Source: a virus
DNA: 64,000 bases
Virus record (IMG/VR): IMGVR_UViG_3300048913_000256
Coordinates: 1 to 64,000 of that record
Direction: 5' to 3' (one strand)
Shown: positions 1-64,000 of the stretch, one piece after another
How positions within the stretch are numbered: position 1 is the first letter of the stretch
Layout: the number at the start of each line of letters is the position of its first letter
Made by a program: the position numbers and the translations under genes
The notes under the pieces: model-generated
The model's input: the letters and a program-made list of their open reading frames with translations, nothing else
Told to the model about the DNA's origin: nothing
Databases searched by the model: none

Positions 1-211
1 AAGCAGTAGGGATGTGTTTATCAACCCAAGCGCGAGATTCCGCATCAAGGCGGTCGAGGATCGCGAGGATCTCAGCGAGGAGGACGCGCTGTTTTTTCGT
101 GGACAGCGCATATCGCGAACCCGCTTCGAGCTTGGCGACGATAAGATCGGCGGCGTGGCGGTACTGGGCGACAAGTGACTCGATTTCCTTGTCGAAGTCA
201 AGTTCGCCCAT
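1..211 (-). CDS. Partial CDS (first ~70 codons, continues off the left edge) just downstream of portal. Possibly a head-morphogenesis or minor capsid protein.
   Basis: ATG at 209-211 overlaps the portal stop (TAATG). Reads MGELDFDKEIESLVAQYRHAADLIVAKLEAG... Function is guessed from position only. Confidence 0.45.
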   Translation of the reverse strand, partial: MGELDFDKEIESLVAQYRHAADLIVAKLEAGSRYALSTKKQRVLLAEILAILDRLDAESRAWVDKHIPTA

Positions 212-1752
212 TACGCTACCTCGCCATTGAATGCGCTACTGGCGGCCTGACTCGTGACAATCGCGGCGTCTCGCTGCTCGTCGTCTTGGATGCGGTCGAG
301 GATTTCCTGTGCTTGCATGTCGTCGAGGTCGTCGAGATGTTTGATCGCGGTCATCTGGTCCAGCGTCGGCTTGTTGCCGGTACGGATCTGCGCGATCTCC
401 GCCTCTTCGCGTTCGTTGCGCGGAATACCGTCTTTCCAGCGGATCTTCGGATACGGGACCTCGTACGGAACGAACCCTTCGACGCGCTCGTTTTGCGAGT
501 TGTCGAGAAGCATCGCCGTGTAGAGCGCGTCGCGTAGCGCAACATCGACGCTCTGACGAATCCGCTTGACTTTCGAGAGAATTGGGAAGAATCGTGCCTT
601 GATTGCGCCGCCATCGGTGTGCGACGTGCCCGTACCGCCCTCGTTGCCTTGCGCGATCGTCGTACCGAACACCCATTGTGGCGTTTCTGATTCTAAGAAC
701 ACGTAGGAGACGAGTTTGTCGAGCTGCCTAAAGGCTGCGTCCAGTTGGCCGTCCCACGTCATGTAGCCCGGCGTGACGTCAGCCTTATCAACCTCGATGT
801 ACTCGCCGCTCAATCGGACAGTCGTGTTGCCATCGTCCTGCAGCGGTGGTCCGTAGGTTGTGGGGTCGCTGTGTTTCAGCAAAATGTAGTCGATCTGAAC
901 CAAGCGGTCGTTAATCGCCGCCAGCAGGGATTCCATCTTCTCAATGCCGCTCACACCCCAAAACCGCTCGTCGTCAGTCTTGTACGGGATGTGGTGCATG
1001 AGTAGGCGGCTCGTTCCGGTCGGCGTGATTACGGACTCGCCGATCTGTCTTCCAATCGTGTACGTGTTGATGTGAACGCCGTCGCACTCGTCGTAAGTGC
1101 CACCGTCAAGCATGAACTTCTCGCGGATCACGTAGCCGGGGATGTGGCGCTCGACGTCGAGGTAAACGTACTCCTCGCGACCGTGAGCGTCCGTCACAGC
1201 GACTTCGTATGCAATATTGACCGCCTTCAGTCGTTTACGAGAGCCGTCCGCGAACTCAGGGAACACGTTTTCGGCGATGACCGATGTAATCATGGGTTCT
1301 AGTGGCGCATCGTTCGGCGGCTCCAGCCCGTCGTAGTCGGCGAGCGCAGACATGTCGTGGCGCGTTCCGAACCACGTCTTCAGCCACGCGTCGCCACGAT
1401 ATCCTGCGCCGATGACCAATTCATGCCCACGCCTGTTCAGGTCATTCTCTTCCACAATCGACGAGAGTCGCTTTTGAACGACCGAGTCGTCAGGCATGCC
1501 GCTCTCGTACACCGGCGGTTCCCCAAACATCAAATCGGCAGGCTTCGTAATCAAAACGTCGGCGAGGTTGACCGCAATGTAGAGTTGGCGAAGGTACTTC
1601 GCATGCGGCGTGTTTTTCAGGATGTCGGCAGCGCGCTCATAAATCTCCGCCTGACGCCCGTCGTAAATGATGCGACCGCGACGGTACTTGGCGATGCGCT
1701 CGATATCTTCGGGTGGCGGGTATGGCGCGCCGGTGCGAAACAGTTTCGTAAT
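211..1752 (-). CDS. Phage portal protein (start extended to ATT)
   Basis: The ORF-track 447-aa product (TTG at 1554) continues in frame 66 codons upstream with no ATG/GTG/TTG. AAAGGAGG + 8 nt + ATT sits at 1750-1752. The added N-terminus ITKLFRTGAPYPPPEDIERIAKYRRGRIIYDGRQAEIY looks portal-like, and the gene directly follows terL. Confidence 0.75.
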   Translation of the reverse strand: MTKLFRTGAPYPPPEDIERIAKYRRGRIIYDGRQAEIYERAADILKNTPHAKYLRQLYIAVNLADVLITKPADLMFGEPPVYESGMPDDSVVQKRLSSIVEENDLNRRGHELVIGAGYRGDAWLKTWFGTRHDMSALADYDGLEPPNDAPLEPMITSVIAENVFPEFADGSRKRLKAVNIAYEVAVTDAHGREEYVYLDVERHIPGYVIREKFMLDGGTYDECDGVHINTYTIGRQIGESVITPTGTSRLLMHHIPYKTDDERFWGVSGIEKMESLLAAINDRLVQIDYILLKHSDPTTYGPPLQDDGNTTVRLSGEYIEVDKADVTPGYMTWDGQLDAAFRQLDKLVSYVFLESETPQWVFGTTIAQGNEGGTGTSHTDGGAIKARFFPILSKVKRIRQSVDVALRDALYTAMLLDNSQNERVEGFVPYEVPYPKIRWKDGIPRNEREEAEIAQIRTGNKPTLDQMTAIKHLDDLDDMQAQEILDRIQDDEQRDAAIVTSQAASSAFNGEVA

Positions 1753-1779
1753 GGTGTCGTCCTCCTTTCGTTTACGGCG

Positions 1780-3513
1780 TTACAGGTACGAAGGCTTCTC
1801 GCGTACCCTGCGCGGCGGCTTCGATGCCACATCGACCGCGTATGCGAGTGCGTCCGGTCCGTCGTCGTGGTTATGCGACGGGTACTGCACGAACATTTCG
1901 AGGAGCAGGCGGTGATCGCGGCGGAACTGAAGCGTTCCGTTCTGCGTCAACGGCTCCAACGACTCGATGCGCTCCTCTTTCTTGCGCTTGGTGGCGATCT
2001 CGACGAGACGTGTGCGGTAGAGTCGCTCCTGCCGCAGCGCATCCTTGAGCTGGCGAGCCAAGTCGATTTGCCCGCCGACTGTCTCGACGACGAACGACCG
2101 GTGATCAAACTCCGCGATCTTGTCGACCGCGACCTTGAGCGCTTCGTGGGCGGGACACTTCGCCATCCACACGTCCCAAACATAAAGTACGCCCGTTTTT
2201 CGATGACGGGCGATGGTTACGATTGCGTTGTAGTCGGACCGGTTCGATTTCCCGAACGCGATGTCCCACGCGCCGTAGAAGTCGCACTCGTGTGTGTCGA
2301 GTTCGGCCGGGGCGAAGTAGAAGAACTGTTCGGGGCGGAAGACGGCGGACTCTTCGTCGATCGGGTTGTTCTGATACTCGGTCGAGAACGCCTTGGAACC
2401 GTTGTCCCATTTCCAGACCATCAGCGCCCATAGCGGCTGAACGTCGGGCCACAAGACGACAGCGCCTCGATCCATTTCGTCCTTGTTGTCCGCGTAGAAC
2501 GAGAGTGCTTCATCGGCGCGGTTTGGGTTCTCGCGATCTTGATATATCGTCTGACATCGCTGCCAGAGATCCATGCGGTCGGGTTCATCGATGAGCGCTC
2601 GGAAGAGACGTGACTTGAAGTCGGAGCGTTGCGTCATGATGTGCCGTAGAAGCGAGTCCTGATGAACCATCGTTCCCATAACGACAAAGGCTGTTTTCTT
2701 GCCGGAAGGATCGCCGAGCGGCATGACGACCTGCGTAAACCAGTCACGAAGTTCTTTTCGGAGCTCTGGCGTGTTTGTGTTCTTCTTGCCTTCGAGGTCA
2801 TCGCAAATAACGAGATCCGGCCGAACGCCGTTCCAGTTTCGACCACGCAATGCTTGGTTCGAGGAAGATGCCTCGACCTTCGTAAGCAACCGCTGTCCGC
2901 CGTCACCTGTCGGCTCCCATGCGATGAACTCCGACGAGTTGTCCTTCGGATTCATCTGCTGCTTGATGTGCAAGAGCGGTCCGAAATCGCGCCGGAACTT
3001 CTCGTTCGAGCGCAACTGCGTCGCGAGCCAATCGAGGTTCCCGACCGCAACCGTTGGCGTCTCTGAAATCACGATAATGTACTTGCGCTTCCGGTACGCA
3101 ATCTCGCGCGCCGGCGACGATTTCGACAGGAACGATGACTTTGCGTGTGATCGAGGCGCGGCCCATGCGATCTTGGCGTTGCGATTGACCATCGAGACGT
3201 CGTCCATGAGTCCGCAGAGCTGGCGATGGAAATCCGGTGCCATCGCGATCTCGACCGGAATCCAGTTACCGGAGTTGTCGGGGTTGTAGATCTCGCCGAA
3301 GTACTCGTATGAGAAGTACAGTAGATCGATCTCTGCGCGATGAATGCGCTCCAGTCGCGTCAACTCGTCGTCATACCCGATGCACTCTCGCAACTCATCG
3401 TCAGTCAGCGTCGGCTTCGCTGCGAGCGTGTCACGGAGTTCGCGATACAAGTCGATGAGTTGTTGTCGTTCTTCTCGCGGCGCGAACCGCTTTTCTGTTT
3501 CGATCCAAGCGAT
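1780..3513 (-). CDS. terL: Terminase large subunit
   Basis: Motifs: Walker-A-like AAPRSHAKSS, VICDDLEG, nuclease-domain AWDIAFGKSNRSDYNAIV and HNHDDGPDALAYA. The ORF-track N-terminus (up to 3678) is a tRNA read as protein. The best start is AGAGGAGG + 9 nt + ATC at 3511-3513; the start is uncertain. Confidence 0.85.
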   Translation of the reverse strand: MAWIETEKRFAPREERQQLIDLYRELRDTLAAKPTLTDDELRECIGYDDELTRLERIHRAEIDLLYFSYEYFGEIYNPDNSGNWIPVEIAMAPDFHRQLCGLMDDVSMVNRNAKIAWAAPRSHAKSSFLSKSSPAREIAYRKRKYIIVISETPTVAVGNLDWLATQLRSNEKFRRDFGPLLHIKQQMNPKDNSSEFIAWEPTGDGGQRLLTKVEASSSNQALRGRNWNGVRPDLVICDDLEGKKNTNTPELRKELRDWFTQVVMPLGDPSGKKTAFVVMGTMVHQDSLLRHIMTQRSDFKSRLFRALIDEPDRMDLWQRCQTIYQDRENPNRADEALSFYADNKDEMDRGAVVLWPDVQPLWALMVWKWDNGSKAFSTEYQNNPIDEESAVFRPEQFFYFAPAELDTHECDFYGAWDIAFGKSNRSDYNAIVTIARHRKTGVLYVWDVWMAKCPAHEALKVAVDKIAEFDHRSFVVETVGGQIDLARQLKDALRQERLYRTRLVEIATKRKKEERIESLEPLTQNGTLQFRRDHRLLLEMFVQYPSHNHDDGPDALAYAVDVASKPPRRVREKPSYL

Positions 3514-3522
3514 GGGCCGACG

Positions 3523-3575
3523 CCTCCTCTCGTGTGAAATAGAAAAAGCGCCCTGACCGCGATGGTCGAGCGCTT
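3523..3575 (-). terminator. Hairpin + U-tract + SD module between tRNA-Gly and terL
   Basis: Sense strand reads AAGCGCTCGACCATCGCGGTCAGGGCGCTTTTTCTATTTC...GAGGAGG. A close paralog of this module sits at 57551-57593. Confidence 0.55.
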
Positions 3576-3586
3576 GATTTGCGTTG

Positions 3587-3660
3587 TGGAGTCGGTAGTC
3601 GGAATCGAACCGACGTGTCGCGCTTGGAAGGCGCGTGCTCAACCACTGAGCGATACCGAC
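3587..3660 (-). tRNA. tRNA-Gly (anticodon UCC) with encoded CCA
   Basis: Cloverleaf read by eye: acceptor GTCGGTA/TACCGAC, D stem GCTC/GAGC, anticodon stem CGCGC/GCGCG with loop CTTCCAA, T arm GTCGG-TTCGATT-CCGAC, discriminator T, then CCA. Confidence 0.9.
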
Positions 3661-3672
3661 ACGATTACTTCT

Positions 3673-3731
3673 CCTCACTTATATAGGGGCTGAAAACGCC
3701 ATTTCGGGTAGTCGAAGACGAAATTTCATCG
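3673..3731 (-). promoter_or_regulatory. Late-operon element, copy 1 (candidate activator site plus promoter)
   Basis: The core GCTGAAAACGSCATTTCGGGTAGTC matches 7298-7322 at 24/25 nt. The sense strand carries the inverted repeat ATTTCG-N13-CGAAAT, then TATAAG about 18 nt before the tRNA 5' end. Confidence 0.55.
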
Positions 3732-3801
3732 AAAAAGTTGACGAAATCCTATCAGTGTGACAAAATGAGAGTAACGACACATTGATACGGAGGTTTCCGC
3801 C

Positions 3802-4410
3802 ATGAAAGAAGCCCAACCACTACGCGACGAACGCCATATCGACGCCTTGATCGAGTCCTTGACCGGTCGCGACCTACTCCTGTTCCTCGTCGGCATCCGT
3901 TCTGCCTACCGCGTGAGCGACATTGTTCCGCTTAAACTCGGCACCCTGCGCCATGACTCGCACTATTACGTCATCGAGACGAAGACCGGCAAGACGCGCA
4001 TGATTAAAATCGACGACGACGTCCGTGCGCTTGCTCGCGAGATGCCCGGCGACGACGGCGAATATGCGTTCAAGTCGCGTGAGGGCGAGAACCAACCGAT
4101 CACCCGCCAACAAGTCGACCGCATCCTGAAGGCGGCGCAACAACGGGCGAACGCGCTGTTGAAGTCACGCAAGCAGCCGATTATCGAGCGGCCGATCTCG
4201 GCGCATACGATGCGAAAGACATTCGGATATCACTACTACACGGAGACGCTCGATGTGGCAACGCTGATCCGCGTCTACAACCACTCGTCCTCTGCGATGA
4301 CTCTCGCGTATATCGGGATCACGCAAGACACGATCGACGACGCGGTTGACGTCGTGAGCAAGTTGGGGAAGCGCGCGTTGGCGAAGAGAGGCGTACGGAA
4401 GGCGAAGTGA
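3802..4410 (+). CDS. Tyrosine recombinase, catalytic domain only (202 aa)
   Basis: Catalytic residues: R in GIRSAYRVSD, K in ETKTGKTR, HxxR in AHTMRKTF, H in NHSSS, Y in TLAYIG. GGAGG SD lies 8 nt before the ATG. Confidence 0.85.
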   Translation: MKEAQPLRDERHIDALIESLTGRDLLLFLVGIRSAYRVSDIVPLKLGTLRHDSHYYVIETKTGKTRMIKIDDDVRALAREMPGDDGEYAFKSREGENQPITRQQVDRILKAAQQRANALLKSRKQPIIERPISAHTMRKTFGYHYYTETLDVATLIRVYNHSSSAMTLAYIGITQDTIDDAVDVVSKLGKRALAKRGVRKAK

Positions 4411-4432
4411 ATACGGGGAATTACGTGGGCGG

Positions 4433-4463
4433 CCGCTCTCTTGCGAAGGAGGGCGGTTTATTT
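4433..4463 (+). terminator. Intrinsic terminator after the recombinase gene
   Basis: CCGCTCTC-ttgcgaag-GAGGGCGG followed by TTTATTT. Confidence 0.6.
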
Positions 4464-4934
4464 GCGTGGGCGGGCGTGGTAGAATCGAGGGGCCAAAGTA
4501 AAATTTGATGCGCGGATTTTTCGGGGGCTAGATGCGGGGTCCAGCGAGGGGTACCTTGGGGGTCGAACGTGGCGATTGTATACGCATGCAGTCAACATGC
4601 ATATTGAATGTGACAAAAACAGTTTGTGTAACACTCGAAGTATCGCACAAACCCAGTAATACCAAGGCTTTCAGACGCGTTAGGTGTGCGAGTAATTGTG
4701 GTGATCTTTATGCATACGGCAGAATGCGGGCTGACGGGCTCTCAGCGCGGGAAATATGTGCATAAAATCCTGCATACGACGTCCTTCCTAAAACAACTGT
4801 TTAACGATAGAAATACGAACGCTTGTTCCTTTTTTGAAAGTTTTCGAGGCGGCACCCGCCTGAGCGCCGCACCCGATGTAAATCGCCTCCTCTGCGAAAT
4901 CACGCGATCATATCGTACCAACCGCTACTACTAA

Positions 4935-5330
4935 CTACGCCGTCTCAGCGTCGCTTGCAGATTGGTTACGTTTCATCTCCGCAAGTCTCGCCTTCAGCGC
5001 ATCCACATCGCCCGAGCCATCGGTAACGGTCGTGTTCATCTCGACTTTCTCCGTCAACATGCCGTTTGCTTGCAGGATGAGCTTCGCCGCAGCCGCATTC
5101 CCGCCGATACCGTGATCGATTAACGCTTCCATCAACTCGGGCAAGCGTGCCTGCGTATTCCGCGTAATCTCACGCTTCAACTCGGTTTGGAACGTCTCGT
5201 TGCGCTTCCAATCGTAGATAGTGCGCTCGCCCACGCCTACCTTCTTCGCGATCTCGGCGATCGTAGGCCGCTGTTCCTTCGGCAATGCGAGCAACGCAAT
5301 CGCCTCGTACTGTTCCGTTCTCAACGCCAT
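4935..5330 (-). CDS. terS: Terminase small subunit (HTH type)
   Basis: ATG at 5330 follows AAAGGAGGTGA; the track GTG at 5342 lies inside that SD. N-terminal HTH is PTIAEIAKKVGVGERTIYDWKR. Size and position upstream of terL fit. Confidence 0.7.
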   Translation of the reverse strand: MALRTEQYEAIALLALPKEQRPTIAEIAKKVGVGERTIYDWKRNETFQTELKREITRNTQARLPELMEALIDHGIGGNAAAAKLILQANGMLTEKVEMNTTVTDGSGDVDALKARLAEMKRNQSASDAETA

Positions 5331-5498
5331 TCTTCGTATCACCTCCTTTCACACGATAGTTTCAATCATCGCCTCTATACGCCCTCACACGCCACGATAT
5401 CGCCCACTCGGATACCATCGCACCGGATGCGTATATAAACGCCACCACACGCCTCCTAGACGCCACATAGCGACATATACGAACGAGTGTGCGTGTGC

Positions 5499-5555
5499 TT
5501 AGCGCAGTCCGCGGTCGATATATCGGATGATCTCGAAAACAACCGGTTCACACAT
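5499..5555 (-). CDS. 18-codon mini-ORF (MCEPVVFEIIRYIDRGLR) with a strong SD
   Basis: GAGGAGGTGA + 5 nt + ATG. Too short for the ORF track. It could be a leader peptide or chance. Confidence 0.25.
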   Translation of the reverse strand: MCEPVVFEIIRYIDRGLR

Positions 5556-5575
5556 TCTTGTCACCTCCTCGCGTA

Positions 5576-5836
5576 TTAGCGCCCTATCACGACGTCGACC
5601 ACTGTCTTCCCGACCCTGAACGAATCCCATCCGATGGTTTCGAGATCACGAATGAGTTCGGGCCTATTGCGCCTGATCTCGCTGTAGGACGAGAAAACGC
5701 CCGCATCAACGAGTGCTCGCGGTAAGAATCGCTCATCAGTGCGCAATGTCACCGATGCTTGGTCGAGTCCTAACGACACCAGCGAACATATCGGCTCACC
5801 TACTACGATGACAACGTGCCGGTTGTATTGCGACAT
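5576..5836 (-). CDS. Hypothetical protein (86 aa)
   Basis: ATG at 5836 is preceded by GCGAGGTGA. No recognisable motif. Confidence 0.5.
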   Translation of the reverse strand: MSQYNRHVVIVVGEPICSLVSLGLDQASVTLRTDERFLPRALVDAGVFSSYSEIRRNRPELIRDLETIGWDSFRVGKTVVDVVIGR

Positions 5837-6024
5837 ACTACGTCTCACCTCGCTTCCCTTGCGTAGTCTCATCGTATCTCTCGCGTGTAGGTGGCGCTTT
5901 GTCCACGACTTCGCTCCGAATATCGAATAGAAAAACGGTATCTGCGATCAATCGTCTCTATCGCCCATACCGTCCCTTATCCGCATATGCAATTCATAGA
6001 GATATCCCTTTGCTCGCTGAGTCT

Positions 6025-6060
6025 TTTATTCTTTATTCTTTTATTCTTAGGTCTTTATTC
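6025..6060. repeat. AT-rich tract with four TTTATTC repeats
   Basis: TTTATTC occurs at 6025, 6032, 6040 and 6054, directly abutting the iterons. Confidence 0.8.
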
Positions 6061-6063
6061 TTT

Positions 6064-6191
6064 GTTACGGTCAAAGTAGGGCGTAACGGTTACGGTGTGA
6101 AAGGGCGTAACAGAAACGCTCGTTACGGTGTAGAAGGGCGTAACATCTGCTCGTGATCACGCTAATGCGTTACGGTTAAATAGGGCGTAAC
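6064..6191. repeat. Four 23-24 bp iterons with palindromic ends (GTTACGGTKW..WAGGGCGTAAC)
   Basis: Units at 6064-6087, 6089-6111, 6122-6144 and 6169-6191. Each is GTTACG-N11/12-CGTAAC. Confidence 0.85.
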
Positions 6192-6195
6192 ATAC

Positions 6196-6735
6196 CTACA
6201 ACTTGCCGTTCATTTTGCGCCACAGGTACGACCCTTCTACGATATCCTGCACTCCAGCCGCCTCCTCCGCCCCATCTCCGCCAGCCTTCGCCCGATGTCG
6301 TTTCATCCGCTCCCGGCTCGCCTTATTTTCGCGCTGCGCCTTTTCGATCGACGCCGCTTTGAACTCGCCAATCTGCGACCACTTCGCGTGAAACTCAGCG
6401 GCGGGTAACGGCTCTCTAACGTGAAAAATGCACTTCTTCAAGCCATCCTCAATCAGCGTTATCTTATCTATCTCAACGAGTCCGACCGCCACCAGCCGCT
6501 TGATCCGTGACTCAGCGGTTCCTTTCGCCATCCCCGCATGTGCCGCCAATTCTACGTAAGCCAAGCGCACGGTTCCGTGTCGGTCGCTGCTGGCGTTGTT
6601 GTAGCGCAGTCGACGCATGATCGCATAGAAGCCGAGATCCGCGAAATCGAAATTCGGCAGGTGTAGGTATAAGTCGATCGCCTCGTTGTACAGTTTCGTA
6701 AATCCACGTTTTTTCCTCGATTTCTCTTCGTCCAT
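6196..6735 (-). CDS. Winged-helix DNA-binding protein (replisome-organizer/Rep-like N-terminus)
   Basis: The segment GTVRLAYVELAAHAGMAKGTAESRIKRLVAVGLVEIDK resembles the wHTH of 37909-38769. ATG at 6735 follows GAGGGG; an alternative TTG lies at 6792. Confidence 0.5.
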   Translation of the reverse strand: MDEEKSRKKRGFTKLYNEAIDLYLHLPNFDFADLGFYAIMRRLRYNNASSDRHGTVRLAYVELAAHAGMAKGTAESRIKRLVAVGLVEIDKITLIEDGLKKCIFHVREPLPAAEFHAKWSQIGEFKAASIEKAQRENKASRERMKRHRAKAGGDGAEEAAGVQDIVEGSYLWRKMNGKL

Positions 6736-6916
6736 GAGCGTTACCCCTCGATCAGATTCCCGTTCCTCGTTGATAAAAGTGCAGGCGGTCAAAGTCGTGA
6801 GGGTAACGGGTGTATACGACTTGTTCGCTTGGCCGAGCTAGACCGCCTGTGTTGAGAACGCCAGAAGACGCCTCAGCGATGAAGGCGACAGGTTCGTCAC
6901 CTCGCACGCTCAAACG

Positions 6917-7222
6917 TCATCCTCGAAAGTGTACAGCCTCTTCGATTAATTCCTCGGCTGAGATACCGCCCTCTTCGAATCTACGGATATGATCAAAAAG
7001 CCAGTCTCTCGAGAACTTTTCACCGTCGATCAATACCCCCTCGCAGGGTACTCCGAGGACATCAAAGACGGCATCCCACATCTCACACTCGTCTTTCTCG
7101 AACACTGCGAATAGTCCACCATCAATCCTCAAGAGAGCGGCTAAACGGTCCTGAAAGTCCCGTGCCTGCCGCATAGTCTCTGCAAAATGGATCGCTAGTT
7201 GTTTTTCGCCCGTAGTTGCCAT
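6917..7222 (-). CDS. Hypothetical protein (101 aa)
   Basis: Clean ORF and the first gene after late-element copy 2. Confidence 0.55.
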   Translation of the reverse strand: MATTGEKQLAIHFAETMRQARDFQDRLAALLRIDGGLFAVFEKDECEMWDAVFDVLGVPCEGVLIDGEKFSRDWLFDHIRRFEEGGISAEELIEEAVHFRG

Positions 7223-7281
7223 AGTAAAATCGCTCCCTTTTATTCGAACAGAAAGCGCCGCTCACTCGGAACGACGCCTGC

Positions 7282-7341
7282 CCTCATTTACTTACTAGCT
7301 GAAAACGGCATTTCGGGTAGTCTGTCACGAAATTTTCTTCG
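7282..7341 (-). promoter_or_regulatory. Late-operon element, copy 2
   Basis: Aligns without gaps to 3673-3731 apart from one indel. It overlaps the stop of the regulator gene and precedes 6917-7222. Confidence 0.55.
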
Positions 7342-8257
7342 TCTTCCCTGCGCCATAGTTCCAGCCGACCTCCAATTGCCACTGGTCGCCAATCCGCCGC
7401 ACATCGCCATCACTCGGCAGCCGGACCTTGAAATCCGATGAAAATTCGAATCCGAACGCATTCCGACGCGACCGCTCGCCATAGAACGTATCCTCATCGC
7501 ACCCCTTCGTTTCGCCCCGCCCCGCACGCTTCTGGCTGCGCTTGGACTTCGCGACTCTCGTTTCAGGCTTCGCGGTGTGCACTGTGTTCTTTTGCTTTCG
7601 CTCCATCACGCTCTCTGGCGGGATCGCGTATCGGAATCGCCCCGCCTCGTCCATCACGAATTGTGACGAGTAGAACGGGTACTCCGCCAACGTCGCCTGC
7701 CGGTAGTCGAGGGTCGCGTTGTAGAACGTGTATCGGTACGCGACCGGTGCGAGATCCACGACATTATCGGCTGGTTGCGGAAGTGAAGCGTTGATTGCCG
7801 CCAACATCGAGACGTCCGGTTCGGACAGAGGATTTATTGCGCCGGTTGCGACAGGGCGCAGAGGTGCGAATGGAACCGCGACGTCGGACGCTTCTGCCTG
7901 CGAGGTCGGGTGCCGGAACACCGCGCGAAGATTGCTCGCGATCCGCATCGCCGCCGAGCGCAGGGACTTCGATAGATTGGACGGATCCACACAAAGGAGG
8001 AGCGCCGCCTCTTGTACTTTGAGTCCGACAGAGTAGCGCAGGAAGATGGCGCAGCGTTGATGAGCGGTCAGCACGCCGGAGGTACCCGCCACGCGCATGA
8101 CGTCGACTAGGAGGGCGACCGAGTCGTCGGAGGATTCGGACTCATAGCGCACCGTCTCGATGCTGGCGAGGAGATTCGAGATCCCTTCGGTCGTGTATGC
8201 GTAGTCGGTATCATTCTGGAGCGGTTTCTTGCCTAGATCGCGTTTAACGTGTCCCAT
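7325..8257 (-). CDS. Putative late transcriptional activator (RinA/ArpU-like, sigma region-4-type HTH) with a ~190-aa C-terminal extension
   Basis: LTAHQRCAIFLRYSVGLKVQEAALLLCVDPSNLSKSLRSAAMRIASNL looks like a region-4 HTH. The gene sits immediately upstream of the packaging genes. Confidence 0.5.
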   Translation of the reverse strand: MGHVKRDLGKKPLQNDTDYAYTTEGISNLLASIETVRYESESSDDSVALLVDVMRVAGTSGVLTAHQRCAIFLRYSVGLKVQEAALLLCVDPSNLSKSLRSAAMRIASNLRAVFRHPTSQAEASDVAVPFAPLRPVATGAINPLSEPDVSMLAAINASLPQPADNVVDLAPVAYRYTFYNATLDYRQATLAEYPFYSSQFVMDEAGRFRYAIPPESVMERKQKNTVHTAKPETRVAKSKRSQKRAGRGETKGCDEDTFYGERSRRNAFGFEFSSDFKVRLPSDGDVRRIGDQWQLEVGWNYGAGKTKKIS

Positions 8258-8260
8258 CGG

Positions 8261-8455
8261 TTAATTCGCCTCCTTTTCGTGGACTTTCGATCCGCTGATG
8301 ATGGTGCGTACGCAGTCGTTGCAAACGCGCTCATCACGGCCGACACTCGTATGGTCGCGGAGTTTGGTTCGCGTCGCATAGCGGACTGGCACGTCCTCCG
8401 TGCCGCACACGTCGCAGCTTCCGAAATTCTCGTGGTAGTCAGGTCGCTTAAATAT
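8261..8455 (-). CDS. Small zinc-ribbon protein (CxxC...CxxC); start uncertain (ATA?)
   Basis: ...FGSCDVCGTEDVPVRY...ERVCNDCVRT... AGGAGG + 9 nt + ATA at 8453-8455. The next canonical start (GTG) would delete the first Cys. Confidence 0.45.
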   Translation of the reverse strand: MFKRPDYHENFGSCDVCGTEDVPVRYATRTKLRDHTSVGRDERVCNDCVRTIISGSKVHEKEAN

Positions 8456-8720
8456 TGAGATTCGCCTCCTTTCGTTGATGTGCGGCACGGAGCGTCTGCC
8501 ATGTCGCCTCGTCGAAATATTGCGCCAACCCGCGCCGCTCAACGCCCCAGTAGTCGAGGTTGGCGACGTTGTAGGTCGCGACCTTACCGTCGGGACGCGC
8601 AAGCCAGCGGTCAAGTGCGAGCGGAGCGTCGGTGATCTCACCTTCTGCGATAGACGGCTGTGTCATCGGGTTGTACGGCAGGCCGTTGGATCCGCGTGAG
8701 TTCGTGAGTTTAAGCGCCAT
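8448..8720 (-). CDS. Hypothetical protein (90 aa)
   Basis: GAAGGGGGG SD. First gene after promoter-like motif A. Confidence 0.6.
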   Translation of the reverse strand: MALKLTNSRGSNGLPYNPMTQPSIAEGEITDAPLALDRWLARPDGKVATYNVANLDYWGVERRGLAQYFDEATWQTLRAAHQRKEANLNI

Positions 8721-8797
8721 CGGTTGCGCCCCCTTCGCGGTGGATTACGTAGAGTGTCGTCAATGAATCGTCCCCTTTCGAGTGGTGTTGCGTAAGG

Positions 8798-8827
8798 TAT
8801 CTCGAAGGAGAAGGCGAGGTTGTCCGC
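8798..8827 (-). promoter_or_regulatory. Phage promoter-like motif, copy A (sense GCGGACAACC-N-CGAGATA)
   Basis: Sense strand: gcggacaacctcgccttctccttcgagata, 77 nt upstream of the 8720 start. Confidence 0.6.
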
Positions 8828-8877
8828 TCACTCACGTTCGCAAGAACTTCCCTTCGGTCACGAAGTGCGAGTGAGCG

Positions 8878-8911
8878 CAAAAGAAAAACGCCTCGCGCGG
8901 TGGCGGGCGTT
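8878..8911 (-). terminator. Intrinsic terminator
   Basis: Sense strand: AACGCC-loop-GGCGTT followed by TTTCTTTTG. Confidence 0.55.
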
Positions 8912-8958
8912 ATCCTTGGAACAGTGAGGACAAGAAAGGGAAGTTGCCATCTACAACA

Positions 8959-9171
8959 TCATAAAGACAAAATCAAGACTATTTTTTGACTGAGTGAGGT
9001 ATATAATGAAAAATAGAAAGTGCCGGTGGCAGCCGACACTTCCGCGACAAGTAATTGTCTTTTCTTTCGCTTGAAGCCTACGGGCTTCTTTTTCTCGTTT
9101 TTCAGTAACTTAAAGATTTCTAAAACCTTCGAAATAACTGACAGCAACAGTAGTAAGTAGTCAATATCCAC
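8959..9171 (-). CDS. Small hydrophobic, Lys-rich protein in an AT-rich islet (70 aa)
   Basis: GAGGGGGA + 7 nt + GTG. Sequence MDIDYLLLLLSVISKVLEIFKLLKNEKKK... Visibly low GC. Confidence 0.4.
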   Translation of the reverse strand: MDIDYLLLLLSVISKVLEIFKLLKNEKKKPVGFKRKKRQLLVAEVSAATGTFYFSLYTSLSQKIVLILSL

Positions 9172-9400
9172 TGGCGTATCCCCCTCTCGTATTTATGATA
9201 CAAGATTACGTCACAGGTTAAGTGGGGTCAAGACGCTAGAAGTCTATGAAATATGTACCAGCAGAGCGATAGAACCGAGCTAGTTCTGCGAGAATCGCCT
9301 AGAATCGTCATGGCGGGGGAGAAACGGTTAAGGTATCGTTTGACGCGTGTGCGCCCCGATTCGACCGTAGCTGACGCCCGCAAGATAGGCAATATTACCT

Positions 9401-9441
9401 ATAGAAAAGACGCCTGAGCCATCGCGCCCAAGCGTCTTTTT
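9401..9441 (-). terminator. Intrinsic terminator (A-run and T-run flanked, possibly bidirectional)
   Basis: AAAAGACGC-loop-GCGTCTTTTT. Confidence 0.6.
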
Positions 9442-9443
9442 CG

Positions 9444-9710
9444 TTATGCAACCCGCTGCTGTACGTCCGCTTGCGGTGTCTTCACCGGAAACTCGATGAT
9501 CTGCGCCCCGTCCGCCCGCTCTGCGCAGCGTTCATCGCGACCCAGCAGAATGTAATCGGTGAGCAGCGTCAGTAGCGCCGGCTCCGGTCGGTCCGCGAAC
9601 TCGTCGGTCAGCGCTTGGACTTCGCGGATGCGCTCCTGTGCGGTCAGTTCGGTGCGCGAGATCAGCGTGTTGACGTCGTCTCTGAAGCGTTGTTTGTCGT
9701 TATGCGGCAA
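9444..9710 (-). CDS. Hypothetical protein (88 aa)
   Basis: Clean ORF that overlaps the upstream gene's stop. Confidence 0.6.
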   Translation of the reverse strand: MPHNDKQRFRDDVNTLISRTELTAQERIREVQALTDEFADRPEPALLTLLTDYILLGRDERCAERADGAQIIEFPVKTPQADVQQRVA

Positions 9711-9888
9711 CGGTATCGCCTCCTTTCTCGTCTGACATCGTTGCTAGTTCGAGCCATGCCGCGACCTCCTCGAAGCGCTCGATGATGCGCAGGAGCGTTC
9801 GGGAGCCGTTGCCGGCGTGGTAGGCGATGAGGGCGGCGATGGTGTTGTCCAGTTCAACCACGGCGTCCGCGATCGTCGGTTTCGTCAT
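9700..9888 (-). CDS. Hypothetical protein (62 aa)
   Basis: Its ATG overlaps the methyltransferase stop (ATGA). The track ORF 9700-10149 extends spuriously into the MTase gene. Confidence 0.55.
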   Translation of the reverse strand: MTKPTIADAVVELDNTIAALIAYHAGNGSRTLLRIIERFEEVAAWLELATMSDEKGGDTVAA

Positions 9889-11312
9889 GCTGCGCTCAAC
9901 TCGTTTCTGTTCGATGATTGCGCCGCCAAGACTTGCGCAGATAGCGCGGCGGCGAGGTGGTACGCGACTCGCGAGGCTACTCCGTTCCCAACTACGCGGT
10001 ACATCGCGGATAGAGACATGCCTTCGGGAAATACGTAGGTGTCGGGAACCGATTGGATGCGCAGGCACTCGCGAACCGTGAATCGTCGCGGGGCACTCGT
10101 CGGGTGAATCGGCTGACCGCTGTTGTGGTGCGCTGGAATCGTGTTGCAAGGCGCGTCCATCGACTGTATGCGGTTCGCTTGGTCGTAGGAGTATTCGGAC
10201 TTCGGCGTCCAGTAATCTCCAATCACGGGATTGGCGATTGATGCGCGGACCTTGTCCATCGTTACGCTGCCGTCCGCCGGATGAATCGACGCATCGCGAG
10301 CATTCGTGAGTACCGTATATGCCGCGTCATCCCACGGTACGACGCGGTTTCGCGACAGGTACTGCGAGGAGTAGCGCCCATCTTGCGGGTTACGCTCGTT
10401 CTCAGTCGGTTCCGGTAGATCCCCGATAGCATCGCGCAGCACCGGTCGATACCCGCTCATCTCGAACTCAGAGCTCGGCCACTCGAATTCGAATCCGAGA
10501 TCCTCGCGAATCCCGACGATGAAGACGCGTTCACGTTTCTGCGCTACACCGTAATCCCATGCGTTGAGTACGCGCCAAGTCACGCGGTAGCCAAGTGCCT
10601 CGAATTCCGCGACCAGCGCGTCGAGCGTGTGGCGATGCTTCCTAGTCGTCAGTCCCTTCACGTTTTCGAATAGGAACGCCTTCGGGCGCTTGGCTGCGAT
10701 AATTTCGAGGTAGCGCCATACGAGTTTGCCGCGCTCTCCCGCTTCGCCCGCGCCTTTTCCTGCCGTCGAATAGTCTTGGCACGGCGGTCCGCCAATCACG
10801 AAATCGGCGTCAGGGATCGAGTTGATCGGAATTTGCGTGATATCGCCTTGGACGATGGAGCCAGCGCCGAAGTTGTGCTCGTGAGCGCGACATGCGTTCT
10901 TATCGAAGTCGTTCGCCCAAACGGTCGTGATGCCCGCGTGCTCGACGCCGAGGCGCATCAGACCGCCACCTGCGAAGAGTTCGATAGCGGTCAGACCGTT
11001 CGCAGGGAGGCGCGGGAGTGCGGGGAGTAGCGGTTGGTGAAGCGGGACTACGTTTGACATCGAATCACCTCCGGGGTGTAGTTGACACGTCGCTTTCGCC
11101 ATCGGCGCTGCAAGAACAGTTAAAGCGGGTTCATCCCATCGCATCCGGCGAAGAAACGTTGTTTGACCGCCACCGCTCCCGTATGCCCCGCCCATAAACG
11201 CACGTTGCTCGTCCTCCGACAGACTTCGCCAGTTCCCGCCTGGCGGTATTTTCTGAGCATACGGCGCTTCGTCGTTTCGGACACCATAGCCGACGTGGTT
11301 CGCCGGGATCAC
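9885..11312 (-). CDS. DNA (cytosine-5)-methyltransferase
   Basis: Motifs: I ELFAGGG, IV GGPPCQDYS, VI ENV, VIII QKRERVFIVG, IX RRFTVRECLRIQSVPD, X GNGV. An internal start at ATG 11060 with GGAGGTGA SD is also possible. Confidence 0.9.
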   Translation of the reverse strand: MIPANHVGYGVRNDEAPYAQKIPPGGNWRSLSEDEQRAFMGGAYGSGGGQTTFLRRMRWDEPALTVLAAPMAKATCQLHPGGDSMSNVVPLHQPLLPALPRLPANGLTAIELFAGGGLMRLGVEHAGITTVWANDFDKNACRAHEHNFGAGSIVQGDITQIPINSIPDADFVIGGPPCQDYSTAGKGAGEAGERGKLVWRYLEIIAAKRPKAFLFENVKGLTTRKHRHTLDALVAEFEALGYRVTWRVLNAWDYGVAQKRERVFIVGIREDLGFEFEWPSSEFEMSGYRPVLRDAIGDLPEPTENERNPQDGRYSSQYLSRNRVVPWDDAAYTVLTNARDASIHPADGSVTMDKVRASIANPVIGDYWTPKSEYSYDQANRIQSMDAPCNTIPAHHNSGQPIHPTSAPRRFTVRECLRIQSVPDTYVFPEGMSLSAMYRVVGNGVASRVAYHLAAALSAQVLAAQSSNRNELSAA

Positions 11313-12634
11313 GCCGCCACCCCCTTCGTGCTCGCGTCAGTCACGGTCAGCGTCGAGCGGAGGCGTTCGACCAACTCTCCGACTACCAGCGCATCGAGAT
11401 AGAGTCCATCGCGATCAATCGGTATTTTGAGGAGATCGATAACCTCGCGAACAACCGCATCCCGCGCATCCCGGCGCTCAATCTCGCACTTCACGTATTG
11501 AATCGCATCAATCAGCTCGTCCAGCGCGCCGTTCGCGCAGTCCCATGTCTTGTTCTCGTCGAGCGTCATGCCGTACTCGGCGACACCTTTCGCAGTTTGA
11601 GCGTCGAGTCGGGCGAGGATGTCGTCGGCTACGCGGTCACGGAAGGTTTGCGGCGGTTTGGGTTCTTGCGCCGGTTGGCGGAGATTCCACGGGATGATGT
11701 CGCCGGGTTTAACGTAATGCCCCAGTGCATAATATTTCTCACGCTTTCGTCGGATGAGGATGTCGCGGTCATCGTCGCGAAGATTTTCGACCAAAAACAC
11801 CTCGTCGCGGTCAAGGATTTCTCTGTCAAGCGCGCACGTTCTCGCCAGAACTGCAACCTCATCGCCAACCTGCGGAGTCCACGGACGGAGTTCGCTTACT
11901 TGCGCGGTCAGACGACGGTTTTCCGCGAGCCGTAGCGTGACCTCGCCGTCCGACGTGATTTCCTCGACGACACCAATCGACCGCCCACGCCAGTCGAGTT
12001 CCACGTAGTCGCCGACATTCGGTTCGTAGGCGGGTACTGTCGTGGTAGACGGTTTTTGCGGGAACCAGCGCTCCCATTCGCCCCCTTCCGCGTTTCCGAT
12101 GTCGGCGCGGAGTTCGCGCGGGGTGACGAGGCGTACAGCACTGTCACCGAATACCTCTCGATTCCATCCGTAGTTTATCGGAAGATCACTCGATAGGAAT
12201 CGCTTGTCGAAACACCAGAAGTCTTTCGTTCTGTGCTCGCCGAGGACGACGTTCTTTCCTCGGAAAGCATTGACAGCGAAGTCAGCGGTCAACTCCACGA
12301 CATCCCCCTCGTAGAACTCGCCTTCTTTGCGCGCCGCCAGCGATTGGGCAACGGGATGGTTCGCGGGGAAGATGGCGGTTAGCGCGTCTGCGGTGAATCT
12401 TCCGAGTCCATCGGTGTTGCGAACGATTGCGGCGAAGACGCCCTCCTCCGTTGCTTCAACGACGCCGCGCCCGAAGCAATTCGAAACAATCGCGCCGACC
12501 TCGATTCCTTGCGCCTGCTTCGCGGCTTCCTTCGCCTGTTCAGCGGCGAGTTGGCGTTCGAGTCCCGCGACTCGGTCGCCCCATTCTTTCGTGCGCGATT
12601 TTGAGTATTCCAACCGTTCCTGAATCGTTTTCAT
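11309..12634 (-). CDS. Hypothetical protein (441 aa) with repeated small beta-barrel-like modules
   Basis: Repeated VGDxVEL / GDVVEL motifs. The C-terminal helical part is vaguely MazG/NTP-PPase-like (weak call). Confidence 0.55.
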   Translation of the reverse strand: MKTIQERLEYSKSRTKEWGDRVAGLERQLAAEQAKEAAKQAQGIEVGAIVSNCFGRGVVEATEEGVFAAIVRNTDGLGRFTADALTAIFPANHPVAQSLAARKEGEFYEGDVVELTADFAVNAFRGKNVVLGEHRTKDFWCFDKRFLSSDLPINYGWNREVFGDSAVRLVTPRELRADIGNAEGGEWERWFPQKPSTTTVPAYEPNVGDYVELDWRGRSIGVVEEITSDGEVTLRLAENRRLTAQVSELRPWTPQVGDEVAVLARTCALDREILDRDEVFLVENLRDDDRDILIRRKREKYYALGHYVKPGDIIPWNLRQPAQEPKPPQTFRDRVADDILARLDAQTAKGVAEYGMTLDENKTWDCANGALDELIDAIQYVKCEIERRDARDAVVREVIDLLKIPIDRDGLYLDALVVGELVERLRSTLTVTDASTKGVAA

Positions 12635-12637
12635 CGT

Positions 12638-13138
12638 CTAATCGTCCCCATTCTCGTAAATTTTCGCTCTCAACCGCTGCCGTCCGAATCTAATCGCCTC
12701 GTCGCGATTCGAGTGTCCGACGTAGATATCGAGATGCCCCGCCGTGATCGCGCCTCCCCGATCCTCCACGATGAACTTGCGAATGGAGCCGTCGGGCATC
12801 GTGAGTTCGACGCGGCTGCCGAATGGAATCGCGCTCCAAGCGGCTACGGTCGTCCATGCGCGAGCTGGCGCTCCGCTTGCGGTGATGTCGTCGCCCCGTT
12901 GATCGCCGTCGATGCCGGTATAGGCGCTGACGTAGGCGGTGCCGTCGAAGATGACGACGGGATATCGCGTGGCGGGAGGTGCGACCTTCTCGACTGAACG
13001 CGAGACAGGCGGTGGAATCGGCGGCCCATGCGCGAAACCTTCGATTAGGTAGCGCGGAATATCGGGTGCGTGCGCTGGAATCGGAACAGCGGCGGATAAG
13101 AGCGTCAGGAGGACGGTGCATAGGCGGAGTAGTCGAAT
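12638..13138 (-). CDS. Secreted 3D-domain (MltA/RlpA-like) protein; absent from the ORF track
   Basis: AAGGAGG + 8 nt + ATT at 13136-13138. Signal peptide IRLLRLCTVLLTLLSAAVPIPAHA. 3D-type motifs GDDITASG...IPFGSRVEL...FIVEDRGGAITAGHLDIYV. Confidence 0.7.
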   Translation of the reverse strand: MRLLRLCTVLLTLLSAAVPIPAHAPDIPRYLIEGFAHGPPIPPPVSRSVEKVAPPATRYPVVIFDGTAYVSAYTGIDGDQRGDDITASGAPARAWTTVAAWSAIPFGSRVELTMPDGSIRKFIVEDRGGAITAGHLDIYVGHSNRDEAIRFGRQRLRAKIYENGDD

Positions 13139-13199
13139 GTGCGTCGCCTCCTTCTTACGGGCGGTCAGCCCTTCGTGGATGTGCGGTTGTTTCGCTATG

Positions 13200-13229
13200 T
13201 ATCTCGCAGGAGGAGGCGCGGTTGTCCGT
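13200..13229 (-). promoter_or_regulatory. Phage promoter-like motif, copy B
   Basis: Sense strand: acggacaaccgcgcctcctcctgcgagata, directly after the terminator at 13234-13269. Confidence 0.6.
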
Positions 13230-13233
13230 GAAC

Positions 13234-13269
13234 AAAAAAAAACGCCCGACCGCGAGGGTCTAGGCGTTT
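13234..13269 (-). terminator. Intrinsic terminator
   Basis: Sense strand: AACGCC-tagaccctcgcggtcg-GGCGTT followed by T9. Confidence 0.75.
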
Positions 13270-13466
13270 TTCGGTTTCGACTGACTCAATATTTCCGTTA
13301 CGATAGAAGAGCGAGATCCTCGACACCACGCGCCGAATCCCGTTTTATCGAGGCTGAATTTCGTTTTTGTGTCACGGGTCACCCGCCACTCTCCGATGAT
13401 AATTTGCTCGCCTTCAATGAGCTTATCGAGAGCTTCGTTCATTTCTTTTCGTTCCACCACCATCAC
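13260..13466 (-). CDS. Hypothetical protein (68 aa)
   Basis: Clean ORF with ordinary amino-acid composition. Confidence 0.55.
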   Translation of the reverse strand: MMVVERKEMNEALDKLIEGEQIIIGEWRVTRDTKTKFSLDKTGFGAWCRGSRSSIVTEILSQSKPKNA

Positions 13467-13502
13467 CTCGCTTTCCTATCGTCGTCTTGCGTGGAGTCGT
13501 GC

Positions 13503-13709
13503 TTACGGGTTACGGTTAAGTACGTCCCACTCGTGGTACGCGTCCTCCGCGAAGCGCTTATCCGCATCGCCTTTCTTGTTGGCAGGACGCGCGTAGAAAC
13601 ACCCGTCGCCCAGACGTGTAACAATCACGATTCCTTCGGAGGTACTATGCGTCCCTTTAACAGGCGCATTCTTTACGAGAATACGTTGACCTAAGCGCGT
13701 CTCTACCAT
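13503..13709 (-). CDS. Hypothetical protein (68 aa)
   Basis: ATG at 13709 follows AGAGGAG. The longer track ORF overlaps the upstream gene. Confidence 0.55.
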   Translation of the reverse strand: MVETRLGQRILVKNAPVKGTHSTSEGIVIVTRLGDGCFYARPANKKGDADKRFAEDAYHEWDVLNRNP

Positions 13710-13776
13710 CGTCAAAATCGCTCCTCTGCGTAATTTTACGCCTCGCTGCGTGAAAAACGAGGCGTTGTGAGGCGTT

Positions 13777-14319
13777 TTAAGGCGCTTGCGTGGTGAGGCG
13801 AGGGGTAGCGGTAGGGGCGGGATTAGACTCGATGCGGTCGAAGAACTCATTAACAGCGTTTTGATAAGCCTTAGATCCGCGTCTACCGCCATTCACCTTC
13901 GCCCATAGGTCGAGTACGATGTTGAATACTTTATCGCTAAGGTCGTCAATAGACCTAGATTCGAGATCCTTCGAAACGCTATACGCGAACGAGTATTCGT
14001 CGGTGATCACGAGATACTGCTGTTTCTTGTCGCTCCAAATCCGCTTAACAGATTGGTCGCGGAGAAACCCGATGATCCACTCGTTCTCAACGGAGAACCG
14101 TCTCACGCGCTCGAGATATTGCGCTTTCGTTTGCGTATCGCGAGCCTCACGCTCCTTGCGACGGGTAACGTAGTCGTCCACGTCGACGATAGAAGTCGGA
14201 ACTGGAAATCCGAGGACCGCTTTAATACACTCTCGACCGTAATCCTTCCCCTCGTAAACATGACGATGAACGATACCCGCCCCACAACGAGCGCACTCGA
14301 AGACTTCGCGATTACACAT
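13777..14319 (-). CDS. Hypothetical protein (180 aa) with an N-terminal CxxC
   Basis: Clean ORF. Confidence 0.6.
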   Translation of the reverse strand: MCNREVFECARCGAGIVHRHVYEGKDYGRECIKAVLGFPVPTSIVDVDDYVTRRKEREARDTQTKAQYLERVRRFSVENEWIIGFLRDQSVKRIWSDKKQQYLVITDEYSFAYSVSKDLESRSIDDLSDKVFNIVLDLWAKVNGGRRGSKAYQNAVNEFFDRIESNPAPTATPRLTTQAP

Positions 14320-14382
14320 CCTTAGCCCACCCTTTCATCTGTTTCTTCGATTATACCGCGCCAGCTTGCAGGTGTGTGACGC

Positions 14383-14553
14383 TTAGTCGCGGTACTTCCA
14401 TGCGTCCGTATCATCGTCCCATTTCGCCGCGACGCGCAGACCGGTTACTTCGGGGTAGTCGTCGGTCACCGTCTTCATCGCTTCTTCAGCGGTGTACGCG
14501 GTCATATCATAATTGAAGCCTACGTCGTCGACGAGAAGATATCGATTATACAT
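14383..14553 (-). CDS. Hypothetical protein (56 aa)
   Basis: Its ATG overlaps the stop of the upstream mini-ORF (TGATG). Sequence MYNRYLLVDDVGFNYD... Confidence 0.5.
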   Translation of the reverse strand: MYNRYLLVDDVGFNYDMTAYTAEEAMKTVTDDYPEVTGLRVAAKWDDDTDAWKYRD

Positions 14554-14654
14554 CACCGACCGCCGCCCTTCCGATTGTTCCGAACCGCGACCCCGAACGC
14601 TGCCAGCGAAATCAAAAGGCCCGCCGCCGCTACTACGACCCACGTCGTTTCCAT
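14553..14654 (-). CDS. 33-aa single-pass membrane peptide
   Basis: GAGGAGG + 7 nt + ATG. Sequence METTWVVVAAAGLLISLAAFGVAVRNNRKGGGR. Confidence 0.5.
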   Translation of the reverse strand: METTWVVVAAAGLLISLAAFGVAVRNNRKGGGR

Positions 14655-14721
14655 TCCGATTCCTCCTCGAATGTGATATATTAGGAGGCGAAGGGCGTTG
14701 CGAGCGCCCCTCACCGTATTG

Positions 14722-14880
14722 CTATTTGCGATTTTTCTTGCGAGACTTGTTGCGGTTGCCACTTCGTGTGACGCCGCTTCGAGTCTCTTTTCGTTTGGCG
14801 CGGTAGTTCATAATCGCTGTTGCGAGATTTACTACCGATGTAATCACCGTTAGGATTATCGCCAGATGCGCCAAGTCCAC
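14722..14880 (-). CDS. 52-aa membrane peptide with a basic tail; absent from the ORF track
   Basis: GGAGGTG + 8 nt + GTG. Sequence MDLAHLAIILTVITSVVNLATAIMNYRAKRKE... Confidence 0.45.
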   Translation of the reverse strand: MDLAHLAIILTVITSVVNLATAIMNYRAKRKETRSGVTRSGNRNKSRKKNRK

Positions 14881-14988
14881 TCGTTGCTCACCTCCTCTGT
14901 GTCTTTATTATACCGCGCTTATCGGTGTACGTCAACACCTTTTAACGCGGTATTTTTCGTGGTATACTGAGGTCGAGGTGATACGAAA

Positions 14989-15276
14989 ATGCCAACGATT
15001 ACCCTGCGCGAACTGGTCGAAGTTGAGCGCGGCCTGACGCTCCGCTCCGTTATGATCGACGCCATGCAATACGCGAAGATCCGCGAGGAGTCATTCTATG
15101 CGTTCGCAAACAACGAGATGAAGCGATACCCTGCGGATTTGATAGACGCGCTGTGTGCCGCGCTCGATTGTGAGCCGTCCGCATTCATCGAGAGAAAGCG
15201 TATAGAAAAACTCGCGATCCCGGCGAAGCCGCGTAGTGTGAGACGAAAAGAGAATATCGAGGAGGAATCGGTATGA
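14989..15276 (+). CDS. XRE-family HTH protein (95 aa)
   Basis: Plus-strand gene among minus-strand genes, with an upstream extended -10 (TGGTATACT). HTH-like N-terminus. Confidence 0.6.
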   Translation: MPTITLRELVEVERGLTLRSVMIDAMQYAKIREESFYAFANNEMKRYPADLIDALCAALDCEPSAFIERKRIEKLAIPAKPRSVRRKENIEEESV

Positions 15277-15443
15277 ACGGCAAGTTGATTTTCAGCGACG
15301 GCGGCGTCTGTACGACCGATTGCGAATATGAAATCGGCGAAGTCATCACCGTCAACTCGACGCGACTGGAGCGTTGTGTGCGCAAGGAATTGCTTGACGG
15401 AGAACTCCGCCAATATTTCGCCCATTACGGGTATCGAGGGTAA
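15273..15443 (+). CDS. Hypothetical 56-aa protein coupled to the XRE gene
   Basis: ATGA overlap with the XRE stop; GGAGGA SD. Sequence MNGKLIFSDGGVCTTDCEYEIGEV... Confidence 0.5.
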   Translation: MNGKLIFSDGGVCTTDCEYEIGEVITVNSTRLERCVRKELLDGELRQYFAHYGYRG

Positions 15444-15446
15444 AAG

Positions 15447-15493
15447 AAAAGGACGCCGAGCCACGCGAATAACGTGTGCCCGCGCGTCCTTTT
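15447..15493. terminator. Bidirectional intrinsic terminator (paralog of 31329-31367)
   Basis: AAAAGGACGCCGAGC...GCCCGCGCGTCCTTTT between convergent genes. Confidence 0.65.
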
Positions 15494-15500
15494 GCGGTTT

Positions 15501-15698
15501 TTATATGACCGCTGGAAAGTCCAGAACTACCTTGCCGTCGCAGATATCGAGAGTATGCGCTATTCCGTATAGTTCTCCGCTGAGTTCGTTCTCGATACCA
15601 CCACGCATGTCCTTCGTAAAATGTAGCGATGGAGAACTCAACTCGACACGTAGCGGTTCTCGGGTATCGAGTAGCCATTGCAGGATGTGCTTTCTCAC
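15501..15698 (-). CDS. Hypothetical protein (65 aa)
   Basis: GTG overlaps the thyX stop (GTGA). The longer track ORF is a shadow of thyX. Confidence 0.5.
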   Translation of the reverse strand: MRKHILQWLLDTREPLRVELSSPSLHFTKDMRGGIENELSGELYGIAHTLDICDGKVVLDFPAVI

Positions 15699-16552
15699 GC
15701 CACCTCCGCCTCCCCTGCGCCAGCTCCGAAGAACTGCGCCGTCCACGGCTCCACCGCCACCACCGTATCCCGCAGCGCCTCCGCGAGAGCAACGATTTCC
15801 CACTGTGCTCCGTTCCCCTTGCGCCGCTTCTCGTAAAATTCGAGGAGGGAGCGGAGGTTCACTGTGAAGGTTTCGTTCGTCGCGCACGCATTCGGAAAGA
15901 CGAACCGCGCATCCTCAGCAGGTATGCCGAGTTTACGGAGAAGGTCGTATGCCCATTGACTGACGAGCATGGCGAATTTGAAGACCGCAGGAGCCGTTAC
16001 TTCGCGAATCCTGCCGAAAACCGCGCGTAGTCCTAGCCGCATACCACGCTTAGAAATATCGAGAAGTCCGACTGTATTCGTGCAATTTTTTACACTCGGA
16101 GGGATGATGTAATCGAACCCGCCCGACTTATCCTCGGAACCGAAGCGAACGTATCGCTGTGACTGGACACTGTGGGATGCGTGGCGATGCCGCGTCAGTT
16201 GCGCGAGGAGGGCGCGGCTCACGCCTTCAATCGCGAAGGTGAACGAGAGATGTTCGAGCGTACTCGTATGTTTGGAACGAACAATGTGGCGGAACAGGCG
16301 GTCGGCTTCGGTTCCGGCAGCGCCGTCGGTCGCCTGTGTGCCGAAGTATTTCGCGCCTTCGGTGGCGACGATTGCGGACGGCTTGAGATGCGAGTAACAC
16401 GTGCGGATCGCGGTGAGGGCGACCAGCGCGCCGGAGCTGGCGCGACCATCGAGAGCGTCGATAACCTCCGAGTCCTCCCATAGCGACTTTACGAATGATT
16501 CGCTGACTTGCGTGTGCGCCAGAAGTTTGACGCTGAGTTGCGTTTCTGCCAA
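15695..16552 (-). CDS. thyX: FAD-dependent thymidylate synthase
   Basis: ThyX signature RHRHASHSVQSQRY; the size fits. Confidence 0.9.
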   Translation of the reverse strand: MAETQLSVKLLAHTQVSESFVKSLWEDSEVIDALDGRASSGALVALTAIRTCYSHLKPSAIVATEGAKYFGTQATDGAAGTEADRLFRHIVRSKHTSTLEHLSFTFAIEGVSRALLAQLTRHRHASHSVQSQRYVRFGSEDKSGGFDYIIPPSVKNCTNTVGLLDISKRGMRLGLRAVFGRIREVTAPAVFKFAMLVSQWAYDLLRKLGIPAEDARFVFPNACATNETFTVNLRSLLEFYEKRRKGNGAQWEIVALAEALRDTVVAVEPWTAQFFGAGAGEAEVA

Positions 16553-16554
16553 GA

Positions 16555-16791
16555 CTATTCGCCTCCTTCGTTAATTTCGATGTCGTCGAGATTCGTGCGC
16601 CAGATCTGCGAGGAGTCATACGGCGTGTCCAGCGCGACCTGAATCGGGTAGTAGTTCGCGTCAATACCGTCCGCCATCTTGTGCGGCGCGTAGATGTTGC
16701 GCCAGTCGATGAGTTCGACGCGACCGGTTCCCCCGTGGCCGCGCTCGACTAGCGAGGGGATGCGGACGGGGTCGTTGAGCTGTGGGATCAT
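16555..16791 (-). CDS. Hypothetical protein (78 aa)
   Basis: Clean ORF, tightly packed with its neighbours. Confidence 0.55.
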   Translation of the reverse strand: MIPQLNDPVRIPSLVERGHGGTGRVELIDWRNIYAPHKMADGIDANYYPIQVALDTPYDSSQIWRTNLDDIEINEGGE

Positions 16792-17009
16792 TCGTCAGGC
16801 ACCTCGACCAGAATCGCGACCATCTTGCGGTAGCCCGGCGCATGGGCGTTCGCAGGTACGACGAACTTTCCATCGCTCAGGACGTCAATGACGTGGATTC
16901 CGTCGAGTTTCGAGAGGTCGGTCAGAGGGACTTCGAGGTCATACACGGAAACGTCGAACTCCGTTAGGAGTCGGTTCATCGCAGAGACGAAGCTAGAGAT
17001 CGTCTTCAC
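16788..17009 (-). CDS. Hypothetical protein (73 aa)
   Basis: Clean ORF with 4-nt overlaps on both sides. Confidence 0.55.
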   Translation of the reverse strand: MKTISSFVSAMNRLLTEFDVSVYDLEVPLTDLSKLDGIHVIDVLSDGKFVVPANAHAPGYRKMVAILVEVPDE

Positions 17010-17572
17010 ACGCCCACCTCCACGCTAGTTCCCGTCGAGCCGAATCCGTCGACGCCGCGCTCGCTCTCGCTGAGTTCCGCCACTTCCACGAAGGAGGCGC
17101 TGACGACTGGTGCGATGACGCCTTGCGCGATGCGATCGCCTTTGCGGATGAGATACGTGCCACACGGAATCTTTTCGGATACACCCGAGTATCGGCGCTG
17201 ATGTGTTCCATCGACGAGAAGGACCGAGTAGCGGTGATTTGTGTGAATTTGCACGAGTTGACCGCCGATGGTGGCGACATTCCCGTTTTGTGCGATGTTA
17301 TCGACCATCACCGCGACCTCTCCGCGAAATCCACTGTCCACAGTGCCGAGGATCACGCGCAGTTTCGTCTTGCTCGACACACCGCTGCGGGGGCGGATTT
17401 GCAACTCGTACCCTTGCGGAATCTCGAACGCGAGCCCCGTCGGGATGCGCACGGTTTCGCCGGGGCGAACGATGACGTCCTCCAGCGCTACGAGGTCGAA
17501 ACCAGCGTCACCGGCGCGGGCGTAGCGTGGAATTACGGCGTCGGCGTGGAGGCGTTTGATTTCGATGTTCAT
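17006..17572 (-). CDS. dut: Trimeric dUTPase with a ~35-40 aa insertion
   Basis: Motifs GDAGFDL, RPRSG, GTVDSGFRGE, GDRIAQ and RGVDGFGSTG. There is an unusually long segment between motifs III and IV. Confidence 0.9.
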   Translation of the reverse strand: MNIEIKRLHADAVIPRYARAGDAGFDLVALEDVIVRPGETVRIPTGLAFEIPQGYELQIRPRSGVSSKTKLRVILGTVDSGFRGEVAVMVDNIAQNGNVATIGGQLVQIHTNHRYSVLLVDGTHQRRYSGVSEKIPCGTYLIRKGDRIAQGVIAPVVSASFVEVAELSESERGVDGFGSTGTSVEVGV

Positions 17573-17787
17573 GCGGACACCTCCTCGATGTGCTGAACAA
17601 ATACGATTTTGTCTCGCGCAACTGCGAAATTGTGGTAAGTGGAAAAATTCGCAGAGAATAGGTTTGTGCAGAACGATCGGAAAGTCTCACCTTCTAGCAG
17701 ATCGACGTCAACATGCTTTTGCTCGACGCAGTAAATACGAACCTTATCTCGACTCACTAAAGAACGCCACCTTCTCGTTAGGATCAC
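17569..17787 (-). CDS. Hypothetical protein (up to 72 aa; start ambiguous)
   Basis: GTG at 17787, or a downstream GTG preceded by GAAGGTGG. Confidence 0.45.
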   Translation of the reverse strand: MILTRRWRSLVSRDKVRIYCVEQKHVDVDLLEGETFRSFCTNLFSANFSTYHNFAVARDKIVFVQHIEEVSA

Positions 17788-17837
17788 GCCCCACCCCGCG
17801 AAACGTCGAAGGGCGGGCGTGTTTTGGTTTCATCGTG

Positions 17838-17867
17838 AATCTCGCGTGGAGTTGCGAGGTTGTCCGC
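17838..17867 (-). promoter_or_regulatory. Phage promoter-like motif, copy C
   Basis: Sense strand: gcggacaacctcgcaactccacgcgagatt, abutting the RNR stop codon. Confidence 0.55.
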
Positions 17868-20360
17868 TTAGATCGAGCACGCCCCGTCTTTGCAGCCATA
17901 TGTCGGCATCTCGATTGCAGATGCGCTCTCTTCGCCAACCACGTTCTCCTGCGGTACATAATCCTCCACGTGCGGGAATTGACCGCCGAAGACCTCGCGA
18001 ATATCGAAGTGGTGCGAGTTCAGATCGAGAGGCTTGCGTCCGCCCGCGCCTTGGTCCTCCTTATCCGTATACATGACCGACGACACCTTCGACTTGTCGC
18101 GATAGACGGCGATCGCCTTTAGTCCGCTGTAGTATCCGTAGAGGTATACGTCGGAGATATCCGCTACGGTCGCCTCTTCCGGCAAGTTGATGGTCTTCGA
18201 AATCGCGCCAGACAAGTACGGCTGACAGTGCGCCATCATGTCGATATGCGCTCGCGGCTGCAAGTAGCGAGTTCCCTTCGCAGGCTTTACAGCGGTATCG
18301 AAGACCTCGTAATGGTCAGTGCTAATGTGCGGCGCACCCTCGACGGTTCCGTTCTGGAAGACATAGCGGACGATGGAACCCTCGGTGTTCTCGTCGCCGA
18401 TCTGCTCTGCGCTGTAGCCGAGACGCGCAAGTGCTTTCGGTACAAGGCGATTGATCGACTCAAGCCAGCCGCCGCCCGCGAGCAACTTGTACTTCTTAAG
18501 CGCGTAATCCGGCTCGATTCCGAACGTGTCCGCATCCATCGCAAAGGAGATCGTTCCAGTCGGCGCGAGCACGGTCGTCTGCGCGTTGCGGTAGCCAAAA
18601 CGCTCACCGAGGTAAAGTGCGTCATCCCACGCCATGCGAGCCGCTTCGAGCAAGTAGCGATGTTCTTTCGGGAAATCGTCATCGGCGAGTCCTTTCGGAT
18701 CAATCGTCAGGCCCTCGTAATCTTGTGCATTGTACGCGGCGCGACGGTGATTTCGGATGACGCGCAGATGCGACTCGCGGTTCGCTTCAAAACGCGGGTA
18801 CGGAGCGAGATCGCGTGCCATGACCGCCGATTGTGCGTAGGATTGAGCGCCGAGAAGCGCTGTGATTGCGCCGCCGATCAACTGACCTGCGCGGGTTCCG
18901 TAGCCATATCCCATGAGCATCAACAATCCGCCGAGATTCGTGTAACCGAGACCGGTCGTGCGGTAAAGCATCGATTTTTCAGCGAAACGTTTAGATGGGT
19001 ACTGCGCCATCGAGACGGTGATGTCGAGAGCCGTCTGCCAAATCGAGTTAACGTGCTCATAGAGGTCCACATTGAAGTAGTTCTCCTCGAAATCGTAGAA
19101 CTTCACAAGGTTTCCGGATGCGAGGTTGCATGCCGTCTCCTTGAACCAAAGGTACTCACTGCAAGGGTTAGACTCGTCGATTTCCTCGTCGCCAAGGCAG
19201 GTATTCCATTCGTTGATCGTTCCACGCGCATGAACGCCCGGATCGGCGCAGTTGTGGGTGGCGTAGCATACTTCGCCCCAAATAAATTGGGCTGGGAGTT
19301 CCTCGGTTACGTACGAGGGATCGGTCACGCGGCGCAATTCCCACGTTTTGTTCTGGTCGAGCGCTTGGAAAAACTCGTGGGAGAACGAGACGGTGTTATT
19401 CGAATTCTGCCCACTGACAGTCGAGTACGCCTCGCCTTCAAAGTGGTTGTCGAGACCGGCTTCGACGAGGATGCGCACCTTCTTCTCCTCGCGCATCTTC
19501 CAACGGATGAAGTCGAGAAGCTCTGGATGAGTATCTTTGCAGATGTCCATTTTCGCAGCGCGACGGTTTTTACCACCGGACTTGATCGTACCGCCGCCCG
19601 CGTCGAAAATCTTGAGGAACGACATCATACCAGAGGATACGCCTCCGCCCGATACCGGTTCACCCTTCCCGCGAAGGGTTGAGTAGTCCGTCCCGGCACC
19701 GCTGCCGAAGTAGAAAATCTTGCCCTCCAACGCAAGTTGGTCATAGATGCCGCGCTCTCCAAAGAGGTCGTCTTTGATGCCGAGGATAAAGCAGGCGTGA
19801 GCTTGCGGATGCTCGTAGCCGTTCGTCGATGGAACCGCCTCGCCACGCTCGAAGTCGAAGAAATACTGACCCTTCGCTTCCCCTTCGATTCCGTACGCAT
19901 GGAAGAGACCTGTGTTAAAGAACTGCGGGGAGTTCGGTTCAGCGTATTGATGGATCATCGAGTAGGCGATTTCATCGTAAAACGCTTGAGCGTCGCGAGC
20001 AGTCCGGAAGTAACCGTACTTTTCGCCATACACGCGGAAAGTCAGCGCGATCCGATGTGCGACCTGCTTGAACGAGTACTCGCGCCCTACGTTCGGCACG
20101 CCTTCTTTGCGGAAGTATTTTTCCGCGACCTGCTGTCGCGCGTTCGGCGACCAGAACTTCGGAAACTCGACACCGGCGATCATCTCGCCACCACCGGTCA
20201 CTACGTCTGACATTTCCCATTCGCAGGTTTTGAACACATCCTCGCCATCCTTCGTGAATCGACGCGGAATAACGAGCCCGTTCGTTCCTTTGTGCTCGTC
20301 GATCGTTAGCGCCAGAGAGCCGAATACTTCGCTCTCACTCGCCTTTTTCATTTCGTTCAA
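17868..20360 (-). CDS. nrdJ: Ribonucleotide reductase, class II (B12-dependent) type
   Basis: 830 aa. Active-site-like ESNPCSEY, a C-terminal Cys pair (CKDGACSI), and a single large subunit with no adjacent small subunit. Confidence 0.75.
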   Translation of the reverse strand: MNEMKKASESEVFGSLALTIDEHKGTNGLVIPRRFTKDGEDVFKTCEWEMSDVVTGGGEMIAGVEFPKFWSPNARQQVAEKYFRKEGVPNVGREYSFKQVAHRIALTFRVYGEKYGYFRTARDAQAFYDEIAYSMIHQYAEPNSPQFFNTGLFHAYGIEGEAKGQYFFDFERGEAVPSTNGYEHPQAHACFILGIKDDLFGERGIYDQLALEGKIFYFGSGAGTDYSTLRGKGEPVSGGGVSSGMMSFLKIFDAGGGTIKSGGKNRRAAKMDICKDTHPELLDFIRWKMREEKKVRILVEAGLDNHFEGEAYSTVSGQNSNNTVSFSHEFFQALDQNKTWELRRVTDPSYVTEELPAQFIWGEVCYATHNCADPGVHARGTINEWNTCLGDEEIDESNPCSEYLWFKETACNLASGNLVKFYDFEENYFNVDLYEHVNSIWQTALDITVSMAQYPSKRFAEKSMLYRTTGLGYTNLGGLLMLMGYGYGTRAGQLIGGAITALLGAQSYAQSAVMARDLAPYPRFEANRESHLRVIRNHRRAAYNAQDYEGLTIDPKGLADDDFPKEHRYLLEAARMAWDDALYLGERFGYRNAQTTVLAPTGTISFAMDADTFGIEPDYALKKYKLLAGGGWLESINRLVPKALARLGYSAEQIGDENTEGSIVRYVFQNGTVEGAPHISTDHYEVFDTAVKPAKGTRYLQPRAHIDMMAHCQPYLSGAISKTINLPEEATVADISDVYLYGYYSGLKAIAVYRDKSKVSSVMYTDKEDQGAGGRKPLDLNSHHFDIREVFGGQFPHVEDYVPQENVVGEESASAIEMPTYGCKDGACSI

Positions 20361-20424
20361 ATGACCATCTCCCTCGTTGTTGTTCGAAAATAAAAGCGCA
20401 AGCTCGCGCCCGCGCTGCGTTACC

Positions 20425-20454
20425 TATCTCATTGTGTGCGTCGCGAATGTCCGC
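20425..20454 (-). promoter_or_regulatory. Phage promoter-like motif, copy E
   Basis: Sense strand: gcggacattcgcgacgcacacaatgagata, upstream of the RNR start. Confidence 0.5.
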
Positions 20455-20457
20455 CTG

Positions 20458-21063
20458 TTACGCGACTTGCTTCTCGCGGCTCTGCTTCAGTAGCGCGTCC
20501 CACTTACCGACTTCCTTGCGGTGCTCGGCGATGATTTTCGCATGGTGAGCGGCGCGGGCGTGAAGCTCTGCGATAAGTTCGACGTCATCGAATGATACTG
20601 CGCGCATCTTTTCGCGAACGGCGCGGTACAGTTCGACCTCGTCGTTGTGTTTCTCCGCCGCCAGCGCACGTTTGCCCGCGTAGAACACCTCGTAGACTTG
20701 TTCGGCGGGAATCGCTTCACCGGCGAGAGTCATCGTCTGGAGGCCGAAGGTTGCGAGGAGGGGCGCATTAGTGAGCGGTTCTTGCGGAGGATCGATGACC
20801 TCGATGGGTTCGAGGACGAGATATTCGTCATGCCATAGCTCGTCAAAAACGCGACCGCTCTTGAATTTAATAAGCGCGGGTTGTACAGACGCTACTTCGA
20901 GAACATCCCCATTTTCGTAATGCGCAGGTTCTTTCTTATTAACCACGAGTACCGTCTCGCCAACCTTCGCCTTCCGCGCCACCAAGCGCCAGTCGCGCCC
21001 CCCGTGCGAGATCACGTCGTCCGCCTTATGTGCTACCGCTCCTTGCGTCGCGCTTACGTCCAT
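20458..21063 (-). CDS. Hypothetical protein carrying the VAR-x-A-x-x-GE...GDVLEV...VLEP domain
   Basis: RLVARKAKVGETVLVVN...NGDVLEV...YLVLEPIE. Paralogous to parts of 29427-29948 and 35991-37295. Confidence 0.6.
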   Translation of the reverse strand: MDVSATQGAVAHKADDVISHGGRDWRLVARKAKVGETVLVVNKKEPAHYENGDVLEVASVQPALIKFKSGRVFDELWHDEYLVLEPIEVIDPPQEPLTNAPLLATFGLQTMTLAGEAIPAEQVYEVFYAGKRALAAEKHNDEVELYRAVREKMRAVSFDDVELIAELHARAAHHAKIIAEHRKEVGKWDALLKQSREKQVA

Positions 21064-21353
21064 ACCAAATCGCCACCCTTTCGAGATTTATCGAACATTG
21101 ACGTTGCACCAGCGCCACCGGGCGGATCGTCCTCGCCGAACACGTCGATGAGGATCGCGACCGTCCACGCTGCAATGGCGTTCCAGAACGCGAAAGCGTC
21201 GTATGCCCATCCGATACCGGCGAAGAAAAAGCCGATATTCGTGATGAGGCGGTCGAAACCGCTGGATTTCGCCTGTCGAAATAACTGCCGAATGGTTTTC
21301 AACGAATCACCTCCGAACGTATGTTTCTGACGATAAGAAATCGCTATCGCCAT
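21054..21353 (-). CDS. Small membrane protein (99 aa)
   Basis: Hydrophobic core NIGFFFAGIGWAYDAFAFWNAIAAWTVAILI. Confidence 0.55.
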   Translation of the reverse strand: MAIAISYRQKHTFGGDSLKTIRQLFRQAKSSGFDRLITNIGFFFAGIGWAYDAFAFWNAIAAWTVAILIDVFGEDDPPGGAGATSMFDKSRKGGDLVWT

Positions 21354-21414
21354 TACTCGATTCCTTTGCGCGCTGTCAACGTGGGCGTTGCGCCTTTCAT
21401 CGTCTTTCTCGCAG

Positions 21415-21552
21415 TTAGGATCGCTTCTGTCCGCCCACCCGTGTCAGTTCCGCCAGCCCCGCGACAAGCGCCACACACACACCAACCGCGACCCCTGCGA
21501 CAGCGAACGCTAGGACTACGACGGCGGCGAAACATTCGATGGCGCGGCGCAT
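21415..21552 (-). CDS. 45-aa hydrophobic peptide; absent from the ORF track
   Basis: The ATG follows the upstream TAA directly. Sequence MRRAIECFAAVVVLAFAVAGVAVGVCVALVAGLAELTRVGGQKRS. The Arg-rich track ORF 21353-21535 is the wrong frame. Confidence 0.45.
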   Translation of the reverse strand: MRRAIECFAAVVVLAFAVAGVAVGVCVALVAGLAELTRVGGQKRS

Positions 21553-21852
21553 TTATTTCGCCACCTGTTCGACCTGTACGTCATACTTGCGCGGCTTGAA
21601 TACCAGCGAGCCGACGAGAAGTAGCGTCGCCGTAACCGCAGGAATCGCCTCTGCCGTGAATCGCGGTTCGCCCACGATCATGTTCAGCGCCCACGCAACG
21701 GTGTCCCCGCAGAACCACGCCAACACCCAACCACTTGCGTAGCCGTACGCGAAGATTTGAATCTGGCGCAGGAAGGCGAAGAAGATGAACTCGCCCAACT
21801 TCGCGCCGAAATTCGACGCCCTCGATTCAACTTCGGGTTTTTTCGTTGTCAT
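21553..21852 (-). CDS. Membrane protein (~99 aa)
   Basis: ATG at 21852 follows AAAGGGGA. Several hydrophobic segments. Confidence 0.55.
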   Translation of the reverse strand: MTTKKPEVESRASNFGAKLGEFIFFAFLRQIQIFAYGYASGWVLAWFCGDTVAWALNMIVGEPRFTAEAIPAVTATLLLVGSLVFKPRKYDVQVEQVAK

Positions 21853-21869
21853 GCCGATTCCCCTTTTCG

Positions 21870-22112
21870 CTATTTCGTTTGACCGCACCCGAGCGGTTTG
21901 CCGTCAGTTCCGAGACGCGGAGTAACTGAGCCCTTGTCAGCGCGGATGTACTGACATCCAGTAGCGGTATCCTCCACTAGCGTCCACGTCTCAACTTTCT
22001 GATGCGTACCAACAAGGCGGAGATCGTCGAGGTTCGTTTTCTCCTGCACCCCACACCCGACGACACCTGCGATGATGCACGCCACGAGAGCGATGGTTGC
22101 GAGTTTTTTCAA
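21870..22112 (-). CDS. Putative lipoprotein (80 aa)
   Basis: Signal peptide with lipobox-like IAGVVGC. Confidence 0.6.
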   Translation of the reverse strand: MKKLATIALVACIIAGVVGCGVQEKTNLDDLRLVGTHQKVETWTLVEDTATGCQYIRADKGSVTPRLGTDGKPLGCGQTK

Positions 22113-22130
22113 GATTGAGCGCCTCCTTCG

Positions 22131-22307
22131 TTAATTTGCCAAAATTGCGATTCCGACGAGAATGAACAGCGGGGTCAAGAGGAGTAGCGGTGCACCTACA
22201 GCAATCGCAAGAAGAACCTGCCACCACTTGCGACAGTTAAACTCGTCGATAACACAGCCGCACGCAGCAATGTATCCGACAAGAACGATAGTAGCTTCAA
22301 GTGTCAC
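22131..22307 (-). CDS. 58-aa membrane protein
   Basis: GTG overlaps the RuvC-like stop (GTGA). Sequence MTLEATIVLVGYIAACGCVIDEFNCRKWWQVLLAIAVGAPLLLL... Confidence 0.5.
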   Translation of the reverse strand: MTLEATIVLVGYIAACGCVIDEFNCRKWWQVLLAIAVGAPLLLLTPLFILVGIAILAN

Positions 22308-22975
22308 GCCACCTTCACCCCGCTCTCGAATTTCTTCCGCACACTCTCCGCGAACTTCGCCCGTTTCGCCCGCTCCTTCGGTTCCAGCGGCTTGCCGTTG
22401 GGCTTCATCGTCAACCACACACGACAGTATCCGCGCAGACGCTCATATACGAACGAGTTCGGGAGCGCCTCGGCCAGCGCCAGATACGCCAGCCCTACGG
22501 AAACCGCATCGCTCTCGTCGGAGTTTGCGAACGTGAGCGCCTCATCCAGCACCAGATGTGCGCGAACCGCGCGCTCCACGTCGTCCTTCTCCACGTCGCT
22601 GCCACCGCGTCCGACTACGATCGCCTTGACGGTGCCTTGCGGAATATCGACCCAGTCGCGAGGCGCGAACCCCGCCTCGATAGCGCCGTGTACGCGGTTC
22701 AGGATCGCGCCGGTCACAGGTGAAGGTGGAGCGTCCTCCTTCGCGTAGACGCGCTCCATCGTCGGATACTTCGCATCGAGGGCGGTCGCCCAGTCGACGA
22801 TCGCACGCTCGCGCTCCCCGCGATTGGCTCGCTGGTTGGTGCGGAGATACGCGACCTCTGCGATGCGAACCGAGTCAGCGCCGACGGCGAGAACCGCCGC
22901 GCCCGGTCCGTTAAGCGACAGGTCGAGCGCCAAGACGAATATTTCGGCGGGATCAGTCGGTTGCTTGCGCGGCAT
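22304..22975 (-). CDS. RuvC-like Holliday junction resolvase
   Basis: N-terminal FVLALDLSLNGPG, acidic residues in EDAPP and SDESDA, and a recombination-module context. Confidence 0.6.
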   Translation of the reverse strand: MPRKQPTDPAEIFVLALDLSLNGPGAAVLAVGADSVRIAEVAYLRTNQRANRGERERAIVDWATALDAKYPTMERVYAKEDAPPSPVTGAILNRVHGAIEAGFAPRDWVDIPQGTVKAIVVGRGGSDVEKDDVERAVRAHLVLDEALTFANSDESDAVSVGLAYLALAEALPNSFVYERLRGYCRVWLTMKPNGKPLEPKERAKRAKFAESVRKKFESGVKVA

Positions 22976-23237
22976 CGGCTGCCTCCTTCGACGTCAATTC
23001 GTGGATACTGTAACGAGCGTATTCATTCGGCCAATCCGCTTCGGCACGTGCCATTCGCTCGCCCCAGTCTCCATTTTGTCGGTATACGTGCTTTTCACGC
23101 ATGGCGCTGGTGCATGCCGACTTCACGATTGCGTCCGCCTTAGCGTAACTGAGGTACGCCCGAACGTGAGCGCCACGGCGCGAGTTACCCATCCACGGTT
23201 CTCCATCTTTGTATACGACGAACAACGGTTTAATCAC
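22953..23237 (-). CDS. Hypothetical protein (94 aa)
   Basis: Clean ORF. Confidence 0.55.
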   Translation of the reverse strand: MIKPLFVVYKDGEPWMGNSRRGAHVRAYLSYAKADAIVKSACTSAMREKHVYRQNGDWGERMARAEADWPNEYARYSIHELTSKEAADAAQATD

Positions 23238-23518
23238 GCGGTGACAGCCCCCTTCGCTTGGTACAGGTCATCGAGTTCATCCTCTGCGTCAGCGAGCACC
23301 TCTTCAAGACGTTCAACTTCGGCGGTCTTTGCGCGGAGTTCGCGACCCATTGCGCGCTGCGCAAACTTTTCGGTGATAGTCGAAGCCACCGCCAGAGCGA
23401 GCATGATACCGCCGCCAACCGGATGCGCTTCGTAGATCAGCGAGAAGGCGAAGAAGTAGAACAACGCCTCCCACACCGCCTCGTATACCGCAAGCGCGAT
23501 CCTTCCGAATGTCTTCAC
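23234..23518 (-). CDS. Membrane protein (94 aa) with a C-terminal coiled coil
   Basis: Two hydrophobic segments followed by ELRAKTAEVERLEEVLADAEDELDDL. Confidence 0.55.
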   Translation of the reverse strand: MKTFGRIALAVYEAVWEALFYFFAFSLIYEAHPVGGGIMLALAVASTITEKFAQRAMGRELRAKTAEVERLEEVLADAEDELDDLYQAKGAVTA

Positions 23519-24552
23519 GCTACCGCCCCCATTTCGCTGTGTTCCGCCCGAATGGACTCGATATCCGCCAGCGCCTTTGCGTAATCCTCTTTCACCTTCG
23601 GCTTCAGCCCGCTCGTCTGCACTTGCGCGACCTTACTGCGGATGTGGTTGAGTTCGTCGCCGGTCAGCGAAAGCGCGCACGCCGTCTTGTAGCCGTTGAA
23701 CGTCCACTTGTCGAGGTCGAGCGGCGGCGGCGTTTTGGCGGCGACAGCATCGAGGATGTTAGCGCAACGGTCGAGAATTTCCCACCGCGCAACATTGTTG
23801 ATCTCTTCGTGGAATGCGCGCAGGTCTGGACTCTTCGCGTACTCCTCTTCGGTCATGAACCACGCCTTCTTCGAGAGGTTGCCGTAGACGATGATGCGGT
23901 CATCAACGTTGTAAGCGATGGAGTACGACACCGTCTGATCGGCGTGCTTGTCCTCCGCGCCCTTCATCGAGTATTCGGAGGTTCGCGAACTGGTCGTCTG
24001 CTTCGATTTGAACTCGACAAGCACCCGCTTGCCCGTCGCCGTGTGACGCAAGACTCCGTCAGGGAGCGCGAATAGACTGAACGTGTGGTCACCATGCGTG
24101 ATTGGCATGACGGCACGAGCAAACTGTTCCCACATCGGTTCTCCGTGCTCGTTGCGCTCGACCGTGAACGGCGCAGACTCCCCGAAGATTCGCGGCCAAT
24201 GTTTCTCGATGAAGAGAAGATCACGCTGCATCACATCACCGAACGCAGTCCCCATGCGAGTCCAGCGCCCTTGGTGCGGGGGTTGTCCGCTTTTGTCGCG
24301 CGTGGCACCGGTTAGGCGCAAGTAGTTCGCTCGTGGGCACATGTCTATGCTCGACGGCGTGAAGTACGGTTGGCGCGGGAATCGGAACTTTCGGCGGAGG
24401 ACAGCGACGTATTGCTCGTGGATCTGCGCGTCCAGTTCGTCATCATAAACTTCTGGCAGCGAGTGCCAACGATCCATCATCGCGACGAAATCTGCGGCGA
24501 GGTCCGGGTGATTCTCGACAGGTCGGCGCGTCAGGCGCGGTTGCTCGCTCAA
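23515..24552 (-). CDS. PD-(D/E)XK-family nuclease (recombination exonuclease-like)
   Basis: LPDGVL ... VLVEFKSKQ motif pair. The call is weak beyond the motif. Confidence 0.5.
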   Translation of the reverse strand: MSEQPRLTRRPVENHPDLAADFVAMMDRWHSLPEVYDDELDAQIHEQYVAVLRRKFRFPRQPYFTPSSIDMCPRANYLRLTGATRDKSGQPPHQGRWTRMGTAFGDVMQRDLLFIEKHWPRIFGESAPFTVERNEHGEPMWEQFARAVMPITHGDHTFSLFALPDGVLRHTATGKRVLVEFKSKQTTSSRTSEYSMKGAEDKHADQTVSYSIAYNVDDRIIVYGNLSKKAWFMTEEEYAKSPDLRAFHEEINNVARWEILDRCANILDAVAAKTPPPLDLDKWTFNGYKTACALSLTGDELNHIRSKVAQVQTSGLKPKVKEDYAKALADIESIRAEHSEMGAVA

Positions 24553-24884
24553 TGTACGCCACCACCTACGAAGATTAGGTTCGCCATCAGCGGGTTCGCC
24601 ACGACGATGATCGCGATTTCCGGTTGCGGCGGCTGGTCGCGTTCGAATCGCACGCCGACGACTTTTGCGACAGACTCGCCGTCGCCCACGCCGAACGTCT
24701 CCCCGATACCCGCGATGTGCGGCTTGCCTTGGAAGGCGAACTCACCATCGAGATAGCGTCCAACGAAGCCGCCGCACTGGGTTCGACGCACGCGGATCGA
24801 GGTGCCGTCGCTCATGTCGAGGAGCATCGAGTAGTCTGCGGGCATTGCGTCGAGGTCGATGAACTTGCGTTGAGATTGAGTCAT
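24549..24884 (-). CDS. Hypothetical protein (111 aa)
   Basis: Clean ORF. Shares an R..(Q/D)CGG(F/Y) segment with the next gene. Confidence 0.55.
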   Translation of the reverse strand: MTQSQRKFIDLDAMPADYSMLLDMSDGTSIRVRRTQCGGFVGRYLDGEFAFQGKPHIAGIGETFGVGDGESVAKVVGVRFERDQPPQPEIAIIVVANPLMANLIFVGGGVH

Positions 24885-25384
24885 TAGGCGGTCGCCTCCT
24901 GTTCGCTTTTAGATTCGGGTTCGGTCGCATCAATCACGAGTGGGGCGTATGTCACGGACTCAACGCGACTTGTGCGATACTCACCGAAGAACATCGGTGC
25001 GTTCAGGTCGACGATGAACGGCGGTCGGTTGTAAATCTCTTCCTTGTCGAGTACACCGCCGCACACGCCGTATCCGCCACAATCGTACTTCCGAATAGTG
25101 TACGAGCTGTTGCGCGTCTTAACGATTGCCTTGCCGTTGCCGAGCCGCTCGATATCGAGGAAGTTACCGTCGTGCGGATTAACTTCTTCCGCCGGGATGC
25201 GTTTGAGTTCGAAGATCGTCGACGACTTCTCGGTGTCAAGCGAGCACTTGTAGTCACCTACAAGAATGTCGCCACTAATCGACTGTAACGCGAGACTCGC
25301 TTGTCGGTGCGCCACATCGTCGTTCTCCGCGATTACACGCACCGTCACGGTCAACTCGTGCGTGAACGTTTTCTTTTCGCTCAT
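24884..25384 (-). CDS. Hypothetical protein (166 aa)
   Basis: Clean ORF downstream of promoter-like motif F. Confidence 0.55.
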   Translation of the reverse strand: MSEKKTFTHELTVTVRVIAENDDVAHRQASLALQSISGDILVGDYKCSLDTEKSSTIFELKRIPAEEVNPHDGNFLDIERLGNGKAIVKTRNSSYTIRKYDCGGYGVCGGVLDKEEIYNRPPFIVDLNAPMFFGEYRTSRVESVTYAPLVIDATEPESKSEQEATA

Positions 25385-25418
25385 GAATCGTTCCCCTTCC
25401 GCTATGTGTTTCGCTATC

Positions 25419-25448
25419 TATCTCGCAGGCTCTACGCGGCTTGTCCGC
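25419..25448 (-). promoter_or_regulatory. Phage promoter-like motif, copy F
   Basis: Sense strand: gcggacaagccgcgtagagcctgcgagata. The extended downstream match to copy B is ...gagataNatagcgaaac. Confidence 0.6.
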
Positions 25449-25818
25449 GATGCTCGTCCGCAACCTCCGCCATCTCGCGCAACTTGCGCCCCTTGTTCGG
25501 GACCGACGCTCGCCACTTCGCCCATTGGCGCTGCTTCTTGAGATCGGCGCGGAACCGCGGCTTGCGTGCGGGGTGCGACTTCGGACGATACGGCGACGAG
25601 TCGATATTGTCGTCGGAGAATACCGCCTCGCTCGCAAGTTTCCAGTACCGGCCGCGCTTGAACCGGTTGGTCATCGCTTCATGACGCGGGAGCACGATTT
25701 CGCAACCGTCGTGATCAATCTTGCCGAAGTGATACGCGGTATAGGCGAGCCATTCCAAATCGTCGAGGATCGAGGAGATCGATTGCGGCACGTAACGTTG
25801 CGCGGTTTCGTAGGTCAT
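25432..25818 (-). CDS. Hypothetical protein (128 aa)
   Basis: Its ATG overlaps the polymerase stop (ATGA). Confidence 0.55.
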   Translation of the reverse strand: MTYETAQRYVPQSISSILDDLEWLAYTAYHFGKIDHDGCEIVLPRHEAMTNRFKRGRYWKLASEAVFSDDNIDSSPYRPKSHPARKPRFRADLKKQRQWAKWRASVPNKGRKLREMAEVADEHRGQAA

Positions 25819-28817
25819 GCGGGTTGCGCCTCCTTCGGTTTCAAGTAGTCGTATTTGTTCGCAAACTCCGGTAGTGGGCGGCAATTCTCGAAGTCCCACT
25901 CGTCGGGCGAATATTCCTCCATCCAGCGAGGCTCGATGACGGTGTCCGTTTCAAGCGGGACGGCGAGGTCGACGGTGGTCGTCATGATGTCGGCATAGAG
26001 CTCAATCGCTTCGGGTGTGAGTTGGTCTTCAGGGATGCCGTGTTTCAACTCGTCGTGGAGCGTGAGATGGAACAACCAGCCTCGCCCAATCACGCAGACG
26101 TAGTAAAACATGATCATGTTCTGCTGAAGGACCGCCGCACCAGACGACTGAATCGTGTGATTGAACGCCTCGCGTTCGGCAGCGCCGGTCTTGCGGATGA
26201 GATCCCAAAATTCGGAGCGTTCCTCCCATTTGAGCTTGCCGGATTTCTTGGCGAGTTCAGGGTCGTTCTTATCCGAAATCCCGACCTTACGCATGAGATC
26301 GCACAACCGATTCCACCGCGCCTTATACTCGGGGAAGCGACGTTTTTGCCCCCACAGATTCTCCGCAAACTCACGTTCTCGAAGAATCGCGAATGTCGCC
26401 TCAACCATGCGCTGAAAGCCCGGGAGTATCTCCGCAAACTTGTCGTATGCGACACGAGCTTGTGCGTCCGATACGCCGTACTGACGAACCTTCTTCGCAA
26501 ACGACTCGAACGCTTGTCCGTAGCCGCGCGCAAGGAATAGCTCCTTCATCGCTTTTCGATACGGCGGGATCTCGCCGGGCGTGCCCTTGCGTTCCTTGTA
26601 CGCCTTCTCGACGCACAGTTCCCGCGCAACTTCGAACAGAATCGATGCGAACTCGACATATGGATCGAGCCCTTGGCGATACATATCCGCGAAGATTTGA
26701 TCGCCGAACTCAACCGCCATCCGGTGCGCTTGTAGGCGAGGTTCAATCGAGGAGAGGTCGCTACCAACGAACCTATACCCTTCGCGTGGGATGAACGCCA
26801 TTCGGACGCGGATACCCTCGTCGTATCGCGCGGGGATGTTCTGGAGATTCGTCCCTTTCGAAACCTTGCGATCGCACTCGACGAGGGTGCGCATGATTTC
26901 GAGGTACTCGCCCTGCGGCATCGACGTAAAAGGCTTGCCGTTGTAACTCTTCGATTTATAGCGGGCGGTCTGCGCTACACCGAGTTGCGTGTGCAATCGG
27001 CCGTCTACGTCCAGAGCATTCGGAATCTTCTCAACGAACGTCCCGAGGAGAGTCGCGAACTTCGCATATTCGGCAAGCGGTTTGAGCGAGGGTTCCTCTT
27101 CGTAGTAGGCGGCGAGGACATCTTTAGAAACGCCGCGCCTCTTGTTCTTGTCCTTGTCAATTTCTCCGGTGCGGTCCTTGATGCCGAGACGGTCATAAAT
27201 GAGGTATGCGAGATGGTCGTCTGAATCGAGATTGAACTCGCGAACGAAGTCCGGTGCGTTTTGCGGGATCGGTTCGGCGAGTACTTCAGTCTCGTAACGC
27301 TCGATACGACGTCGCAAGTCCGCGTATTTCTTCGTCACTGGATTCGCCGCCGCTAGATCGGTGCGACACTTCGCGAGCATGTCGTCTCGATTGGCGATCT
27401 TCTTGCGCTTCTGCTCGCACCATGCGTTGATTTTCTCGCCCTTTATTGCCATCGACATGTCGTATAGGAACGCTGCGTCGATTTTGTAAGCGTCAAATAT
27501 CGCCTGCTTCGCCTTCTCAAGACGTTTCCGATACTCTTTGCTGAGACGTACCAGTTCGTCGAGGTCGATGTCGAAGCCGGTACGTACTATGTTCGCGTTA
27601 ACTTCGATCAGGTATTGGCGTATCTCCGCGTAGGCGACGCCGAGGCGGTCACGCGACATCAGCAGGTTAATCTGCCATTTCGTGAAAGCCCAGCCTTTGT
27701 GGACGTCCTTGATCGCGTAGATCCCGACCACTTCTGGCGAGAACAGCATCGGTGAGACGTTCCCAAACAGATCCTCGAACGCGTAATCGTCCATCGGCGG
27801 TAAGTCGAGGCGGTGTTTGTACTTCGCGACGGTTTCCTTCAAAGGGGCGAACTCCTCGCCGCTCAGAACTTGGTAGCCGTCCATCGAGCAGTAGCGAATG
27901 CCTGCCGGTTGGAATCCGTCGTTCAGGTGCATATTCAAGTCGAAGTCCGCGTTGTGGTACGCCTTGATCTGCGCCGCGTCTTCGATAAACGCCTGTACCG
28001 CCAGCAACGCCGCCTCACGCGAACATTGCGCATCTCCCGTCAGATGTCCATAAGCCACGTAGTAGCCTTCGTTGAGGAGCGGCAACCAGAACGAGTATCC
28101 GCCGGTCAAGTCGATGAAGCGGTCGACGCCGCTCGTCTCCGTGTCCCATTCGGTAAGCGACTGAACCAGCGGAATTTCGATGCCACGTTCGAGGAGCTTG
28201 CGCCGGATCGCGGTGTTGTCGAACCACGAGAACACGCGCTGGAACCATTCGTCTTGACGCTGGAGGGCGCACTCTTCGTGGAGCCGCGCCATCATACGCT
28301 CAAGGTCACGATCATCGGTGATCACGAAGTAGTTGTCGGGCTTAGTCGCCAGCGTTTCGGAAATACGCGCCTCTCGCGCAGACTCTTCGCGAACCTCCGC
28401 AACCCGTTCGCCGATTTCGAGGAGTTCGCCTTTCGTCAGCCGCGCCGTGGATTCGCGCACGATCTCGCCGTTGAGAAGCGCTTCCTGCGCCAGATTCCGC
28501 ATCCGCGCCTCTTTCTCGTTCCACTTACACTCGGAAGTCAGACGATCAATCGCCGCCTCCAACGTCTCCTCACGCTGAGAGCGCGTTCGGGCGGCCCTCA
28601 GCGGTTTCGGCGGTTCTTGTGATTTTTGCTCCGATATCTCTTCGATGTTCTTCGCGTGATATGGGTGGTTGGTAATTCGAGGATAGTCGTCTATCGAGCG
28701 AGGTCCGAACGATTTGTCTGCGACCTGATTAGGACGAATCTCCGTTTGATACTCGCCATCTCTGACGACATAGACGGGATTCCACCACTCGTCGTACATC
28801 TTGTTAACTTCGGACAC
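25815..28817 (-). CDS. Family A DNA polymerase (Pol I-like, with a 3'-5' exonuclease-like N-terminal part)
   Basis: Motif A DLSSIEPR, motif B RKAMKELFLARGYG, motif C HDEL. 1000 aa. Confidence 0.9.
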   Translation of the reverse strand: MSEVNKMYDEWWNPVYVVRDGEYQTEIRPNQVADKSFGPRSIDDYPRITNHPYHAKNIEEISEQKSQEPPKPLRAARTRSQREETLEAAIDRLTSECKWNEKEARMRNLAQEALLNGEIVRESTARLTKGELLEIGERVAEVREESAREARISETLATKPDNYFVITDDRDLERMMARLHEECALQRQDEWFQRVFSWFDNTAIRRKLLERGIEIPLVQSLTEWDTETSGVDRFIDLTGGYSFWLPLLNEGYYVAYGHLTGDAQCSREAALLAVQAFIEDAAQIKAYHNADFDLNMHLNDGFQPAGIRYCSMDGYQVLSGEEFAPLKETVAKYKHRLDLPPMDDYAFEDLFGNVSPMLFSPEVVGIYAIKDVHKGWAFTKWQINLLMSRDRLGVAYAEIRQYLIEVNANIVRTGFDIDLDELVRLSKEYRKRLEKAKQAIFDAYKIDAAFLYDMSMAIKGEKINAWCEQKRKKIANRDDMLAKCRTDLAAANPVTKKYADLRRRIERYETEVLAEPIPQNAPDFVREFNLDSDDHLAYLIYDRLGIKDRTGEIDKDKNKRRGVSKDVLAAYYEEEPSLKPLAEYAKFATLLGTFVEKIPNALDVDGRLHTQLGVAQTARYKSKSYNGKPFTSMPQGEYLEIMRTLVECDRKVSKGTNLQNIPARYDEGIRVRMAFIPREGYRFVGSDLSSIEPRLQAHRMAVEFGDQIFADMYRQGLDPYVEFASILFEVARELCVEKAYKERKGTPGEIPPYRKAMKELFLARGYGQAFESFAKKVRQYGVSDAQARVAYDKFAEILPGFQRMVEATFAILREREFAENLWGQKRRFPEYKARWNRLCDLMRKVGISDKNDPELAKKSGKLKWEERSEFWDLIRKTGAAEREAFNHTIQSSGAAVLQQNMIMFYYVCVIGRGWLFHLTLHDELKHGIPEDQLTPEAIELYADIMTTTVDLAVPLETDTVIEPRWMEEYSPDEWDFENCRPLPEFANKYDYLKPKEAQPA

Positions 28818-28871
28818 GTTTTCCGCCTCCTTCCGTCGTTGACGCCGCCATCGGCGCTCACCTCCTTCGAT

Positions 28872-29030
28872 TTACCAGTAGGACACAGTCGCTACGATAG
28901 AAAACACAGCGCTTGTAAACGCGAGTGCTGTTGCCACAAGACGCTCCCCGCCGGTTCTACCGCCACTCGCAACAGCGTCGCCGAGTACGAGAATCGTGAT
29001 AAGACTCGCAACTACTCCGATCCAGAACAT
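28872..29030 (-). CDS. 52-aa two-helix membrane peptide
   Basis: AGGAGG + 9 nt + ATG. Sequence MFWIGVVASLITILVLGDAV... Confidence 0.5.
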   Translation of the reverse strand: MFWIGVVASLITILVLGDAVASGGRTGGERLVATALAFTSAVFSIVATVSYW

Positions 29031-29068
29031 ATCCAACCGCCTCCTGTTCGCAAATTTCGTCCCGCCAC

Positions 29069-29458
29069 CTAGAACATCTCGTACAGGTTCCGCCTGCTGA
29101 TCCAAATCTCGCCGCGCCCGCCGATCTCTGACGCTCGTACGTAGAACGCGCGCCCGCTCTCGAAGTCCCACGCGACTAACAAGTCGATGTCCTCCGCTGT
29201 GTAGCGCTGACCGTTGCTGCGCGTGCATCCGATGACCACGTATTCCACGCCGTTCTTCACGCGACGCCGCGCCGTTTTCGCCTGCACGCGCAGGGTTTCG
29301 TCGCCGCGAGTTGCGTAGAAGTCGAACGGTAGCGACTCAGGCGCATTGGAGACGAAGTAGCCGTGGACATACGCCATGTGCGCCATTACCTGCTGACAGG
29401 CGGCGTGTCCGATGTGCGAGGAGTCGTTAGAAGTTCGATTCATCCGAATCTTGCGCAT
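29069..29458 (-). CDS. Restriction-endonuclease-fold (PD-(D/E)XK-like) small nuclease
   Basis: FDFYA ... LRVQAKT motif pair. GGAGG + 6 nt + ATG at 29458. Confidence 0.45.
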   Translation of the reverse strand: MRKIRMNRTSNDSSHIGHAACQQVMAHMAYVHGYFVSNAPESLPFDFYATRGDETLRVQAKTARRRVKNGVEYVVIGCTRSNGQRYTAEDIDLLVAWDFESGRAFYVRASEIGGRGEIWISRRNLYEMF

Positions 29459-29948
29459 GAGACGCCTCCTTTTCGACTGGTTCGAGGACGACAAAACTTC
29501 CGTCGGTAGATGAGTACCACCCTCCCGCGTATACGTCGAGATCGGCACCTACGTCAATGGTAGTTGCGGTGAGCACGTCACCGACTCGATGACCAATCAC
29601 GGGGTGCTTCACAATCAAGACACGTTCACCACGCCGAGGCATCCGCGCCACCTTGCGGAACAACTCGCCGTTCAGGTTGAACAGTCCGTCGTCATCAAGA
29701 TACTCCGTTTCCTCTGCGGCAGGTACGTAGCCAACCGCATCAGTCACGAACCCTATCCGATCCATCGTCGACTCTTCGTCATCGTCCGCTGCCGAGCCGA
29801 TGCTGACGACAACTTGCGTTCCAGACGTTACGCCCTCGCCAACCTTCGCCATATACGCACGGACCGCGAGAGCGGCTTCTTTCGCCGCCCCCACGATATC
29901 TCCGCGCCCCACGCCGACTGCAATTTGCAAAACGTGCTCATTCGCCAT
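29427..29948 (-). CDS. Hypothetical protein with a C-terminal VAR..GE..GDVL..VLEP domain
   Basis: KVARMPRRGERVLIV...VGDVLTA...FVVLEPVE. ATG at 29948 follows AAAGGTGG. Confidence 0.55.
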   Translation of the reverse strand: MANEHVLQIAVGVGRGDIVGAAKEAALAVRAYMAKVGEGVTSGTQVVVSIGSAADDDEESTMDRIGFVTDAVGYVPAAEETEYLDDDGLFNLNGELFRKVARMPRRGERVLIVKHPVIGHRVGDVLTATTIDVGADLDVYAGGWYSSTDGSFVVLEPVEKEASHAQDSDESNF

Positions 29949-29967
29949 GTGTAGCGCCACCTTTCGT

Positions 29968-30723
29968 TTAGAATGCTTCTTCGGGATCAGTCGGTGGGAT
30001 CGGAGTTGCGTCGGCGTCGTTTTGCGCGGAACCAACCGAGATGTTCACGCCGATCTTCGAGACGTCGAAGCCGAATTTGATGAGGCCAGCGATTTGTTCC
30101 TGTTCGTTGATCGGAGCGAGACAGTGGTCGAACAGGTCGTGATTGAACGCCGCGCCCGCGGTCGCCGTAAAGTGCTTGCGTTGAGTCTCGTTGAGGTCGC
30201 TATCATCCTCCGGATCGAGCAAGCGAATTTTCACTTTCGTATCGGTCCCTTTACCTTCTTTCGAAATAGCAAACGCGAACCGGTCGAGTTTTTTTGCGTT
30301 CACGGCGAGATCCTTCGCCACGTCGCCACCTTGCGTTTCGGTAAGGTCGACAACAACCGGAAGTCCATCATCAAGATTGATAAAGCCGAGCAGGAATCGC
30401 GGCTTCGCTTCGAGCGCTTTTGCCTGTTTCCACAGTTCGGAGGACAAATCATCGTTGCCCGCTTTCTTTGCGGCATTCGCTTCTTGCAGGAGCACTTCAG
30501 ATGCGCGGTCGTAGAGGGTCGGCTTATCCGGCTTTTCAGTCGGTGTCGTGTTGAACACACCAAATACGGAGTTTGCGAGGTATCCCGCGAGATCTTCCGT
30601 GCTCGTAAAGCGTACCTTGAACGAAGCGCCTGCCTTAAACTTTTTGAAGACCTTCGAGGTATCGACCTTTTCGGTTTTCGCGGCTTCGGCTGCCGCTGCG
30701 CCTTTGTTTCGGATGAATGACAT
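29968..30723 (-). CDS. Putative ssDNA-binding protein (gp2.5-like acidic tail)
   Basis: Acidic C-terminus DADATPIPPTDPEEAF ending in Phe, in a replication-module context. The track N-terminus (to 30945) covers promoter-like motif D. Confidence 0.45.
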   Translation of the reverse strand: MSFIRNKGAAAAEAAKTEKVDTSKVFKKFKAGASFKVRFTSTEDLAGYLANSVFGVFNTTPTEKPDKPTLYDRASEVLLQEANAAKKAGNDDLSSELWKQAKALEAKPRFLLGFINLDDGLPVVVDLTETQGGDVAKDLAVNAKKLDRFAFAISKEGKGTDTKVKIRLLDPEDDSDLNETQRKHFTATAGAAFNHDLFDHCLAPINEQEQIAGLIKFGFDVSKIGVNISVGSAQNDADATPIPPTDPEEAF

Positions 30724-30907
30724 CAAATCGTCCCCTTCGATATGGTTTTTTGGTTCAGCGGCACGAATCGCTATGGTGTCGTGAATGACGCACAACCCGC
30801 GCCGCTGGTCGGTGACGGTTCGCTCTGACGCATCAATCGGGAACGGCGGCTCATACGTCCACCGTAGCGTCGCTATCCCTTCGCGCGAACCGTCGACCTT
30901 CGGAATG

Positions 30908-30937
30908 TATCTCGCGGAATAGGCGAAGGTTGTCCGC
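30908..30937 (-). promoter_or_regulatory. Phage promoter-like motif, copy D
   Basis: Sense strand: gcggacaaccttcgcctattccgcgagata. Confidence 0.55.
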
Positions 30938-31012
30938 AACCACATACCATATTTGAAATTAAAGAGATTTTTTGATAGACTAATTTTTATAACGATGGAA
31001 GGTGTGATACTG

Positions 31013-31327
31013 TTGAAAATTAACGTTAAGTACTATCAGGGTGAATGGGATAACGGCGCACCCGCTCAAGTAATCGAGATGGAAGTTGTAGACAAGGAAG
31101 ACTTCTATACCGATAAGATCTTTAGCCCCACATACGAGAAGTTTGAACGCGGAGAAGTAGTTTACCCGGACGCCGAAAGCAAGGCTACGATCAAAATGAG
31201 ATTCAACACATTCGAAAAGGCTCAACTATTTGAAAAAGTTGTCAAACAACAAGTTGATGAGATCGTGACTAAAAACAGGGAGCGCGTCGCCGCTTTCGTG
31301 TCAGAAGAAAAGTCGCTCAATGTATAG
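31013..31327 (+). CDS. AT-rich plus-strand moron, hypothetical protein (~104 aa)
   Basis: GGAAGGTG + 8 nt + TTG at 31013 (alternative ATG at 30995). Visibly low GC and opposite strand to its neighbours. Confidence 0.55.
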   Translation: MKINVKYYQGEWDNGAPAQVIEMEVVDKEDFYTDKIFSPTYEKFERGEVVYPDAESKATIKMRFNTFEKAQLFEKVVKQQVDEIVTKNRERVAAFVSEEKSLNV

Positions 31328-31328
31328 C

Positions 31329-31367
31329 AAAAAGGACGCCGAGCTTCATTAGCCCGCGCGTCCTTTT
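31329..31367. terminator. Bidirectional terminator (paralog of 15447-15493)
   Basis: AAAAAGGACGCCGAGC...GCCCGCGCGTCCTTTT. Confidence 0.6.
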
Positions 31368-32371
31368 CCAATTCGCAACCCTTTCGACCCCACTCGCAAC
31401 TCCCCGAGCATTCCCGCTAGCAACGCCTCATTCGCATCCTTCCCGTCAAAACCCCGCGGCCACTCCGCCTCCAGCGTCCGCACGCCATACCGCGCCATCT
31501 TCCGCTCGATCTCCGCATTCATCCTCGCCCCCGCTGCATCCCGATCGCCAAGCGCCACGACTTCCTCGACGCCAGCCAGCGCCAGCTCCCGCGCCATCTC
31601 GTCGGTGAATACGCTCCCTCCCGTTGCGACCGCCCCGAGCGAATGTGAAGCATGAAGCGACTGCCACACGCTCATTGCGCAAATCGGCGCTTCCACTACC
31701 GCCACCCTTCGCTCCTGACGCCGCTGAACGTGATGGATTCCGTAGAGGAGCGCCTTCTTTACGCCGCGTCCGCACGGCAGGAACCAGAACCCTTTCGTCC
31801 ACGTCGGGCGATACTGCACGGTCATCAGCGCCCCTTTGCGGTCGTACCACGGGAATGTAATCGCCTTGCGCCGACGATCGAAGCCGATGTCGAACCGCCG
31901 CTGCCACGCTTCCTCGATGCCGCGCTCCTCTTCGAGATACGACGACCGCCAGCGATACTCGTCGAGGATCTTCGGATCGGGCGGCGACCACTTCGCGGCT
32001 GGCGCTTTCACGGCGAGATCCACGCCGATGCTCAGGCGGAGCGGGCGTTCCTCGCCGTCATCGTAGCGGTTGATGCCGTAGACTTCGCGAAGCCACGCCA
32101 AAGCCACGCCGTAGGTCGCGAACCCTTCGATGCGCTGGACGAGAGAGACGACGTTGCCACTCGCCCCGCACGCGTTGCAGAAGTAGCCGCCGCTCTCCGT
32201 GAAGATGGCGAGGTTCGGGCGCATTCCGTCCGTGTGGAACAGGCAAGCGCCGATTAGCATGTCGCCGCGATACCCTTCGAGGAAGTGCGCGGGCAGTCGG
32301 TCAGCGAGGTAGGCGGAGATGTCGAGGTCGAGCGTGGTTGTCGTGTGATTGTCGTGCTGGAGCGTGATCAT
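31349..32371 (-). CDS. DNA primase (zinc finger + Toprim)
   Basis: CLFHTDGMRPN...FCNACGASG zinc finger. Toprim-like VVEAPICAMS ... ALGDRDAAG. Confidence 0.75.
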   Translation of the reverse strand: MITLQHDNHTTTTLDLDISAYLADRLPAHFLEGYRGDMLIGACLFHTDGMRPNLAIFTESGGYFCNACGASGNVVSLVQRIEGFATYGVALAWLREVYGINRYDDGEERPLRLSIGVDLAVKAPAAKWSPPDPKILDEYRWRSSYLEEERGIEEAWQRRFDIGFDRRRKAITFPWYDRKGALMTVQYRPTWTKGFWFLPCGRGVKKALLYGIHHVQRRQERRVAVVEAPICAMSVWQSLHASHSLGAVATGGSVFTDEMARELALAGVEEVVALGDRDAAGARMNAEIERKMARYGVRTLEAEWPRGFDGKDANEALLAGMLGELRVGSKGLRIGKGRAG

Positions 32372-32799
32372 TCAGCGCTGTTGATGATCGGAAAGACTCG
32401 CGCCTGAAGACGCTGAAACTCTTCGTGATCAGACGGGTGGATGGCGAGGAAGTCTCGCAAAAACGTACGGTATGCTCCAGACAAACTTCTGCACATCGCC
32501 ATTACGCCCTCTGACGCTAGATATGCGGTTTGCAGGCGTTCAGCCTCACCGCGAAGCGCACCAACCTCGTCCAGCAGGCGCGGCATGACGGTGCGGGCTG
32601 TGGTAAGAAACTCGAGGTCAGCATCTTCAATCGATATTCCACCATAGCAGTTCGCATATGCCACGTCTTTCGTTCCGGATTTCAATTCGACGCCAAATCT
32701 CTCATCCCCGCCGTCATGCCACGGTCCCGGTGTCGCCGCATCGCACACCGCGCGCAGCTCCGCGATTTCTTCCGCCGTCATTTGTTCAGCCTTGCTCAT
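32368..32799 (-). CDS. Hypothetical protein (143 aa)
   Basis: Clean ORF. Confidence 0.55.
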   Translation of the reverse strand: MSKAEQMTAEEIAELRAVCDAATPGPWHDGGDERFGVELKSGTKDVAYANCYGGISIEDADLEFLTTARTVMPRLLDEVGALRGEAERLQTAYLASEGVMAMCRSLSGAYRTFLRDFLAIHPSDHEEFQRLQARVFPIINSAE

Positions 32800-32996
32800 G
32801 CGATAACCCCCGCTTCCAAGTCGTATTTGTAATACCGAACAGCATCCTCAACCACTCGCCTGTGCGACGATTCCCACTTCATTACGCTGACTTGAGCGCG
32901 GACGTAGCGCCATTGCGTGTACCGCCAGCGCAGGTTCAGCCACTTATTTCGAAACCAGCGTTTCATGTTTCCGCTCCTCCTCGCGAATCCACTCAC
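32796..32996 (-). CDS. Hypothetical protein (66 aa)
   Basis: Clean ORF. Confidence 0.45.
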   Translation of the reverse strand: MSGFARRSGNMKRWFRNKWLNLRWRYTQWRYVRAQVSVMKWESSHRRVVEDAVRYYKYDLEAGVIA

Positions 32997-33195
32997 ACAG
33001 TTTGATTGTCATGCGGTTGAGTTTCTCGCCGTCTAACTTTTCGAGTCGTGCCGTCAAGTGTTCGAGATATGACGCATACCTCCCGTGTACGACGACGCGA
33101 TCCCGCGGTGCCATAACAGCCATTGGTGTCAATTTCGGTTTCGGCGGAATCACCACGACAGCCGGTTCTTCTTTCTTCGTAAACCATCCGAACAT
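32944..33195 (-). CDS. Hypothetical protein (83 aa)
   Basis: Clean ORF that abuts the helicase stop. Confidence 0.5.
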   Translation of the reverse strand: MFGWFTKKEEPAVVVIPPKPKLTPMAVMAPRDRVVVHGRYASYLEHLTARLEKLDGEKLNRMTIKLCEWIREEERKHETLVSK

Positions 33196-34634
33196 CAGAA
33201 CGCCCCCTCCGCTTTCGCCGCCGCAATCTGGCGAGCCGCCTCGTCATCAAACGCCCGCACCACGCCGTACTCAGGTGCGAACACGATCGGAACTTCCGTC
33301 CCCGCCCCACCTTTACGCGACATCATAACGCCGATCACCGCGTCGCCGAGCTTGGTCGTCTTGTCAACGTGAGAGTCGACGCCGAACGTTACCACGCCAT
33401 CCTCGATAACCGCCTTGGTCGATTTGACGTCCTCCAGCGACGGGACGCGGATCTGAATCACGCCGTCTTCGCCTTCTTTGCGATCCTCGTATGTCGCCTG
33501 CACTACGAGCACGATAACGACTTGCTTGCGCGTCGCCATGCGCCGGAGCGATCGACTAAACGCCTCAGCACCAGCGCCGTTTTTCTGTTCGCCGGTCTTC
33601 GGATACGAACACAGCGAGAGTTGGTCGATGAGCACGACGTCCGGCTTGTGTTCGTCGATGAGCGATTCGATTTTGCGGAGATCCACACGCTCCATATCGC
33701 TGTCCTCGAACGTCTTGACGATGTAGTCGCCATAGCCGATGAGGTCCCCGCCAGTCGCGAACCGGTTCGTCCAGTCGCGGTAGGTCGCCTTCTCGCTCGC
33801 CGTCATGTAGCCGTACGCGACTTTACGCCGCGAGAAGCCGGCATCGACGTGAACTCCGCCGAGAGTAATCGCGCCGAGCGCATGTTGGTACGCCGCCTCC
33901 ATCGAATCCAGCAGCGTCTCAATTTCGAACCGCTCGTTCTCCAGCGCCAAGTCGAGGACACGGTTGCCTACGCGCGCCGCCGGTAGCGTGATTCCAGCGC
34001 GAGCCAGCGTTGACTTTGCCGCTTTCGGCATACCGTAGAGGACGATGTAGTCGCCTTTTACGAACGCGCCGTCATCCTTACCCGTCAGCGCACGATTGAT
34101 TTCACGGAAGCCCGACGGTATGAGCGCCGACTTGTTGCTCTCGCGCTCCTCATATGTTTTGAAGCGAGCCGCGCCGTTCGTCGTCCAGTTCGTGTTCATG
34201 TCGTCGCCAATCGCCCACTTGCGCTCCACTTCGCGAGCAATGGAAGCGACTTCCTGCGCGAGCTCCGCACCGGATAAACGCGTCGAGTCGAGCGCCTGCA
34301 ACCGCTGTTCAATCTCGCGCTTAGCGTTCGCATCCGCCAACTTGCGCTTCAGCACCGACGGCTCCTCGTAGGTGACGTCAAGGTCGAGCCCCCACGCCTC
34401 CAGCGACTTCGTAACGCGCTTTCCGTCGTGGTCGACACCCTCCGCCTCGGTTCGCAACAGCGTCGTCGCCGTCGGGACCGAATCGAACCGCGCCACATGG
34501 TCGCTATAGGCGTCGAAGGCTTGCGGTAGAGAGCGGAACCATTCGCGGGTGACGCCGAGTCGCGAGAAGAACGCGAGGTCGTTGGCGTCGATGGCTACCG
34601 AGATGAGTTGAGACTCGATTAGGTGCGTGTTCAA
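33195..34634 (-). CDS. Replicative DNA helicase, DnaB-like
   Basis: Walker A GMPKAAKST, Walker B VVLIDQLS, and a DnaB-like N-terminal domain (SQLISVAIDAND). Confidence 0.75.
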   Translation of the reverse strand: MNTHLIESQLISVAIDANDLAFFSRLGVTREWFRSLPQAFDAYSDHVARFDSVPTATTLLRTEAEGVDHDGKRVTKSLEAWGLDLDVTYEEPSVLKRKLADANAKREIEQRLQALDSTRLSGAELAQEVASIAREVERKWAIGDDMNTNWTTNGAARFKTYEERESNKSALIPSGFREINRALTGKDDGAFVKGDYIVLYGMPKAAKSTLARAGITLPAARVGNRVLDLALENERFEIETLLDSMEAAYQHALGAITLGGVHVDAGFSRRKVAYGYMTASEKATYRDWTNRFATGGDLIGYGDYIVKTFEDSDMERVDLRKIESLIDEHKPDVVLIDQLSLCSYPKTGEQKNGAGAEAFSRSLRRMATRKQVVIVLVVQATYEDRKEGEDGVIQIRVPSLEDVKSTKAVIEDGVVTFGVDSHVDKTTKLGDAVIGVMMSRKGGAGTEVPIVFAPEYGVVRAFDDEAARQIAAAKAEGAF

Positions 34635-34855
34635 ATGATCTGCACCGCCTTTTTCGAAGCATCTTCCCGTTCCTTCTCTTCAACAGCGATACTCTTCTGA
34701 ATTTCGTCAATCCCCACGCCGATGCCCGTAAGGAAACAAGTTACCGCCAGCAAAAGAGCTAGCGCCATCACATAAACCGTCTCTCCAACCAGCGTATTGC
34801 GAATGAGCGCTCCAACGAGCACTGTAAACCAAACCCCGAGTACGAACCTCCCCAT
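34631..34855 (-). CDS. 74-aa membrane protein
   Basis: MGRFVLGVWFTVLVGALIRN...VMALALLLAVTCFLTGIGV. Confidence 0.5.
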   Translation of the reverse strand: MGRFVLGVWFTVLVGALIRNTLVGETVYVMALALLLAVTCFLTGIGVGIDEIQKSIAVEEKEREDASKKAVQII

Positions 34856-34860
34856 AAATC

Positions 34861-35598
34861 TCACGCCCCTCTCCGTCTCTTGTCGCTGCCGCCGAACGCC
34901 ACCGTCACGCAAGCACCGCTAATCCGCGAAGCAATCCGCCTCCCCTGCGTTGGATCCTGCGCGGAGAACATCGCCTCCAACTCGCCCAGCGGCAGGTTCG
35001 ACGTCGCGATGATCGACTTTTCACGGTTCAGACGCTCATTGATGATCCGCATGAGTTTGTCGAGCACCGATTGCGTGTTCTTGCCTGCGCCGATGTCGTC
35101 AAGCACGAGGAGATCCGCCTCCAGCGACCGTCGCATCATCAACTCTACACGAGCCTTCGCCTCCTCGTCGCCATACATGACCTTGCAGTCGTCGAGGAAC
35201 GTCGGCACGTCGAGGAAGTACGCCAGCAGGCGATTGACCGGCTGGAGGTCGCCCCACACCGTTTTCATGGCGCTGAGTACGATATAGTCGCGAGCCAGCG
35301 CGCCCGCCGACGTCGTCTTACCGTTACCGGTCGTCTTGCTGACGAGGTAGAGTCCGCGACCAGCCGCGACATTTTCGAGAACATCGCCGCCCCAGCCGCC
35401 GACAAACTCGGACGCGCCACGGTTCTCGGATTTCAACAGCGCGGCGACTTCGGATACACTCGCTGTTTGATAGCGCGGCGGGATCGCAGATGCGGTGAGC
35501 TGGCGCTGAAGCTCGCGGTAGGCGACACAGGACTCGTTGCAGTTGCGCCCAACCAGCGGACAGACGGCGCGGGCGGCGCAAGTAGTTGCGAGGCTCAT
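34861..35598 (-). CDS. DnaC/IstB-like AAA+ helicase loader
   Basis: Walker A SKTTGNGKTT, Walker B LLVLDDIG. Its ATG overlaps the upstream stop (ATGA). Confidence 0.7.
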   Translation of the reverse strand: MSLATTCAARAVCPLVGRNCNESCVAYRELQRQLTASAIPPRYQTASVSEVAALLKSENRGASEFVGGWGGDVLENVAAGRGLYLVSKTTGNGKTTSAGALARDYIVLSAMKTVWGDLQPVNRLLAYFLDVPTFLDDCKVMYGDEEAKARVELMMRRSLEADLLVLDDIGAGKNTQSVLDKLMRIINERLNREKSIIATSNLPLGELEAMFSAQDPTQGRRIASRISGACVTVAFGGSDKRRRGA

Positions 35599-35825
35599 CG
35601 CTTCAACGCCTCCCTGAACATCTCGACAAGGTTGCGCTCCTGCGGAGAAAGGTCGACGACACTCGCCTTCGCTTCCGCCCATTCGAGGATCATCAAAATT
35701 TTGCTGCGCGTCAGGATCGGCGCTACGACATTTTCGAGTTCATGGCGCTTGATCTCCGCGATCTGCGCCGCGTTGCCGAATTGGAGCGGTCGGTCAAGCG
35801 GGTTTACTTGTCCGTTACACGGCAT
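35595..35825 (-). CDS. Hypothetical protein (76 aa)
   Basis: GGGAGGTG + 7 nt + ATG at 35825. Confidence 0.5.
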   Translation of the reverse strand: MPCNGQVNPLDRPLQFGNAAQIAEIKRHELENVVAPILTRSKILMILEWAEAKASVVDLSPQERNLVEMFREALKR

Positions 35826-35994
35826 CGGGCGACACCTCCCAGTTATGACGGCGCAGACGTTCGATCGTTTCCTCATCCGCGAGCGCCTCGTAATATCCCC
35901 CGTATTGGGCGTATTTCCCGACGAAAGCACCGAGCGCGGTAAGCGCCCAGTTATCGTCCACTCTCGCACGAATGCGAATTCGTTCGTAGTTCAC
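35815..35994 (-). CDS. Hypothetical protein (59 aa); absent from the ORF track
   Basis: GTG overlaps the upstream stop (GTGA). Sequence MNYERIRIRARVDDNWALTALGAFVGKYAQYGGYYEAL... Confidence 0.45.
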   Translation of the reverse strand: MNYERIRIRARVDDNWALTALGAFVGKYAQYGGYYEALADEETIERLRRHNWEVSPDAV

Positions 35995-37295
35995 GCAACC
36001 TTCGCCTCCTTCTCGCGGTGCTTACTTCGTGCGGCGCGCCACTTCTCGACGTCGTACACGTAGCCGTCGCGGGTGTCGTCGATAACCGTGAATTGTTTCG
36101 TTCCGAGCCAACCTGAACCCCATGTCCCAAGGAACGGCTCTCCGTACATTCGGAATCGAATCGTCGTGTCCCTCGATGTAATTTCGTGAACTCCGCTGGA
36201 GGAGCGGGTTACAACCACATCGCCAACCTGCGCTTCCGTCGGCTCCGGCGCGTTCAGATACTCGCGAGGCACGTCCAATCCGAGAGCGCGGCGCAGGGCA
36301 ATCGCCATTCCGATGTGAGCGTTGAACACGTCGCCGGGCGCACATGTCGCGTAGAACCGTGCCTTGTCACCCATGAAATCGCGAGTCTCTACCACAACGG
36401 TTCGGAACTCTCGGTTGATTCGGAATTTGACGCTAACCTCCTCCCGTTCATCCGATTTGAGCAGGCGCTCAACGTCAACCTTCGCCATCTCGACGATTTC
36501 AGCGCGCGTGTTCGGCGGCTCCGAAACTTTTTCGTCGGATACACCACCCGTTTTCGCGTTTTCAACTAGTCGCGAATGCTTCTGCGCTAGCTTGCGGCGA
36601 TCCTCTTCGCGACGCGCCCGCTCCATCGCGATACCTTCCGCAACGCCGCGATCGAACTCCGCCTTGCGCATGCTGTCGATCTGTTGCGCAATCACCGCGG
36701 CTCCTGCGCTGACTTCGATGGTTGCGCCGAGATTCGTGTGGAGCGTGGCTGTGGGCGCGGATTCGTCAGCGGACGCTTGGCTATCGTCAGCAATCGGAAG
36801 GAGGGCGCGGTACTCGGAGTGCCACATACAGTTGCGATCCCCCGCACGGTCACGAAACGCTACTTTAACTTCGTCGAGATCGATAACCTCGATCACATCG
36901 CCGTTTGCGTAATCGAACGCAAGTTTCGCATCAACAACGAGCACCTTCTCGCCCTCCTGCGCCGCACGTCCGGATTCCGCGAGTTGGTAGCGTGCGTTGT
37001 CGATGACTACGACGTCGGTCGGTTCGAGGACGACGTAATTACTCGGATAGATATTTGCCCCGCCGTGTTCTGAATTCCAACCTTTCGGATGCTTGATGAA
37101 CAGGGCACAGTCGCTACGTACTTCGATAACCTCGTAGACCTCGCCGACGCGGACACGGTGATCACGAGGAACCGTAATCTTAATCGATTCGCCGACATCC
37201 GCCTTCCGCGCCACCTCGCGATACTCGCGCATCACACCGCCAATCGTCGGATCTGCCATTACGTGAACGCCTACTTGCACCGTTTTCATCGCCAT
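35991..37295 (-). CDS. Hypothetical protein (434 aa) with two VAR..GE..GDV.EV..LEP-type domains
   Basis: EVARKADVGESIKITV...VGEVYEVIEV...YVVLEPTD and GRAAQEGEKVLVVD...NGDVIEVIDL. C-terminal CAPGDVFNAHIGMAIALRRALG motif. Confidence 0.6.
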   Translation of the reverse strand: MAMKTVQVGVHVMADPTIGGVMREYREVARKADVGESIKITVPRDHRVRVGEVYEVIEVRSDCALFIKHPKGWNSEHGGANIYPSNYVVLEPTDVVVIDNARYQLAESGRAAQEGEKVLVVDAKLAFDYANGDVIEVIDLDEVKVAFRDRAGDRNCMWHSEYRALLPIADDSQASADESAPTATLHTNLGATIEVSAGAAVIAQQIDSMRKAEFDRGVAEGIAMERARREEDRRKLAQKHSRLVENAKTGGVSDEKVSEPPNTRAEIVEMAKVDVERLLKSDEREEVSVKFRINREFRTVVVETRDFMGDKARFYATCAPGDVFNAHIGMAIALRRALGLDVPREYLNAPEPTEAQVGDVVVTRSSSGVHEITSRDTTIRFRMYGEPFLGTWGSGWLGTKQFTVIDDTRDGYVYDVEKWRAARSKHREKEAKVA

Positions 37296-37297
37296 CG

Positions 37298-37762
37298 TTA
37301 CATCGCCTCCTGTTCGGATTGGTTACGTTTCCCTGCAAAGAAATCGCGGACTCGCTGGAAGATCGAGTTCGGCGCGGATTTGCCGTTATAGACGCCCAAC
37401 TTCACGAGATCGGCCGCCTCGGTTCGAACCACCACTTTCGCCGGTTCCGCCTTGATGCCGAGGGCGACGCTAAGTTCGGTGTGCCGCGCCTTGTTGAAGC
37501 GCCAGCCGCGCGCCGTCTGTTCGTGCTGGCGAATCCAAACGATGGTATCTCCGACGACGAGGATTTCGAGATTGCCGTATTGGTACTTCGCCTTGCCCGC
37601 TTCGCGCGATTTCACATATCCGCCCTCATCCGCGATGATCACGTTCCGGGTCAACTTGCGCGCCGCCATGTCTTCGCTGATACCGACGTTGCCGCTGACG
37701 AACCGGCGATAATACGGGAGCACTCGCGGGTGCAGCGCCAGAATTTTGATATCGTTTTCCAT
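37298..37762 (-). CDS. Hypothetical protein (154 aa)
   Basis: Clean ORF downstream of promoter-like motif G. Confidence 0.55.
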   Translation of the reverse strand: MENDIKILALHPRVLPYYRRFVSGNVGISEDMAARKLTRNVIIADEGGYVKSREAGKAKYQYGNLEILVVGDTIVWIRQHEQTARGWRFNKARHTELSVALGIKAEPAKVVVRTEAADLVKLGVYNGKSAPNSIFQRVRDFFAGKRNQSEQEAM

Positions 37763-37831
37763 CGTCTATCATCCTCTCAATCGCAAGTCGCGCTGTATGG
37801 CGTCTAGTAGCCTCGCAGTGCGTTCGTAGAC

Positions 37832-37861
37832 TATCTCGGCACTCATTGGTCGGATGTCCGC
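37832..37861 (-). promoter_or_regulatory. Phage promoter-like motif, copy G
   Basis: Sense strand: gcggacatccgaccaatgagtgccgagata, 70 nt upstream of the 37762 start. Confidence 0.55.
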
Positions 37862-37908
37862 GAATAACGCGTCAGACGGGCGTACAGAAGGCGTACGCGT
37901 GTTCGTGA

Positions 37909-38769
37909 TCACAGGCGACCAAGCGCGGCGAGTTCGGCATACGTTAGTTGCGGCTCTGGGGCGGGTTCAGGCGTATGAGAGGCGACAAGGGCGGCGAGAT
38001 CATTGGCATACTGGACGAGGAAGGCGACCGTGGGGCGCGGGTATTGCGGAGATTTCCAGCGGCTGTATTCGTAGCGTTCGATGGCAACGTCGATCATGGC
38101 GACGATCTTCTCTGCGCTAAAATTGGCGAGTAACTTCGACTTGACCTGTGAGTTAGTAGCGGCGTAGTTCTTGATGACGAAATCATCGCCATATCGTTCC
38201 TTGTATTTGGCGCAAAAGTACTTCGTGATATCTGGCGCTTTATACTCAGCGATACTCTTTTCTGTCGCTGCCTTCGACGGAGTCGCTATGTCTTTTTCTA
38301 GGTCTTGATCTTTAGATCTTGATATATAGTTATTGATCGGGTTTCCTACGCTACCAGTAATGGTAACCTCGGCTACCAGTGTGGTTTCCCTCGCTACCAT
38401 CTCGGTCATTTTCGCAACGTCGATTTCATCCGCCGATAACGGGTCATGGACCGTATATTGCACCTTCACACGACCGCCTCCGATCGGAACGCGCTCGATC
38501 TCGACCAGCCCCGCGCCCACCAACTTCGCATCAATCGTCGCGAGCGTTTTCTTCGCGATCCCGAGCGTCTGCGCGACGGTATTGCGCCCCGGCCACGCTT
38601 TCCCGAAACGCGGGTCCTTCGGGTTCGTCATGCGGCGGTCGAGCAGATACAGGTAGTAGAGCAGCGCATCCTTACCGATGACCGGCAGGTAGTGCGTCCA
38701 CACCTCGCGATAGACAGGCGTCCATCCGCCGCGCAGGTTGCCGGTGATTGGCGCTTGTTCGTGAGTCAT
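37909..38769 (-). CDS. Replisome organizer / replication initiator-like wHTH protein
   Basis: WPGRNTVAQTLGIAKKTLATIDAKLVGAGLVEIERV winged helix. Located upstream of the loader/helicase genes. Confidence 0.55.
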   Translation of the reverse strand: MTHEQAPITGNLRGGWTPVYREVWTHYLPVIGKDALLYYLYLLDRRMTNPKDPRFGKAWPGRNTVAQTLGIAKKTLATIDAKLVGAGLVEIERVPIGGGRVKVQYTVHDPLSADEIDVAKMTEMVARETTLVAEVTITGSVGNPINNYISRSKDQDLEKDIATPSKAATEKSIAEYKAPDITKYFCAKYKERYGDDFVIKNYAATNSQVKSKLLANFSAEKIVAMIDVAIERYEYSRWKSPQYPRPTVAFLVQYANDLAALVASHTPEPAPEPQLTYAELAALGRL

Positions 38770-38903
38770 GCGAGACGCACCCCTTTCAGGCGACCTGTCA
38801 GCGCGAGTTCGATCAGGCGCTGGAGCGCAGCCTCCTCTTCGGCGCAGGTGCAATCGCTGAACCGGCGGTCACATGCGGGACAACGCGACATTGGCGGCTT
38901 CAT
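38766..38903 (-). CDS. 45-aa Cys-rich protein; absent from the ORF track
   Basis: ATGA overlaps at both ends. Sequence MKPPMSRCPACDRRFSDCTCAEEE... Confidence 0.45.
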   Translation of the reverse strand: MKPPMSRCPACDRRFSDCTCAEEEAALQRLIELALTGRLKGVRLA

Positions 38904-39133
38904 GCGCCTTCACCGCCTGCCTCGTAGAACAGAACGATGGAACCGCGGTCATGCTCTTGGATCGAAACGATCTGCGCGCGAGTGATGCGATGAGCGGCGA
39001 TGTAATCGTTGAGTTGGTCGATGGTGTCGCGTGCGTTGGGATCGAGCTTAAACGGCTCGTCGTAGTTATAGCCGCCACCTTCGGCACGGAAATAGACCGG
39101 CGGATGGAAAATGATGCGCTTGATTTCGTTCAT
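38900..39133 (-). CDS. Hypothetical protein (77 aa)
   Basis: GAGGAGG SD. First gene after promoter-like motif H. Confidence 0.55.
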   Translation of the reverse strand: MNEIKRIIFHPPVYFRAEGGGYNYDEPFKLDPNARDTIDQLNDYIAAHRITRAQIVSIQEHDRGSIVLFYEAGGEGA

Positions 39134-39164
39134 GGGCGTTCCTCCTCGTTTGGGTATCGTAGGA

Positions 39165-39194
39165 GAACTCGCGGGAGGTGGCGCGGGTGTCCGA
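39165..39194 (-). promoter_or_regulatory. Phage promoter-like motif, copy H (degenerate)
   Basis: Sense strand: tcggacacccgcgccacctcccgcgagttc, directly after the terminator at 39200-39233. Confidence 0.4.
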
Positions 39195-39199
39195 AGACA

Positions 39200-39233
39200 A
39201 TAAAAAAGACGCTGAGGCTTTTGCCGTCGCGTC
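39200..39233 (-). terminator. Intrinsic terminator
   Basis: Sense strand: AGACGC-loop-GCGTCT followed by TTTTTTATT. Confidence 0.65.
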
Positions 39234-39238
39234 TCTTA

Positions 39239-39267
39239 TTGATTAAAATTTTAATACGTGCTATTAT
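39239..39267 (+). promoter_or_regulatory. Sigma-A-type promoter
   Basis: TTGATT, a 17-nt spacer, then TATTAT. Confidence 0.6.
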
Positions 39268-39358
39268 CCGTGTACGGCCCTTTTAGGTTCTCCTAAAGAT
39301 GGCGCGGATTCTGACTCTAAATTAGAGTTACCGCCGTTGGAAAGGAGGTGGCTAAGTC

Positions 39359-39472
39359 ATGGTACTGGAAATACAGAACGTGATGATAACGGTTGATATT
39401 AACCTGTCGCTGTTCGCCGCAGCATTACAGGTGGCCGTTGCCGCCGTACGCCAAAAGAACGACCTTCGCTAA
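39359..39472 (+). CDS. 37-aa hydrophobic peptide (type I toxin-like); absent from the ORF track
   Basis: AAAGGAGGTG + 8 nt + ATG. Sequence MVLEIQNVMITVDINLSLFAAALQVAVAAVRQKNDLR. It has its own promoter and terminator. Confidence 0.45.
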   Translation: MVLEIQNVMITVDINLSLFAAALQVAVAAVRQKNDLR

Positions 39473-39490
39473 CCGCGAGGGTTTTTCTTT
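39463..39490 (+). terminator. Intrinsic terminator after the 37-aa ORF
   Basis: CCTTCGC-taacc-GCGAGGG followed by TTTTTCTTTT. Confidence 0.55.
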
Positions 39491-39597
39491 TATTTTAGAA
39501 CTGCGGTGGACAGACGTCTTGCTTGTTAGGAATCGGCGGTTGGTATCCGTTTGGGGTCGGCGGTTCAAACTTTCGCATTTGTTGTCACCCCCTTTCG

Positions 39598-40065
39598 CTA
39601 ATTGATGTTCCCTGCGCGTAACCGATCCCAGCGCTTCGGCTCGATAACCACCGTCTGTGTCGAGGATAGCTTCGGAAGCCATTGACGAATGAACTGGCGC
39701 GCCTCCACGACATGGATCACGAGAAGGTTTTTATATGAGTTTCCGCAACCGAACTCGGTACGTAATTCGGCATACAGAGTGCTCTTTACGCTCGCGGGAA
39801 GACCGAGTTCTTCGCAGACTCGCTTGTTGATGAGTTTGCTGATCTCGCGCTCGGTTTTCTGATCTATACGGAGCGCCGCATCGTTCTTGTAGACCAAGGT
39901 TCGCACCGCCGACTCGTTCGCATCGAGGCGTTTGCTGGCGTTTTTCTCAAAACGTTCGAGTTTCGCATCCATGAAGTATGTGTTCTGGCGAACGTGTGCA
40001 ACGTCGCCTCCGAGACGTTCGATTTCGGCCTGCATTGCGGCAATCACCTGTAGAATTTGTTCCAT
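39598..40065 (-). CDS. Hypothetical protein (155 aa), coiled-coil N-terminus
   Basis: Clean ORF. A resemblance to ORF6C-type phage regulatory domains is only an impression. Confidence 0.5.
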   Translation of the reverse strand: MEQILQVIAAMQAEIERLGGDVAHVRQNTYFMDAKLERFEKNASKRLDANESAVRTLVYKNDAALRIDQKTEREISKLINKRVCEELGLPASVKSTLYAELRTEFGCGNSYKNLLVIHVVEARQFIRQWLPKLSSTQTVVIEPKRWDRLRAGNIN

Positions 40066-40138
40066 CGTTTACCCTCCCGTAGTCTTGCGATTTGGACTCG
40101 TTCATTTACTCGTCAACGCTCTACGGTCTTGTCCGGGG

Positions 40139-41458
40139 TTACGCTAGATTCGTTTGGTCAGGTAAAAGCTTGAAACGCGGAAACTCTCGCCGTTCAACGT
40201 CATTCGGGCGCAACTCCTCGACACGCTCGAGCAGCTCCGTAAGTGCCGCGATTCCAGTCGCTATGGCGACGACATACTGCTCGTATCCTTCACGCGATAG
40301 CCGCTTGCAGTCTTTCGCAAGTTCCGTGTAGGTTGCGATCTGAGCGATGTATCCAGCGAACTGAATTGATCCTCCGATGAAGACGCTAGACTCACGGAGT
40401 TCGGTGATCTCGAGGTCCCTCCGTTCGATTTCTTCGAGAAGTCGCGCGCGTTCGGCGTCATTGGCGGCGTTATCGAGTTGATTGCTGAGATTCGATCTCT
40501 CGTCGATGAGGCGGTCAATTTTCGCATCCCTCTCCTTGACCTCGTTACCCTTCTCGACGATCTCCTCGTTGAGTTCGCGTACGATGCGCTTGGCGTCGTT
40601 AAGTTCACTTTCGAGGTATTTGATGCGCTGCACGTCCTCGGGCGATCGCTCACCTACCGGTTTCTGGCGCGCCATCGTGAGGTCGCGGTTCAGCTCGTCG
40701 ACTGTGTTGCGAGATTGCGTGAGCTGGCGCGTGAGATCCTCGATCGTGGCGGCGTTGCGCGATGCAGCGTCTTGTGCGGTCTTTACTTTGTCGTCCATTT
40801 CGGCGCGGATCTTCTTCGCCTCGGCGACGGTGACTTTCTTCGTGTACTCGCGGATACCGTCATAGGCGCGTTGCTGCGCTTCAGGCGAGAGACAAGCGAA
40901 CTCGTACGCAGCGGTTGCGTTGAGTTCGCCTTTCTCGACCATGAGTTCGAGCGGGCGGATGAGTTCGTTGAGTTTGTCCAGTTTATCTACCATAGAGCCG
41001 GATACGCCCACCTCATTAGCGACGATGTCTCGCGTATTCCCTTTTAACTCCTGTGAATTATTATCAGGAGTCGTGTCGAGATCCGAGCGTTTCCCCTGAC
41101 GGTTTCCGATCAATTGCTTCTTGCGTCGAATCGCCTTCGCCATTTCCATATGGGTAAGCGTCCTAGTCCGCGTGTTCGCGTCGATCAGCGCTTCCTCGGC
41201 CTCACTCGCATCACGGAACTCTCGAATAATGCACGGAACCTCGTCCCACTCAAGAATACGCGCCGCTCTCGTACGCTGGTGTCCAGAGATGATCGTGAAG
41301 GACACGCCGTCGCGGATTACGACAACCGGATGTTGCATCCCGAGAGACTCGATACTTCCCGCCAATTCACCGAGTTCCTCTTCGTCAAGTGTGCGGAAAA
41401 AGTTGCGCGGGTGCTCTTTCAGTTGCTCTATCGGAATCATCGTGATCTTTTCGCTCAT
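40139..41458 (-). CDS. ParB-like nuclease-domain protein with a long coiled coil
   Basis: IPIEQLKEHPRNFFR...IISGHQRTRAA (ParB N-terminal domain). GGGAGGA SD before ATG 41458. Confidence 0.7.
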   Translation of the reverse strand: MSEKITMIPIEQLKEHPRNFFRTLDEEELGELAGSIESLGMQHPVVVIRDGVSFTIISGHQRTRAARILEWDEVPCIIREFRDASEAEEALIDANTRTRTLTHMEMAKAIRRKKQLIGNRQGKRSDLDTTPDNNSQELKGNTRDIVANEVGVSGSMVDKLDKLNELIRPLELMVEKGELNATAAYEFACLSPEAQQRAYDGIREYTKKVTVAEAKKIRAEMDDKVKTAQDAASRNAATIEDLTRQLTQSRNTVDELNRDLTMARQKPVGERSPEDVQRIKYLESELNDAKRIVRELNEEIVEKGNEVKERDAKIDRLIDERSNLSNQLDNAANDAERARLLEEIERRDLEITELRESSVFIGGSIQFAGYIAQIATYTELAKDCKRLSREGYEQYVVAIATGIAALTELLERVEELRPNDVERREFPRFKLLPDQTNLA

Positions 41459-41471
41459 TGTCGTATCCTCC

Positions 41472-42071
41472 CTATCGCGCCACGCGGCTCGTGTGCTTCG
41501 ATTTTTCACGCAGATACTGTTGGTGGTTCTTGAACAGCTCAGGCGCTAGGTTCACGACTTCACGCGATGAGAGTTCGAGATCCGCATCCGTACGATAGAG
41601 CGCTCTTTGCTCGGCGGTAAGACCGGGATTGCGTGCGGATACGCCGGTGAAGTGCTCACGAACTTCCTCGCGAAGTTCGAACAGACGCTCCTCTGAAGCT
41701 TCAAACGGGAGGGCTGCGTCGCCGATCGCCTCTACGCGGCCGTCGAGCGACTCCGAGTGCTCACGATCCTTCTTCCCTTTGTCGAGGAGATCGTAGACTC
41801 GCGAAGTGACTGCGCGGGTAAGTACTTTGATGAACGGTCCCTTGTCAGCGGAAGTGTATCGGCGGACCTCGTTCCAGACAGCCTCGAGATAAGCGGATTC
41901 GATGTCGCACGGATCAAGCGATTTGAATTTCGAGAAGGTTGCGAACGTTTTCGCCTTATGCTCGTCTAACTTCGCGATGAGCCGGTTAAACTGAGAATCA
42001 TCGGAACGTGTGAGGCCGCGATTTGCTGCGAGTGCCAGAGCGGTGATCGTTGCAGAGTTTGCGTTTTTCAT
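41472..42071 (-). CDS. Putative ECF-sized sigma-70-family factor (early regulator)
   Basis: Region-2-like IESAYLEAVWNEVRRY...FIKVLTRAVTSRVYDLL and region-4-like LTAEQRALYRTDADLELSSREVVNL. First gene of the leftward operon leaving the immunity region. Confidence 0.4.
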   Translation of the reverse strand: MKNANSATITALALAANRGLTRSDDSQFNRLIAKLDEHKAKTFATFSKFKSLDPCDIESAYLEAVWNEVRRYTSADKGPFIKVLTRAVTSRVYDLLDKGKKDREHSESLDGRVEAIGDAALPFEASEERLFELREEVREHFTGVSARNPGLTAEQRALYRTDADLELSSREVVNLAPELFKNHQQYLREKSKHTSRVAR

Positions 42072-42281
42072 TCGGGATCATCTCCTGATTTTCGGAATGG
42101 TAACTAATTCCCATTTCTCGAAAGGAGGCGACTCTTGCGAAAGTTAGACCGATTATTTGAAAATAGAACGTTAGTTCGCTTTAATGCAATCGGCAACTAT
42201 CGTAAGATGTAAGTAGTGTCACGCCATTGACATTCAGTGTCAGTCCGTTGTACATTTGACTTAACACAACTAGAATAAAAT

Positions 42282-42477
42282 GGCCAGACATCGCCTCACC
42301 ATCGAGATACCTGTTACGTGAGCCTCGCAACCGATCGCCAAATCGATGCGCAGCGTCTCAGGGCGGAGCCAATCGCCCGAGAATTACCGTGTGTCCCAAC
42401 CAACTAAAGATTCGTGATCGTGCCGCCAAGCACGTTTCACAACAGCAAAGGGCGCGGGTGCAACCGTGTCCTTTTTT
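42282..42477 (+). ncRNA. Candidate structured small RNA in the immunity intergenic region
   Basis: A GC-normal islet in AT-rich DNA with no ORF. It has a weak GGCCAGA-N14-CGAGATA motif at its 5' side, several hairpins, and a terminator hairpin at 42450-42471 followed by T6. Confidence 0.25.
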
Positions 42478-42739
42478 CGTTTTACTAGCAACGCGCCAAC
42501 GCACTATGTAAAACGATATTTCGTTTAACTATTACTATTGATAGACTAATAATACAGTATCGGAAATATTCGAGCAATAGCGAAACATGTCGAAACAAGT
42601 TCACAATACTCCTTATTACTAGAATACTTGGAAACTTCTACGAGTGTCAATCGTATTATACTAGATTCATACAATGTAAGAATAAAGACGCACGTGATAT
42701 AGTTTTACTATTAGACGTTTTTGGAAAGAGGTTGATAAC

Positions 42740-43051
42740 ATGGGGAACTTTCGCGTCAAAGGTGAGGAGATTCGGAAATTACGAGAGGTCATTGGGTGGA
42801 CAGGTGGTGAATTAGCAGAACGTGTCGGGACACACATGCAAGTGCTATATAGAATAGAGCAAGGTAGAGAGAAGCCCTCTATGTCTCTATTAACCGATTT
42901 TGCAAGAGCACTTGGAGTTCCTGTCTCGGAGTTGATTGAAGTTGAGCAAACATCGTCGATGGGATTCTTGCGATCTGGCCCTATCGTGATGGATATTCCT
43001 CCTGAGTTAGTAGAGCCTTTTATAGCAATTGTAAGATCGCATAAGAAGTGA
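42740..43051 (+). CDS. XRE-family HTH repressor-like protein (103 aa)
   Basis: ELAERVGTHMQVLYRIEQGREKPSMSLLTDFARALGV. Divergent from the early leftward operon. Confidence 0.75.
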   Translation: MGNFRVKGEEIRKLREVIGWTGGELAERVGTHMQVLYRIEQGREKPSMSLLTDFARALGVPVSELIEVEQTSSMGFLRSGPIVMDIPPELVEPFIAIVRSHKK

Positions 43052-43052
43052 T

Positions 43053-43082
43053 TTGACCCTTAATATACTACTGCAGTATAAT
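43053..43082 (+). promoter_or_regulatory. Sigma-A-type promoter overlapped by a 10-bp palindrome
   Basis: TTGACC, an 18-nt spacer, then TATAAT. The palindrome TACTGCAGTA lies at 43069-43078. Confidence 0.5.
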
Positions 43083-43107
43083 ACAGATAGATGGGAGGTG
43101 CCTAATT

Positions 43108-44361
43108 ATGCACTTAACTGGCGATCAGATTAAAGTTAGACGAAAGGAATTAAACTTGTCACAGAAACAACTCGCTGATCTCGCGGGGGTATCACGAAGT
43201 TATATTGCACAGATTGAGGCCGGCACGGCTACAAATGTCTCTGACGAGCACGTCCGTAGTATCGCTGCGGCCTTAATGCTACCGACAACGGAACAAACTG
43301 GCGATGACAACATCCCACTAACCGTTCGAATCGCACAACTGCAAGTCGACTTCGAATCGAATGAGCATGACTTGGCGTTGATGATTTCGCGAGCAGCCGA
43401 AATTGAGCGTTGTCTTGCGACTGACCGACGATCCGTTCACGCAGGTGATTTATTCACGTTATCAGCTCGTATGCTTCGTAAAAAAGGAGATTACTCTTCC
43501 GCCTATCGACACGCTTACGATGCGCAATCAGCCTATTCACTCTGCTCCGAAGTATACCGATGGTGCAAGGCTACCTACGAAATAGCGAGTATAGATTTCT
43601 ATAAATCAGAATATGGACATGCTATAGAACTATTTCGACAAATTGACACGCGCCTGCGTGAAACTGGGTTTCCTGATGACACTTTCAAAACACAACTGTA
43701 CGTGTCACTAGCTACCGCACTATCGGCTATCGGGGAGGTGGATGAAGCAATTTCCTTTGCGATGCGTGTAGAAGGCAATATCGAGTTCATTGAGGAGACG
43801 CAAAGGGATCGAGTTCGCGCCAACAATAACTACTTGCGTGGAATTGCTTCAGCCTCGACTGGTTCGTTTGAGGACGCTCTACGTTTTCTTAACATTGCAC
43901 TCGCACAATTCGAGGATATAAGCGATGGTCGAAATGTGTTGCGTATGAAAAATAATATTGCTCGCTTGTACTTCAAAAAAGGCGACATTCAGTACGCAAC
44001 CGAACTAGTTGAGAACATTCGAAATCTGGATAACTTCTCATCTCTTCCGTGGGACGACACATCTGAAACTATTTTACTTTTAGCTCAAATCGCTGAAGCC
44101 CGGTCGCACTTTCCTGTTGCGGTCGAAAATTGCGAATACTTAATCAAAAAAGGGGCAGATCCCGCCACAATGGCAAGAGCACATAGAGTCCTTGCATGGT
44201 GCTCCTACAAAGAGGGAAATCTTAGCGGTTTCAACAAGAGTATTACTGACGCACTCACCGCTCTCGATAATGCCCCTTTCCAAAAAGTGTTGGGGTTCGA
44301 ACTAATGCGTGAGTATATGATCGTTAACCATAGGCCAGATAGCCTTGTTCTAAAATTATAA
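43108..44361 (+). CDS. HTH(XRE)-TPR receptor-type regulator (RNPP/AimR-like architecture)
   Basis: N-terminal LSQKQLADLAGVSRSYIAQIEAG, followed by ~350 aa of TPR-like helical repeats (e.g. FEDALRFLNIALAQF, NIARLYFKKGDIQYATELVENI). Confidence 0.7.
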   Translation: MHLTGDQIKVRRKELNLSQKQLADLAGVSRSYIAQIEAGTATNVSDEHVRSIAAALMLPTTEQTGDDNIPLTVRIAQLQVDFESNEHDLALMISRAAEIERCLATDRRSVHAGDLFTLSARMLRKKGDYSSAYRHAYDAQSAYSLCSEVYRWCKATYEIASIDFYKSEYGHAIELFRQIDTRLRETGFPDDTFKTQLYVSLATALSAIGEVDEAISFAMRVEGNIEFIEETQRDRVRANNNYLRGIASASTGSFEDALRFLNIALAQFEDISDGRNVLRMKNNIARLYFKKGDIQYATELVENIRNLDNFSSLPWDDTSETILLLAQIAEARSHFPVAVENCEYLIKKGADPATMARAHRVLAWCSYKEGNLSGFNKSITDALTALDNAPFQKVLGFELMREYMIVNHRPDSLVLKL

Positions 44362-44393
44362 AAACCACGATCCGCTATGGACGTGGTTTTTTT
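44359..44393. terminator. Bidirectional terminator between the receptor gene and the peptide gene
   Basis: AAAAACCACG-loop-CGTGGTTTTTTT. Confidence 0.75.
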
Positions 44394-44404
44394 GATTCTC
44401 CCTT

Positions 44405-44578
44405 TTATACTGTATATGATCCGGGAAGCGGTGGTTGCCAATCAGCTACTTTATCGCTCTGGTACGCACCCGGAAGCGGCGGTTGATACTCGGATACCTT
44501 CGCAACCTCTACGCCACCGGCCGCCACTAGCGCCACCAGCGCGATCCCCGCCATCCATCGTTTCATTTTCGTCATCAT
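44405..44578 (-). CDS. 57-aa secreted pro-peptide with a tandem QPPLPG(A/S)Y repeat; absent from the ORF track
   Basis: GGGGGA + 8 nt + ATGATG. Sequence MMTKMKRWMAGIALVALVAAGGVEVAKVSEYQPPLPGAYQSDKVADWQPPLPGSYTV. TATAAT (sense) at 44621-44626. Confidence 0.6.
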   Translation of the reverse strand: MMTKMKRWMAGIALVALVAAGGVEVAKVSEYQPPLPGAYQSDKVADWQPPLPGSYTV

Positions 44579-44776
44579 CGTTCCATTCCCCCATTTAACG
44601 TGTTATCATTCCCCACGCTCATTATAGCGCATCTGAGCGCGATCCGCCTTTACTTCTTCGTTAAATTCGCGCTAATACGTCCCAATAAAAGACGCCTCCC
44701 TTCGCGGTTATCCTCGCCAGTCCTGCGCGATCTGTCCGCGTTGTGAGGCGTCGTGCTTCCGACATCGTGCTATAGG

Positions 44777-45022
44777 CTATTCGTCACTCTCGTCCTTAAA
44801 CTTCGCCAAGAAGCGCTCATGCGCCGCCAGCGCCTCTTTCTCGTCATCGATCGCCAGCGCCCGACCGGTGCGCAGCGCTGCCTCCACGGTCGCTAGGTCG
44901 GCGTTAGCTTCCGGGAAATCCGCGAGCACTTCGGCGATTACCTTGAGCGACTCTTCTGCGGTGTTGAAAAGCACACGCATCTGCACCAGCCCAGCGTCGC
45001 GCACCTTATCGAATCCGCTCAT
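44777..45022 (-). CDS. Hypothetical acidic helical protein (81 aa)
   Basis: Clean ORF and last gene of the par operon. Confidence 0.55.
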   Translation of the reverse strand: MSGFDKVRDAGLVQMRVLFNTAEESLKVIAEVLADFPEANADLATVEAALRTGRALAIDDEKEALAAHERFLAKFKDESDE

Positions 45023-45315
45023 CCGAGATACCCCGGCGCAAACCCGCCACTCGCCCGATCACGCACGAAAACCTCCGCGCCTTTCGATTCATCCTCGCAG
45101 AACCGCGCCTGTAGCCCCGCCACGAGGCGTTCACCTTCGTCCGCACTGTTATCCCTCGCTAGCACCGCAACGGCGCGTGTAGCGTCCAGCAGCGCCCGTG
45201 CGTGTTTCATTCGTTCGATTTCGGTAATGGCGTGGCACTCGCGAAGTGTGCGGAGGTAGGCTAACTGGTCGGAGAATAGCGTCAGTGTTGCGTCAACGTC
45301 GAACATATCGATCAC
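45019..45315 (-). CDS. Hypothetical protein (98 aa)
   Basis: Clean ORF with a 4-nt overlap. Confidence 0.55.
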   Translation of the reverse strand: MIDMFDVDATLTLFSDQLAYLRTLRECHAITEIERMKHARALLDATRAVAVLARDNSADEGERLVAGLQARFCEDESKGAEVFVRDRASGGFAPGYLG

Positions 45316-45362
45316 TCCCGTTGTGAAATCGTACAGGCGATTATATGCGCGGAGTTGGCGGA

Positions 45363-45578
45363 TTAATCTTCGAGTTTCCAGCCCATACGTTTACCGATCT
45401 CGCGCCATTCCATAGGGGTTAGCGTGATCGTATCGGATCGCGGGTGTCCCTCAGGCGGATATATTTCTTTCGTCACAGTAGCCACTACATCGTATTTCGT
45501 CGTAGTAGTTACGAAATTCCAACCGTTTCTAACGGAGTGGTAGATAACTTCGTACTCCTCGCGTGGATCGTTCTTCAT
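45363..45578 (-). CDS. Hypothetical protein (71 aa)
   Basis: AGGAGGAAGAGGAG SD before ATG 45578. Confidence 0.55.
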   Translation of the reverse strand: MKNDPREEYEVIYHSVRNGWNFVTTTTKYDVVATVTKEIYPPEGHPRSDTITLTPMEWREIGKRMGWKLED

Positions 45579-45597
45579 CGCTCCTCTTCCTCCTAGT

Positions 45598-46428
45598 TCA
45601 TACTCGCCGCACAAACTGCCACTCGAAAAGCGATTCAAACGCTTCTCCGCCGATGTAATGGCGCGCCACCACGCCTTCCCGCCGCAACTCCAAGCAATCC
45701 GCATCAACGTATACGCCATCCCTGCGCACCTTGATCCGATCCCCCACATCTACCCCGCGACGCCGCGCCTTCTTCCGAACAGCATCGTCCTTCTTCGCCA
45801 CCAGTCGCGGGACATCGGGAAACATCGCATAGAACGTATCATCGAAGTCCTTTCGATGCTCCTCGATCATCCCGTCAGCGCGCAGCTCAGGCGGCACAAC
45901 ACGGACATCCTCGATTGTCATATCGCGCATATTTACGAAGTCTGCATCGTTAGTGCGATATTCCAGCGCGTTCGGATCGGACTTATAGCGCGAGGTGTGC
46001 GTATCCGGCGTGTCTCCTCGCATCGATTCCACGCGCCACTCGATTTCATCGTCGCGCTCCTCGCGGGTATAAGCGGCCATCTCGTGTTCTGACGCCAGCG
46101 CCGTGTAGAAATAGCCGAGGAGACTCGCCTGAATGTCGCCGTGGTAGACTTCGCGGCGGAACGTGATGAGTGCGCGGAGCATCGCGTCCATATCGAGCTG
46201 GATCTTCGTGTTTCGTGAGAAGATGATGCAGCGATCGAAGAGGTCGCGAATCATGTGCTCATACGGAAACAGTCGGAAGGCGGCATCGGCGAACTCCTGC
46301 GGCATTACTTCGAGGAGGCGTACGTCGTAGCGCGGTGAGCGCGGCATCGTTTGGACCGATTCCTCGCGATACATCTTGCGGCGGGCGATATCGTACTTGG
46401 CGAGTTCCATGCGCACGTAATCGTTCAC
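45598..46428 (-). CDS. Hypothetical protein (276 aa)
   Basis: Clean ORF with no recognisable motif. Confidence 0.6.
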   Translation of the reverse strand: MNDYVRMELAKYDIARRKMYREESVQTMPRSPRYDVRLLEVMPQEFADAAFRLFPYEHMIRDLFDRCIIFSRNTKIQLDMDAMLRALITFRREVYHGDIQASLLGYFYTALASEHEMAAYTREERDDEIEWRVESMRGDTPDTHTSRYKSDPNALEYRTNDADFVNMRDMTIEDVRVVPPELRADGMIEEHRKDFDDTFYAMFPDVPRLVAKKDDAVRKKARRRGVDVGDRIKVRRDGVYVDADCLELRREGVVARHYIGGEAFESLFEWQFVRRV

Positions 46429-46439
46429 GACGACACCTC

Positions 46440-46679
46440 CTATCTTTGCGAGAGTCCTAATAGGCGCATGGACGGCTCTCTACGCTTCTCTGGCGGCTTT
46501 TCATCGGGCACAACGACTACCGGAGGCGACACAACCTCGCCGCGCTCGCGCGCCATGTAATCGCGGATCGCGCGGCGCAGCGTTTCGTTTCGCCGATTGC
46601 GCGGCTTGCTGGCGATCCAATCGATAATGTCGCGGTCGAGGTCGAGGTCGAGCGGCAACTGCTGGATCTTGTCGGCCAT
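46440..46679 (-). CDS. parR: Ribbon-helix-helix protein, ParR-like adaptor
   Basis: DLDRDIIDWIASKPRNRRNETLRRAIRDYM (RHH pattern). Located immediately downstream of the ParM-like gene. Confidence 0.5.
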   Translation of the reverse strand: MADKIQQLPLDLDLDRDIIDWIASKPRNRRNETLRRAIRDYMARERGEVVSPPVVVVPDEKPPEKRREPSMRLLGLSQR

Positions 46680-46684
46680 AGCGT

Positions 46685-47734
46685 CTACTCCGCCGTAACT
46701 GGCGATTCTGCACGCCCCAAGAACAGCCCGTAGCGATAGAATCCGACCGCGTTCGCTTCTTGTGCGTTCTCAACAACGACGATATCCGGGTGCCACCCGC
46801 GGAGAACCTCGACGATTTGCGGGATTGCTGCACCGCCGCCGGTCAGCAGGATCTTATCGAACTTGGCGCGATCCTTCCAGCGGGCGTTGATTGCCGTTTT
46901 GACGCGACCTGCGAGGTTACGGAACGCCGTATCGACAATCTCGGTGATGTCGACCTTGTAGTTGTTGTTTACGATATAGCGAATGGCGTTGGTACCGGCG
47001 AGCTGTTTCTTGACGCGCGGGGCAGACGCTTTGATTGCCGCGTCCTTCGCGTTAAGCCAGTTCGCGATTTCTTGATAGACCGTGTTGATGCCGAGATCAA
47101 ACGTATCAGTGTCAAGTGGTTCGCGCAAGAGTTCCTTTATGCCGTCAATGTCCGTCGTTCCGGATCCGATGTCGATTACGCCAATATAGCCAAACTCGTA
47201 AGAATCATCGGCGACATACCCGTCTTCGTCGAGGTAGCACGCCAATACGGAGCCAAGCGGCTGCGGCAGTACCTGAACGTCGGTCACGTTGAGCATCTTC
47301 TGGCCGCCCTCGACGTCGATGTAGTGCGCTCCCTTGTAAACCGCGATGATATCGTTCTCAAGCGGAGTTTTGATCTCGTTAGAAGGAACGCCAGTGATGA
47401 TGCGAACCTCAACGATACCGTCCGGCGCGAGCGCAGCCAGAATCGCCTCGGAGAGGATTTGATATTCACGTTGTTTGTAGCGGTCAACTGTCGCGAGTGT
47501 GGCGATCGGGTTCGCTACCTTGTGGATCTCGTCGCCCCACACGATAGACTCGTTGGTGCGCCCAACTTTATAGGTACGCAGGGACGGCGAGCCGGTGCCG
47601 CCCCCGATCGCGATTACTTCTTGCGGGACATCGCCCGGAAGCGCGTACTCGCTAGGGCGCAGAATCGTCGCATGTTTGGAAATCGCCTTTACATAGCCGT
47701 TGCCGTGATCGATACCCATCGCCAATTTCGTCAT
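46685..47734 (-). CDS. parM: Actin-like segregation ATPase (ParM/Alp family)
   Basis: Phosphate-1 GIDHGNGYVKA, phosphate-2 VIDIGSGTTDI, adenosine LLTGGGAA. ATG at 47734 follows GGAGG. Confidence 0.8.
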   Translation of the reverse strand: MTKLAMGIDHGNGYVKAISKHATILRPSEYALPGDVPQEVIAIGGGTGSPSLRTYKVGRTNESIVWGDEIHKVANPIATLATVDRYKQREYQILSEAILAALAPDGIVEVRIITGVPSNEIKTPLENDIIAVYKGAHYIDVEGGQKMLNVTDVQVLPQPLGSVLACYLDEDGYVADDSYEFGYIGVIDIGSGTTDIDGIKELLREPLDTDTFDLGINTVYQEIANWLNAKDAAIKASAPRVKKQLAGTNAIRYIVNNNYKVDITEIVDTAFRNLAGRVKTAINARWKDRAKFDKILLTGGGAAIPQIVEVLRGWHPDIVVVENAQEANAVGFYRYGLFLGRAESPVTAE

Positions 47735-47888
47735 GAGTCGAAAACCTCCGTTTTTGTATGCGGTTTTATATAAAACTGCGGGTGATAAGTACATCATAGC
47801 GCGGTTGGGCGGATTTGGCAATAGTATACGCGTTCTCAATATGGCACTTTTATATAGAACTTCATTGGTTGGAGTTTTTGGCGTATCT

Positions 47889-47975
47889 TGTGGATTTTGT
47901 GGATAAAGTCGATGTTATCCACAACTCAATTTTAATCGCCGTCTCGATATTCGCATTCCCTTGCGGATATCCACA
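47889..47975. promoter_or_regulatory. DnaA-box cluster (putative origin or centromere-proximal region)
   Basis: TGTGGATTT at 47889, TGTGGATAA at 47898 (perfect), TTATCCACA at 47915 (perfect), ATATCCACA at 47967. An AT-rich tract lies just to the left. Confidence 0.6.
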
Positions 47976-48303
47976 GCTCGTGGTAATGTAGAAGCAATAC
48001 AATCTACCAAAATTCGACTATCACCAAAATTACATAGAGTACGTTCAGACCACGCACTTCGTGTTTTGCGCCAACAGAACATGAAAAAGGGTTCCTCCGC
48101 CAAGAGGAACCCCGTGGTTGCACCGAAACCGTCGAAAGAAGCGGTGCACAAGACATCAAACTGTTACCCTTATTGTAGCCAAATTCCGGCTTATAATCAA
48201 GGGGTTACGGCACATTTAACGAGCCTTCTCGTTGGATTAGAGCCGATCTTGTGCGACTACGTCCTTCTGACGGTAATCGTGCGGATCGGCTCTTTTGCGT
48301 ATC

Positions 48304-48333
48304 TCGGACAACACCGCCCATTAGCGCGAGATC
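48304..48333 (+). promoter_or_regulatory. Phage promoter-like motif, copy I (plus strand)
   Basis: tcggacaacaccgcccattagcgcgagatc, 40 nt upstream of ATG 48374. Confidence 0.55.
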
Positions 48334-48373
48334 TCCGACGACTACGTATATCCACGAGGAGGCTTATTCCGTT

Positions 48374-49579
48374 ATGGCTACTATCGAACAAGTGGCGCAT
48401 CTCCAGTCGTTCCCGTCAGTCGAGGCGATGGATGCGCATCTCCAACGTTTCTTCACGCTGTCCAAGCACCAACTCAGCGACACCCGTCGCAAGGTTCTCG
48501 AATACATGCAGACTCGCGCCGTCAAGGTCGTCGGTGTATGCAACGCAAAGGTGCGCACGATCGCGGCGGCCGTCGGTTGCAGCACGCGAACCGTCCAGCG
48601 AGCGATAGACTTCGCGGTTGACTGCGGCCTGATTCGCGAGGAGCTTCGGTGGCACGAGAACGGCGCACAGGCGTCGACCGTGTACGTTTTTCAGAACGAA
48701 TTGTCAGGAGGGTTGTCACCCTCCCCTGTCACCCCATATACGCTTTTAGATCTTTCACACTCTTCTGCTACACCAAAACCTACAGAGGTAATCGTAAACG
48801 ACGTCCGCGACTGCGATTCGAAATTTGATTCGATGACTTTTATTCCGAGCTACATCCCGAGAAACTTCGCCTATCACGCACATCTCTACTTCGGCGATCC
48901 GGTTGAAGTTACCGCACTTTGGCGAGCTGCGGTCGAAGGGTTCCGAGTACTCGGCGAGAAGGTCGACGCTGTTTTCGCTTGTGGCGCACTCACCGACGCG
49001 ATCGTCAGCAAGCAGTACAAAGACGAGAAGGGCGAACCGGTCCGCAACTTCCGCTCGTTCTTTAAGGGCGCGCTCATCCGCATTTTCCGCCGGTTGGAAG
49101 AGAACGAGGCGGTGCGCCAGCAGAACGCGGAGAACGCCCCTATCCGCCAGTTTGCACAGAAGTCTGCCGTCCCAAACGTAAGCACCGACGCGCTTGACGA
49201 ACTCCTGCGTATGAAAGCCGCCGCACTCGAATCAGATCCGCAAGCGGACGAACCTGTCGTGCAACCATCCGCAGACGACCGCGAGGATGCGCTCATCGCC
49301 GAAACCCTACGTTCCGAAACGCACCACACCGCGCGCGCAAAATGGATCGATGTCCTTTCCGCTGCCGCCGTGCAAGTCTCGCCAAGCGCATATCAGCGCT
49401 GGTGGTCGCAGTCACGCGGGGTCGCGGAGGTTGACGGAAAGTTGATCGTGGCAGTAGATACGGAGATGGAGCGCGGTTGGTTGGAGACATACGCGAGAAC
49501 AATTGCGGAATTAGCGCAGCAACCGGTCCGTATCGTCGTCTCCTCTACCGCTCCCCTTTCGACAACGACGGCAGGCTGA
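48374..49579 (+). CDS. Rep-like winged-helix protein (candidate plasmid-mode initiator)
   Basis: GAGGAGG SD. wHTH segment RKVLEYMQTRAVKVVGVCNAKVRTIAAAVGCSTRTVQRAIDFAVDCGLI. Adjacent to the DnaA boxes. Confidence 0.5.
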   Translation: MATIEQVAHLQSFPSVEAMDAHLQRFFTLSKHQLSDTRRKVLEYMQTRAVKVVGVCNAKVRTIAAAVGCSTRTVQRAIDFAVDCGLIREELRWHENGAQASTVYVFQNELSGGLSPSPVTPYTLLDLSHSSATPKPTEVIVNDVRDCDSKFDSMTFIPSYIPRNFAYHAHLYFGDPVEVTALWRAAVEGFRVLGEKVDAVFACGALTDAIVSKQYKDEKGEPVRNFRSFFKGALIRIFRRLEENEAVRQQNAENAPIRQFAQKSAVPNVSTDALDELLRMKAAALESDPQADEPVVQPSADDREDALIAETLRSETHHTARAKWIDVLSAAAVQVSPSAYQRWWSQSRGVAEVDGKLIVAVDTEMERGWLETYARTIAELAQQPVRIVVSSTAPLSTTTAG

Positions 49580-50303
49580 CGCGGAACTCGTTCTGCAACG
49601 GGTATCTGCGTGTATCGACCGACTGGTACCGTGGCTCTTGCGTCTCCTCCGCAACCGGTGCGCCGAGGTAGCGCCCGACCGCATCCTTGACCGTCACTAG
49701 CGAGTTTGCGCATTCTTCCGCCAGATACGCCACCAGCGCGCTCACCGATATGTGGAATCCCGCGTCGTTCTCCGCTTCGATTGCGCGTAGCAACGTGGCA
49801 AGAGTCCGTCTGCGATCTGGCGTGAGTTCCGCTGCGGCCGATTTCGTGACGAGGCGCAGAACGTGTTTGCGGCTGTGTAGCGTAGTTGTCAGGACGAGTC
49901 CGTGCGCAGCCGATCGTGAGCATTTCAGTGCGAACGCATATCCGTCGAGGATGTCGATGACCGGCGCGAGATAACGCCCGCTTGGGCGCTCTGTCGGCGA
50001 TCCAAACATCGGCTTGTAGGCCGAACCCCGCGCGTTTCCGAAATAGGCTGCGTTGGTCAGCGTGATCGGACGGCAGAAATACGCCGAAACCGCGCGCTCG
50101 ATGTCCGCCGATGCGAGACCTTCGAGGACCAGCGCTTGGACAACGTCCTTGATCGGCTTGCCGCAGATGAACGCGAGCATCGAAATCATTTCGCAGTCGG
50201 TCGCTAGAATCGTTGAGCGGATCTCCGTCGTCTTATCGCTTCTTGTCTTGCGATTTTTGTGCGCCTCTCCCCCGCTTCTTCTCATCGCTAAAACCGCCTC
50301 CAC
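49545..50303 (-). CDS. Hypothetical protein (252 aa) with three RHH-like repeats by eye
   Basis: Clean ORF, convergent with the Rep-like gene and overlapping it by 35 nt. Confidence 0.5.
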   Translation of the reverse strand: MEAVLAMRRSGGEAHKNRKTRSDKTTEIRSTILATDCEMISMLAFICGKPIKDVVQALVLEGLASADIERAVSAYFCRPITLTNAAYFGNARGSAYKPMFGSPTERPSGRYLAPVIDILDGYAFALKCSRSAAHGLVLTTTLHSRKHVLRLVTKSAAAELTPDRRRTLATLLRAIEAENDAGFHISVSALVAYLAEECANSLVTVKDAVGRYLGAPVAEETQEPRYQSVDTRRYPLQNEFRVSLPSLSKGER

Positions 50304-50462
50304 TCTCGAAATTAGGTTCGCGACGATGTCGGAGTGTCGCGAGGATATTCGAGTGTATGCGATAGGGTAGGCGAGTCAGAACGCTTTACGACACTTCGAC
50401 GGTGTCGCGGGCTTCGTACGGACAATCGAGCACGTTGGCGCGTGTTTAACCTTTCGGATGTT

Positions 50463-50492
50463 TGGCAAAACTCGTATGTAGAATGCGAGATT
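50463..50492 (+). promoter_or_regulatory. Phage promoter-like motif, copy J (weak -35)
   Basis: tggcaaaactcgtatgtagaatgcgagatt, 20 nt before ATG 50513. Confidence 0.3.
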
Positions 50493-50512
50493 ACGAGAGG
50501 AGTCGATTGGGA

Positions 50513-50671
50513 ATGGCGAAGAATGCACCGAAGAAGAACGCGAGAGGAAATTACGATATCGGAGGTCGTGAGTGGACACCGGAGGAGTTGCGCGATCTGT
50601 CGCACAAGATCGTTGGAGCGGCGCAGCGTGCGGGGATCAAGCTGAAACCGAAGAGGCCGAAACAAAAATAG
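50513..50671 (+). CDS. Small basic protein (52 aa)
   Basis: GAGAGGAG SD. Sequence MAKNAPKKNARGNYDIGGREWTPEEL... Confidence 0.45.
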   Translation: MAKNAPKKNARGNYDIGGREWTPEELRDLSHKIVGAAQRAGIKLKPKRPKQK

Positions 50672-50707
50672 CGCCCCCAACGCGGCTAGGCGCTGAGGGC
50701 GAAAGTG

Positions 50708-50905
50708 TTATGATGTGGGCGTGTTCTTGATCGCTTTTACGTTCGTCAGCAACGCGGATACCAGTGCCACCAGTGCGCCAACTCCGTTCGCGATCGCCTC
50801 GGTTTCGTTGTCGTCGAATACGTGCCAGCCGAGGGCAGCGAGAAGCGGTTTCGCACCGGTCAGCACGGCGATAATCAGCAGCACGAGATTGCGGTTTACG
50901 GCCAT
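50708..50905 (-). CDS. Holin-like two-TM protein (65 aa)
   Basis: Two hydrophobic helices, directly downstream of the endolysin. Confidence 0.6.
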   Translation of the reverse strand: MAVNRNLVLLIIAVLTGAKPLLAALGWHVFDDNETEAIANGVGALVALVSALLTNVKAIKNTPTS

Positions 50906-50907
50906 CG

Positions 50908-51651
50908 TTACTTCACCGCCTTTCCAGCGCGAGCCTTCAGCGCATCGTCGAAGACACCGGCGCGGTCAACGATTGCCAGCGCCTCGTATACGACAGGCGA
51001 CTTGGTACCGCTCCACTGTGCGCCGAGCTTCGAGAGTTTGGCGGCAACCGGCGCAAACCAGTCAGGCATCGGTTGCGGGCGGAGTGCGGCGAGGTCTTGC
51101 AGGAGTTGGCGTTCATCGTTCGTCATGTCATCGTCTCCATTCGTTTGGTTTGCGAGAAGCTTCGCGACGTCGTGGCGAAAGTCATCGACAGTCTTGCCGT
51201 ATGTGGCGAAGTAGTCGTCGGGATCGGTGTGGTCGGTTCCGCCGTAGCGTTTCGTGATCTCGTGATGCGAGAGGATTCGTTCAGCTCCGAACCCGTATGC
51301 ACGGCATCGGTCGGCGAAGAACTGCGTGGCAATCGCCCATTCGGCGGCGAAGTCGGCCGCGTTTCCGGCGTGGCATAGTTCGTAACCTTCGGTGAAGCCG
51401 TTTGCCTTCGGGCCGACGTGCCAGCCGACCTCATCGAAAGGGAGCGTTTGGATTACGCCTGTCCAGTCGATGAAGCCGTGCGCGTTCGCACCGCGATCAC
51501 CGCCGTTGAAGTACGCGATCTGGCGTGCTGCAGTTGCCTGCGATACAGTCTCGTGGAGGACGAGGAACTGCGTCTCGCGGCGTTTCTGGTACGAGCGGTT
51601 GGCGGCGAGCGTGATGAATGATTGGGTAAGCGTGTAGGTCAACGTGATCAT
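50908..51651 (-). CDS. Endolysin, N-acetylmuramoyl-L-alanine amidase (Amidase_2/PGRP type) with a C-terminal binding domain
   Basis: FLVLHETVS...ANAHGFIDWTG...VGWHVG motifs, in a lysis-cassette context. Confidence 0.75.
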   Translation of the reverse strand: MITLTYTLTQSFITLAANRSYQKRRETQFLVLHETVSQATAARQIAYFNGGDRGANAHGFIDWTGVIQTLPFDEVGWHVGPKANGFTEGYELCHAGNAADFAAEWAIATQFFADRCRAYGFGAERILSHHEITKRYGGTDHTDPDDYFATYGKTVDDFRHDVAKLLANQTNGDDDMTNDERQLLQDLAALRPQPMPDWFAPVAAKLSKLGAQWSGTKSPVVYEALAIVDRAGVFDDALKARAGKAVK

Positions 51652-51682
51652 CGTCCCTTCATCGTTAATTTCGTGATTACAA

Positions 51683-51718
51683 AACCGACCAGCCGCGTTA
51701 CATTAGTCGGTTTTTTTT
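51683..51718 (-). terminator. Hairpin with flanking A-run and T-run between the holin and endolysin genes
   Basis: AAAACCGAC-loop-GTCGGTTTTTTTT. Confidence 0.5.
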
Positions 51719-51918
51719 AAGATACCGTCAACTTTCGCGGTCAGTCCGCGCAGTTCCGGGATGATCTCGTCGGCGAGCTTGTTGATGACGGACACGTACC
51801 CCTCCTCGCGACGCTTGTTTTCGCGTAGAGTCCAGATAAACAGTGCAACGAAAAGAATCGCAAACAATCCGTACTCGGCGGCGTACTTTATCAAGGTTGC
51901 CTCTTCTATCGCTACCAC
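51703..51918 (-). CDS. BhlA/UviB-type holin-like protein (71 aa)
   Basis: One N-terminal TM segment (YGLFAILFVALFIWTL) followed by a charged coiled tail. Confidence 0.6.
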   Translation of the reverse strand: MVAIEEATLIKYAAEYGLFAILFVALFIWTLRENKRREEGYVSVINKLADEIIPELRGLTAKVDGILKKTD

Positions 51919-51930
51919 CTCCTCTCTCGT

Positions 51931-52218
51931 TTATGGCTTTACGAACAGGATCCACATATCGCGCGGGCTATACGTCTGCACTCGCACGCGATCGTTCACC
52001 GCGAGTGTTCCGGCGACGTGTTTTGGAATACCGACGTTAGGCGTCGCGGTCGTATCGCCGCTGAGTTTCACGGTAGCGGTCTTTCCGTCACCTGCGATTG
52101 CGGTAACAACGCCGTCGCGATTGGCGAGTTCGTTCCGTACGCGTTCCTCGTCGAGCACGCGCCGCACAAGCGCCTCTACGCCGGAAATGTGCCGCTTCTG
52201 ATTCGGTTCCATAGTCAA
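51931..52218 (-). CDS. Hypothetical tail-module protein (95 aa)
   Basis: Clean ORF. Confidence 0.55.
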   Translation of the reverse strand: MTMEPNQKRHISGVEALVRRVLDEERVRNELANRDGVVTAIAGDGKTATVKLSGDTTATPNVGIPKHVAGTLAVNDRVRVQTYSPRDMWILFVKP

Positions 52219-53369
52219 GCCACCTTTCGGACGCGCTGCGCTTCAGCACGCATGAATTGCGATCCACTTAGCGGAATATCGAACCGCAACAGCTCATAGT
52301 TGTCGCGGGTGCTCGTCTCAGGCTCGATGATCGTGATGACGTCGCCAGCCTCGTGTAGATAGTTCGGCAGCAATTCGATTGTTTGGCGCTCAATGACGCG
52401 GCGGCGCTGCTGAAGCTCGTAGTCAGCGCGGGCCTGTGCGAGGGCGAACGTCGTAATCAAGGGGTCATCTGCGCCATTGTTGTAATGGCAGATGCGCTCC
52501 CCTACGTTCACAGTCGAAAGAGGATCGGAAGGGTCGGTACTGGCGGCGACCGCCGAAACGTCTTTACCGCGCACGACGACCTTGTTGAAGAACTCGCCGA
52601 CGTCGAGCGTTTTATCGCTACTGGCGTAGATCGTACGGGCGTCACCGGCGTCATACGTCCAGCAAGGCGCAGCAGTCGTCATATCCGCTAGTTTCGGCGT
52701 GAAGCGCAGGAACCCGTTTACGTCGTAGTAGACGTCATAGACTGCGAGATCCGCGAGTTCCTTGATCGCCTTCCCGCGAGCTTCGCCCTGCTGGTACGTC
52801 AGGTCGTATGGAACCGCCACAGTACACGAGTCAAACGCGAACTTCGTTTCGCCGACACCTCCCGCAATCAGGCGAATCACGTCGGACACGAGCGGTGCGG
52901 TGACGGCTTGGATAATCGTAGCGTCGGCGAACTTGCCGAGGGGCGCACCATCTAACGTCTTCCACTTGTCGCCGCCGGAGATCCGCGCCTCTGCGCTGTC
53001 TGGCGTGGACGAAGCGGTCGGTGCGTCGATTAAAAAAACGCCTTGCGGGAGCCAGTCGATGACCCCCGAAGACGTTTCGAAACCAACGTAGAATTTGACA
53101 CGCTTGTCGAGCCAGATGCGGCCGCCGACCGACCATGTGAACGTACCGTCGCTGTTGTCGAGCGTCACGCTGAACTGGCGGCGGGGTGCGTTGTCACCGG
53201 TCTTGTCAACCGAGATTGATCCGTCCTTGATTGGCGCTGTATACGTCTCGAGGAAATTCTCGCTCTTATCGAGCAAATCAAAACGGGCGTAAAGTGTCGC
53301 CACCTCGCCCGTCATGACCGCCTTGAATGCGTCTGTTGCCGTAATCAAACGGCCTTCACCTCCGTCCAT
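52215..53369 (-). CDS. Tail/baseplate-associated protein (384 aa)
   Basis: Position in the tail module. The start may lie downstream of 53369. Confidence 0.55.
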   Translation of the reverse strand: MDGGEGRLITATDAFKAVMTGEVATLYARFDLLDKSENFLETYTAPIKDGSISVDKTGDNAPRRQFSVTLDNSDGTFTWSVGGRIWLDKRVKFYVGFETSSGVIDWLPQGVFLIDAPTASSTPDSAEARISGGDKWKTLDGAPLGKFADATIIQAVTAPLVSDVIRLIAGGVGETKFAFDSCTVAVPYDLTYQQGEARGKAIKELADLAVYDVYYDVNGFLRFTPKLADMTTAAPCWTYDAGDARTIYASSDKTLDVGEFFNKVVVRGKDVSAVAASTDPSDPLSTVNVGERICHYNNGADDPLITTFALAQARADYELQQRRRVIERQTIELLPNYLHEAGDVITIIEPETSTRDNYELLRFDIPLSGSQFMRAEAQRVRKVA

Positions 53370-56300
53370 TTCAGCGAAACGTCGAGAACGCGGCCGCTGA
53401 ACGTCTCTTCGGTATGCAAGTCTCTTAGCGCGACCCCGAACACCCGTCCGATCGGCGTTTTCAGTAGGTAGACAGTTCCGGCGCTCGCCATCGTCTCCAG
53501 ACGCGTGAGAAGCGCCAAGAGGTCGGTGTCTGACGAGAAGAACGAGCCAGCGAGCGTCCCTGCGTGGTTTTTCGTGATCTCACGGCGCAGGCGCGGCAAT
53601 GTGGCCTTGGTTCGCAGCTCCGTCGTATTCTGCGTGAAGTCAATCGAGTTCCCTTCGCTGTTGTACTGGAACACGATCGGCGCTGTCACGGCAGACTCGT
53701 CGATCAACCAGCTACCGGAGAAGGATAGCGCCGTCTGCGCGGTCCCATACGCCGATACCGATCCGCTCGCCGATATCGCCGCTACTGCGTACTCATACGT
53801 TCCGGCGGGCGCTAGATAGTCGACATATGGCGAGGTCGCCGAGGCTGCGACCAAGCGCCATGTAGTCTCGCCCAACTTGCGGCGATAGACGTCATTGCGC
53901 GTGACGGTCGGAGCGTTCGACGCGGATTGCGAGACGTTGTCGTTTCGGACGTAGGTCGTGAATGCCGCACCTGTTTCGACCTGCCCTGCGTCGATCTTGA
54001 ACGCGAAGTTACCGGTCGTGGCTTGACGGACCTGCAACTTGACCTGCGTGGTGGTCGCGGGCATAATCGCCGTACAGGTCGCCTGCTGCCACGCTCCAGT
54101 CAACGTCACCGTCGGGCTGGTCAGGTCGGTTAGGTAGCTCGCGCCGTTGTACGCTTGCATACGCAGGGTGACGGTTTTACCTGCCGTACCTTTGATCCAG
54201 ATCGACGCGGTGTACTGGACACCTGCGCTAACCGGCAAAAATCCCGACTGGATTCCGTGACTGGTCGCGACATTGGCGATCTGCGTTGAGATCGCGTATG
54301 TCCCGATCTTGGCATCCGTGTCGAGCGCGATTGCAGCCGCGCCCTGTGATGTGTAAACCGCCCACGAGTCAGCCATTGGAGCCGAAACACTTGCGTCCTT
54401 GAACACAACCCCGGCGTCGCCGCCTACACCGATCAGAAAGCCTCCCGACAAAGCGGTGTCCGTTACGGTGATCGTTTGAAGCGGCGTCCCTGTAGATGTC
54501 GATCCGCTGTACAACTTCGCGGTGAGCTGACCGGTTGTGTCTCGCGACAACGTGATGGTGTAGACTGTGCTTGCCGTCGTCGTGACCACAGCCGGAGTGC
54601 CTAGAATCGATGTCGATCCCGGCACGACTTTCTCGATGCGGAACGCCGTTGCCGTCAAGTATGCGCGGTAGCAACTCGAGAGGTCGGCCGTTGCGGATAA
54701 AGCAAGGTACTGGAACCCATTGGACGAGTTAGTCGTGAGAGTGACCTGCGCGGTCAATGCAAGATTCTGCCCGCCAGATCCCGTCAACGGAACCCAAACA
54801 GCATTCCCCGCCGACATTCGCGATCCTGCCGTACCGATCGTCGCGCCACCTGCGGCAAACGAAAACGCATCACCTGCACGCACCGCCCACGCTGCCCCGC
54901 TCGTCAAGTTGTCGTTGAACACCTGCGCTGTGCCTGTCGCGACTTCAGCGCCAGAGTTCCGCAGAAGATTCGTCGTGGTAACGGGATTCGAAAACGTCAC
55001 GGTGTTCCGCGCGTTCGCCCCGTCGCTAGTCGCAGTGACTACCGGCGTAAACGGCGGCGTATACGCGACGCTGAACGTCTTCTTGGCGCTGGTAGCCGAT
55101 ACCCCGTCTTGCGACGTCGCCGTGAACTCGACCTGATACGTCGTATTGTTCGCCAGCCCTGCGAAAGTGTAGGCGTTCGTTTTCGAAAGGATTGTGCCGC
55201 TGTCTTGGAGAATCGTCGTACCTGCTGCGTCGTACAGTTTGAACTGGAACGACGTTTGCGTGGACCCTGCGCCCTGCGAGTAGGTGCCGCCGAACGTGTA
55301 CGAGTCGGACGAGATCGACGCGGGCGCAACCGCCGTGACTGTCGGAGCCGCCGAGCATTTGAACGTCGAGTATGCGCTCCACGGGGATGCGAATCCCGCC
55401 GCGTCATACGTCAGTACGCGCCATTGGTACGTAATGCCGTTGGTGAGCGTATTGGCGGCGAGTGTATGCGAGGAGACGGTCGAGCCGGTCTTAGCGACCT
55501 TGACGACGGGCGTGCTCGGTGCGGCGGTGTCGTAGATTTCGAGTTCATACGCGGACTGCGTATCGCCGGTCGTGTCATTGAATGTCCACGAAAACACGGC
55601 GCTGGTCGTCTTGTCGAAATTGGCGCGGGTCAGCGCGGATGGCGCAAGCGGCGGGACGTTGATCGAGAACGAATCGAACTTCGTCGATACCGCCTGCGCG
55701 TCCGTATAAATCCAGCGCACGGCATCCGAAGAATTCATGTTGAACATCGACCATAGCACCGCCGGATTCTGCGCGTGGCCCGTCGTGTTGGTGGTCATAT
55801 CGGTAGCCGCGCCCCATGTCGAGGTAGCGGCAGTGTATTTGACTCGGCGTACTTGATCGTACGTGCCGGACGTCCTCCCTTGAAACAGAACGTACTTGTC
55901 GCCGGTGTTCGGGTCCAGCGTTGCGGACGGCAAACTTTGCGAGTAGGTAGCGTTGGTAACGATGTCCTGTTGTGATGTCCAAGTCGAGCCGCCGTCGACA
56001 GAGCGCGCCCAGCGAATGCGGCCGATACTCGAGCCTGCCGGAATGTTCGTCCAGTAGACGTCAATCACGCCATTTGCGTCGACCGTCGCGGTAGGATAAC
56101 GCTGAGGTGCTTGGTCGCTCGCGGTTTGAACGATGGAAGACGTCCACGTCGAGCCTGACAGAGAGAACGCTAGGATAGACGAGGCCCCCGCCGCGTTCGC
56201 GTCACCCGGAAACAGCGCTTGACATACGATGAGCGGCGCGTTTGTCGACTTGATTACGATGGCGGGGTTCGCGTAGGATTCCGCGCCATTCATCGTACTG

Positions 56301-57544
56301 GTGATCGCAGTGGGTGCCGACCACGTCACGCCGCCGTCGGTAGATTTCGAATAGCGGAGATTGTTGTTCGTGTACGTGGGGGTTGCGGCGATCCAAGCGG
56401 CGTGAAGAACGCCTGCGCCGTCAGTGGCGAGCGACATGTTCCCTAGAACACTCGTCCCCGAAAACGCCGGTTCGATTTGAGTCGTACTATTCGGGAGTGG
56501 GTCCGTGTTACTCACTGTCGTCGCATCGAACTTGTTGCAGAAAACGGTTCCGTCGGGCGAGGTGTTAGGTTTATACAAGATGTAAATGGTCGTCCCAACG
56601 CTTGCGATCGCCGCGCCAGCCTCTTTTACGGTCAGGTAGCAGAGTAGCGACCATGTCGCGGCGTTGTCTTTCGATACGTAGAAGTATTGCGTTCCGCTAC
56701 GGAATGCGGTCGCCACGATCCATCCGTTGCTCAGGCGCACGATCTTCCGTCCGCCGTTGCCCGAAGTATCGTTTGATCCGCTGGCTACTACGGTAGGGTC
56801 GATGATAACCGGATACGCGCGATCGTCAGACGTCATCCACGAGTTGTCGACGATGATGTCAAAAGGGAGTACCGCGACCGAACCGTCCTCACTCTCGACA
56901 AAAACGCGACCTTCGTCAGTATCGAACCAATCGCCGCGAGTCACGCCGGTCGTGCGATACTTGCCGCCAGTCTCGGCGCGCGTCGGGAACGCGGAGTCAC
57001 CGACGACAATCGGCGGCAGCGAGAACACGATGTTCCCTGCAGCATCGCAAAGTTCGATCGCGCCCGACGTCTCGAATCCGCCTACGAGAGTTATACCATC
57101 GGCGCGAACCGCGAGGTCCATGTCGAACGTGAGCGTGCCGCCGAGCGCGAAGTCGACGTTCTCACCGAACCATGGCGCGGCGTCCGGCTGGAACCCTTGG
57201 ACTACGATTTGGTGCTTGAGTCTGTCGCCCGATACGATGAAGAGATCGTCGACATCCGGCATTGGTCGATTGATGCGGGCGGTGTGGCCGCGTACCTCGA
57301 GCGGAACCTCCTGCACCGTATAGATCAAGTCCTCGTCAAGCGTATCGCGATCCACATAGCGCATGGACTCGGGATGCCACGTTACGAAACGCCCGCTCGA
57401 TTCAACGGTGATGCGGTTTCCCTTCTGTTCGAACATCGCGCGGATAACACCGTTGTCAGCGAGGTAGACGCCCGCCTTCGACTGCATCGGGCGGATCCGA
57501 TTATCAAGTCCCTCTAGCGGAGATGCTGCGATTGTTTGACCCAT
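53345..57544 (-). CDS. Large tail protein with BNR/Asp-box propeller, Fn3-like and C-terminal carbohydrate-binding-like regions (1399 aa)
   Basis: Asp-boxes SKSTDGGVTWS and ARSVDGGSTWT (plus VSKDNAATWS). Repeated Fn3-like stretches. Located downstream of the tape measure. Confidence 0.7.
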   Translation of the reverse strand: MGQTIAASPLEGLDNRIRPMQSKAGVYLADNGVIRAMFEQKGNRITVESSGRFVTWHPESMRYVDRDTLDEDLIYTVQEVPLEVRGHTARINRPMPDVDDLFIVSGDRLKHQIVVQGFQPDAAPWFGENVDFALGGTLTFDMDLAVRADGITLVGGFETSGAIELCDAAGNIVFSLPPIVVGDSAFPTRAETGGKYRTTGVTRGDWFDTDEGRVFVESEDGSVAVLPFDIIVDNSWMTSDDRAYPVIIDPTVVASGSNDTSGNGGRKIVRLSNGWIVATAFRSGTQYFYVSKDNAATWSLLCYLTVKEAGAAIASVGTTIYILYKPNTSPDGTVFCNKFDATTVSNTDPLPNSTTQIEPAFSGTSVLGNMSLATDGAGVLHAAWIAATPTYTNNNLRYSKSTDGGVTWSAPTAITSTMNGAESYANPAIVIKSTNAPLIVCQALFPGDANAAGASSILAFSLSGSTWTSSIVQTASDQAPQRYPTATVDANGVIDVYWTNIPAGSSIGRIRWARSVDGGSTWTSQQDIVTNATYSQSLPSATLDPNTGDKYVLFQGRTSGTYDQVRRVKYTAATSTWGAATDMTTNTTGHAQNPAVLWSMFNMNSSDAVRWIYTDAQAVSTKFDSFSINVPPLAPSALTRANFDKTTSAVFSWTFNDTTGDTQSAYELEIYDTAAPSTPVVKVAKTGSTVSSHTLAANTLTNGITYQWRVLTYDAAGFASPWSAYSTFKCSAAPTVTAVAPASISSDSYTFGGTYSQGAGSTQTSFQFKLYDAAGTTILQDSGTILSKTNAYTFAGLANNTTYQVEFTATSQDGVSATSAKKTFSVAYTPPFTPVVTATSDGANARNTVTFSNPVTTTNLLRNSGAEVATGTAQVFNDNLTSGAAWAVRAGDAFSFAAGGATIGTAGSRMSAGNAVWVPLTGSGGQNLALTAQVTLTTNSSNGFQYLALSATADLSSCYRAYLTATAFRIEKVVPGSTSILGTPAVVTTTASTVYTITLSRDTTGQLTAKLYSGSTSTGTPLQTITVTDTALSGGFLIGVGGDAGVVFKDASVSAPMADSWAVYTSQGAAAIALDTDAKIGTYAISTQIANVATSHGIQSGFLPVSAGVQYTASIWIKGTAGKTVTLRMQAYNGASYLTDLTSPTVTLTGAWQQATCTAIMPATTTQVKLQVRQATTGNFAFKIDAGQVETGAAFTTYVRNDNVSQSASNAPTVTRNDVYRRKLGETTWRLVAASATSPYVDYLAPAGTYEYAVAAISASGSVSAYGTAQTALSFSGSWLIDESAVTAPIVFQYNSEGNSIDFTQNTTELRTKATLPRLRREITKNHAGTLAGSFFSSDTDLLALLTRLETMASAGTVYLLKTPIGRVFGVALRDLHTEETFSGRVLDVSLKWTEVKAV

Positions 57545-57550
57545 ACGATT

Positions 57551-57593
57551 CCTCCTCGAAATAGAAAAAGCGCCCTCACGATGGAAGGCGCTT
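57551..57593 (-). terminator. Hairpin + U-tract + SD module (paralog of 3523-3575)
   Basis: Sense strand: AAGCGCCTTCCATCGTGAGGGCGCTTTTTCTATTTCGAGGAGG, then ATG 57544. Confidence 0.55.
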
Positions 57594-57610
57594 GTTTGCG
57601 TTGTTTTCGT

Positions 57611-57958
57611 CTATACCTCGGTCGTCGGCGGTGTCGGCGGGTACGACTCAAAGGTTGGGCGCAGGAGGCCCGTATCGAAATCGAAGTCCACCGTCAGCGT
57701 ACCGGCTACCAACGCATAGGTCGTCGGGTAGACGTAGGAACCGCGCGGGATCTCGATACGGTCGATGTACCACGTATTCGTCGGCGCGCGGTACGTGTGG
57801 TTCAGGTCGTTGTGAACGATTTGAAACGTCTGGATGGTTGCGGGATCGACGCTTTCGAGCGAAACGTCGAGCGGGCTGTAGCTCCCGCCCTGAACGTTCT
57901 TCACCTTGCCGTTGATCTTGAGCGACGCGTACCAACGTGTAGCGGTGTAATCTGCCAT
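57611..57958 (-). CDS. Small tail protein (115 aa)
   Basis: GGGAGGA SD. Sits between the tape measure and the large tail protein. Confidence 0.6.
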   Translation of the reverse strand: MADYTATRWYASLKINGKVKNVQGGSYSPLDVSLESVDPATIQTFQIVHNDLNHTYRAPTNTWYIDRIEIPRGSYVYPTTYALVAGTLTVDFDFDTGLLRPTFESYPPTPPTTEV

Positions 57959-57970
57959 TGTGATTCCTCC

Positions 57971-60900
57971 CTATTTCCACGAGTGTGCGAGTTTTTGGTC
58001 GTAGGCGCGAATGGCGCGATCAACGCCTTCCTCGATGCGCTTGTCGATTTGCGGATCGGTTGCGCCGCGTGCGTCGATGTGGAACGTGAACGACGAGTTG
58101 TTCGTGGTGTTCGAGTTCACGACCTCACGGACACCCGCGGAACTAGCGGCGGCGTCTCTCGACAACGTCGGTGGCGGTGCGGTGAACGGATCAGCCATCA
58201 TACTGCCGAGAGACTTGAGCGCGCTCTGCTTTCGCGCTTCTCCGAATGCTTCACGCTGCTGCCTCTCGTTCAGCACGAGTTCTCCGATCTTCAGTTTCGC
58301 AATGACTTCGTCGCCGCCGATCCGCGTCCCAACGATGCCGCCATCATGGAACGTCCATTGACCGGTCTTATCGTTGTACTTGCCGCCGATGGAATCGCCG
58401 AGCTTGATGTTAGCGTCGTGAAGCTGCGCTTGCTCTGCGGGAGTAGCGGAAGCCCACCGTGCGGAATTGGCGTTCATCTGGTCGATGACACTCTGCTTCG
58501 AACCGGCGGGAACGGGAGGTCCGTATTGCGACGAGTTCGGCGAGTTTGGCACGGATTGCGGCGGGAACAGCGAACCTTGCAGCATGATCTCGTTTTGTAC
58601 GCGCGTGTACGCCGCCTTCATGTCGGCGAGGTACTTCTCGACATCCGCCAGAGTCCGTTGGAGTCCGTTCTGCTGGACTAGCGCACGAGTATCCGCGTTG
58701 ACCTTGTCGTCGGTCGTCCACTGGTCGTAGAACGCCTTGAGCGCCGCGAGACGTTGCGAGTTTTTATCGCGAGTGTCCTTCAGTTCCTTTTCGAGAGCGT
58801 CGCGGTTCGCCTTGATCGCGCCCTGTCGTGCTTTCTCGGCGATGTTCTCCTGCTGGTCTGCGATCTGCTCGTCGAGATCCGAGAGCTTTTCGAGGTCGGC
58901 AACCTTGCGCTCGACCAACTGCCCGCTCGCGTCACGCTCAATTAGTGAGAACCGTTTGTCGGCGGCAGTCTTGGCGCGTTGATCTTGGAGGTCGGCGAGG
59001 CGTTTTCGGTCCTTCTCGATCTCGAGCAACCGTTGCTGTGCGCTCTCTTCGCGATCGAGCGCGTCAATCTTCGCCTGAATCGCGTCTTCGGCGGACTTGT
59101 TCGCCTTCTCCTGCGCGTCCAGAATTGAATTCCGTTGCATCTCGCGTGCTTGCTTGAGATCGGCGGCAATCGCTTGCGTGAGCGCCCGTTTCGCACTCTC
59201 TGCATTCTCACGTGCCTGTGCCGCATCCTCTGCGTTGAGTTGCGCCTTGCGCGCGTAGACTCGCTCCCATGATTGAAGTTCCATGTCGGCGATCTCGATC
59301 GCACTCTTGCCTTCGTCCTGCATCGTCAGCTTCTTCGCGTTGATCCATTGGACAGAATCGGCGAAGGATGCGGCAGCGGCGTCGTGTTGCGCCTGTTTCA
59401 GCGAGGCGAGCGCGGTTTTGCGGTCTTCAGCGAGAAGGTTCTCGCGGGAGGCGACGCGGTTCCACGATTCGATTTCGAAGGCGGCGACCTCGGCGGCGGT
59501 GGCTCCGCGCTCTTGCATGGCGGATTTCTGTTCCGCGATCCACTCAGACGAATAGGTAAACGCGCCCTTTGCGATATCGTTGTCGATCCGATACTGGTCC
59601 GCCGCGTGACCTTTCAGCCAGTCAGCGTATGCGGTGCGCGTGTTCTTCTCGCGTTCGATGTACTGTTCGAGGTCGATTTGACCGGCATCGAGCAGTTGTT
59701 TCGAGTAGGCGCGACTTGCCTCGTAAGATTCACGCATGGCGGCGTCAGCTTCACGCGCGAGATCCTCGGCGGACTTACCTTTCGGACCGTCGACAGGCGC
59801 TGCCCACGATTGAGAACCGTAGGACTTTTCGCCAGTGGTCGAGGAACCGCCGGGCGGCGTGGCGTATGCGTTCTTCGCGTGGTTGGCGCGGGAGTCGACG
59901 TAGGGTTCGTTGCTCGCTTCACCGTTGAGCTGCGCCATTTGAGCGTTCAATTGTTTGAGTTTGTTCTGTGCATCCGTGACTGACTTGAGCGCTTTTTGCT
60001 GCTCCTCTAAATACCGACCGGCGTCAGGCCCAGTAACCTTAGTCCAGTCGAGATTCGCAGATTTTTGTTTTGCCGCGCTCAGGTCGTTAGTCGCCTTGAT
60101 GAAGTCCGTCTGTAGGTCTTGGAGAACACTCGCTCGCTTGGCTTTCGCAAGTTCGTAGTAAGCCGCTGTGTTGAGAGAAACCGCATTACCCTCTGCGTCG
60201 AGCTGTCCAATGATCTCAGGATGGAGTGCGCCAATTTCCTTGATGACCGATTTCAATTCCTGTTGCGCGGCGGTCTTTTCTTGGTCGGAAGCGGTCGAGG
60301 ACTTCGTGACGGCTATGAGTTTGTCGTAGCGGTTGGCGAGCGAGACTATTTGCTTGTCCTGCTCCTGCTGTTCCATCCTCGCTTTCTCCGCCTCGACCGT
60401 GTAGCCTACGGCTGCGGTCGCAACCAAGCCGATAACCGTCGCAATTGCGCCCCACGGACCTGCCGCAACGGTTGCCGCCGTACCGAGTCCAGTCATCGCT
60501 ACAGTCGCGGAAGCAATCGCCGGAAGCACCAATTTGACCGCGCCGTAGGTTGTCCCGAACGCAGTTGCGAGCAAGCCGATTTGCACGACCTGCTTAACCG
60601 TCTCACTGGCGGACGATTTCTGAGCGTCAGACATTTGCGAGAACAGGCTTGTAATAGCCCCCATCTCCAGCCCGAGTTCGTTAATTGCCGGTACGAAAAT
60701 GGAGCCGATGGAGATCGCCATATTCTCGAATGCAGCTTTCGATTTCTCGATACTGCCGTTCAGCGTGTCAATTCGATCCCGTGCTTGGTCAACGGCGCTG
60801 GTCGAGGTCAAGGCGCTCCGCATGTCGTTGATCTGCTGTGTCGTCGCCTGCATAAAAGCGAGGGCGGCACGAGAAGAGTCGGAGCCGAACAGTCGCGAGA

Positions 60901-61783
60901 AGATATCGGACTGTGCCTGCTGGTTGAACTGACCGAACTTCGTTTTCAGTACGTCGATTACAGATGCGATGTCCTTCAACTTACCGGACGCATCGAAGAA
61001 GACGTTTTTGTTGTCCGCCGTGATGAGGCCGAACTCTTTGAACAGTTCCGTAGCTTCCTTTGTCGAGGGCAGTAGGTTTTGAAGCATCGTCTTGTAGGAC
61101 GTGCCTGCGTCGGAGCCTTTCAATCCTGCGTTATGGAGTAACCCAAGCGCTGCGACAAGGTCGTTGAACGATTGACCTGTACCATTGGCGACCGCTTGCG
61201 ACTGCGCGAGCGCCATGCGAATATCTCCGATAGAACCTGCGGCCGCGTTTCCTACACCGACGATTGTGTTCGCGATCTGCGAGTAACCGCCTACGGCGTC
61301 CTTATACACGTTCTTGACGGTAGCAAGCGTTTCGCCCGCGTCCGCCATCGAAATCTCGCCAGCCTTCGAGAGCGCAACCATCGCCTCACCGCCGCCGTCG
61401 AGTACGTCTTTGAGTTGCCCGCCCGCCTTGATGATGTCGCCCATACCGGCGACGATGGAAGCGCTGGAATCGCCGAACTCTGCCGCGAGCTTCATCGCCG
61501 AGTCCTGCATCTGCTTGAGTTGCGCGTCGGTTGCCTGCGCCGCTACCTGTGCGTTCTTCGACTGTTGCTCGAACTGCTTATACTTCTCGATGACTTGCGT
61601 GAACGCGACGCCGATCCCGCCCATTGCCGCAATTCCGCCGAGCGTGTTACGGAGTTCCGCAGAAACAGTCTTCGAGACGTCTTGTAAGTCCTTGAGGTCC
61701 TTCTGCGCCCGTTGCGAATTGCGACTCCACTCAGACGAGTCAAGTCGGAGGCGTGCTAAGATGTCGCCAATCACGATGGACAA
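57971..61783 (-). CDS. Tail tape measure protein
   Basis: ~1270 aa and highly helical, with a hydrophobic central segment. GAGGAGG + 9 nt + TTG at 61783. Confidence 0.85.
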   Translation of the reverse strand: MSIVIGDILARLRLDSSEWSRNSQRAQKDLKDLQDVSKTVSAELRNTLGGIAAMGGIGVAFTQVIEKYKQFEQQSKNAQVAAQATDAQLKQMQDSAMKLAAEFGDSSASIVAGMGDIIKAGGQLKDVLDGGGEAMVALSKAGEISMADAGETLATVKNVYKDAVGGYSQIANTIVGVGNAAAGSIGDIRMALAQSQAVANGTGQSFNDLVAALGLLHNAGLKGSDAGTSYKTMLQNLLPSTKEATELFKEFGLITADNKNVFFDASGKLKDIASVIDVLKTKFGQFNQQAQSDIFSRLFGSDSSRAALAFMQATTQQINDMRSALTSTSAVDQARDRIDTLNGSIEKSKAAFENMAISIGSIFVPAINELGLEMGAITSLFSQMSDAQKSSASETVKQVVQIGLLATAFGTTYGAVKLVLPAIASATVAMTGLGTAATVAAGPWGAIATVIGLVATAAVGYTVEAEKARMEQQEQDKQIVSLANRYDKLIAVTKSSTASDQEKTAAQQELKSVIKEIGALHPEIIGQLDAEGNAVSLNTAAYYELAKAKRASVLQDLQTDFIKATNDLSAAKQKSANLDWTKVTGPDAGRYLEEQQKALKSVTDAQNKLKQLNAQMAQLNGEASNEPYVDSRANHAKNAYATPPGGSSTTGEKSYGSQSWAAPVDGPKGKSAEDLAREADAAMRESYEASRAYSKQLLDAGQIDLEQYIEREKNTRTAYADWLKGHAADQYRIDNDIAKGAFTYSSEWIAEQKSAMQERGATAAEVAAFEIESWNRVASRENLLAEDRKTALASLKQAQHDAAAASFADSVQWINAKKLTMQDEGKSAIEIADMELQSWERVYARKAQLNAEDAAQARENAESAKRALTQAIAADLKQAREMQRNSILDAQEKANKSAEDAIQAKIDALDREESAQQRLLEIEKDRKRLADLQDQRAKTAADKRFSLIERDASGQLVERKVADLEKLSDLDEQIADQQENIAEKARQGAIKANRDALEKELKDTRDKNSQRLAALKAFYDQWTTDDKVNADTRALVQQNGLQRTLADVEKYLADMKAAYTRVQNEIMLQGSLFPPQSVPNSPNSSQYGPPVPAGSKQSVIDQMNANSARWASATPAEQAQLHDANIKLGDSIGGKYNDKTGQWTFHDGGIVGTRIGGDEVIAKLKIGELVLNERQQREAFGEARKQSALKSLGSMMADPFTAPPPTLSRDAAASSAGVREVVNSNTTNNSSFTFHIDARGATDPQIDKRIEEGVDRAIRAYDQKLAHSWK

Positions 61784-61809
61784 TTCTTCGTTCCTCCTCT
61801 TTTTGGCAA

Positions 61810-61841
61810 CAAAAAAAGACGCCTCCATAGTGGAGACGCCT
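61810..61841 (-). terminator. Strand-specific intrinsic terminator after the moron
   Basis: Sense strand: AGGCGTCTCC-acta-(U)GGAGGCGUCU with two G-U pairs, then T7. The plus-strand version has C-A mismatches instead. Confidence 0.55.
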
Positions 61842-62229
61842 ATCTTAGAGCCGCGCTAAGTTTAGATAAACTACTGTATAGTGCTAGTTGACCAGCGACT
61901 TTGTCGTCAGGTCTCGTCTTAATAGTAAGCAAATAATCCTCATAGCTCTCGTACACTTGTTGCGTTGCTTGCACAATCTGCTTCTCGTGTTTGTCGAGGT
62001 CGGTTGAATGTTGATAGCTCATGACCTTAGCATACTTAGACATGTCGTCATCGGAAATACCTCTACCAAGCGCATCATTGCTGACTGCTGAATAGAAGTC
62101 TTGCGCATTGTTCAGTAGTTCGGGCCGTACCGCATCTTTTGCGACAAAGAACCAGTACGATAATATACATATCCCGGCAATACCTATAAGTGTTCCTATA
62201 TCCCAATAACGCTTCAACGAAAAAAGCAC
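61840..62229 (-). CDS. AT-rich moron: N-terminally membrane-anchored protein (129 aa)
   Basis: TM segment IGTLIGIAGICILSYWFFV. Visibly low GC. Inserted between the GT chaperone and the tape measure. Confidence 0.6.
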   Translation of the reverse strand: MLFSLKRYWDIGTLIGIAGICILSYWFFVAKDAVRPELLNNAQDFYSAVSNDALGRGISDDDMSKYAKVMSYQHSTDLDKHEKQIVQATQQVYESYEDYLLTIKTRPDDKVAGQLALYSSLSKLSAALR

Positions 62230-62281
62230 CCCTCTACACGTTTATGTAATAGAGGATATTCGAGGGCGAGCGTTCGAATCC

Positions 62282-62994
62282 CTACCCGCCCATCGCCGCG
62301 CGGAACATCTCCATTCCGCCAACATCCGCCTTCGCGTTAAGAATGCGCTGTTCTGGACGAATTCCCGTCGCTTGTCCCGTCAACTCATCGACGTACTTCG
62401 CCGTACCTTCGTTCGGGTGCGCTGCGTTCGCGATGAGACGAAGCAGTCGCAACTCACGAGCCGCGTCCTGCCTGCGCCACACCTCCGCGACTATGTAAGC
62501 TCGGCGTAAGCTGTACTCCGCGTGCAACGTATCAACCGAGATCCCGCGCGCTGAGAAAACGGCGACGAGTTCCGCCTGTGAGTCGGTTGAGATCGGATCG
62601 GGACTTACTCCGCCGGACGACTCTTGCGAATCTTCCCGAACAGCGCCCCGTACTTTTTTACGGCGGCGATCACGTCGTCGATGCGGTTCACCTCGACCCA
62701 CGCTTCGATGTAGGCGATGAGTTCGTGTGGGGCGGCGTTCTCAAGCAACCACTGACGCTCTTTACCGGTCATCACTTCGACAATATCAAACATCTCGTCG
62801 CCGGTCTCATCGGCAGCAGCCAAGAGCGACGGAAGAAATGCGTGTGCTTCGGCATTGGCGACAAGTGCGATTGCGGCAGGAAGTTTTTGCAGGCGCTTGA
62901 TAGTATCGAAGTATTTACCCATAGCCAGCGTGCGGACCTCGACAGTCTCGCCGCCTAGCGTGAGGTTGCGTTCAATATCGGACGAAATGGACAT
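62282..62994 (-). CDS. Tail assembly chaperone GT fusion, made by a -1 frameshift
   Basis: The -1 frame is open from the slippery site to 62282 (KKVRGAVREDSQESSGGVSPDP...). Confidence 0.65.
62605..62994 (-). CDS. Tail assembly chaperone G (129 aa)
   Basis: Located between the major tail protein and the tape measure. GGAGGA SD. Confidence 0.7.
   Translation of the reverse strand: MSISSDIERNLTLGGETVEVRTLAMGKYFDTIKRLQKLPAAIALVANAEAHAFLPSLLAAADETGDEMFDIVEVMTGKERQWLLENAAPHELIAYIEAWVEVNRIDDVIAAVKKYGALFGKIRKSRPAE
62653..62659 (-). other. -1 programmed frameshift slippery heptamer A_AAA_AAG
   Basis: Sense strand: GTA AAA AAG in frame 0 of the G gene. Confidence 0.65.
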
Positions 62995-63055
62995 TTGTGA
63001 TTCCTCCGTTGTTTGTGAGATAGAAGAGGAGCCGCCCGAAGACGGCCCCGTTTGT

Positions 63056-63592
63056 TTAGGCAGCGGTTACGGTCTTGTCACCGAAGACGACCATGTCATT
63101 GTTCGAGGTCGGGTCAGGGAACGCCTCGATTTCCACGCCGATGACGCGGTCGGTGTCCGTGTCGAACTTGAACTTGATCTGCGGATTCGGCAAGCCCTTG
63201 AGGATCGTGATCGAGTAGTCGATACCGACATCCAGCGGCTCAATCAGAACGGGCTTCGCGTATTGCAAGAGGTCTTGGCCCGCGTTGCCGTTGACGACCA
63301 CTTTCGACTTGCCGGAGGTAGTGTTCGTGATGAGCGTGGAAGTCGGAATCATCTTCGCCAGCGTCTTGTGGTCGTATTCGCCGATCGGCACAACAGCCTT
63401 GCAGGACGTCGCCTTCTTGATTTTCTTGACCGGAGTGTCACCGGTTTGGTCCGTCTTAACGTCACGCGTGGCGAACTCGAGGTTCAACTCCACACCGCCG
63501 ATCGTAGTCTCGATGACCAGCGGAGACGTACCTCCTACGTCGAACGTGACACGACACGGACCTGCCATGATTTTTTCGTAATTCTGTGCCAA
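63056..63592 (-). CDS. Major tail protein (178 aa)
   Basis: Size and position upstream of the chaperones. GAGGAGG + 7 nt + TTG. Confidence 0.6.
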   Translation of the reverse strand: MAQNYEKIMAGPCRVTFDVGGTSPLVIETTIGGVELNLEFATRDVKTDQTGDTPVKKIKKATSCKAVVPIGEYDHKTLAKMIPTSTLITNTTSGKSKVVVNGNAGQDLLQYAKPVLIEPLDVGIDYSITILKGLPNPQIKFKFDTDTDRVIGVEIEAFPDPTSNNDMVVFGDKTVTAA

Positions 63593-63638
63593 TTAAATTC
63601 CTCCTCGTTGTGCGCGCAAACAAAAAAGCCACCGACGA

Positions 63639-63824
63639 TTACTCGCCAGTGACTCGTTTTGCATACCCGCCTTGAATCAGTTGTTCCGCGTGACTTTCCG
63701 TCACCACCGCCGTTTCGCCCGGTCGCCGAATATCGTCCGGCTTACCGTGTTCGGCGAGGTTGTAGAGGTCCGCTCCGTCAATAAACACAACCTCAACGGT
63801 CGCCTCCTCGCGTTTTACCGCCAT
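63639..63824 (-). CDS. Hypothetical head-tail/tail protein (61 aa)
   Basis: GGAGGTG + 5 nt + ATG at 63824. Confidence 0.5.
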   Translation of the reverse strand: MAVKREEATVEVVFIDGADLYNLAEHGKPDDIRRPGETAVVTESHAEQLIQGGYAKRVTGE

Positions 63825-63826
63825 CG

Positions 63827-64000
63827 TCACACCTCCTCGAACGCCCGCAAGCGCACGTTAAACGCCCACTCGACATTCCCGTTCTTGTCGTGCCCCATCG
63901 AAAACGGCGGCTGCTCGGCGACAACGTACCGAATCCGCACACCATCTACCGATTGCTCTCGCAATCCGTTCAGCGCCTTGTACGCCTGTCGCGCGAGATC
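63827..64000 (-). CDS. Partial CDS (C-terminal 57 aa), probable head-tail connector or tail terminator
   Basis: Open to the right edge. Ends ...NGNVEWAFNVRLRAFEEV. Function is guessed from position only. Confidence 0.4.
   Translation of the reverse strand, partial: DLARQAYKALNGLREQSVDGVRIRYVVAEQPPFSMGHDKNGNVEWAFNVRLRAFEEV

Follow-up and report, generated by a model that had tools for sequence, protein, structure and literature searches.

AUU, AUC and AUA as candidate start codons behind strong Shine–Dalgarno sequences in packaging, lysis and cell-wall genes of a 64-kb phage

In Escherichia coli, infC starts at AUU, and this start underlies an IF3-dependent autoregulation. A second E. coli gene, pcnB, is also cited as having an AUU start in a study of Staphylococcus aureus (PMC13009471). 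In S. aureus itself, cvfC1 (AUU) and ccpN, citZ and infC (all AUA) begin behind extended Shine–Dalgarno (SD) sequences; reporters with such starts yield approximately 10%, and up to 30%, of the AUG output, the non-canonical codon and its SD are conserved among relatives, and the AUA start of ccpN is also conserved in Bacillus subtilis (PMC13009471). In Streptomyces, sigR starts at GTC and IF3 represses this start, as verified experimentally (PMC5472188). In phage SPP1, genes 2 and 16 are dosed in another way, through an AUG that lacks a ribosome-binding site (RBS) and overlaps the upstream stop, and 80 of 80 ORFs start with AUG, GUG or UUG (PMC6316719).

We analysed a window of 64,000 nucleotides, the whole stretch of phage DNA under study, and found that five of its approximately 80 genes appear to start at AUU, AUC or AUA (hereafter AUH). 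These genes encode the portal protein, the large terminase (TerL), a secreted 3D-domain protein, a small zinc-ribbon protein and a BhlA-type holin, and all five lie on the minus strand (Table 1). None has a usable ATG, GTG or TTG. At every site a strong SD, with a duplex energy of -13.0 to -21.0 kcal/mol, is followed 8–9 nt after GGAGG by an in-frame ATT, ATC or ATA, a spacing that fits the modal 6–11 nt of the canonical starts of this genome. The first-pass annotation had proposed that several coding sequences start in this way, and the arrangement was seen at all four of the sites that it listed. A census of approximately 80 gene models gave all the remaining genes an ATG, GTG or TTG candidate; the SD duplex reached about -8 kcal/mol or better for most of these and was much weaker for a few, and the overall tally was 48 ATG, 16 TTG, 11 GTG and 5 AUH starts. 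The mean SD duplex was -16.4 kcal/mol at the AUH sites versus -11.2 kcal/mol at canonical starts, a comparison that is partly circular because the candidates were chosen for a strong SD. Both strands (128 kb) were scanned for ATH triplets preceded by an SD duplex no weaker than -13 kcal/mol and followed by 60 or more open codons, and only ten sites emerged: six belong to the five AUH genes (the zinc-ribbon gene contributes two candidate codons), three adjoin a canonical start sharing the same SD and one is internal to a gene. Taking as given five SD-preceded genes without canonical starts, the chance of an in-frame ATH within the 5–10 nt window in all five is approximately 1–2e-6.

Table 1. 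Coordinates of the AUH-start genes, their SD sequences and adjacent features
Feature	Coordinates	Strand	Basis
Portal protein CDS, 513 aa, from ATT 1752-1750	211..1752	-	PF05133, phrog_533, homologue Met1 alignment
Portal SD AAAGGAGG, 8 nt before ATT	1761..1768	-	anti-SD duplex -15.8 kcal/mol
Large terminase (terL) CDS, 577 aa, from ATC 3513-3511	1780..3513	-	phrog_38 E 1e-89, Terminase_6C
terL SD AGAGGAGG, 9 nt before ATC	3523..3530	-	dG -15.9 kcal/mol
Terminator-like hairpin and U-run between tRNA and terL SD	3545..3575	-	MFE -18.2 kcal/mol, z -3.8
tRNA-Gly(TCC), directly upstream of terL	3587..3660	-	ARAGORN
Zinc-ribbon-like (CxxC...CxxC) CDS, 64 aa, from ATA 8455-8453	8261..8455	-	SD and coding potential
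Zinc-ribbon SD AAAGGAGG, 9 nt before ATA	8472-8465	-	dG -16.2
Secreted 3D-domain protein CDS, 166 aa, from ATT 13138-13136	12638..13138	-	PF06725 at residues 102-159
3D-protein SD AAGGAGG, 8 nt before ATT	13153-13147	-	dG -13.0
Terminator hairpin, then promoter-like motif ACGGACAA-N15-GCGAGATA, ahead of 3D gene	13201..13272	-	hairpin MFE -20.9 kcal/mol; motif-family search
Amidase_2 endolysin, downstream of holin	50908-51642		
BhlA-family holin CDS, 68 aa, from ATA 51909-51907	51703..51909	-	PF10960
Holin SD AGAGGAGGTGG	51925-51915	-	-21.0 kcal/mol, ATA 8 nt after GGAGG

The kind of mechanism suggested by this arrangement, a non-canonical start behind an extended SD, is already known. What appears to be new is the density, five of approximately 80 genes, and the clustering of such starts among genes for morphogenesis and lysis. 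One close likeness is to the S. aureus set, which shares a host phylum (Bacillota), an extended and properly spaced SD and a selection of AUU and AUA codons; that set, however, comprises four chromosomal regulatory or metabolic genes among thousands and was mapped experimentally, whereas the phage set is weighted towards packaging, lysis and a secreted enzyme of the wall, includes AUC and is supported by comparative evidence. E. coli infC and pcnB resemble them in that AUU limits translation with IF3 as the discriminator, but infC feeds back on IF3 itself, and the phage genes, which show no sign of feedback, would do no more than register IF3 stringency passively. Streptomyces sigR offers a doubly mismatched codon as a regulated start, comparable to the GTC of one 3D-protein homologue (L052), although it is a single gene in another phylum. 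SPP1 shares the presumed goal of setting the ratios of terminase and portal-associated proteins from one late transcript, but by the opposite means: no RBS and an AUG there, a maximal RBS and a weak codon here.

For the portal gene, the start at ATT and the portal-like N-terminus that the first-pass annotation had ascribed to it are supported by both profiles and homologue Met1 positions. The frame is closed 10 codons upstream of the ATT by the terL stop (TAA, 1782-1780), and its first ATG, GTG or TTG is TTG 1554, 66 codons downstream. PF05133 matches the ATT model from residue 18 and phrog_533 from residue 7, and tblastn alignments of the model to phage genomes begin at residue 1. Among 119 close homologue clusters, the start falls exactly at the position of the ATT in 71, usually in the form M/L/V-x-K-L-F, and one residue later in a further 18; a Met1 motif of M-T/A/G-K-L-F aligns on or beside the ATT in approximately 90 clusters. 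The public gene call of this portal (P0064) is shortened to 439 aa.

In terL, the reading frame contains no ATG, GTG or TTG between the tRNA and terminator and codon 21, which is TTG 3450. The earlier proposal that the ATC is well placed holds, but its description of the TTG as far downstream does not, as this codon is only 21 codons away, though SD-less. ATC-GCT-TGG aligns with ATG-GCG-TGG in phage Tripp and GTG-GCG-TGG in phage Lietuvens, so that the ATC pairs with the ATG or GTG of terminase homologues beginning M-A-W. Of 21 distinct terL 5′ ends, 12 start with ATG, the commonest codon, and three with ATC, in three lineages that include L015 and L038.

The 3D-domain gene was likewise found, as had been suggested, to gain a leader from its ATT and to be hidden from a canonical ORF caller: its first canonical in-frame codon is ATG 12799 (codon 113), within the 3D domain, and a list of ATG/GTG/TTG ORFs holds only a 53-aa stump. 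On visual inspection, RLLRLCTVLLTLLSAAVPIPAHA at the N-terminus has the character of a predicted signal peptide. Homologues are 153–175 aa long with a hydrophobic N-terminal leader, compatible with the 166-aa ATT model. One of them (L055) has GGAGGTGA-5nt-ATT (-13.8 kcal/mol), with which the signal peptide is regained, and in L052, where GTC stands at the aligned codon, the called protein is shortened to 97 aa. A third homologue, L053, has an ATG merely 2 nt after GGAGG; this spacing and the GTC of L052 make the picture untidy and the exact initiating codon across the family ambiguous.

The zinc-ribbon gene, already regarded as the weaker case, stays so, with a good SD but an empty homologue search (no homologues in any collection searched). 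SD position and coding potential, both intrinsic to the sequence, point to the ATA. A second candidate, ATC 8461, lies two codons upstream, where just 3 nt separate it from the SD. Canonical codons upstream, among them GTG 8641, reach a dG of -2.6 at best and fall inside the preceding gene (8448-8720), the first downstream one, GTG 8410, would cost the protein the first Cys of its CxxC, and the coding potential of the frame starts near 8440. No SD in the census is stronger than that of the holin gene, and position 2 of PF10960 aligns with residue 3 when the protein is modelled from ATA. Five codons past the ATA, 23 nt from the SD, an in-frame TTG could serve as an alternative or additional start. 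The holin ATA was absent from the earlier four-site list.

Similar starts were found in relatives. Of 32 distinct portal 5′ ends examined as DNA, ten start with ATG, eight with TTG, four or five with GTG, five with ATC, two with ATT and two with CTG, placing ATC or ATT at 7 of 32 (22%), prophages in isolate genomes of Brevibacillus laterosporus and Lysinibacillus capsici included; among close portal homologue clusters, AUH starts make up approximately 7%. ATC was confirmed at four loci beyond these, B. laterosporus CP033464, L059, L061 and L060, the last an NCBI isolate assembly, and in all ATC or ATT occurs in at least ten independent portal sequences. The hosts of AUH-start relatives are diverse Bacillales (Brevibacillus, Lysinibacillus and, for phages, Paenibacillus). 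The layout AAAGGAGG-N8-start recurs regardless of the start codon, and the non-canonical starts are dispersed over the portal tree among ATG, GTG and TTG sisters. ATC or ATT is kept across portals that are only 73–91% identical and have the N-terminus xG(L/I)FRK in common. In two Paenibacillus larvae phages of the Halcyone cluster inspected at the DNA level, Tripp and Halcyone, the portal has (G/T)AAGGAGGTGA-6nt-CTG and is annotated from a GTG 42 codons downstream that has no SD. In a rough census of approximately 400 gene models from relatives, 13 of 19 non-canonical flags fell in the portal, terL and 3D-protein genes and six elsewhere. Gene callers regularly shorten, over-extend or overlook such genes in related phages.

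On the mechanism that we propose, the extended SD, pairing with the 16S 3′ end at -13 to -21 kcal/mol, would dock the 30S subunit with the AUH codon, 8–9 nt downstream, in the P site. Initiator tRNA would pair with it despite the third-position mismatch, the protein would begin with (f)Met, and the yield would be a fraction of the AUG output, since IF3 proofreading would reject AUH complexes. The codon may thereby act as a built-in attenuator, keeping output low relative to co-transcribed neighbours for proteins of which little, or a controlled dose, would be required: terminase, portal, holin, the secreted cell-wall-active 3D protein and the small zinc-ribbon protein. Terminase is catalytic, the portal is present in 12 copies per capsid and holin dose sets the time of lysis. 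We infer initiation at AUH in vivo, a reduced yield and selection rather than tolerance. The first-pass annotation had speculated about a translational throttle or timing device, an idea consistent with published measurements from a related host group (PMC13009471).

Several other explanations concern whether, or how, the AUH codons serve as starts. Translation might begin at the next downstream canonical codon, with the upstream frame as a leader, as automatic callers assume when they return a 439-aa portal here and GTG-initiated portals in Tripp and Halcyone. These downstream codons are SD-less (-2.9 kcal/mol at portal TTG 1554 versus -15.8 kcal/mol at the ATT, +0.1 at terL TTG 3450, -0.8 at 3D-protein ATG 12799 and -3.8 at zinc-ribbon GTG 8410), and using them would omit a conserved stretch matched by homologue N-termini and by the Pfam and PHROG profiles, strip the 3D protein of its signal peptide and half of its domain, and remove the first Cys of the zinc ribbon; we consider this highly improbable. 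Alternatively, ATG could have become ATT, ATC or ATA in a metagenomic contig through errors in base calling or assembly, or through inactivating mutations of recent date. Every case is indeed one substitution from ATG and the source is apparently an uncultured assembly, but five independent start codons would each have to be altered at the third position, and the same state is seen in MRSA107, the complete genome of B. laterosporus, a draft of L. capsici and GCA_001748185.1, as well as in several IMG/VR and Logan contigs, including one from IMG/VR, 8.4 kb long, whose portal region is identical and carries the same ATT. This explanation is scarcely credible. Both error and downstream initiation, which had been named as what would overturn the proposal, are all but excluded for the portal, terL and 3D-protein genes because ATC, ATT, CTG or GTC recurs at the aligned codon in independent relatives, among them isolate genomes and cultured phages. 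Ribosomes could also be handed over from the upstream gene by 70S re-initiation or coupling, or terL and portal could be joined by read-through: terL and portal share a frame interrupted by one TAA, the portal ATT lying 27 nt past the terL stop, gene 8448-8720 ends in a stop codon that the zinc-ribbon ATA overlaps, and the holin ATA is 21 nt past the upstream stop. Coupling cannot account for terL and the 3D gene, however, because these sit after terminator hairpins with no upstream translated ORF, and a full-strength SD at canonical spacing everywhere is the signature of SD-directed initiation. We regard hand-over as improbable for the set, although coupling could give an extra boost to three of the five genes. 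A conserved terL–portal read-through fusion was rejected, as MRSA107 has two in-frame stops before its portal ATC and the frames differ in Tripp; so was programmed read-through or frameshifting at the terL–portal or zinc-ribbon junction, given a full SD at every junction. Initiation at the AUH codons themselves is, judging from the sequence, very probable for portal, terL and the 3D protein, for which alignment of homologue N-termini supports three of the four starts first proposed; the zinc-ribbon and holin assignments are probable, if less firmly so.

Two further explanations accept the AUH starts and dispute their purpose. The codons may be tolerated drift, true starts whose identity is made nearly irrelevant by the strong SD, so that ATG could change to ATH, TTG or CTG and revert at no selective cost and with no regulatory role. 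The portal start toggles between ATG, GTG, TTG, ATC and ATT among close sisters while the SD is uniformly strong, and terL still mostly starts with ATG. The AUH share of portal starts, both in the sampled 5′ ends and in the close clusters, nevertheless stands far above documented levels, which are four such sites in the whole S. aureus genome (PMC13009471) and none of 80 SPP1 ORFs (PMC6316719). ATC and ATT are also retained at 73–91% portal identity, although one base change restores ATG, and the relatives' flags cluster in portal, terL and the 3D gene. The frequent flips across the portal tree would be expected under weak constraint no less than under selection for a weak codon, and we hold drift to be possible but on the unlikely side. 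It could also be that start discrimination is relaxed, through an unusual IF3 or a phage factor, so that AUH is as efficient as AUG and nothing is throttled. The AUH density is unusual, with nothing direct in favour of this idea; AUH-start relatives occur in diverse Bacillales, and 75 of the approximately 80 genes keep ATG, GTG or TTG. Among approximately 24 phage proteins scanned against Pfam, a minority of the genes, no translation factor was found. Relaxed discrimination seems very improbable. By analogy with the described systems, we lean slightly towards an adaptive throttle role for the AUH starts.

It is conceivable, though doubtful, that the AUH starts, together with CTG and GTC, form a start-codon regulon tied to IF3 stringency and common to a large group of Bacillales siphophages. 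If so, terminase, portal, holin and wall enzyme would be dosed relative to the capsid proteins, and their synthesis would increase in the late phase of infection, or under certain physiological states of the host, when IF3 runs short. The start codon would then be a heritable one-nucleotide knob for assembly stoichiometry and lysis timing.

We found each of the four AUH start codons (AUU, AUC or AUA) proposed by the first-pass annotation, for the portal, large terminase (terL), 3D-domain and zinc-ribbon genes, as described on the minus strand, and our analysis added a fifth gene, encoding a 68-aa BhlA-family holin with the endolysin directly downstream (see the table). Judged by the Shine-Dalgarno (SD) duplex energy of candidate starts, canonical alternatives (ATG, GTG or TTG) were poor at all four proposed sites. 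The in-frame stop 10 codons upstream of the portal start is the terL stop, and the nearest canonical codon, TTG 1554, lies 66 codons downstream (dG -2.9). A tRNA-Gly(TCC) gene and a terminator hairpin lie directly upstream of terL, and its earliest in-frame canonical codon, TTG 3450, is codon 21 (dG +0.1); GTG 3678 was rejected as the terL start, as the ORF would cross the tRNA gene and the terminator. In the 3D gene, the earliest canonical codon is codon 113, within the domain. A 143-aa ORF from the out-of-frame ATG 13121 was also rejected at this locus, being an Arg-rich shadow frame, with the 3D domain in the ATT frame. For the zinc-ribbon gene, no upstream canonical codon has an SD, all of them fall within the preceding gene, and the nearest downstream GTG would delete the first Cys of CxxC.

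Start sites and other features, with coordinates in the window unless a record is named
Feature	Coordinates	Strand	Details
Portal start	SD 1768-1761; ATT 1752	-	SD AAAGGAGG, spacer 8 nt, SD duplex -15.8 kcal/mol
terL start	SD 3530-3523; ATC 3513	-	SD AGAGGAGG, spacer 9 nt, SD duplex -15.9 kcal/mol
3D protein start	SD 13153-13147; ATT 13138	-	SD AAGGAGG, spacer 8 nt, SD duplex -13.0 kcal/mol
Zinc-ribbon start	SD 8472-8465; ATA 8455	-	SD AAAGGAGG, spacer 9 nt, SD duplex -16.2 kcal/mol
Holin start	ATA 51909	-	SD AGAGGAGGTGG, ATA 8 nt after GGAGG, dG -21.0, strongest SD of the census
GCGGACAA-N15-CGAGAT motif	8799-8827, 13201-13229, 17839-17867, 25420-25448, 30909-30937	-	13201-13229 is a one-mismatch copy before the 3D gene
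XRE-type HTH gene	42740-43051	+	Low-GC island
HTH_3 plus TPR protein, 417 aa	43108-44361	+	Low-GC island
Convergent ORF, 57 aa	44405-44578	-	Signal-peptide-like N-terminus, duplicated QPPLPG(A/S)Y motif
Portal 5' end, phage Tripp (L001, NC_028930)	3131-3257		SD-less GTG annotated, CTG start 42 codons upstream indicated
Portal 5' end, phage Halcyone (L056, NC_055029)	record 3742-3868		SD-less GTG annotated, CTG start 42 codons upstream indicated

To place these starts among those of the whole window, we modelled the genes roughly, with the long ORFs as training set for a codon log-odds score, and computed the anti-SD duplex energy of each candidate start. Every one of the approximately 80 gene models except the five AUH genes had an ATG, GTG or TTG candidate, whose SD duplex in most cases reached about -8 kcal/mol or better and in a few was much weaker, giving a start usage of 48 ATG, 16 TTG, 11 GTG and 5 AUH. 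An unbiased scan of both strands asked for ATH triplets that follow an SD no weaker than -13 kcal/mol and open a frame of 60 or more codons; it returned only ten sites, six of which lie in the five AUH genes; three others adjoin a canonical start on the same SD and one is internal to a gene. This result supports the specificity of the AUH pattern. The chance that all five SD-preceded genes without a canonical start would carry an in-frame ATH within the 5-10 nt window is approximately 1-2e-6. The mean SD duplex was -16.4 kcal/mol at AUH sites versus -11.2 kcal/mol at canonical sites, a comparison that is partly circular because candidates were picked by strong SD.

The proposed N-termini of the terL, 3D and portal proteins were borne out by homologues. 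The terL codons ATC-GCT-TGG align with ATG-GCG-TGG in Tripp and GTG-GCG-TGG in Lietuvens, and the ATC also aligns with an M/V/L-A-W/Y start in 18 other distinct relatives. ATC itself was present at three of 21 distinct terL 5' ends, those of the window and of two relatives' loci (L015 and L038) whose proteins are only 39-50% identical to the window protein. Homologues of the 3D protein are 153-175 aa long, with a hydrophobic N-terminal leader, a Pro-rich linker and the 3D domain, an architecture and length that fit the 166-aa ATT model, whose N-terminus, (M)RLLRLCTVLLTLLSAAVPIPAHA, is by inspection a predicted signal peptide with an A-x-A end. The window 3D protein has no entry in a collection of 5.8 billion proteins, and the gene was therefore missed by gene callers, as had been anticipated for callers that accept only ATG, GTG and TTG; an IMG/VR single-protein scan with this protein found nothing useful. 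Among relatives' loci, the 3D homologue of L055 is called from an ATG without an SD, and GGAGGTGA-5nt-ATT (dG -13.8) restores its leader peptide; that of L052, called as a 97-aa stump, carries GTC at the codon that aligns with the window ATT; and that of L053 has an ATG only 2 nt past GGAGG, with a CTG at the usual spacing.

The portal showed the same agreement on a larger scale. The Pfam SPP1_portal match begins at residue 18 of the ATT model and phrog_533 at residue 7, and tblastn against phage genomes aligned it from residue 1. Across 119 close homologue clusters from Brevibacillus, Paenibacillus, Cohnella, Fictibacillus and metagenomes, the first residue falls exactly on the ATT-aligned codon in 71, typically as M/L/V-[TAGSP]-K-L-F, and one residue past it in 18 more. 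The window portal is stored in the protein collection as a 439-aa entry (P0064), 74 residues short. Scoring the SD-supported start at 32 distinct 5' ends from genomes, IMG/VR and metagenomes gave ATG in 10, TTG in eight, GTG in 4-5, ATC in five (MRSA107, a Lysinibacillus capsici PB300 prophage and three IMG/VR lineages), ATT in two (the window and a relative's locus, L023) and CTG in two (Tripp and Halcyone). Four more ATC cases were found at the DNA level beyond these 32: a B. laterosporus prophage (CP033464) with AGAGGAGG-8nt-ATC GCT AAG TTA TTC (predicted N-terminus M-A-K-L-F), whose annotated gene begins at a TTG 19 codons further on, and the loci L059, L060 (NCBI assembly GCA_001748185.1) and L061, which gene callers extended upstream to an ATG or GTG lacking an SD. 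Mis-called cases included, AUH portal starts occur in approximately 8 of 120 close homologue clusters; one further candidate, P0095, proved to be a mis-called canonical TTG, and another, P0137 from Brevibacillus agri, has a presumed ATC start. On a neighbour-joining portal tree, non-canonical starts occupy at least five scattered places among canonical sisters, and ATC or ATT is kept across xG(L/I)FRK-type portals of only 73-91% identity.

In Tripp and Halcyone, the two Halcyone-cluster phages whose portal DNA was read, the annotated portal GTG has no SD (dG -0.7 and -1.8), and (G/T)AAGGAGGTGA-6nt-CTG (dG -15.8 and -15.4) lies 42 codons before it, three codons past an in-frame stop and precisely at the onset of homology; the N-terminus predicted from this CTG is M-K-D-I-F. 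The tblastn portal alignments of the remaining Halcyone-cluster members likewise run from residue 1, which suggests that the N-termini of these portals, too, may be mis-annotated in this way in GenBank and RefSeq.

In a rough census of relatives (about 400 gene models, 26 loci), 19 models were flagged for a non-canonical start: seven portal, three terL, three 3D and six in all other genes. Candidates include AACGGAGGTGA-6nt-ATA at MRSA107 (L003, KY038360) 11739, for a tail-region protein of 216 aa that contains LysM and lacks any canonical alternative; an ATC at L053 1301 for a nuclease-like protein of 301 aa, the homologue of which in the window (23515-24552) starts at TTG; and two CTG starts at L055 12104 and 1924.

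For the holin, residue 3 of the ATA model aligns with position 2 of the BhlA Pfam profile. Five codons past the ATA and 23 nt from the SD lies a TTG in the same frame, so that two in-frame starts are possible at 51894-51909 (minus strand), the ATA behind the SD and then the TTG. This pair resembles the dual-start holin/antiholin arrangement of SPP1 genes 24.1 and 26 and lambda S, with the difference that in this holin the weak codon would be the upstream one. An IMG/VR single-protein scan with the holin found nothing useful, and tblastn against phage genomes gave one weak, unannotated hit. No zinc-ribbon relatives were found in IMG/VR or the 5.8-billion-protein set; its putative ATA start rests on where the SD lies, on coding potential (codon log-odds) that sets in near 8440 and on preservation of CxxC. 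A +1 frameshift from the gene at 8448-8720 into this frame was set aside, as AAT-ATT-TAA offers no slippery or cognate re-pairing site.

Sequencing error is excluded for the portal, terL and the 3D protein. Initiation of these three genes at downstream canonical codons was rejected, as those codons lack an SD and the N-termini that would be skipped are homologous to those of relatives, and a terL-portal read-through fusion was ruled out by the terL-portal junctions of relatives. The portal, zinc-ribbon and holin starts each overlap an upstream stop or sit within 30 nt of one, and translational coupling could help them; terL and 3D follow terminator hairpins, and coupling cannot account for these two. 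Neither of these bulged hairpins (3545-3575 and 13236-13272, minus strand; common inner sequence GACC-NUCGC-GGUC) was found by a consensus terminator scan, and both were confirmed by folding. As little as about 12 nt separate the U-run of the terL terminator from the start of the terL SD, so that transcripts from the tRNA-Gly promoter, or from further upstream, would seem to have to read through the terminator to reach terL.

The most likely mechanism would be ordinary SD-directed 30S initiation, in which the initiator tRNA would pair with a third-position near-cognate codon and the extended SD would make this possible. IF3 discriminates against AUU in infC and pcnB. Initiation-site profiling in S. 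aureus identified AUU or AUA starts for cvfC1, ccpN, citZ and infC, all four behind an extended SD and with reporters at approximately 10% (up to 30%) of AUG, and the ccpN start is conserved in B. subtilis (PMC13009471); this is the strongest precedent, and it comes from the same phylum. In Streptomyces, the GTC start of sigR is repressed by IF3 (PMC5472188). By analogy, AUH codons should lower the output of the phage genes several-fold. A lowered output, we infer, would be biologically sensible for a terminase, a portal, a holin and a secreted wall-active protein on transcripts shared with abundant structural proteins. Frequent start-codon toggling among relatives fits relaxed constraint and selection equally. 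What tips the balance somewhat towards selection is that the weak codons are enriched in particular genes and that ATC or ATT persists in portals that have diverged.

The window (56.5% G+C) carries almost exclusively minus-strand phage genes. Pfam and PHROG profiles identified the large terminase and SPP1-type portal; other genes encode a tape measure protein, a large tail protein, the BhlA holin, an Amidase_2 endolysin, DNA polymerase A, ribonucleotide reductase, cytosine methylase, ParB and an actin-like protein. The closest cultured relatives are Paenibacillus larvae Halcyone-cluster phages, Sporosarcina phage Lietuvens, Bacillus phage KLEB27-1 and 'Brevibacillus phage MRSA107' (partial record). 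ParB-N-domain and actin-like (ALP/Alp7A/ParM-type) proteins (40139-41458 and 46685-47734, minus strand), with only a short, 202-aa tyrosine recombinase, suggest plasmid-like maintenance or segregation and not classical integration. A low-GC island at 42100-44800 (GC3 about 0.4 versus 0.7 elsewhere) holds three genes whose layout resembles a peptide communication cassette of the RRNPP or arbitrium type. The motif GCGGACAA-N15-CGAGAT has four exact copies (0.05 expected); the copies we looked at were each intergenic and in the early/replication half, and the one at 30937 overlaps a supposed TTG start of the census. GCGGACAA...CGAGA also precedes the 3D homologues of L052 and L055, on contigs that encode ECF-type sigma factors, and the motif probably marks the promoters read by a sigma factor of the phage. 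About 525 bp (4410-4935, minus strand) that separate the gene of the small tyrosine recombinase (3802-4410, plus strand) from the next minus-strand gene lack a convincing gene and contain a GC hairpin and, at 4877-4897, an orphan AGAGGAGG-8nt-ATC followed by a mere 29-codon ORF; synteny with Lietuvens, which has a terminal repeat, integrase and terL at its left end, indicates that this may be a genome-end or packaging region. Non-coding sequence at 6078-6192 contains 3-4 copies of a partly palindromic unit of about 24 nt, GTTACGGTG-N-AGGGCGTAACA, at 24-47 nt spacing, which look like iterons or operators and adjoin an AT-rich 15-nt tandem repeat (6020-6063).

The type of mechanism is already known, and the window genes are new members. 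Four AUH starts are known in the whole S. aureus genome (PMC13009471) and none among 80 in SPP1 (PMC6316719). Our literature search, with incomplete coverage such that absence is not proof, turned up no description of phage terminase or portal genes that begin at AUH codons, and the paper on P. larvae phage genomics is silent on non-canonical starts. The AUH density seen here, 5 of approximately 80 genes and concentrated in morphogenesis and lysis genes, appears to be undescribed so far. Gene callers restricted to ATG, GTG and TTG mis-handle essential genes in this phage group: published P. larvae phage portals are annotated 42 codons short, and several prophage portals of isolate genomes are truncated or artificially extended upstream. 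Among cultured relatives, inducible Brevibacillus prophages and two phages of P. larvae, Tripp and Halcyone, make the mechanism accessible to experiment. Should the weak codons be under selection, they would offer a simple, testable way to fix low terminase and portal output and the holin dose from a shared late transcript, and would extend to phage morphogenesis a kind of control that has only lately been shown for chromosomal genes of Bacillota.

What the first reader, a model, noticed from the sequence alone, without database searches (positions are those of the whole stretch)
8798..50492. Roughly ten copies of a non-sigma-A promoter-like motif, CGGACA-N17-GAGATA, punctuate the early/middle genes on both strands
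A 30-nt motif recurs with fixed geometry and is always in sense orientation relative to the next gene. Minus-strand copies lie at 8798, 13200, 17838, 20425, 25419, 30908, 37832 and 39165. Plus-strand copies lie at 48304 and, weaker, 50463 and 42282.

The sense consensus is gCGGACAaCc-N12-(c/t)GCGAGATa. That corresponds to a -35-like CGGACA, a 17-nt spacer, and a -10-like GAGATA.

All copies are intergenic or at gene ends. Several sit directly after an intrinsic terminator (8878, 13234, 39200), so they read as operon restart points. The hexamers differ from TTGACA/TATAAT but keep sigma-70-type spacing, which argues for a dedicated (phage-encoded or alternative host) sigma specificity. I do not recognise this consensus as a described promoter class.
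Basis: seen in the sequence. Interest (0 to 1): 0.75.

Follow-up and report, generated by a model that had tools for sequence, protein, structure and literature searches.

The report
Phage sigma factor and its promoters
A temperate phage-plasmid of a soil Bacillales host carries about a dozen copies of an unusual promoter (CGGACA-N15-GCGAGATA) in front of its replication, nucleotide-metabolism and late-regulator genes, and its first lytic gene encodes a very diverged, unannotated ECF-type sigma factor that most likely reads them: a new example of a known strategy, not a new kind of system.

Summary
CGGACA-N17-GAGATA occurs 19 times at up to 2 mismatches (5.5±2.3 expected), with 6 exact copies. 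A 42-nt matrix finds 10 strong copies (32-50 bits; random sequence reaches 19 at most). The motif has three blocks: CGGACA, 15 nt, gCGAGAta, 4 nt, aCGAAac. Every copy lies 31-80 nt upstream of a same-strand start codon, and about half follow a terminator.

The core recurs at orthologous intergenic sites in every locus encoding a homologue of the 199-aa protein (41472-42071), down to about 28% identity and including a three-gene cassette in Tumebacillus lipolyticus. It occurs 28 times in 140 kb of these loci and never in 130 kb of controls. That protein has no Pfam or PHROG hit, but its family matches sigma70-ECF models (E=1e-9), aligns collinearly with RpoE (E=1.7e-4), and its model retrieves mainly sigma factors.

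A conserved LexA-type box upstream suggests SOS induction. The closest described analogues are SigN of pBS32 and Xpf of PBSX; the protein is not a SigN homologue and the consensus differs. No transcription starts were mapped. Verdict: new member of a known kind, moderate interest.

The parts
41472..42071 (-). Gene for sigma-199, a 199-aa diverged ECF-like (sigma2-linker-sigma4) sigma factor. It is the first gene of the leftward early operon and the proposed reader of the motif.
   Evidence: No Pfam or PHROG hit for the protein itself. The family has 12 cluster representatives. Sigma70_r2 is the Pfam family hit by the most members (4 of 12, best E=0.0027). All top-25 NCBIfam families hit by members are sigma models, with TIGR02937 at E=1e-9. 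hhalign against RpoE gives E=1.7e-4 over 147 collinear columns. The AF2 model has pLDDT 79. The Foldseek lists are dominated by sigma factors.
39153..39194 (-). Motif copy P1 (CGGACA...GCGAGTTC). It follows the terminator that ends the early operon and lies 31 nt upstream of the 77-aa gene 38900-39133.
   Evidence: PWM score 41.7 bits.
37820..37861 (-). Motif copy P2, upstream of 37298-37762 and the loader, helicase and primase block.
   Evidence: PWM score 31.9 bits.
30896..30937 (-). Motif copy P3, after the primase gene and upstream of the block ending in DNA polymerase A (25815-28817). It overlaps only the SD-less longest-ORF start of 29968-30945.
   Evidence: PWM score 40.7 bits.
25407..25448 (-). 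Motif copy P4, 34 nt upstream of 24884-25384.
   Evidence: PWM score 39.2 bits.
21393..21434 (-).
   Evidence: PWM score 37.7 bits.
20413..20454 (-). Motif copy P6, 64 nt upstream of the class II ribonucleotide reductase gene 17868-20360.
   Evidence: PWM score 32.9 bits.
17826..17867 (-). Motif copy P7. It starts at the stop codon of the RNR gene and lies upstream of the dUTPase and ThyX block. An orthologous copy follows RNR in L004.
   Evidence: PWM score 45.3 bits.
13188..13229 (-). Motif copy P8. It follows a hairpin plus T9 terminator and lies 78 nt upstream of 12690-13121, ahead of the block that contains the DNA methyltransferase 9885-11312.
   Evidence: PWM score 50.1 bits.
8786..8827 (-). 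Motif copy P9, 77 nt upstream of 8448-8720. It drives the gene of the sigma4-like 310-aa protein.
   Evidence: PWM score 48.6 bits.
48304..48345 (+). Motif copy P10, the only strong plus-strand copy. It lies after a hairpin and T-run, 40 nt upstream of the HTH_36 replication-initiator-like gene 48374-49579. Orthologous copies exist in L001 and L128.
   Evidence: PWM score 34.2 bits.
5865..5906 (-). Weak copy (TGGACA-N15-GCGAGAGA). It lies after a terminator, 40 nt upstream of an 86-aa gene (ATG 5836) and terS (4935-5342). It is a candidate late-operon promoter.
   Evidence: PWM score 18 bits.
44709..44737 (-). Degenerate copy (CGGACA-N15-GCGAGGAT) upstream of the 57-aa gene 44405-44578 beside the TPR-HTH gene. 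Orthologous copies exist in L001, L002, L005 and L128.
42281..42309 (+). Weak copy (TGGCCA-N15-TCGAGATA) in the divergent control region. It points away from the sigma gene and is followed by terminator 42447-42474, which predicts a small RNA of about 150 nt.
50463..50492 (+). Weak copy with a degenerate -35 (TGGCAA) and a perfect GCGAGATT, upstream of the 52-aa plus-strand gene 50513-50671.
   Evidence: L003 gene call.
42165..42178 (.). LexA (Cheo)-type box aGAAC-N4-GTTCg, about 95-107 nt upstream of the sigma-199 start codon.
   Evidence: GAAC-N4-GTTC lies 56-108 nt upstream of the sigma gene in 5 of 7 loci, against a background of 0.05 per kb.
42621..42650 (-). Best sigmaA-type hexamer pair on the minus strand of the control region (TTGACA-18-TATTCT). 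It is a candidate host-sigma promoter for the early operon.
   Evidence: This is a consensus match only.
40139..41458 (-). ParB N-terminal-domain protein. It directly follows the sigma gene in the window, L001 and L005, and probably in L002 (partial 154-aa ORF, no Pfam look-up).
7325..8257 (-). A 310-aa protein with an N-terminal sigma region-4-like HTH only. It is expressed from copy P9, lies upstream of terS, terL and portal, and is a probable late-gene activator.
   Evidence: phrog_3512 'sigma factor', E=1.9e-7, residues 1-112. No Pfam hit. Only a 28-column region-4 stretch aligns to the sigma-199 family. Orphan in the homologue search.

Best explanation
The motif is the promoter class of a phage-encoded alternative sigma factor. 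The element is a temperate siphovirus-type phage-plasmid of about 68 kb from a Bacillales host, probably in or near Alicyclobacillaceae.

Proposed mechanism. In the lysogen, the leftward early operon (sigma-199, a ParB-like protein and an ORF6C protein) is kept off at host sigmaA-type promoters in the low-GC control region at 42.1-42.7 kb, by LexA and/or the divergently encoded XRE and HTH-TPR regulators. On induction, sigma-199 is made and binds host core RNA polymerase. Its sigma4 helix (invariant N182, Q184, R188) reads CGGACA as a -35 element, and its sigma2 domain reads gCGAGAta as a -10 element 15 nt downstream. Transcription then starts in or just after the purine-rich third block, 6-11 nt further on.

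This switches on about ten transcription units, many of which restart after intrinsic terminators. They cover the replication initiator, helicase loader, helicase and primase, DNA polymerase, RNR, dUTPase and ThyX, a DNA methyltransferase, and the gene of a sigma4-like protein that probably activates the terS-to-lysis late operon.

Shown here: the motif, its placement, its conservation, its co-occurrence with the protein family, and the sigma-family homology and fold of the protein. Inferred: that sigma-199 binds core RNA polymerase and these sites, the position of the transcription start, the role of LexA, and the late step.
For: Motif statistics and placement.

The element is a phage with plasmid-maintenance genes: tape measure, tail proteins, terminase, portal, DNA polymerase A, RNR, ParB and an Alp7A/ParM-like actin. 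No phage RNA polymerase was found in any large ORF.

Conservation at orthologous sites:
- after RNR and at the end of the DNA polymerase gene in L004;
- before the replication-initiator gene in L001 and L128;
- after ParB in L001 and L005;
- before the small gene beside TPR-HTH in L001, L002, L005, L128 and the window;
- in the divergent control region in the window, L001, L006 and L128.

Specific association: the strict pattern [CT]GGAC[AG]-N15-NCGAGA occurs 28 times in 140 kb of family loci and 0 times in 130 kb of controls. The controls include GC-matched relatives L130 and L131, which have the same gene order and 58-62% identical DNA polymerase but a different sigma-like gene. In the Tumebacillus lipolyticus chromosome, the only two copies in 20 kb flank the TPR-HTH / sigma / ParB cassette.

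Sigma identity of the protein. The family's few invariant residues sit in the C-terminal recognition helix, which matches the invariance of CGGACA.

Cascade logic: there is no motif copy between the control region and the end of the early operon. The first copy comes directly after that operon's terminator. SigmaA-type hexamers cluster in the control region.
Against: No transcription start sites, RNA polymerase binding or expression data exist for this element.

The window's own protein does not reach significance against any curated sigma model (best E=0.08). Its assignment rests on transitive profile links, an hhalign probability of only 50%, and Foldseek hits that are individually non-significant (best E=0.12 in PDB and 0.03 in BFVD).

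The motif does not co-vary with the protein across the family. It is simply conserved, so the pairing is by association.

Other DNA-binding proteins always or often travel with the sigma: ParB-like, XRE and HTH-TPR. A second, sigma4-like protein is also encoded in the window.

Conservation of a third block around the expected start site is unusual for sigma-dependent promoters and is unexplained. The matrix scores are inflated because the matrix was trained on the same copies.
Confidence: 0.7

Rival explanations
1. The sites are promoters, but another phage-encoded DNA-binding protein recognises them and recruits host sigmaA holoenzyme, or acts together with sigma-199. Candidates are the sigma4-like 310-aa protein (7325-8257), the TbsP-like HTH protein (37909-38853) and the ParB-like protein (40139-41458).
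For: The 310-aa protein hits a PHROG 'sigma factor' family. The ParB-like gene directly follows the sigma gene in the window, L001 and L005, and probably in L002, so co-occurrence cannot fully separate the two. The spacer shows a loose CGC(G) bias complementary to the GCG of the -10 block, which could hint at a dimeric binder.
Against: The 310-aa protein has only a region-4-like HTH and no sigma2 domain. It is itself behind a motif copy (8798), which creates a bootstrapping problem, and no homologue of it was detectable. The Tumebacillus cassette keeps two motif copies with no phage genes nearby apart from TPR-HTH, sigma and ParB. The motif is asymmetric, strictly oriented and at a fixed distance from genes, unlike palindromic parS or operator sites. 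GAGATA is a poor sigmaA -10 because it lacks T at the last position. L128 keeps three motif copies, but the genes called after its sigma gene are a 56-aa and a partial 100-aa ORF, and ParB is not visible in the stretch held.
Confidence: 0.13
2. The sites are promoters for a host alternative sigma factor (an ECF or SigI-type sigma of the Bacillales host) that the phage exploits. The 199-aa protein would then do something else, for example act as an anti-sigma decoy or as a regulator.
For: The geometry (GGAC-type -35, about 16 nt, CGA-type -10) resembles ECF and SigI promoter architecture as I recall it. Bacillales encode many such sigmas. Family members score against SigI and ECF models, so a host paralogue could share the specificity.
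Against: The motif follows the sigma-199 gene across elements from different samples, and it is absent from GC-matched relatives with the same gene order but a different sigma-like gene. In 20 kb of Tumebacillus chromosome it occurs only at the cassette. The protein has both sigma2-like and sigma4-like parts with a conserved recognition helix.
Confidence: 0.1
3. The motif is not a promoter. It would instead act as an RNA or DNA structural element, such as a processing site, an antitermination site, a hairpin promoter for a virion polymerase, or a recombination or replication site.
For: The conservation extends downstream of the '-10' into what would be transcribed sequence. Some copies can form a short CTCGC...GCGAG stem.
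Against: Folding the 11 copies gives z-scores from -1.8 to +1.3 and a different structure for each copy. The stem partner is not at a fixed position, and one relative has a loop of 1 nt. No RNA polymerase gene is present. The fixed 15-nt spacing of two blocks and the 31-80 nt distance to start codons that follow ribosome-binding sites are promoter properties.
Confidence: 0.04

Closest known systems
SigN (ZpdN) of Bacillus subtilis plasmid pBS32 and its SigN-dependent promoters (Burton et al. 2019, PMC6751061)
   Same: Both are sigma factors of 199 aa that are only weakly ECF-like. Both are encoded on a low-copy element that carries a siphovirus-type prophage, an actin-like partition system and a replication initiator. 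SigN sits behind a SigA-dependent, LexA-repressed promoter. It drives an element-restricted regulon of replication and nucleotide-metabolism genes from about ten promoters with a non-sigmaA consensus. Here, a LexA-type box is conserved upstream of the sigma gene, and the regulon has the same functional content. The -10 regions share AGATA.
   Different: There is no detectable homology beyond the sigma-70 superfamily: BLASTP finds nothing, and hhalign aligns 39 columns at E=0.02. The SigN consensus is about TTTACG-N13-AGATA(T/A)AA, as I read it from Table 2 of PMC6751061, against CGGACA-N18-AGATA here. SigN autoactivates from PsigN3, whereas here no sense copy precedes the sigma gene and the control-region copy points the other way. 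The SigN regulon is reported not to include the prophage structural region. Here the regulon includes the gene of a probable late activator and a weak copy before terS. XRE and HTH-TPR regulators are additional here.
Xpf (Pcf), the positive control factor of the defective prophage PBSX of B. subtilis, under the Xre repressor
   Same: Xpf is a prophage-encoded group IV (sigma2 + sigma4) sigma of about 20 kDa that acts as a positive control factor after DNA damage (PMC10141391, Table 1). From my own knowledge of McDonnell et al. 1994, which is not held in the library, its expression is controlled by an XRE-family repressor and it turns on the late operon. Here an XRE-family gene (42740-43051) lies divergent to the sigma gene.
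   Different: Homology to Xpf was not tested because I had no sequence to hand. Xpf is described as controlling a single late operon. Here about ten promoters cover the middle genes, and the late step seems to be delegated to another protein.
Classical phage sigma cascades: SPO1 gp28 and gp33/34, T4 gp55, phiEco32 gp36 (from my own knowledge)
   Same: In each case a phage-encoded sigma redirects host core RNA polymerase to phage promoters with a consensus unlike the host's, which produces temporal classes.
   Different: Those are virulent phages, and their sigma proteins and consensus sequences are unrelated (for example AGGAGA-N17-TTTNTTT for gp28 and CGTTAGA-N18-GATATT for gp33/34). Here the sigma is the induction switch of a temperate phage-plasmid. 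No homology was tested.
ECF (group IV) sigma factors such as E. coli RpoE
   Same: The two-domain sigma2-linker-sigma4 architecture is shared. The profile alignment to RpoE residues 14-164 is collinear. TIGR02937 hits occur in family members. The promoter geometry pairs a GGAC/GGAAC-type -35 with a CG-containing -10 about 16 nt away.
   Different: There is no adjacent anti-sigma factor and no autoregulatory promoter. The window's protein is below the threshold of every curated model. The -10 is GCGAGATA, not CGTC-like.

Membership tests
Sigma-70 family, group IV (ECF-like) sigma factors | Sequence homology of the N-terminal domain to sigma region 2 (core binding and -10 recognition) | tested here: met
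   This is met at family level. Sigma70_r2 is the Pfam family hit by the most members (4 of 12, best E=0.0027). TIGR02937 sigma70-ECF reaches E=1e-9, SigI models reach E=2.7e-6, and all 25 top NCBIfam families are sigma models. hhalign against RpoE aligns family columns 20-97 to RpoE 14-87. The window's own protein alone is sub-threshold (best E=0.08).
Sigma-70 family, group IV (ECF-like) sigma factors | C-terminal region 4 helix-turn-helix (-35 recognition) | tested here: met
   The hhalign alignment continues collinearly through RpoE 135-164, with ...R...GLS..Ei.... The AF2 model has C-terminal helices 153-165, 169-175 and 183-193 at pLDDT 81-89. The family-invariant residues N182, Q184 and R188 lie in the last helix.
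Sigma-70 family, group IV (ECF-like) sigma factors | Fold similarity to solved sigma structures | tested here: inconclusive
   No Foldseek hit has E<=0.001. Even so, about 30 of 50 PDB hits are sigma factors, and the isolated SigC sigma2 domain (2o7g) matches at TMt 0.76 and rmsd 2.7 A. BFVD hits are mostly phage sigma factors, one with probability 1.00 and rmsd 2.6 A over 96 columns. Global TM-scores are low, as expected for two flexibly linked domains.
Sigma-70 family, group IV (ECF-like) sigma factors | Binds core RNA polymerase and directs promoter-specific initiation | not testable with these tools
   This needs in vitro transcription or a pull-down with core RNA polymerase.
Sigma-70 family, group IV (ECF-like) sigma factors | Co-encoded anti-sigma factor and autoregulatory promoter (typical of ECF sigmas, not universal) | tested here: not met
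   The downstream neighbour is a ParB-like protein. No motif copy in sense orientation lies upstream of the sigma gene, and the control-region copy is divergent.
Sigma-70-type bipartite promoter | Two conserved blocks at a fixed spacing of about 17 nt, oriented toward and shortly upstream of genes | tested here: met
   The spacer between CGGACA and GCGAGA is exactly 15 nt (17 nt between the hexamers) in the correctly registered copies from 7 loci (26 of the 28 rows; two rows were mis-set by 2 nt). All window copies are in sense orientation, 31-80 nt from a start codon.
Sigma-70-type bipartite promoter | Transcription start 5-9 nt downstream of the -10 element | not testable with these tools
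   No transcriptome or 5'-end data are available for this element.
SigN family (pBS32) | Protein homology to SigN | tested here: not met
   BLASTP gives no alignment. hhalign of the family against SigN aligns 39 columns at E=0.02 and probability 2.4%, which is weaker than the match to RpoE.
SigN family (pBS32) | Promoter consensus of about TTTACG-N13-AGATAWAA | tested here: not met
   Compared with the Table 2 sequences of PMC6751061, only AGATA is shared. The -35 element and the spacing differ.
SigN family (pBS32) | LexA-repressed primary promoter | tested here: inconclusive
   A GAAC-N4-GTTC box lies 56-108 nt upstream of the sigma gene in 5 of 7 loci, against a background of 0.05 per kb. 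LexA binding and the promoter itself are not shown.
Promoters of phage single-subunit or virion RNA polymerases (T7-like, N4-like) | The phage encodes its own RNA polymerase, and the promoter is a contiguous block of about 20 nt or a hairpin | tested here: not met
   No RNA polymerase was found among the ORFs scanned. The motif is bipartite with a variable spacer. No significant hairpin forms.

The most novel reading that the evidence does not exclude
The conserved module (TPR-HTH and XRE regulators, divergent LexA-boxed sigma-199, then a ParB-like protein) is more than a sigma-plus-promoters switch. The ParB-like CTPase clamp that almost always follows the sigma would work with it at the motif promoters, as a DNA-loaded co-activator in the manner of the T4 gp45 clamp with gp55. 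The sigma-dependent small RNA of about 150 nt, made from the divergent control-region copy and antisense to the sigma mRNA leader, would close a feedback loop that sets the lysis-lysogeny decision. The same module would have been domesticated as a free-standing three-gene cassette in the Tumebacillus chromosome.
Probability: 0.08. Interest if true: 0.75.

Novelty: new member of a known kind. Interest (0 to 1): 0.5.

Why it matters
It pairs a previously unannotated, very rare sigma-factor family (12 cluster representatives found: 3 clusters among 5.8 billion non-redundant proteins, plus 9 more distant ones in a library of 1.84 billion representatives) with an explicit promoter consensus and a defined regulon. 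The pairing can be tested directly with a reporter fusion or an in vitro transcription assay.

It extends the SigN/Xpf paradigm, in which an SOS-triggered, element-encoded ECF-like sigma acts as the master switch of a prophage or plasmid. The new case is a distinct protein family in a different branch of Bacillales, which suggests that this design has arisen or diversified repeatedly.

It assigns a function to a 'hypothetical protein' and gives transcription-unit boundaries for an uncharacterised phage-plasmid lineage. A sigma and promoter pair that is orthogonal to host sigmaA could also serve as a genetic part for Gram-positive hosts.

Tried and rejected
1. Bacterial chromosome. Two ORFs of 1399 and 1285 aa looked like rpoC and rpoB. 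Pfam and PHROGs show a tail protein and a tape measure protein.
2. Close relatives among isolated phages. Megablast finds none, and the best DNA polymerase match is 37% (Paenibacillus phage Tripp).
3. Scan of IMG/VR with CGGACA-N15-GCGAGATA. It returned only single chance hits in unrelated contigs.
4. Hairpin or RNA element. The fold z-scores are not significant and the structures are inconsistent.
5. Phage-encoded RNA polymerase. None was found.
6. A second full sigma after the primase, as in the Brevibacillus relative L130. The only window protein resembling the L130 sigma is sigma-199 itself.
7. A distinct recurring dyad motif in L130 and L131. A simple exact-dyad count found none in 3 or more intergenic regions. 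This is not an exhaustive test.
8. The 310-aa protein as the reader of the motif. It has a region-4-like HTH only, and its homologue search returned only itself.
9. SigN homology. Not supported.
10. Literature search by hexamer. It returned only primer sequences.
11. Plasmid database. There is no sigma-199 match, and the DNA polymerase matches belong to the distant Tripp-like lineage.
12. First AF2 model from a 3-sequence alignment. It was too poor (pLDDT 55) and was replaced by a 12-sequence model.
13. Rfam on the control region. No match.

Full report
**What the window is.** The window is 57% GC, and nearly all genes lie on the minus strand. It is a siphovirus-type phage, not a chromosome. 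It encodes a tape measure protein (57971-61828), tail proteins (52215-57544), an amidase, terS, terL and portal (4935-5342, 1780-3678, 211-1554), family A DNA polymerase (25815-28817), class II RNR (17868-20360), dUTPase, ThyX, primase, a DnaB-like helicase and its loader, and a DNA methyltransferase. It also carries plasmid-maintenance genes: an Alp7A/ParM-like actin (46685-47734), a ParB-domain protein (40139-41458) and an HTH_36 replication-initiator-like gene (48374-49579). A low-GC control region holds an XRE gene (42740-43051) and an HTH+TPR gene (43108-44361). The source contig is 68,410 bp, so the late operon probably runs off the left end of the window and continues from the right end.

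No isolated phage is close: megablast finds nothing, and the best DNA polymerase match is 37%. DNA polymerase relatives at 55-67% identity are common in Paenibacillus, Brevibacillus, Bacillus and Cohnella assemblies, often on contigs of about 60 kb.

**The observation.** CGGACA-N17-GAGATA gives 19 hits at up to 2 mismatches, against 5.5±2.3 in shuffles. Six hits are exact, all on the minus strand. Aligning the copies shows three conserved blocks: gCGGACAaCC, then gCGAGATa 15 nt after CGGACA, then aCGAAac 4 nt further on. A 42-nt matrix scores ten copies at 32-50 bits (8786, 13188, 17826, 20413, 21393, 25407, 30896, 37820 and 39153 on the minus strand; 48304 on the plus strand) and one at 18 bits (5865). 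Markov-1 random sequences never exceed 19 bits. The matrix was trained on those ten copies, so the gap is somewhat inflated.

A degenerate copy also lies at 44709-44737.

Ten of the eleven matrix hits lie entirely in the roughly 14% of the window that is non-coding. All are in sense orientation, 31-80 nt upstream of a start codon preceded by a GGAGG-type ribosome-binding site. For three copies I corrected the start calls by eye: 5836, 13121 and 30861. Copies 5877, 13200, 39165 and 48305 have a stable hairpin plus T-run ending 12-30 nt upstream, and copy 8798 has a T-run about 60 nt upstream.

**Not an RNA or hairpin element.** Folding the eleven copies gives z-scores between -1.8 and +1.3 and a different structure each time. 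The loose CGC(G) bias in the spacer is not at a fixed register. No phage RNA polymerase gene is present.

**The 199-aa protein.** It has no Pfam or PHROG hit and no PDB sequence hit. A word-indexed search of 5.8 billion proteins finds only itself and two 49% relatives. A full profile search of 1.84 billion representatives adds nine more distant members. The following evidence comes from the 12-sequence alignment.
- Sigma70_r2 is the Pfam family hit by the most members (4 of 12, best E=0.0027).
- ECF sigma SigK appears in the PDB profile search over region 2 (E=0.11).
- All 25 top NCBIfam families are sigma-factor models: TIGR02937 sigma70-ECF at E=1e-9, SigI models at E=2.7e-6, plus SigK, SigY, BldN and RpoE-like models.
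- hhalign against E. coli RpoE gives a collinear 147-column alignment across both domains, at E=1.7e-4 and probability 50%. I recalled the RpoE sequence from memory and verified it against 1or7_A at E=4e-122.

The AF2 model (pLDDT 79) has an N-terminal helical bundle, a lower-confidence linker and a C-terminal three-helix unit. Foldseek gives no individually significant hit. However, about 30 of the 50 PDB hits are sigma factors, including SigC sigma2 at TMt 0.76 and rmsd 2.7 Å, and the BFVD hits are mostly phage sigma factors. The few invariant residues of the family (N182, Q184, R188) lie in the last helix, which is where a sigma4 recognition helix would be. I conclude that this is a strongly diverged group IV-like sigma. 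The window's own sequence is assigned only through these transitive links.

**Association of motif and protein.** I fetched loci encoding family members.
- **L001** (49% identical protein, 59-kb contig) has copies after ParB, before two downstream genes, before the divergently oriented replication-initiator gene, and before the small gene beside TPR-HTH.
- **L004** (a relative with 67% identical DNA polymerase) has copies at the end of the DNA polymerase gene and directly after RNR.
- **L128** (only about 28% identical protein) keeps GCGGACA-N17-GAGA(A/T)C before the replication-initiator gene, before the small gene, and in the control region.
- **L005/L129** is a three-gene cassette (TPR-HTH, sigma, ParB) among housekeeping genes in the chromosome of Tumebacillus lipolyticus. 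The only two copies in 20 kb lie at the two orthologous positions.

The strict pattern [CT]GGAC[AG]-N15-NCGAGA occurs 28 times in 140 kb of such loci and never in 130 kb of controls. The controls are the GC-matched relatives L130 and L131, which have the same gene order and a different sigma-like gene after the primase, and pBS32. The motif is conserved across the family and does not co-vary with the protein, so the link is by association and by the conserved recognition helix.

**A second candidate.** The 310-aa protein at 7325-8257 hits a PHROG 'sigma factor' family over residues 1-112. It has no Pfam hit, no detectable homologue, and only a region-4-like HTH stretch in common with sigma-199. 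It lies behind copy 8798 and just upstream of terS, which is the usual position of late activators in Gram-positive phages (my own knowledge). I read it as the late activator, not the reader of the motif.

**Cascade and induction.** There are no motif copies between the control region and the end of the early operon, and the first copy follows that operon's terminator. The best sigmaA-type hexamers cluster at 42.2-43.1 kb. A GAAC-N4-GTTC box lies 56-108 nt upstream of the sigma gene in 5 of 7 loci, against a background of 0.05 per kb. This suggests SOS control.

**Comparison with known systems.** The closest described system is SigN of pBS32. SigN is a 199-aa, weakly ECF-like sigma on a prophage-bearing plasmid that has an actin-like partition system. 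It is LexA-repressed and drives replication and nucleotide-metabolism genes from promoters of about TTTACG-N13-AGATAWAA (PMC6751061). Sigma-199 is not its homologue beyond the superfamily, and the consensus shares only AGATA. SigN is autoregulated, and sigma-199 seems not to be. Xpf of PBSX is another precedent, as a group IV prophage sigma (PMC10141391).

**Verdict.** It is a new sigma family and a new promoter consensus within a known strategy. Transcription starts and biochemical proof are missing.

Noticed in passing
window 42281-42481 (+); also L128 about 9060-9241 (-), L006 36-212 (-), L001 about 9713-10004 (-): The weak motif copy in the divergent control region is followed 170-280 nt later by a strong intrinsic terminator (dG -17 to -20 kcal/mol, T5-7) in all four loci, before the XRE gene. 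This predicts a sigma-dependent small RNA of about 135-250 nt with a shared TCGCCAAA(AA)TCG box. It would be antisense to the sigma mRNA leader if that mRNA starts at the sigmaA-like promoter at 42621-42650(-). There is no Rfam match.
   Followed up: partly
window 42165-42178; L002, L005, L006, L128 upstream of the sigma gene: A LexA (Cheo)-type box GAAC-N4-GTTC lies 56-108 nt upstream of the sigma-199 start codon in 5 of 7 loci, against a background of 0.05 per kb. A conserved TTCTACGATAG-like stretch lies about 30 nt upstream of it. This suggests SOS induction.
   Followed up: partly
L005 / L129 (Tumebacillus lipolyticus KCTC 32289, NZ_JBHUIO010000002.1, 547.8-568.4 kb): A free-standing cassette (small gene, TPR-HTH, divergent sigma-199 homologue, ParB-like gene, terminator, 71-aa gene) sits among housekeeping genes, with motif copies at both ends. 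It is either a prophage remnant or a domesticated regulatory module.
   Followed up: partly
window 43108-44361 (+), 44377-44598 (+), GC dip at 42-44 kb: A 417-aa HTH_3 + TPR regulator with RNPP/AimR-like architecture lies in a 44.7% GC island, followed by a small plus-strand ORF. It could be a peptide-signalling (arbitrium-like) lysis-lysogeny input.
   Followed up: no
window 20395-20416 (-): A 9-bp GC-rich hairpin followed by TTTATTTT lies only about 10 nt downstream of motif copy 20425, inside the 64-nt leader of the class II RNR gene. It could be an attenuator or a 5' stabilising stem-loop.
   Followed up: no
spacers of motif copies, e.g. window 8805-8815, 13207-13216, 39172-39180; L001 14169, L002 3351: Many spacers contain a pyrimidine tract with CCTCC (anti-Shine-Dalgarno-like) and a loose CGC(G) complementary to the GCG of the -10 block. 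Whether this reflects a spacer contact, a second regulator, or masking of the ribosome-binding site in read-through transcripts is unknown.
   Followed up: partly
window 7325-8257 (-): A 310-aa orphan protein has an N-terminal sigma region-4-like HTH (phrog_3512, E=1.9e-7) and an uncharacterised C-terminal 200 aa. It lies just upstream of terS and is a probable late activator.
   Followed up: partly
window 3802-4410 (+): A short (202-aa) Phage_integrase-family gene sits on the opposite strand, wedged between terL and terS. This is an odd place for a recombinase in an element that otherwise looks plasmid-maintained.
   Followed up: no
window 14907-14935 (-): This is the best sigmaA-type promoter match in the middle region (TTGACG-17-TATAAT, 11 of 12). 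It lies in front of small ORFs 14722-14880 and 14383-14553, which might be host-sigma-expressed (moron-like) genes inside the sigma-199 regulon.
   Followed up: no
L130 5113-5715 (Brevibacillus sp. NL20B1) and L131 5257-5814 (Paenibacillus dendritiformis): Related elements of about 60-80 kb, with 58-62% identical DNA polymerase, carry a different small sigma-like gene (weak Sigma70_r2 hit in L130) after the primase and divergent HTH genes, and they lack the motif. This suggests that different sigma and promoter pairs have been swapped within this phage-plasmid group.
   Followed up: partly
window 41863-41891 (+): A 1-mismatch match to the two-hexamer pattern lies antisense inside the sigma-199 ORF. 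It lacks the extended blocks and scores below the matrix threshold, so it is probably chance.
   Followed up: yes
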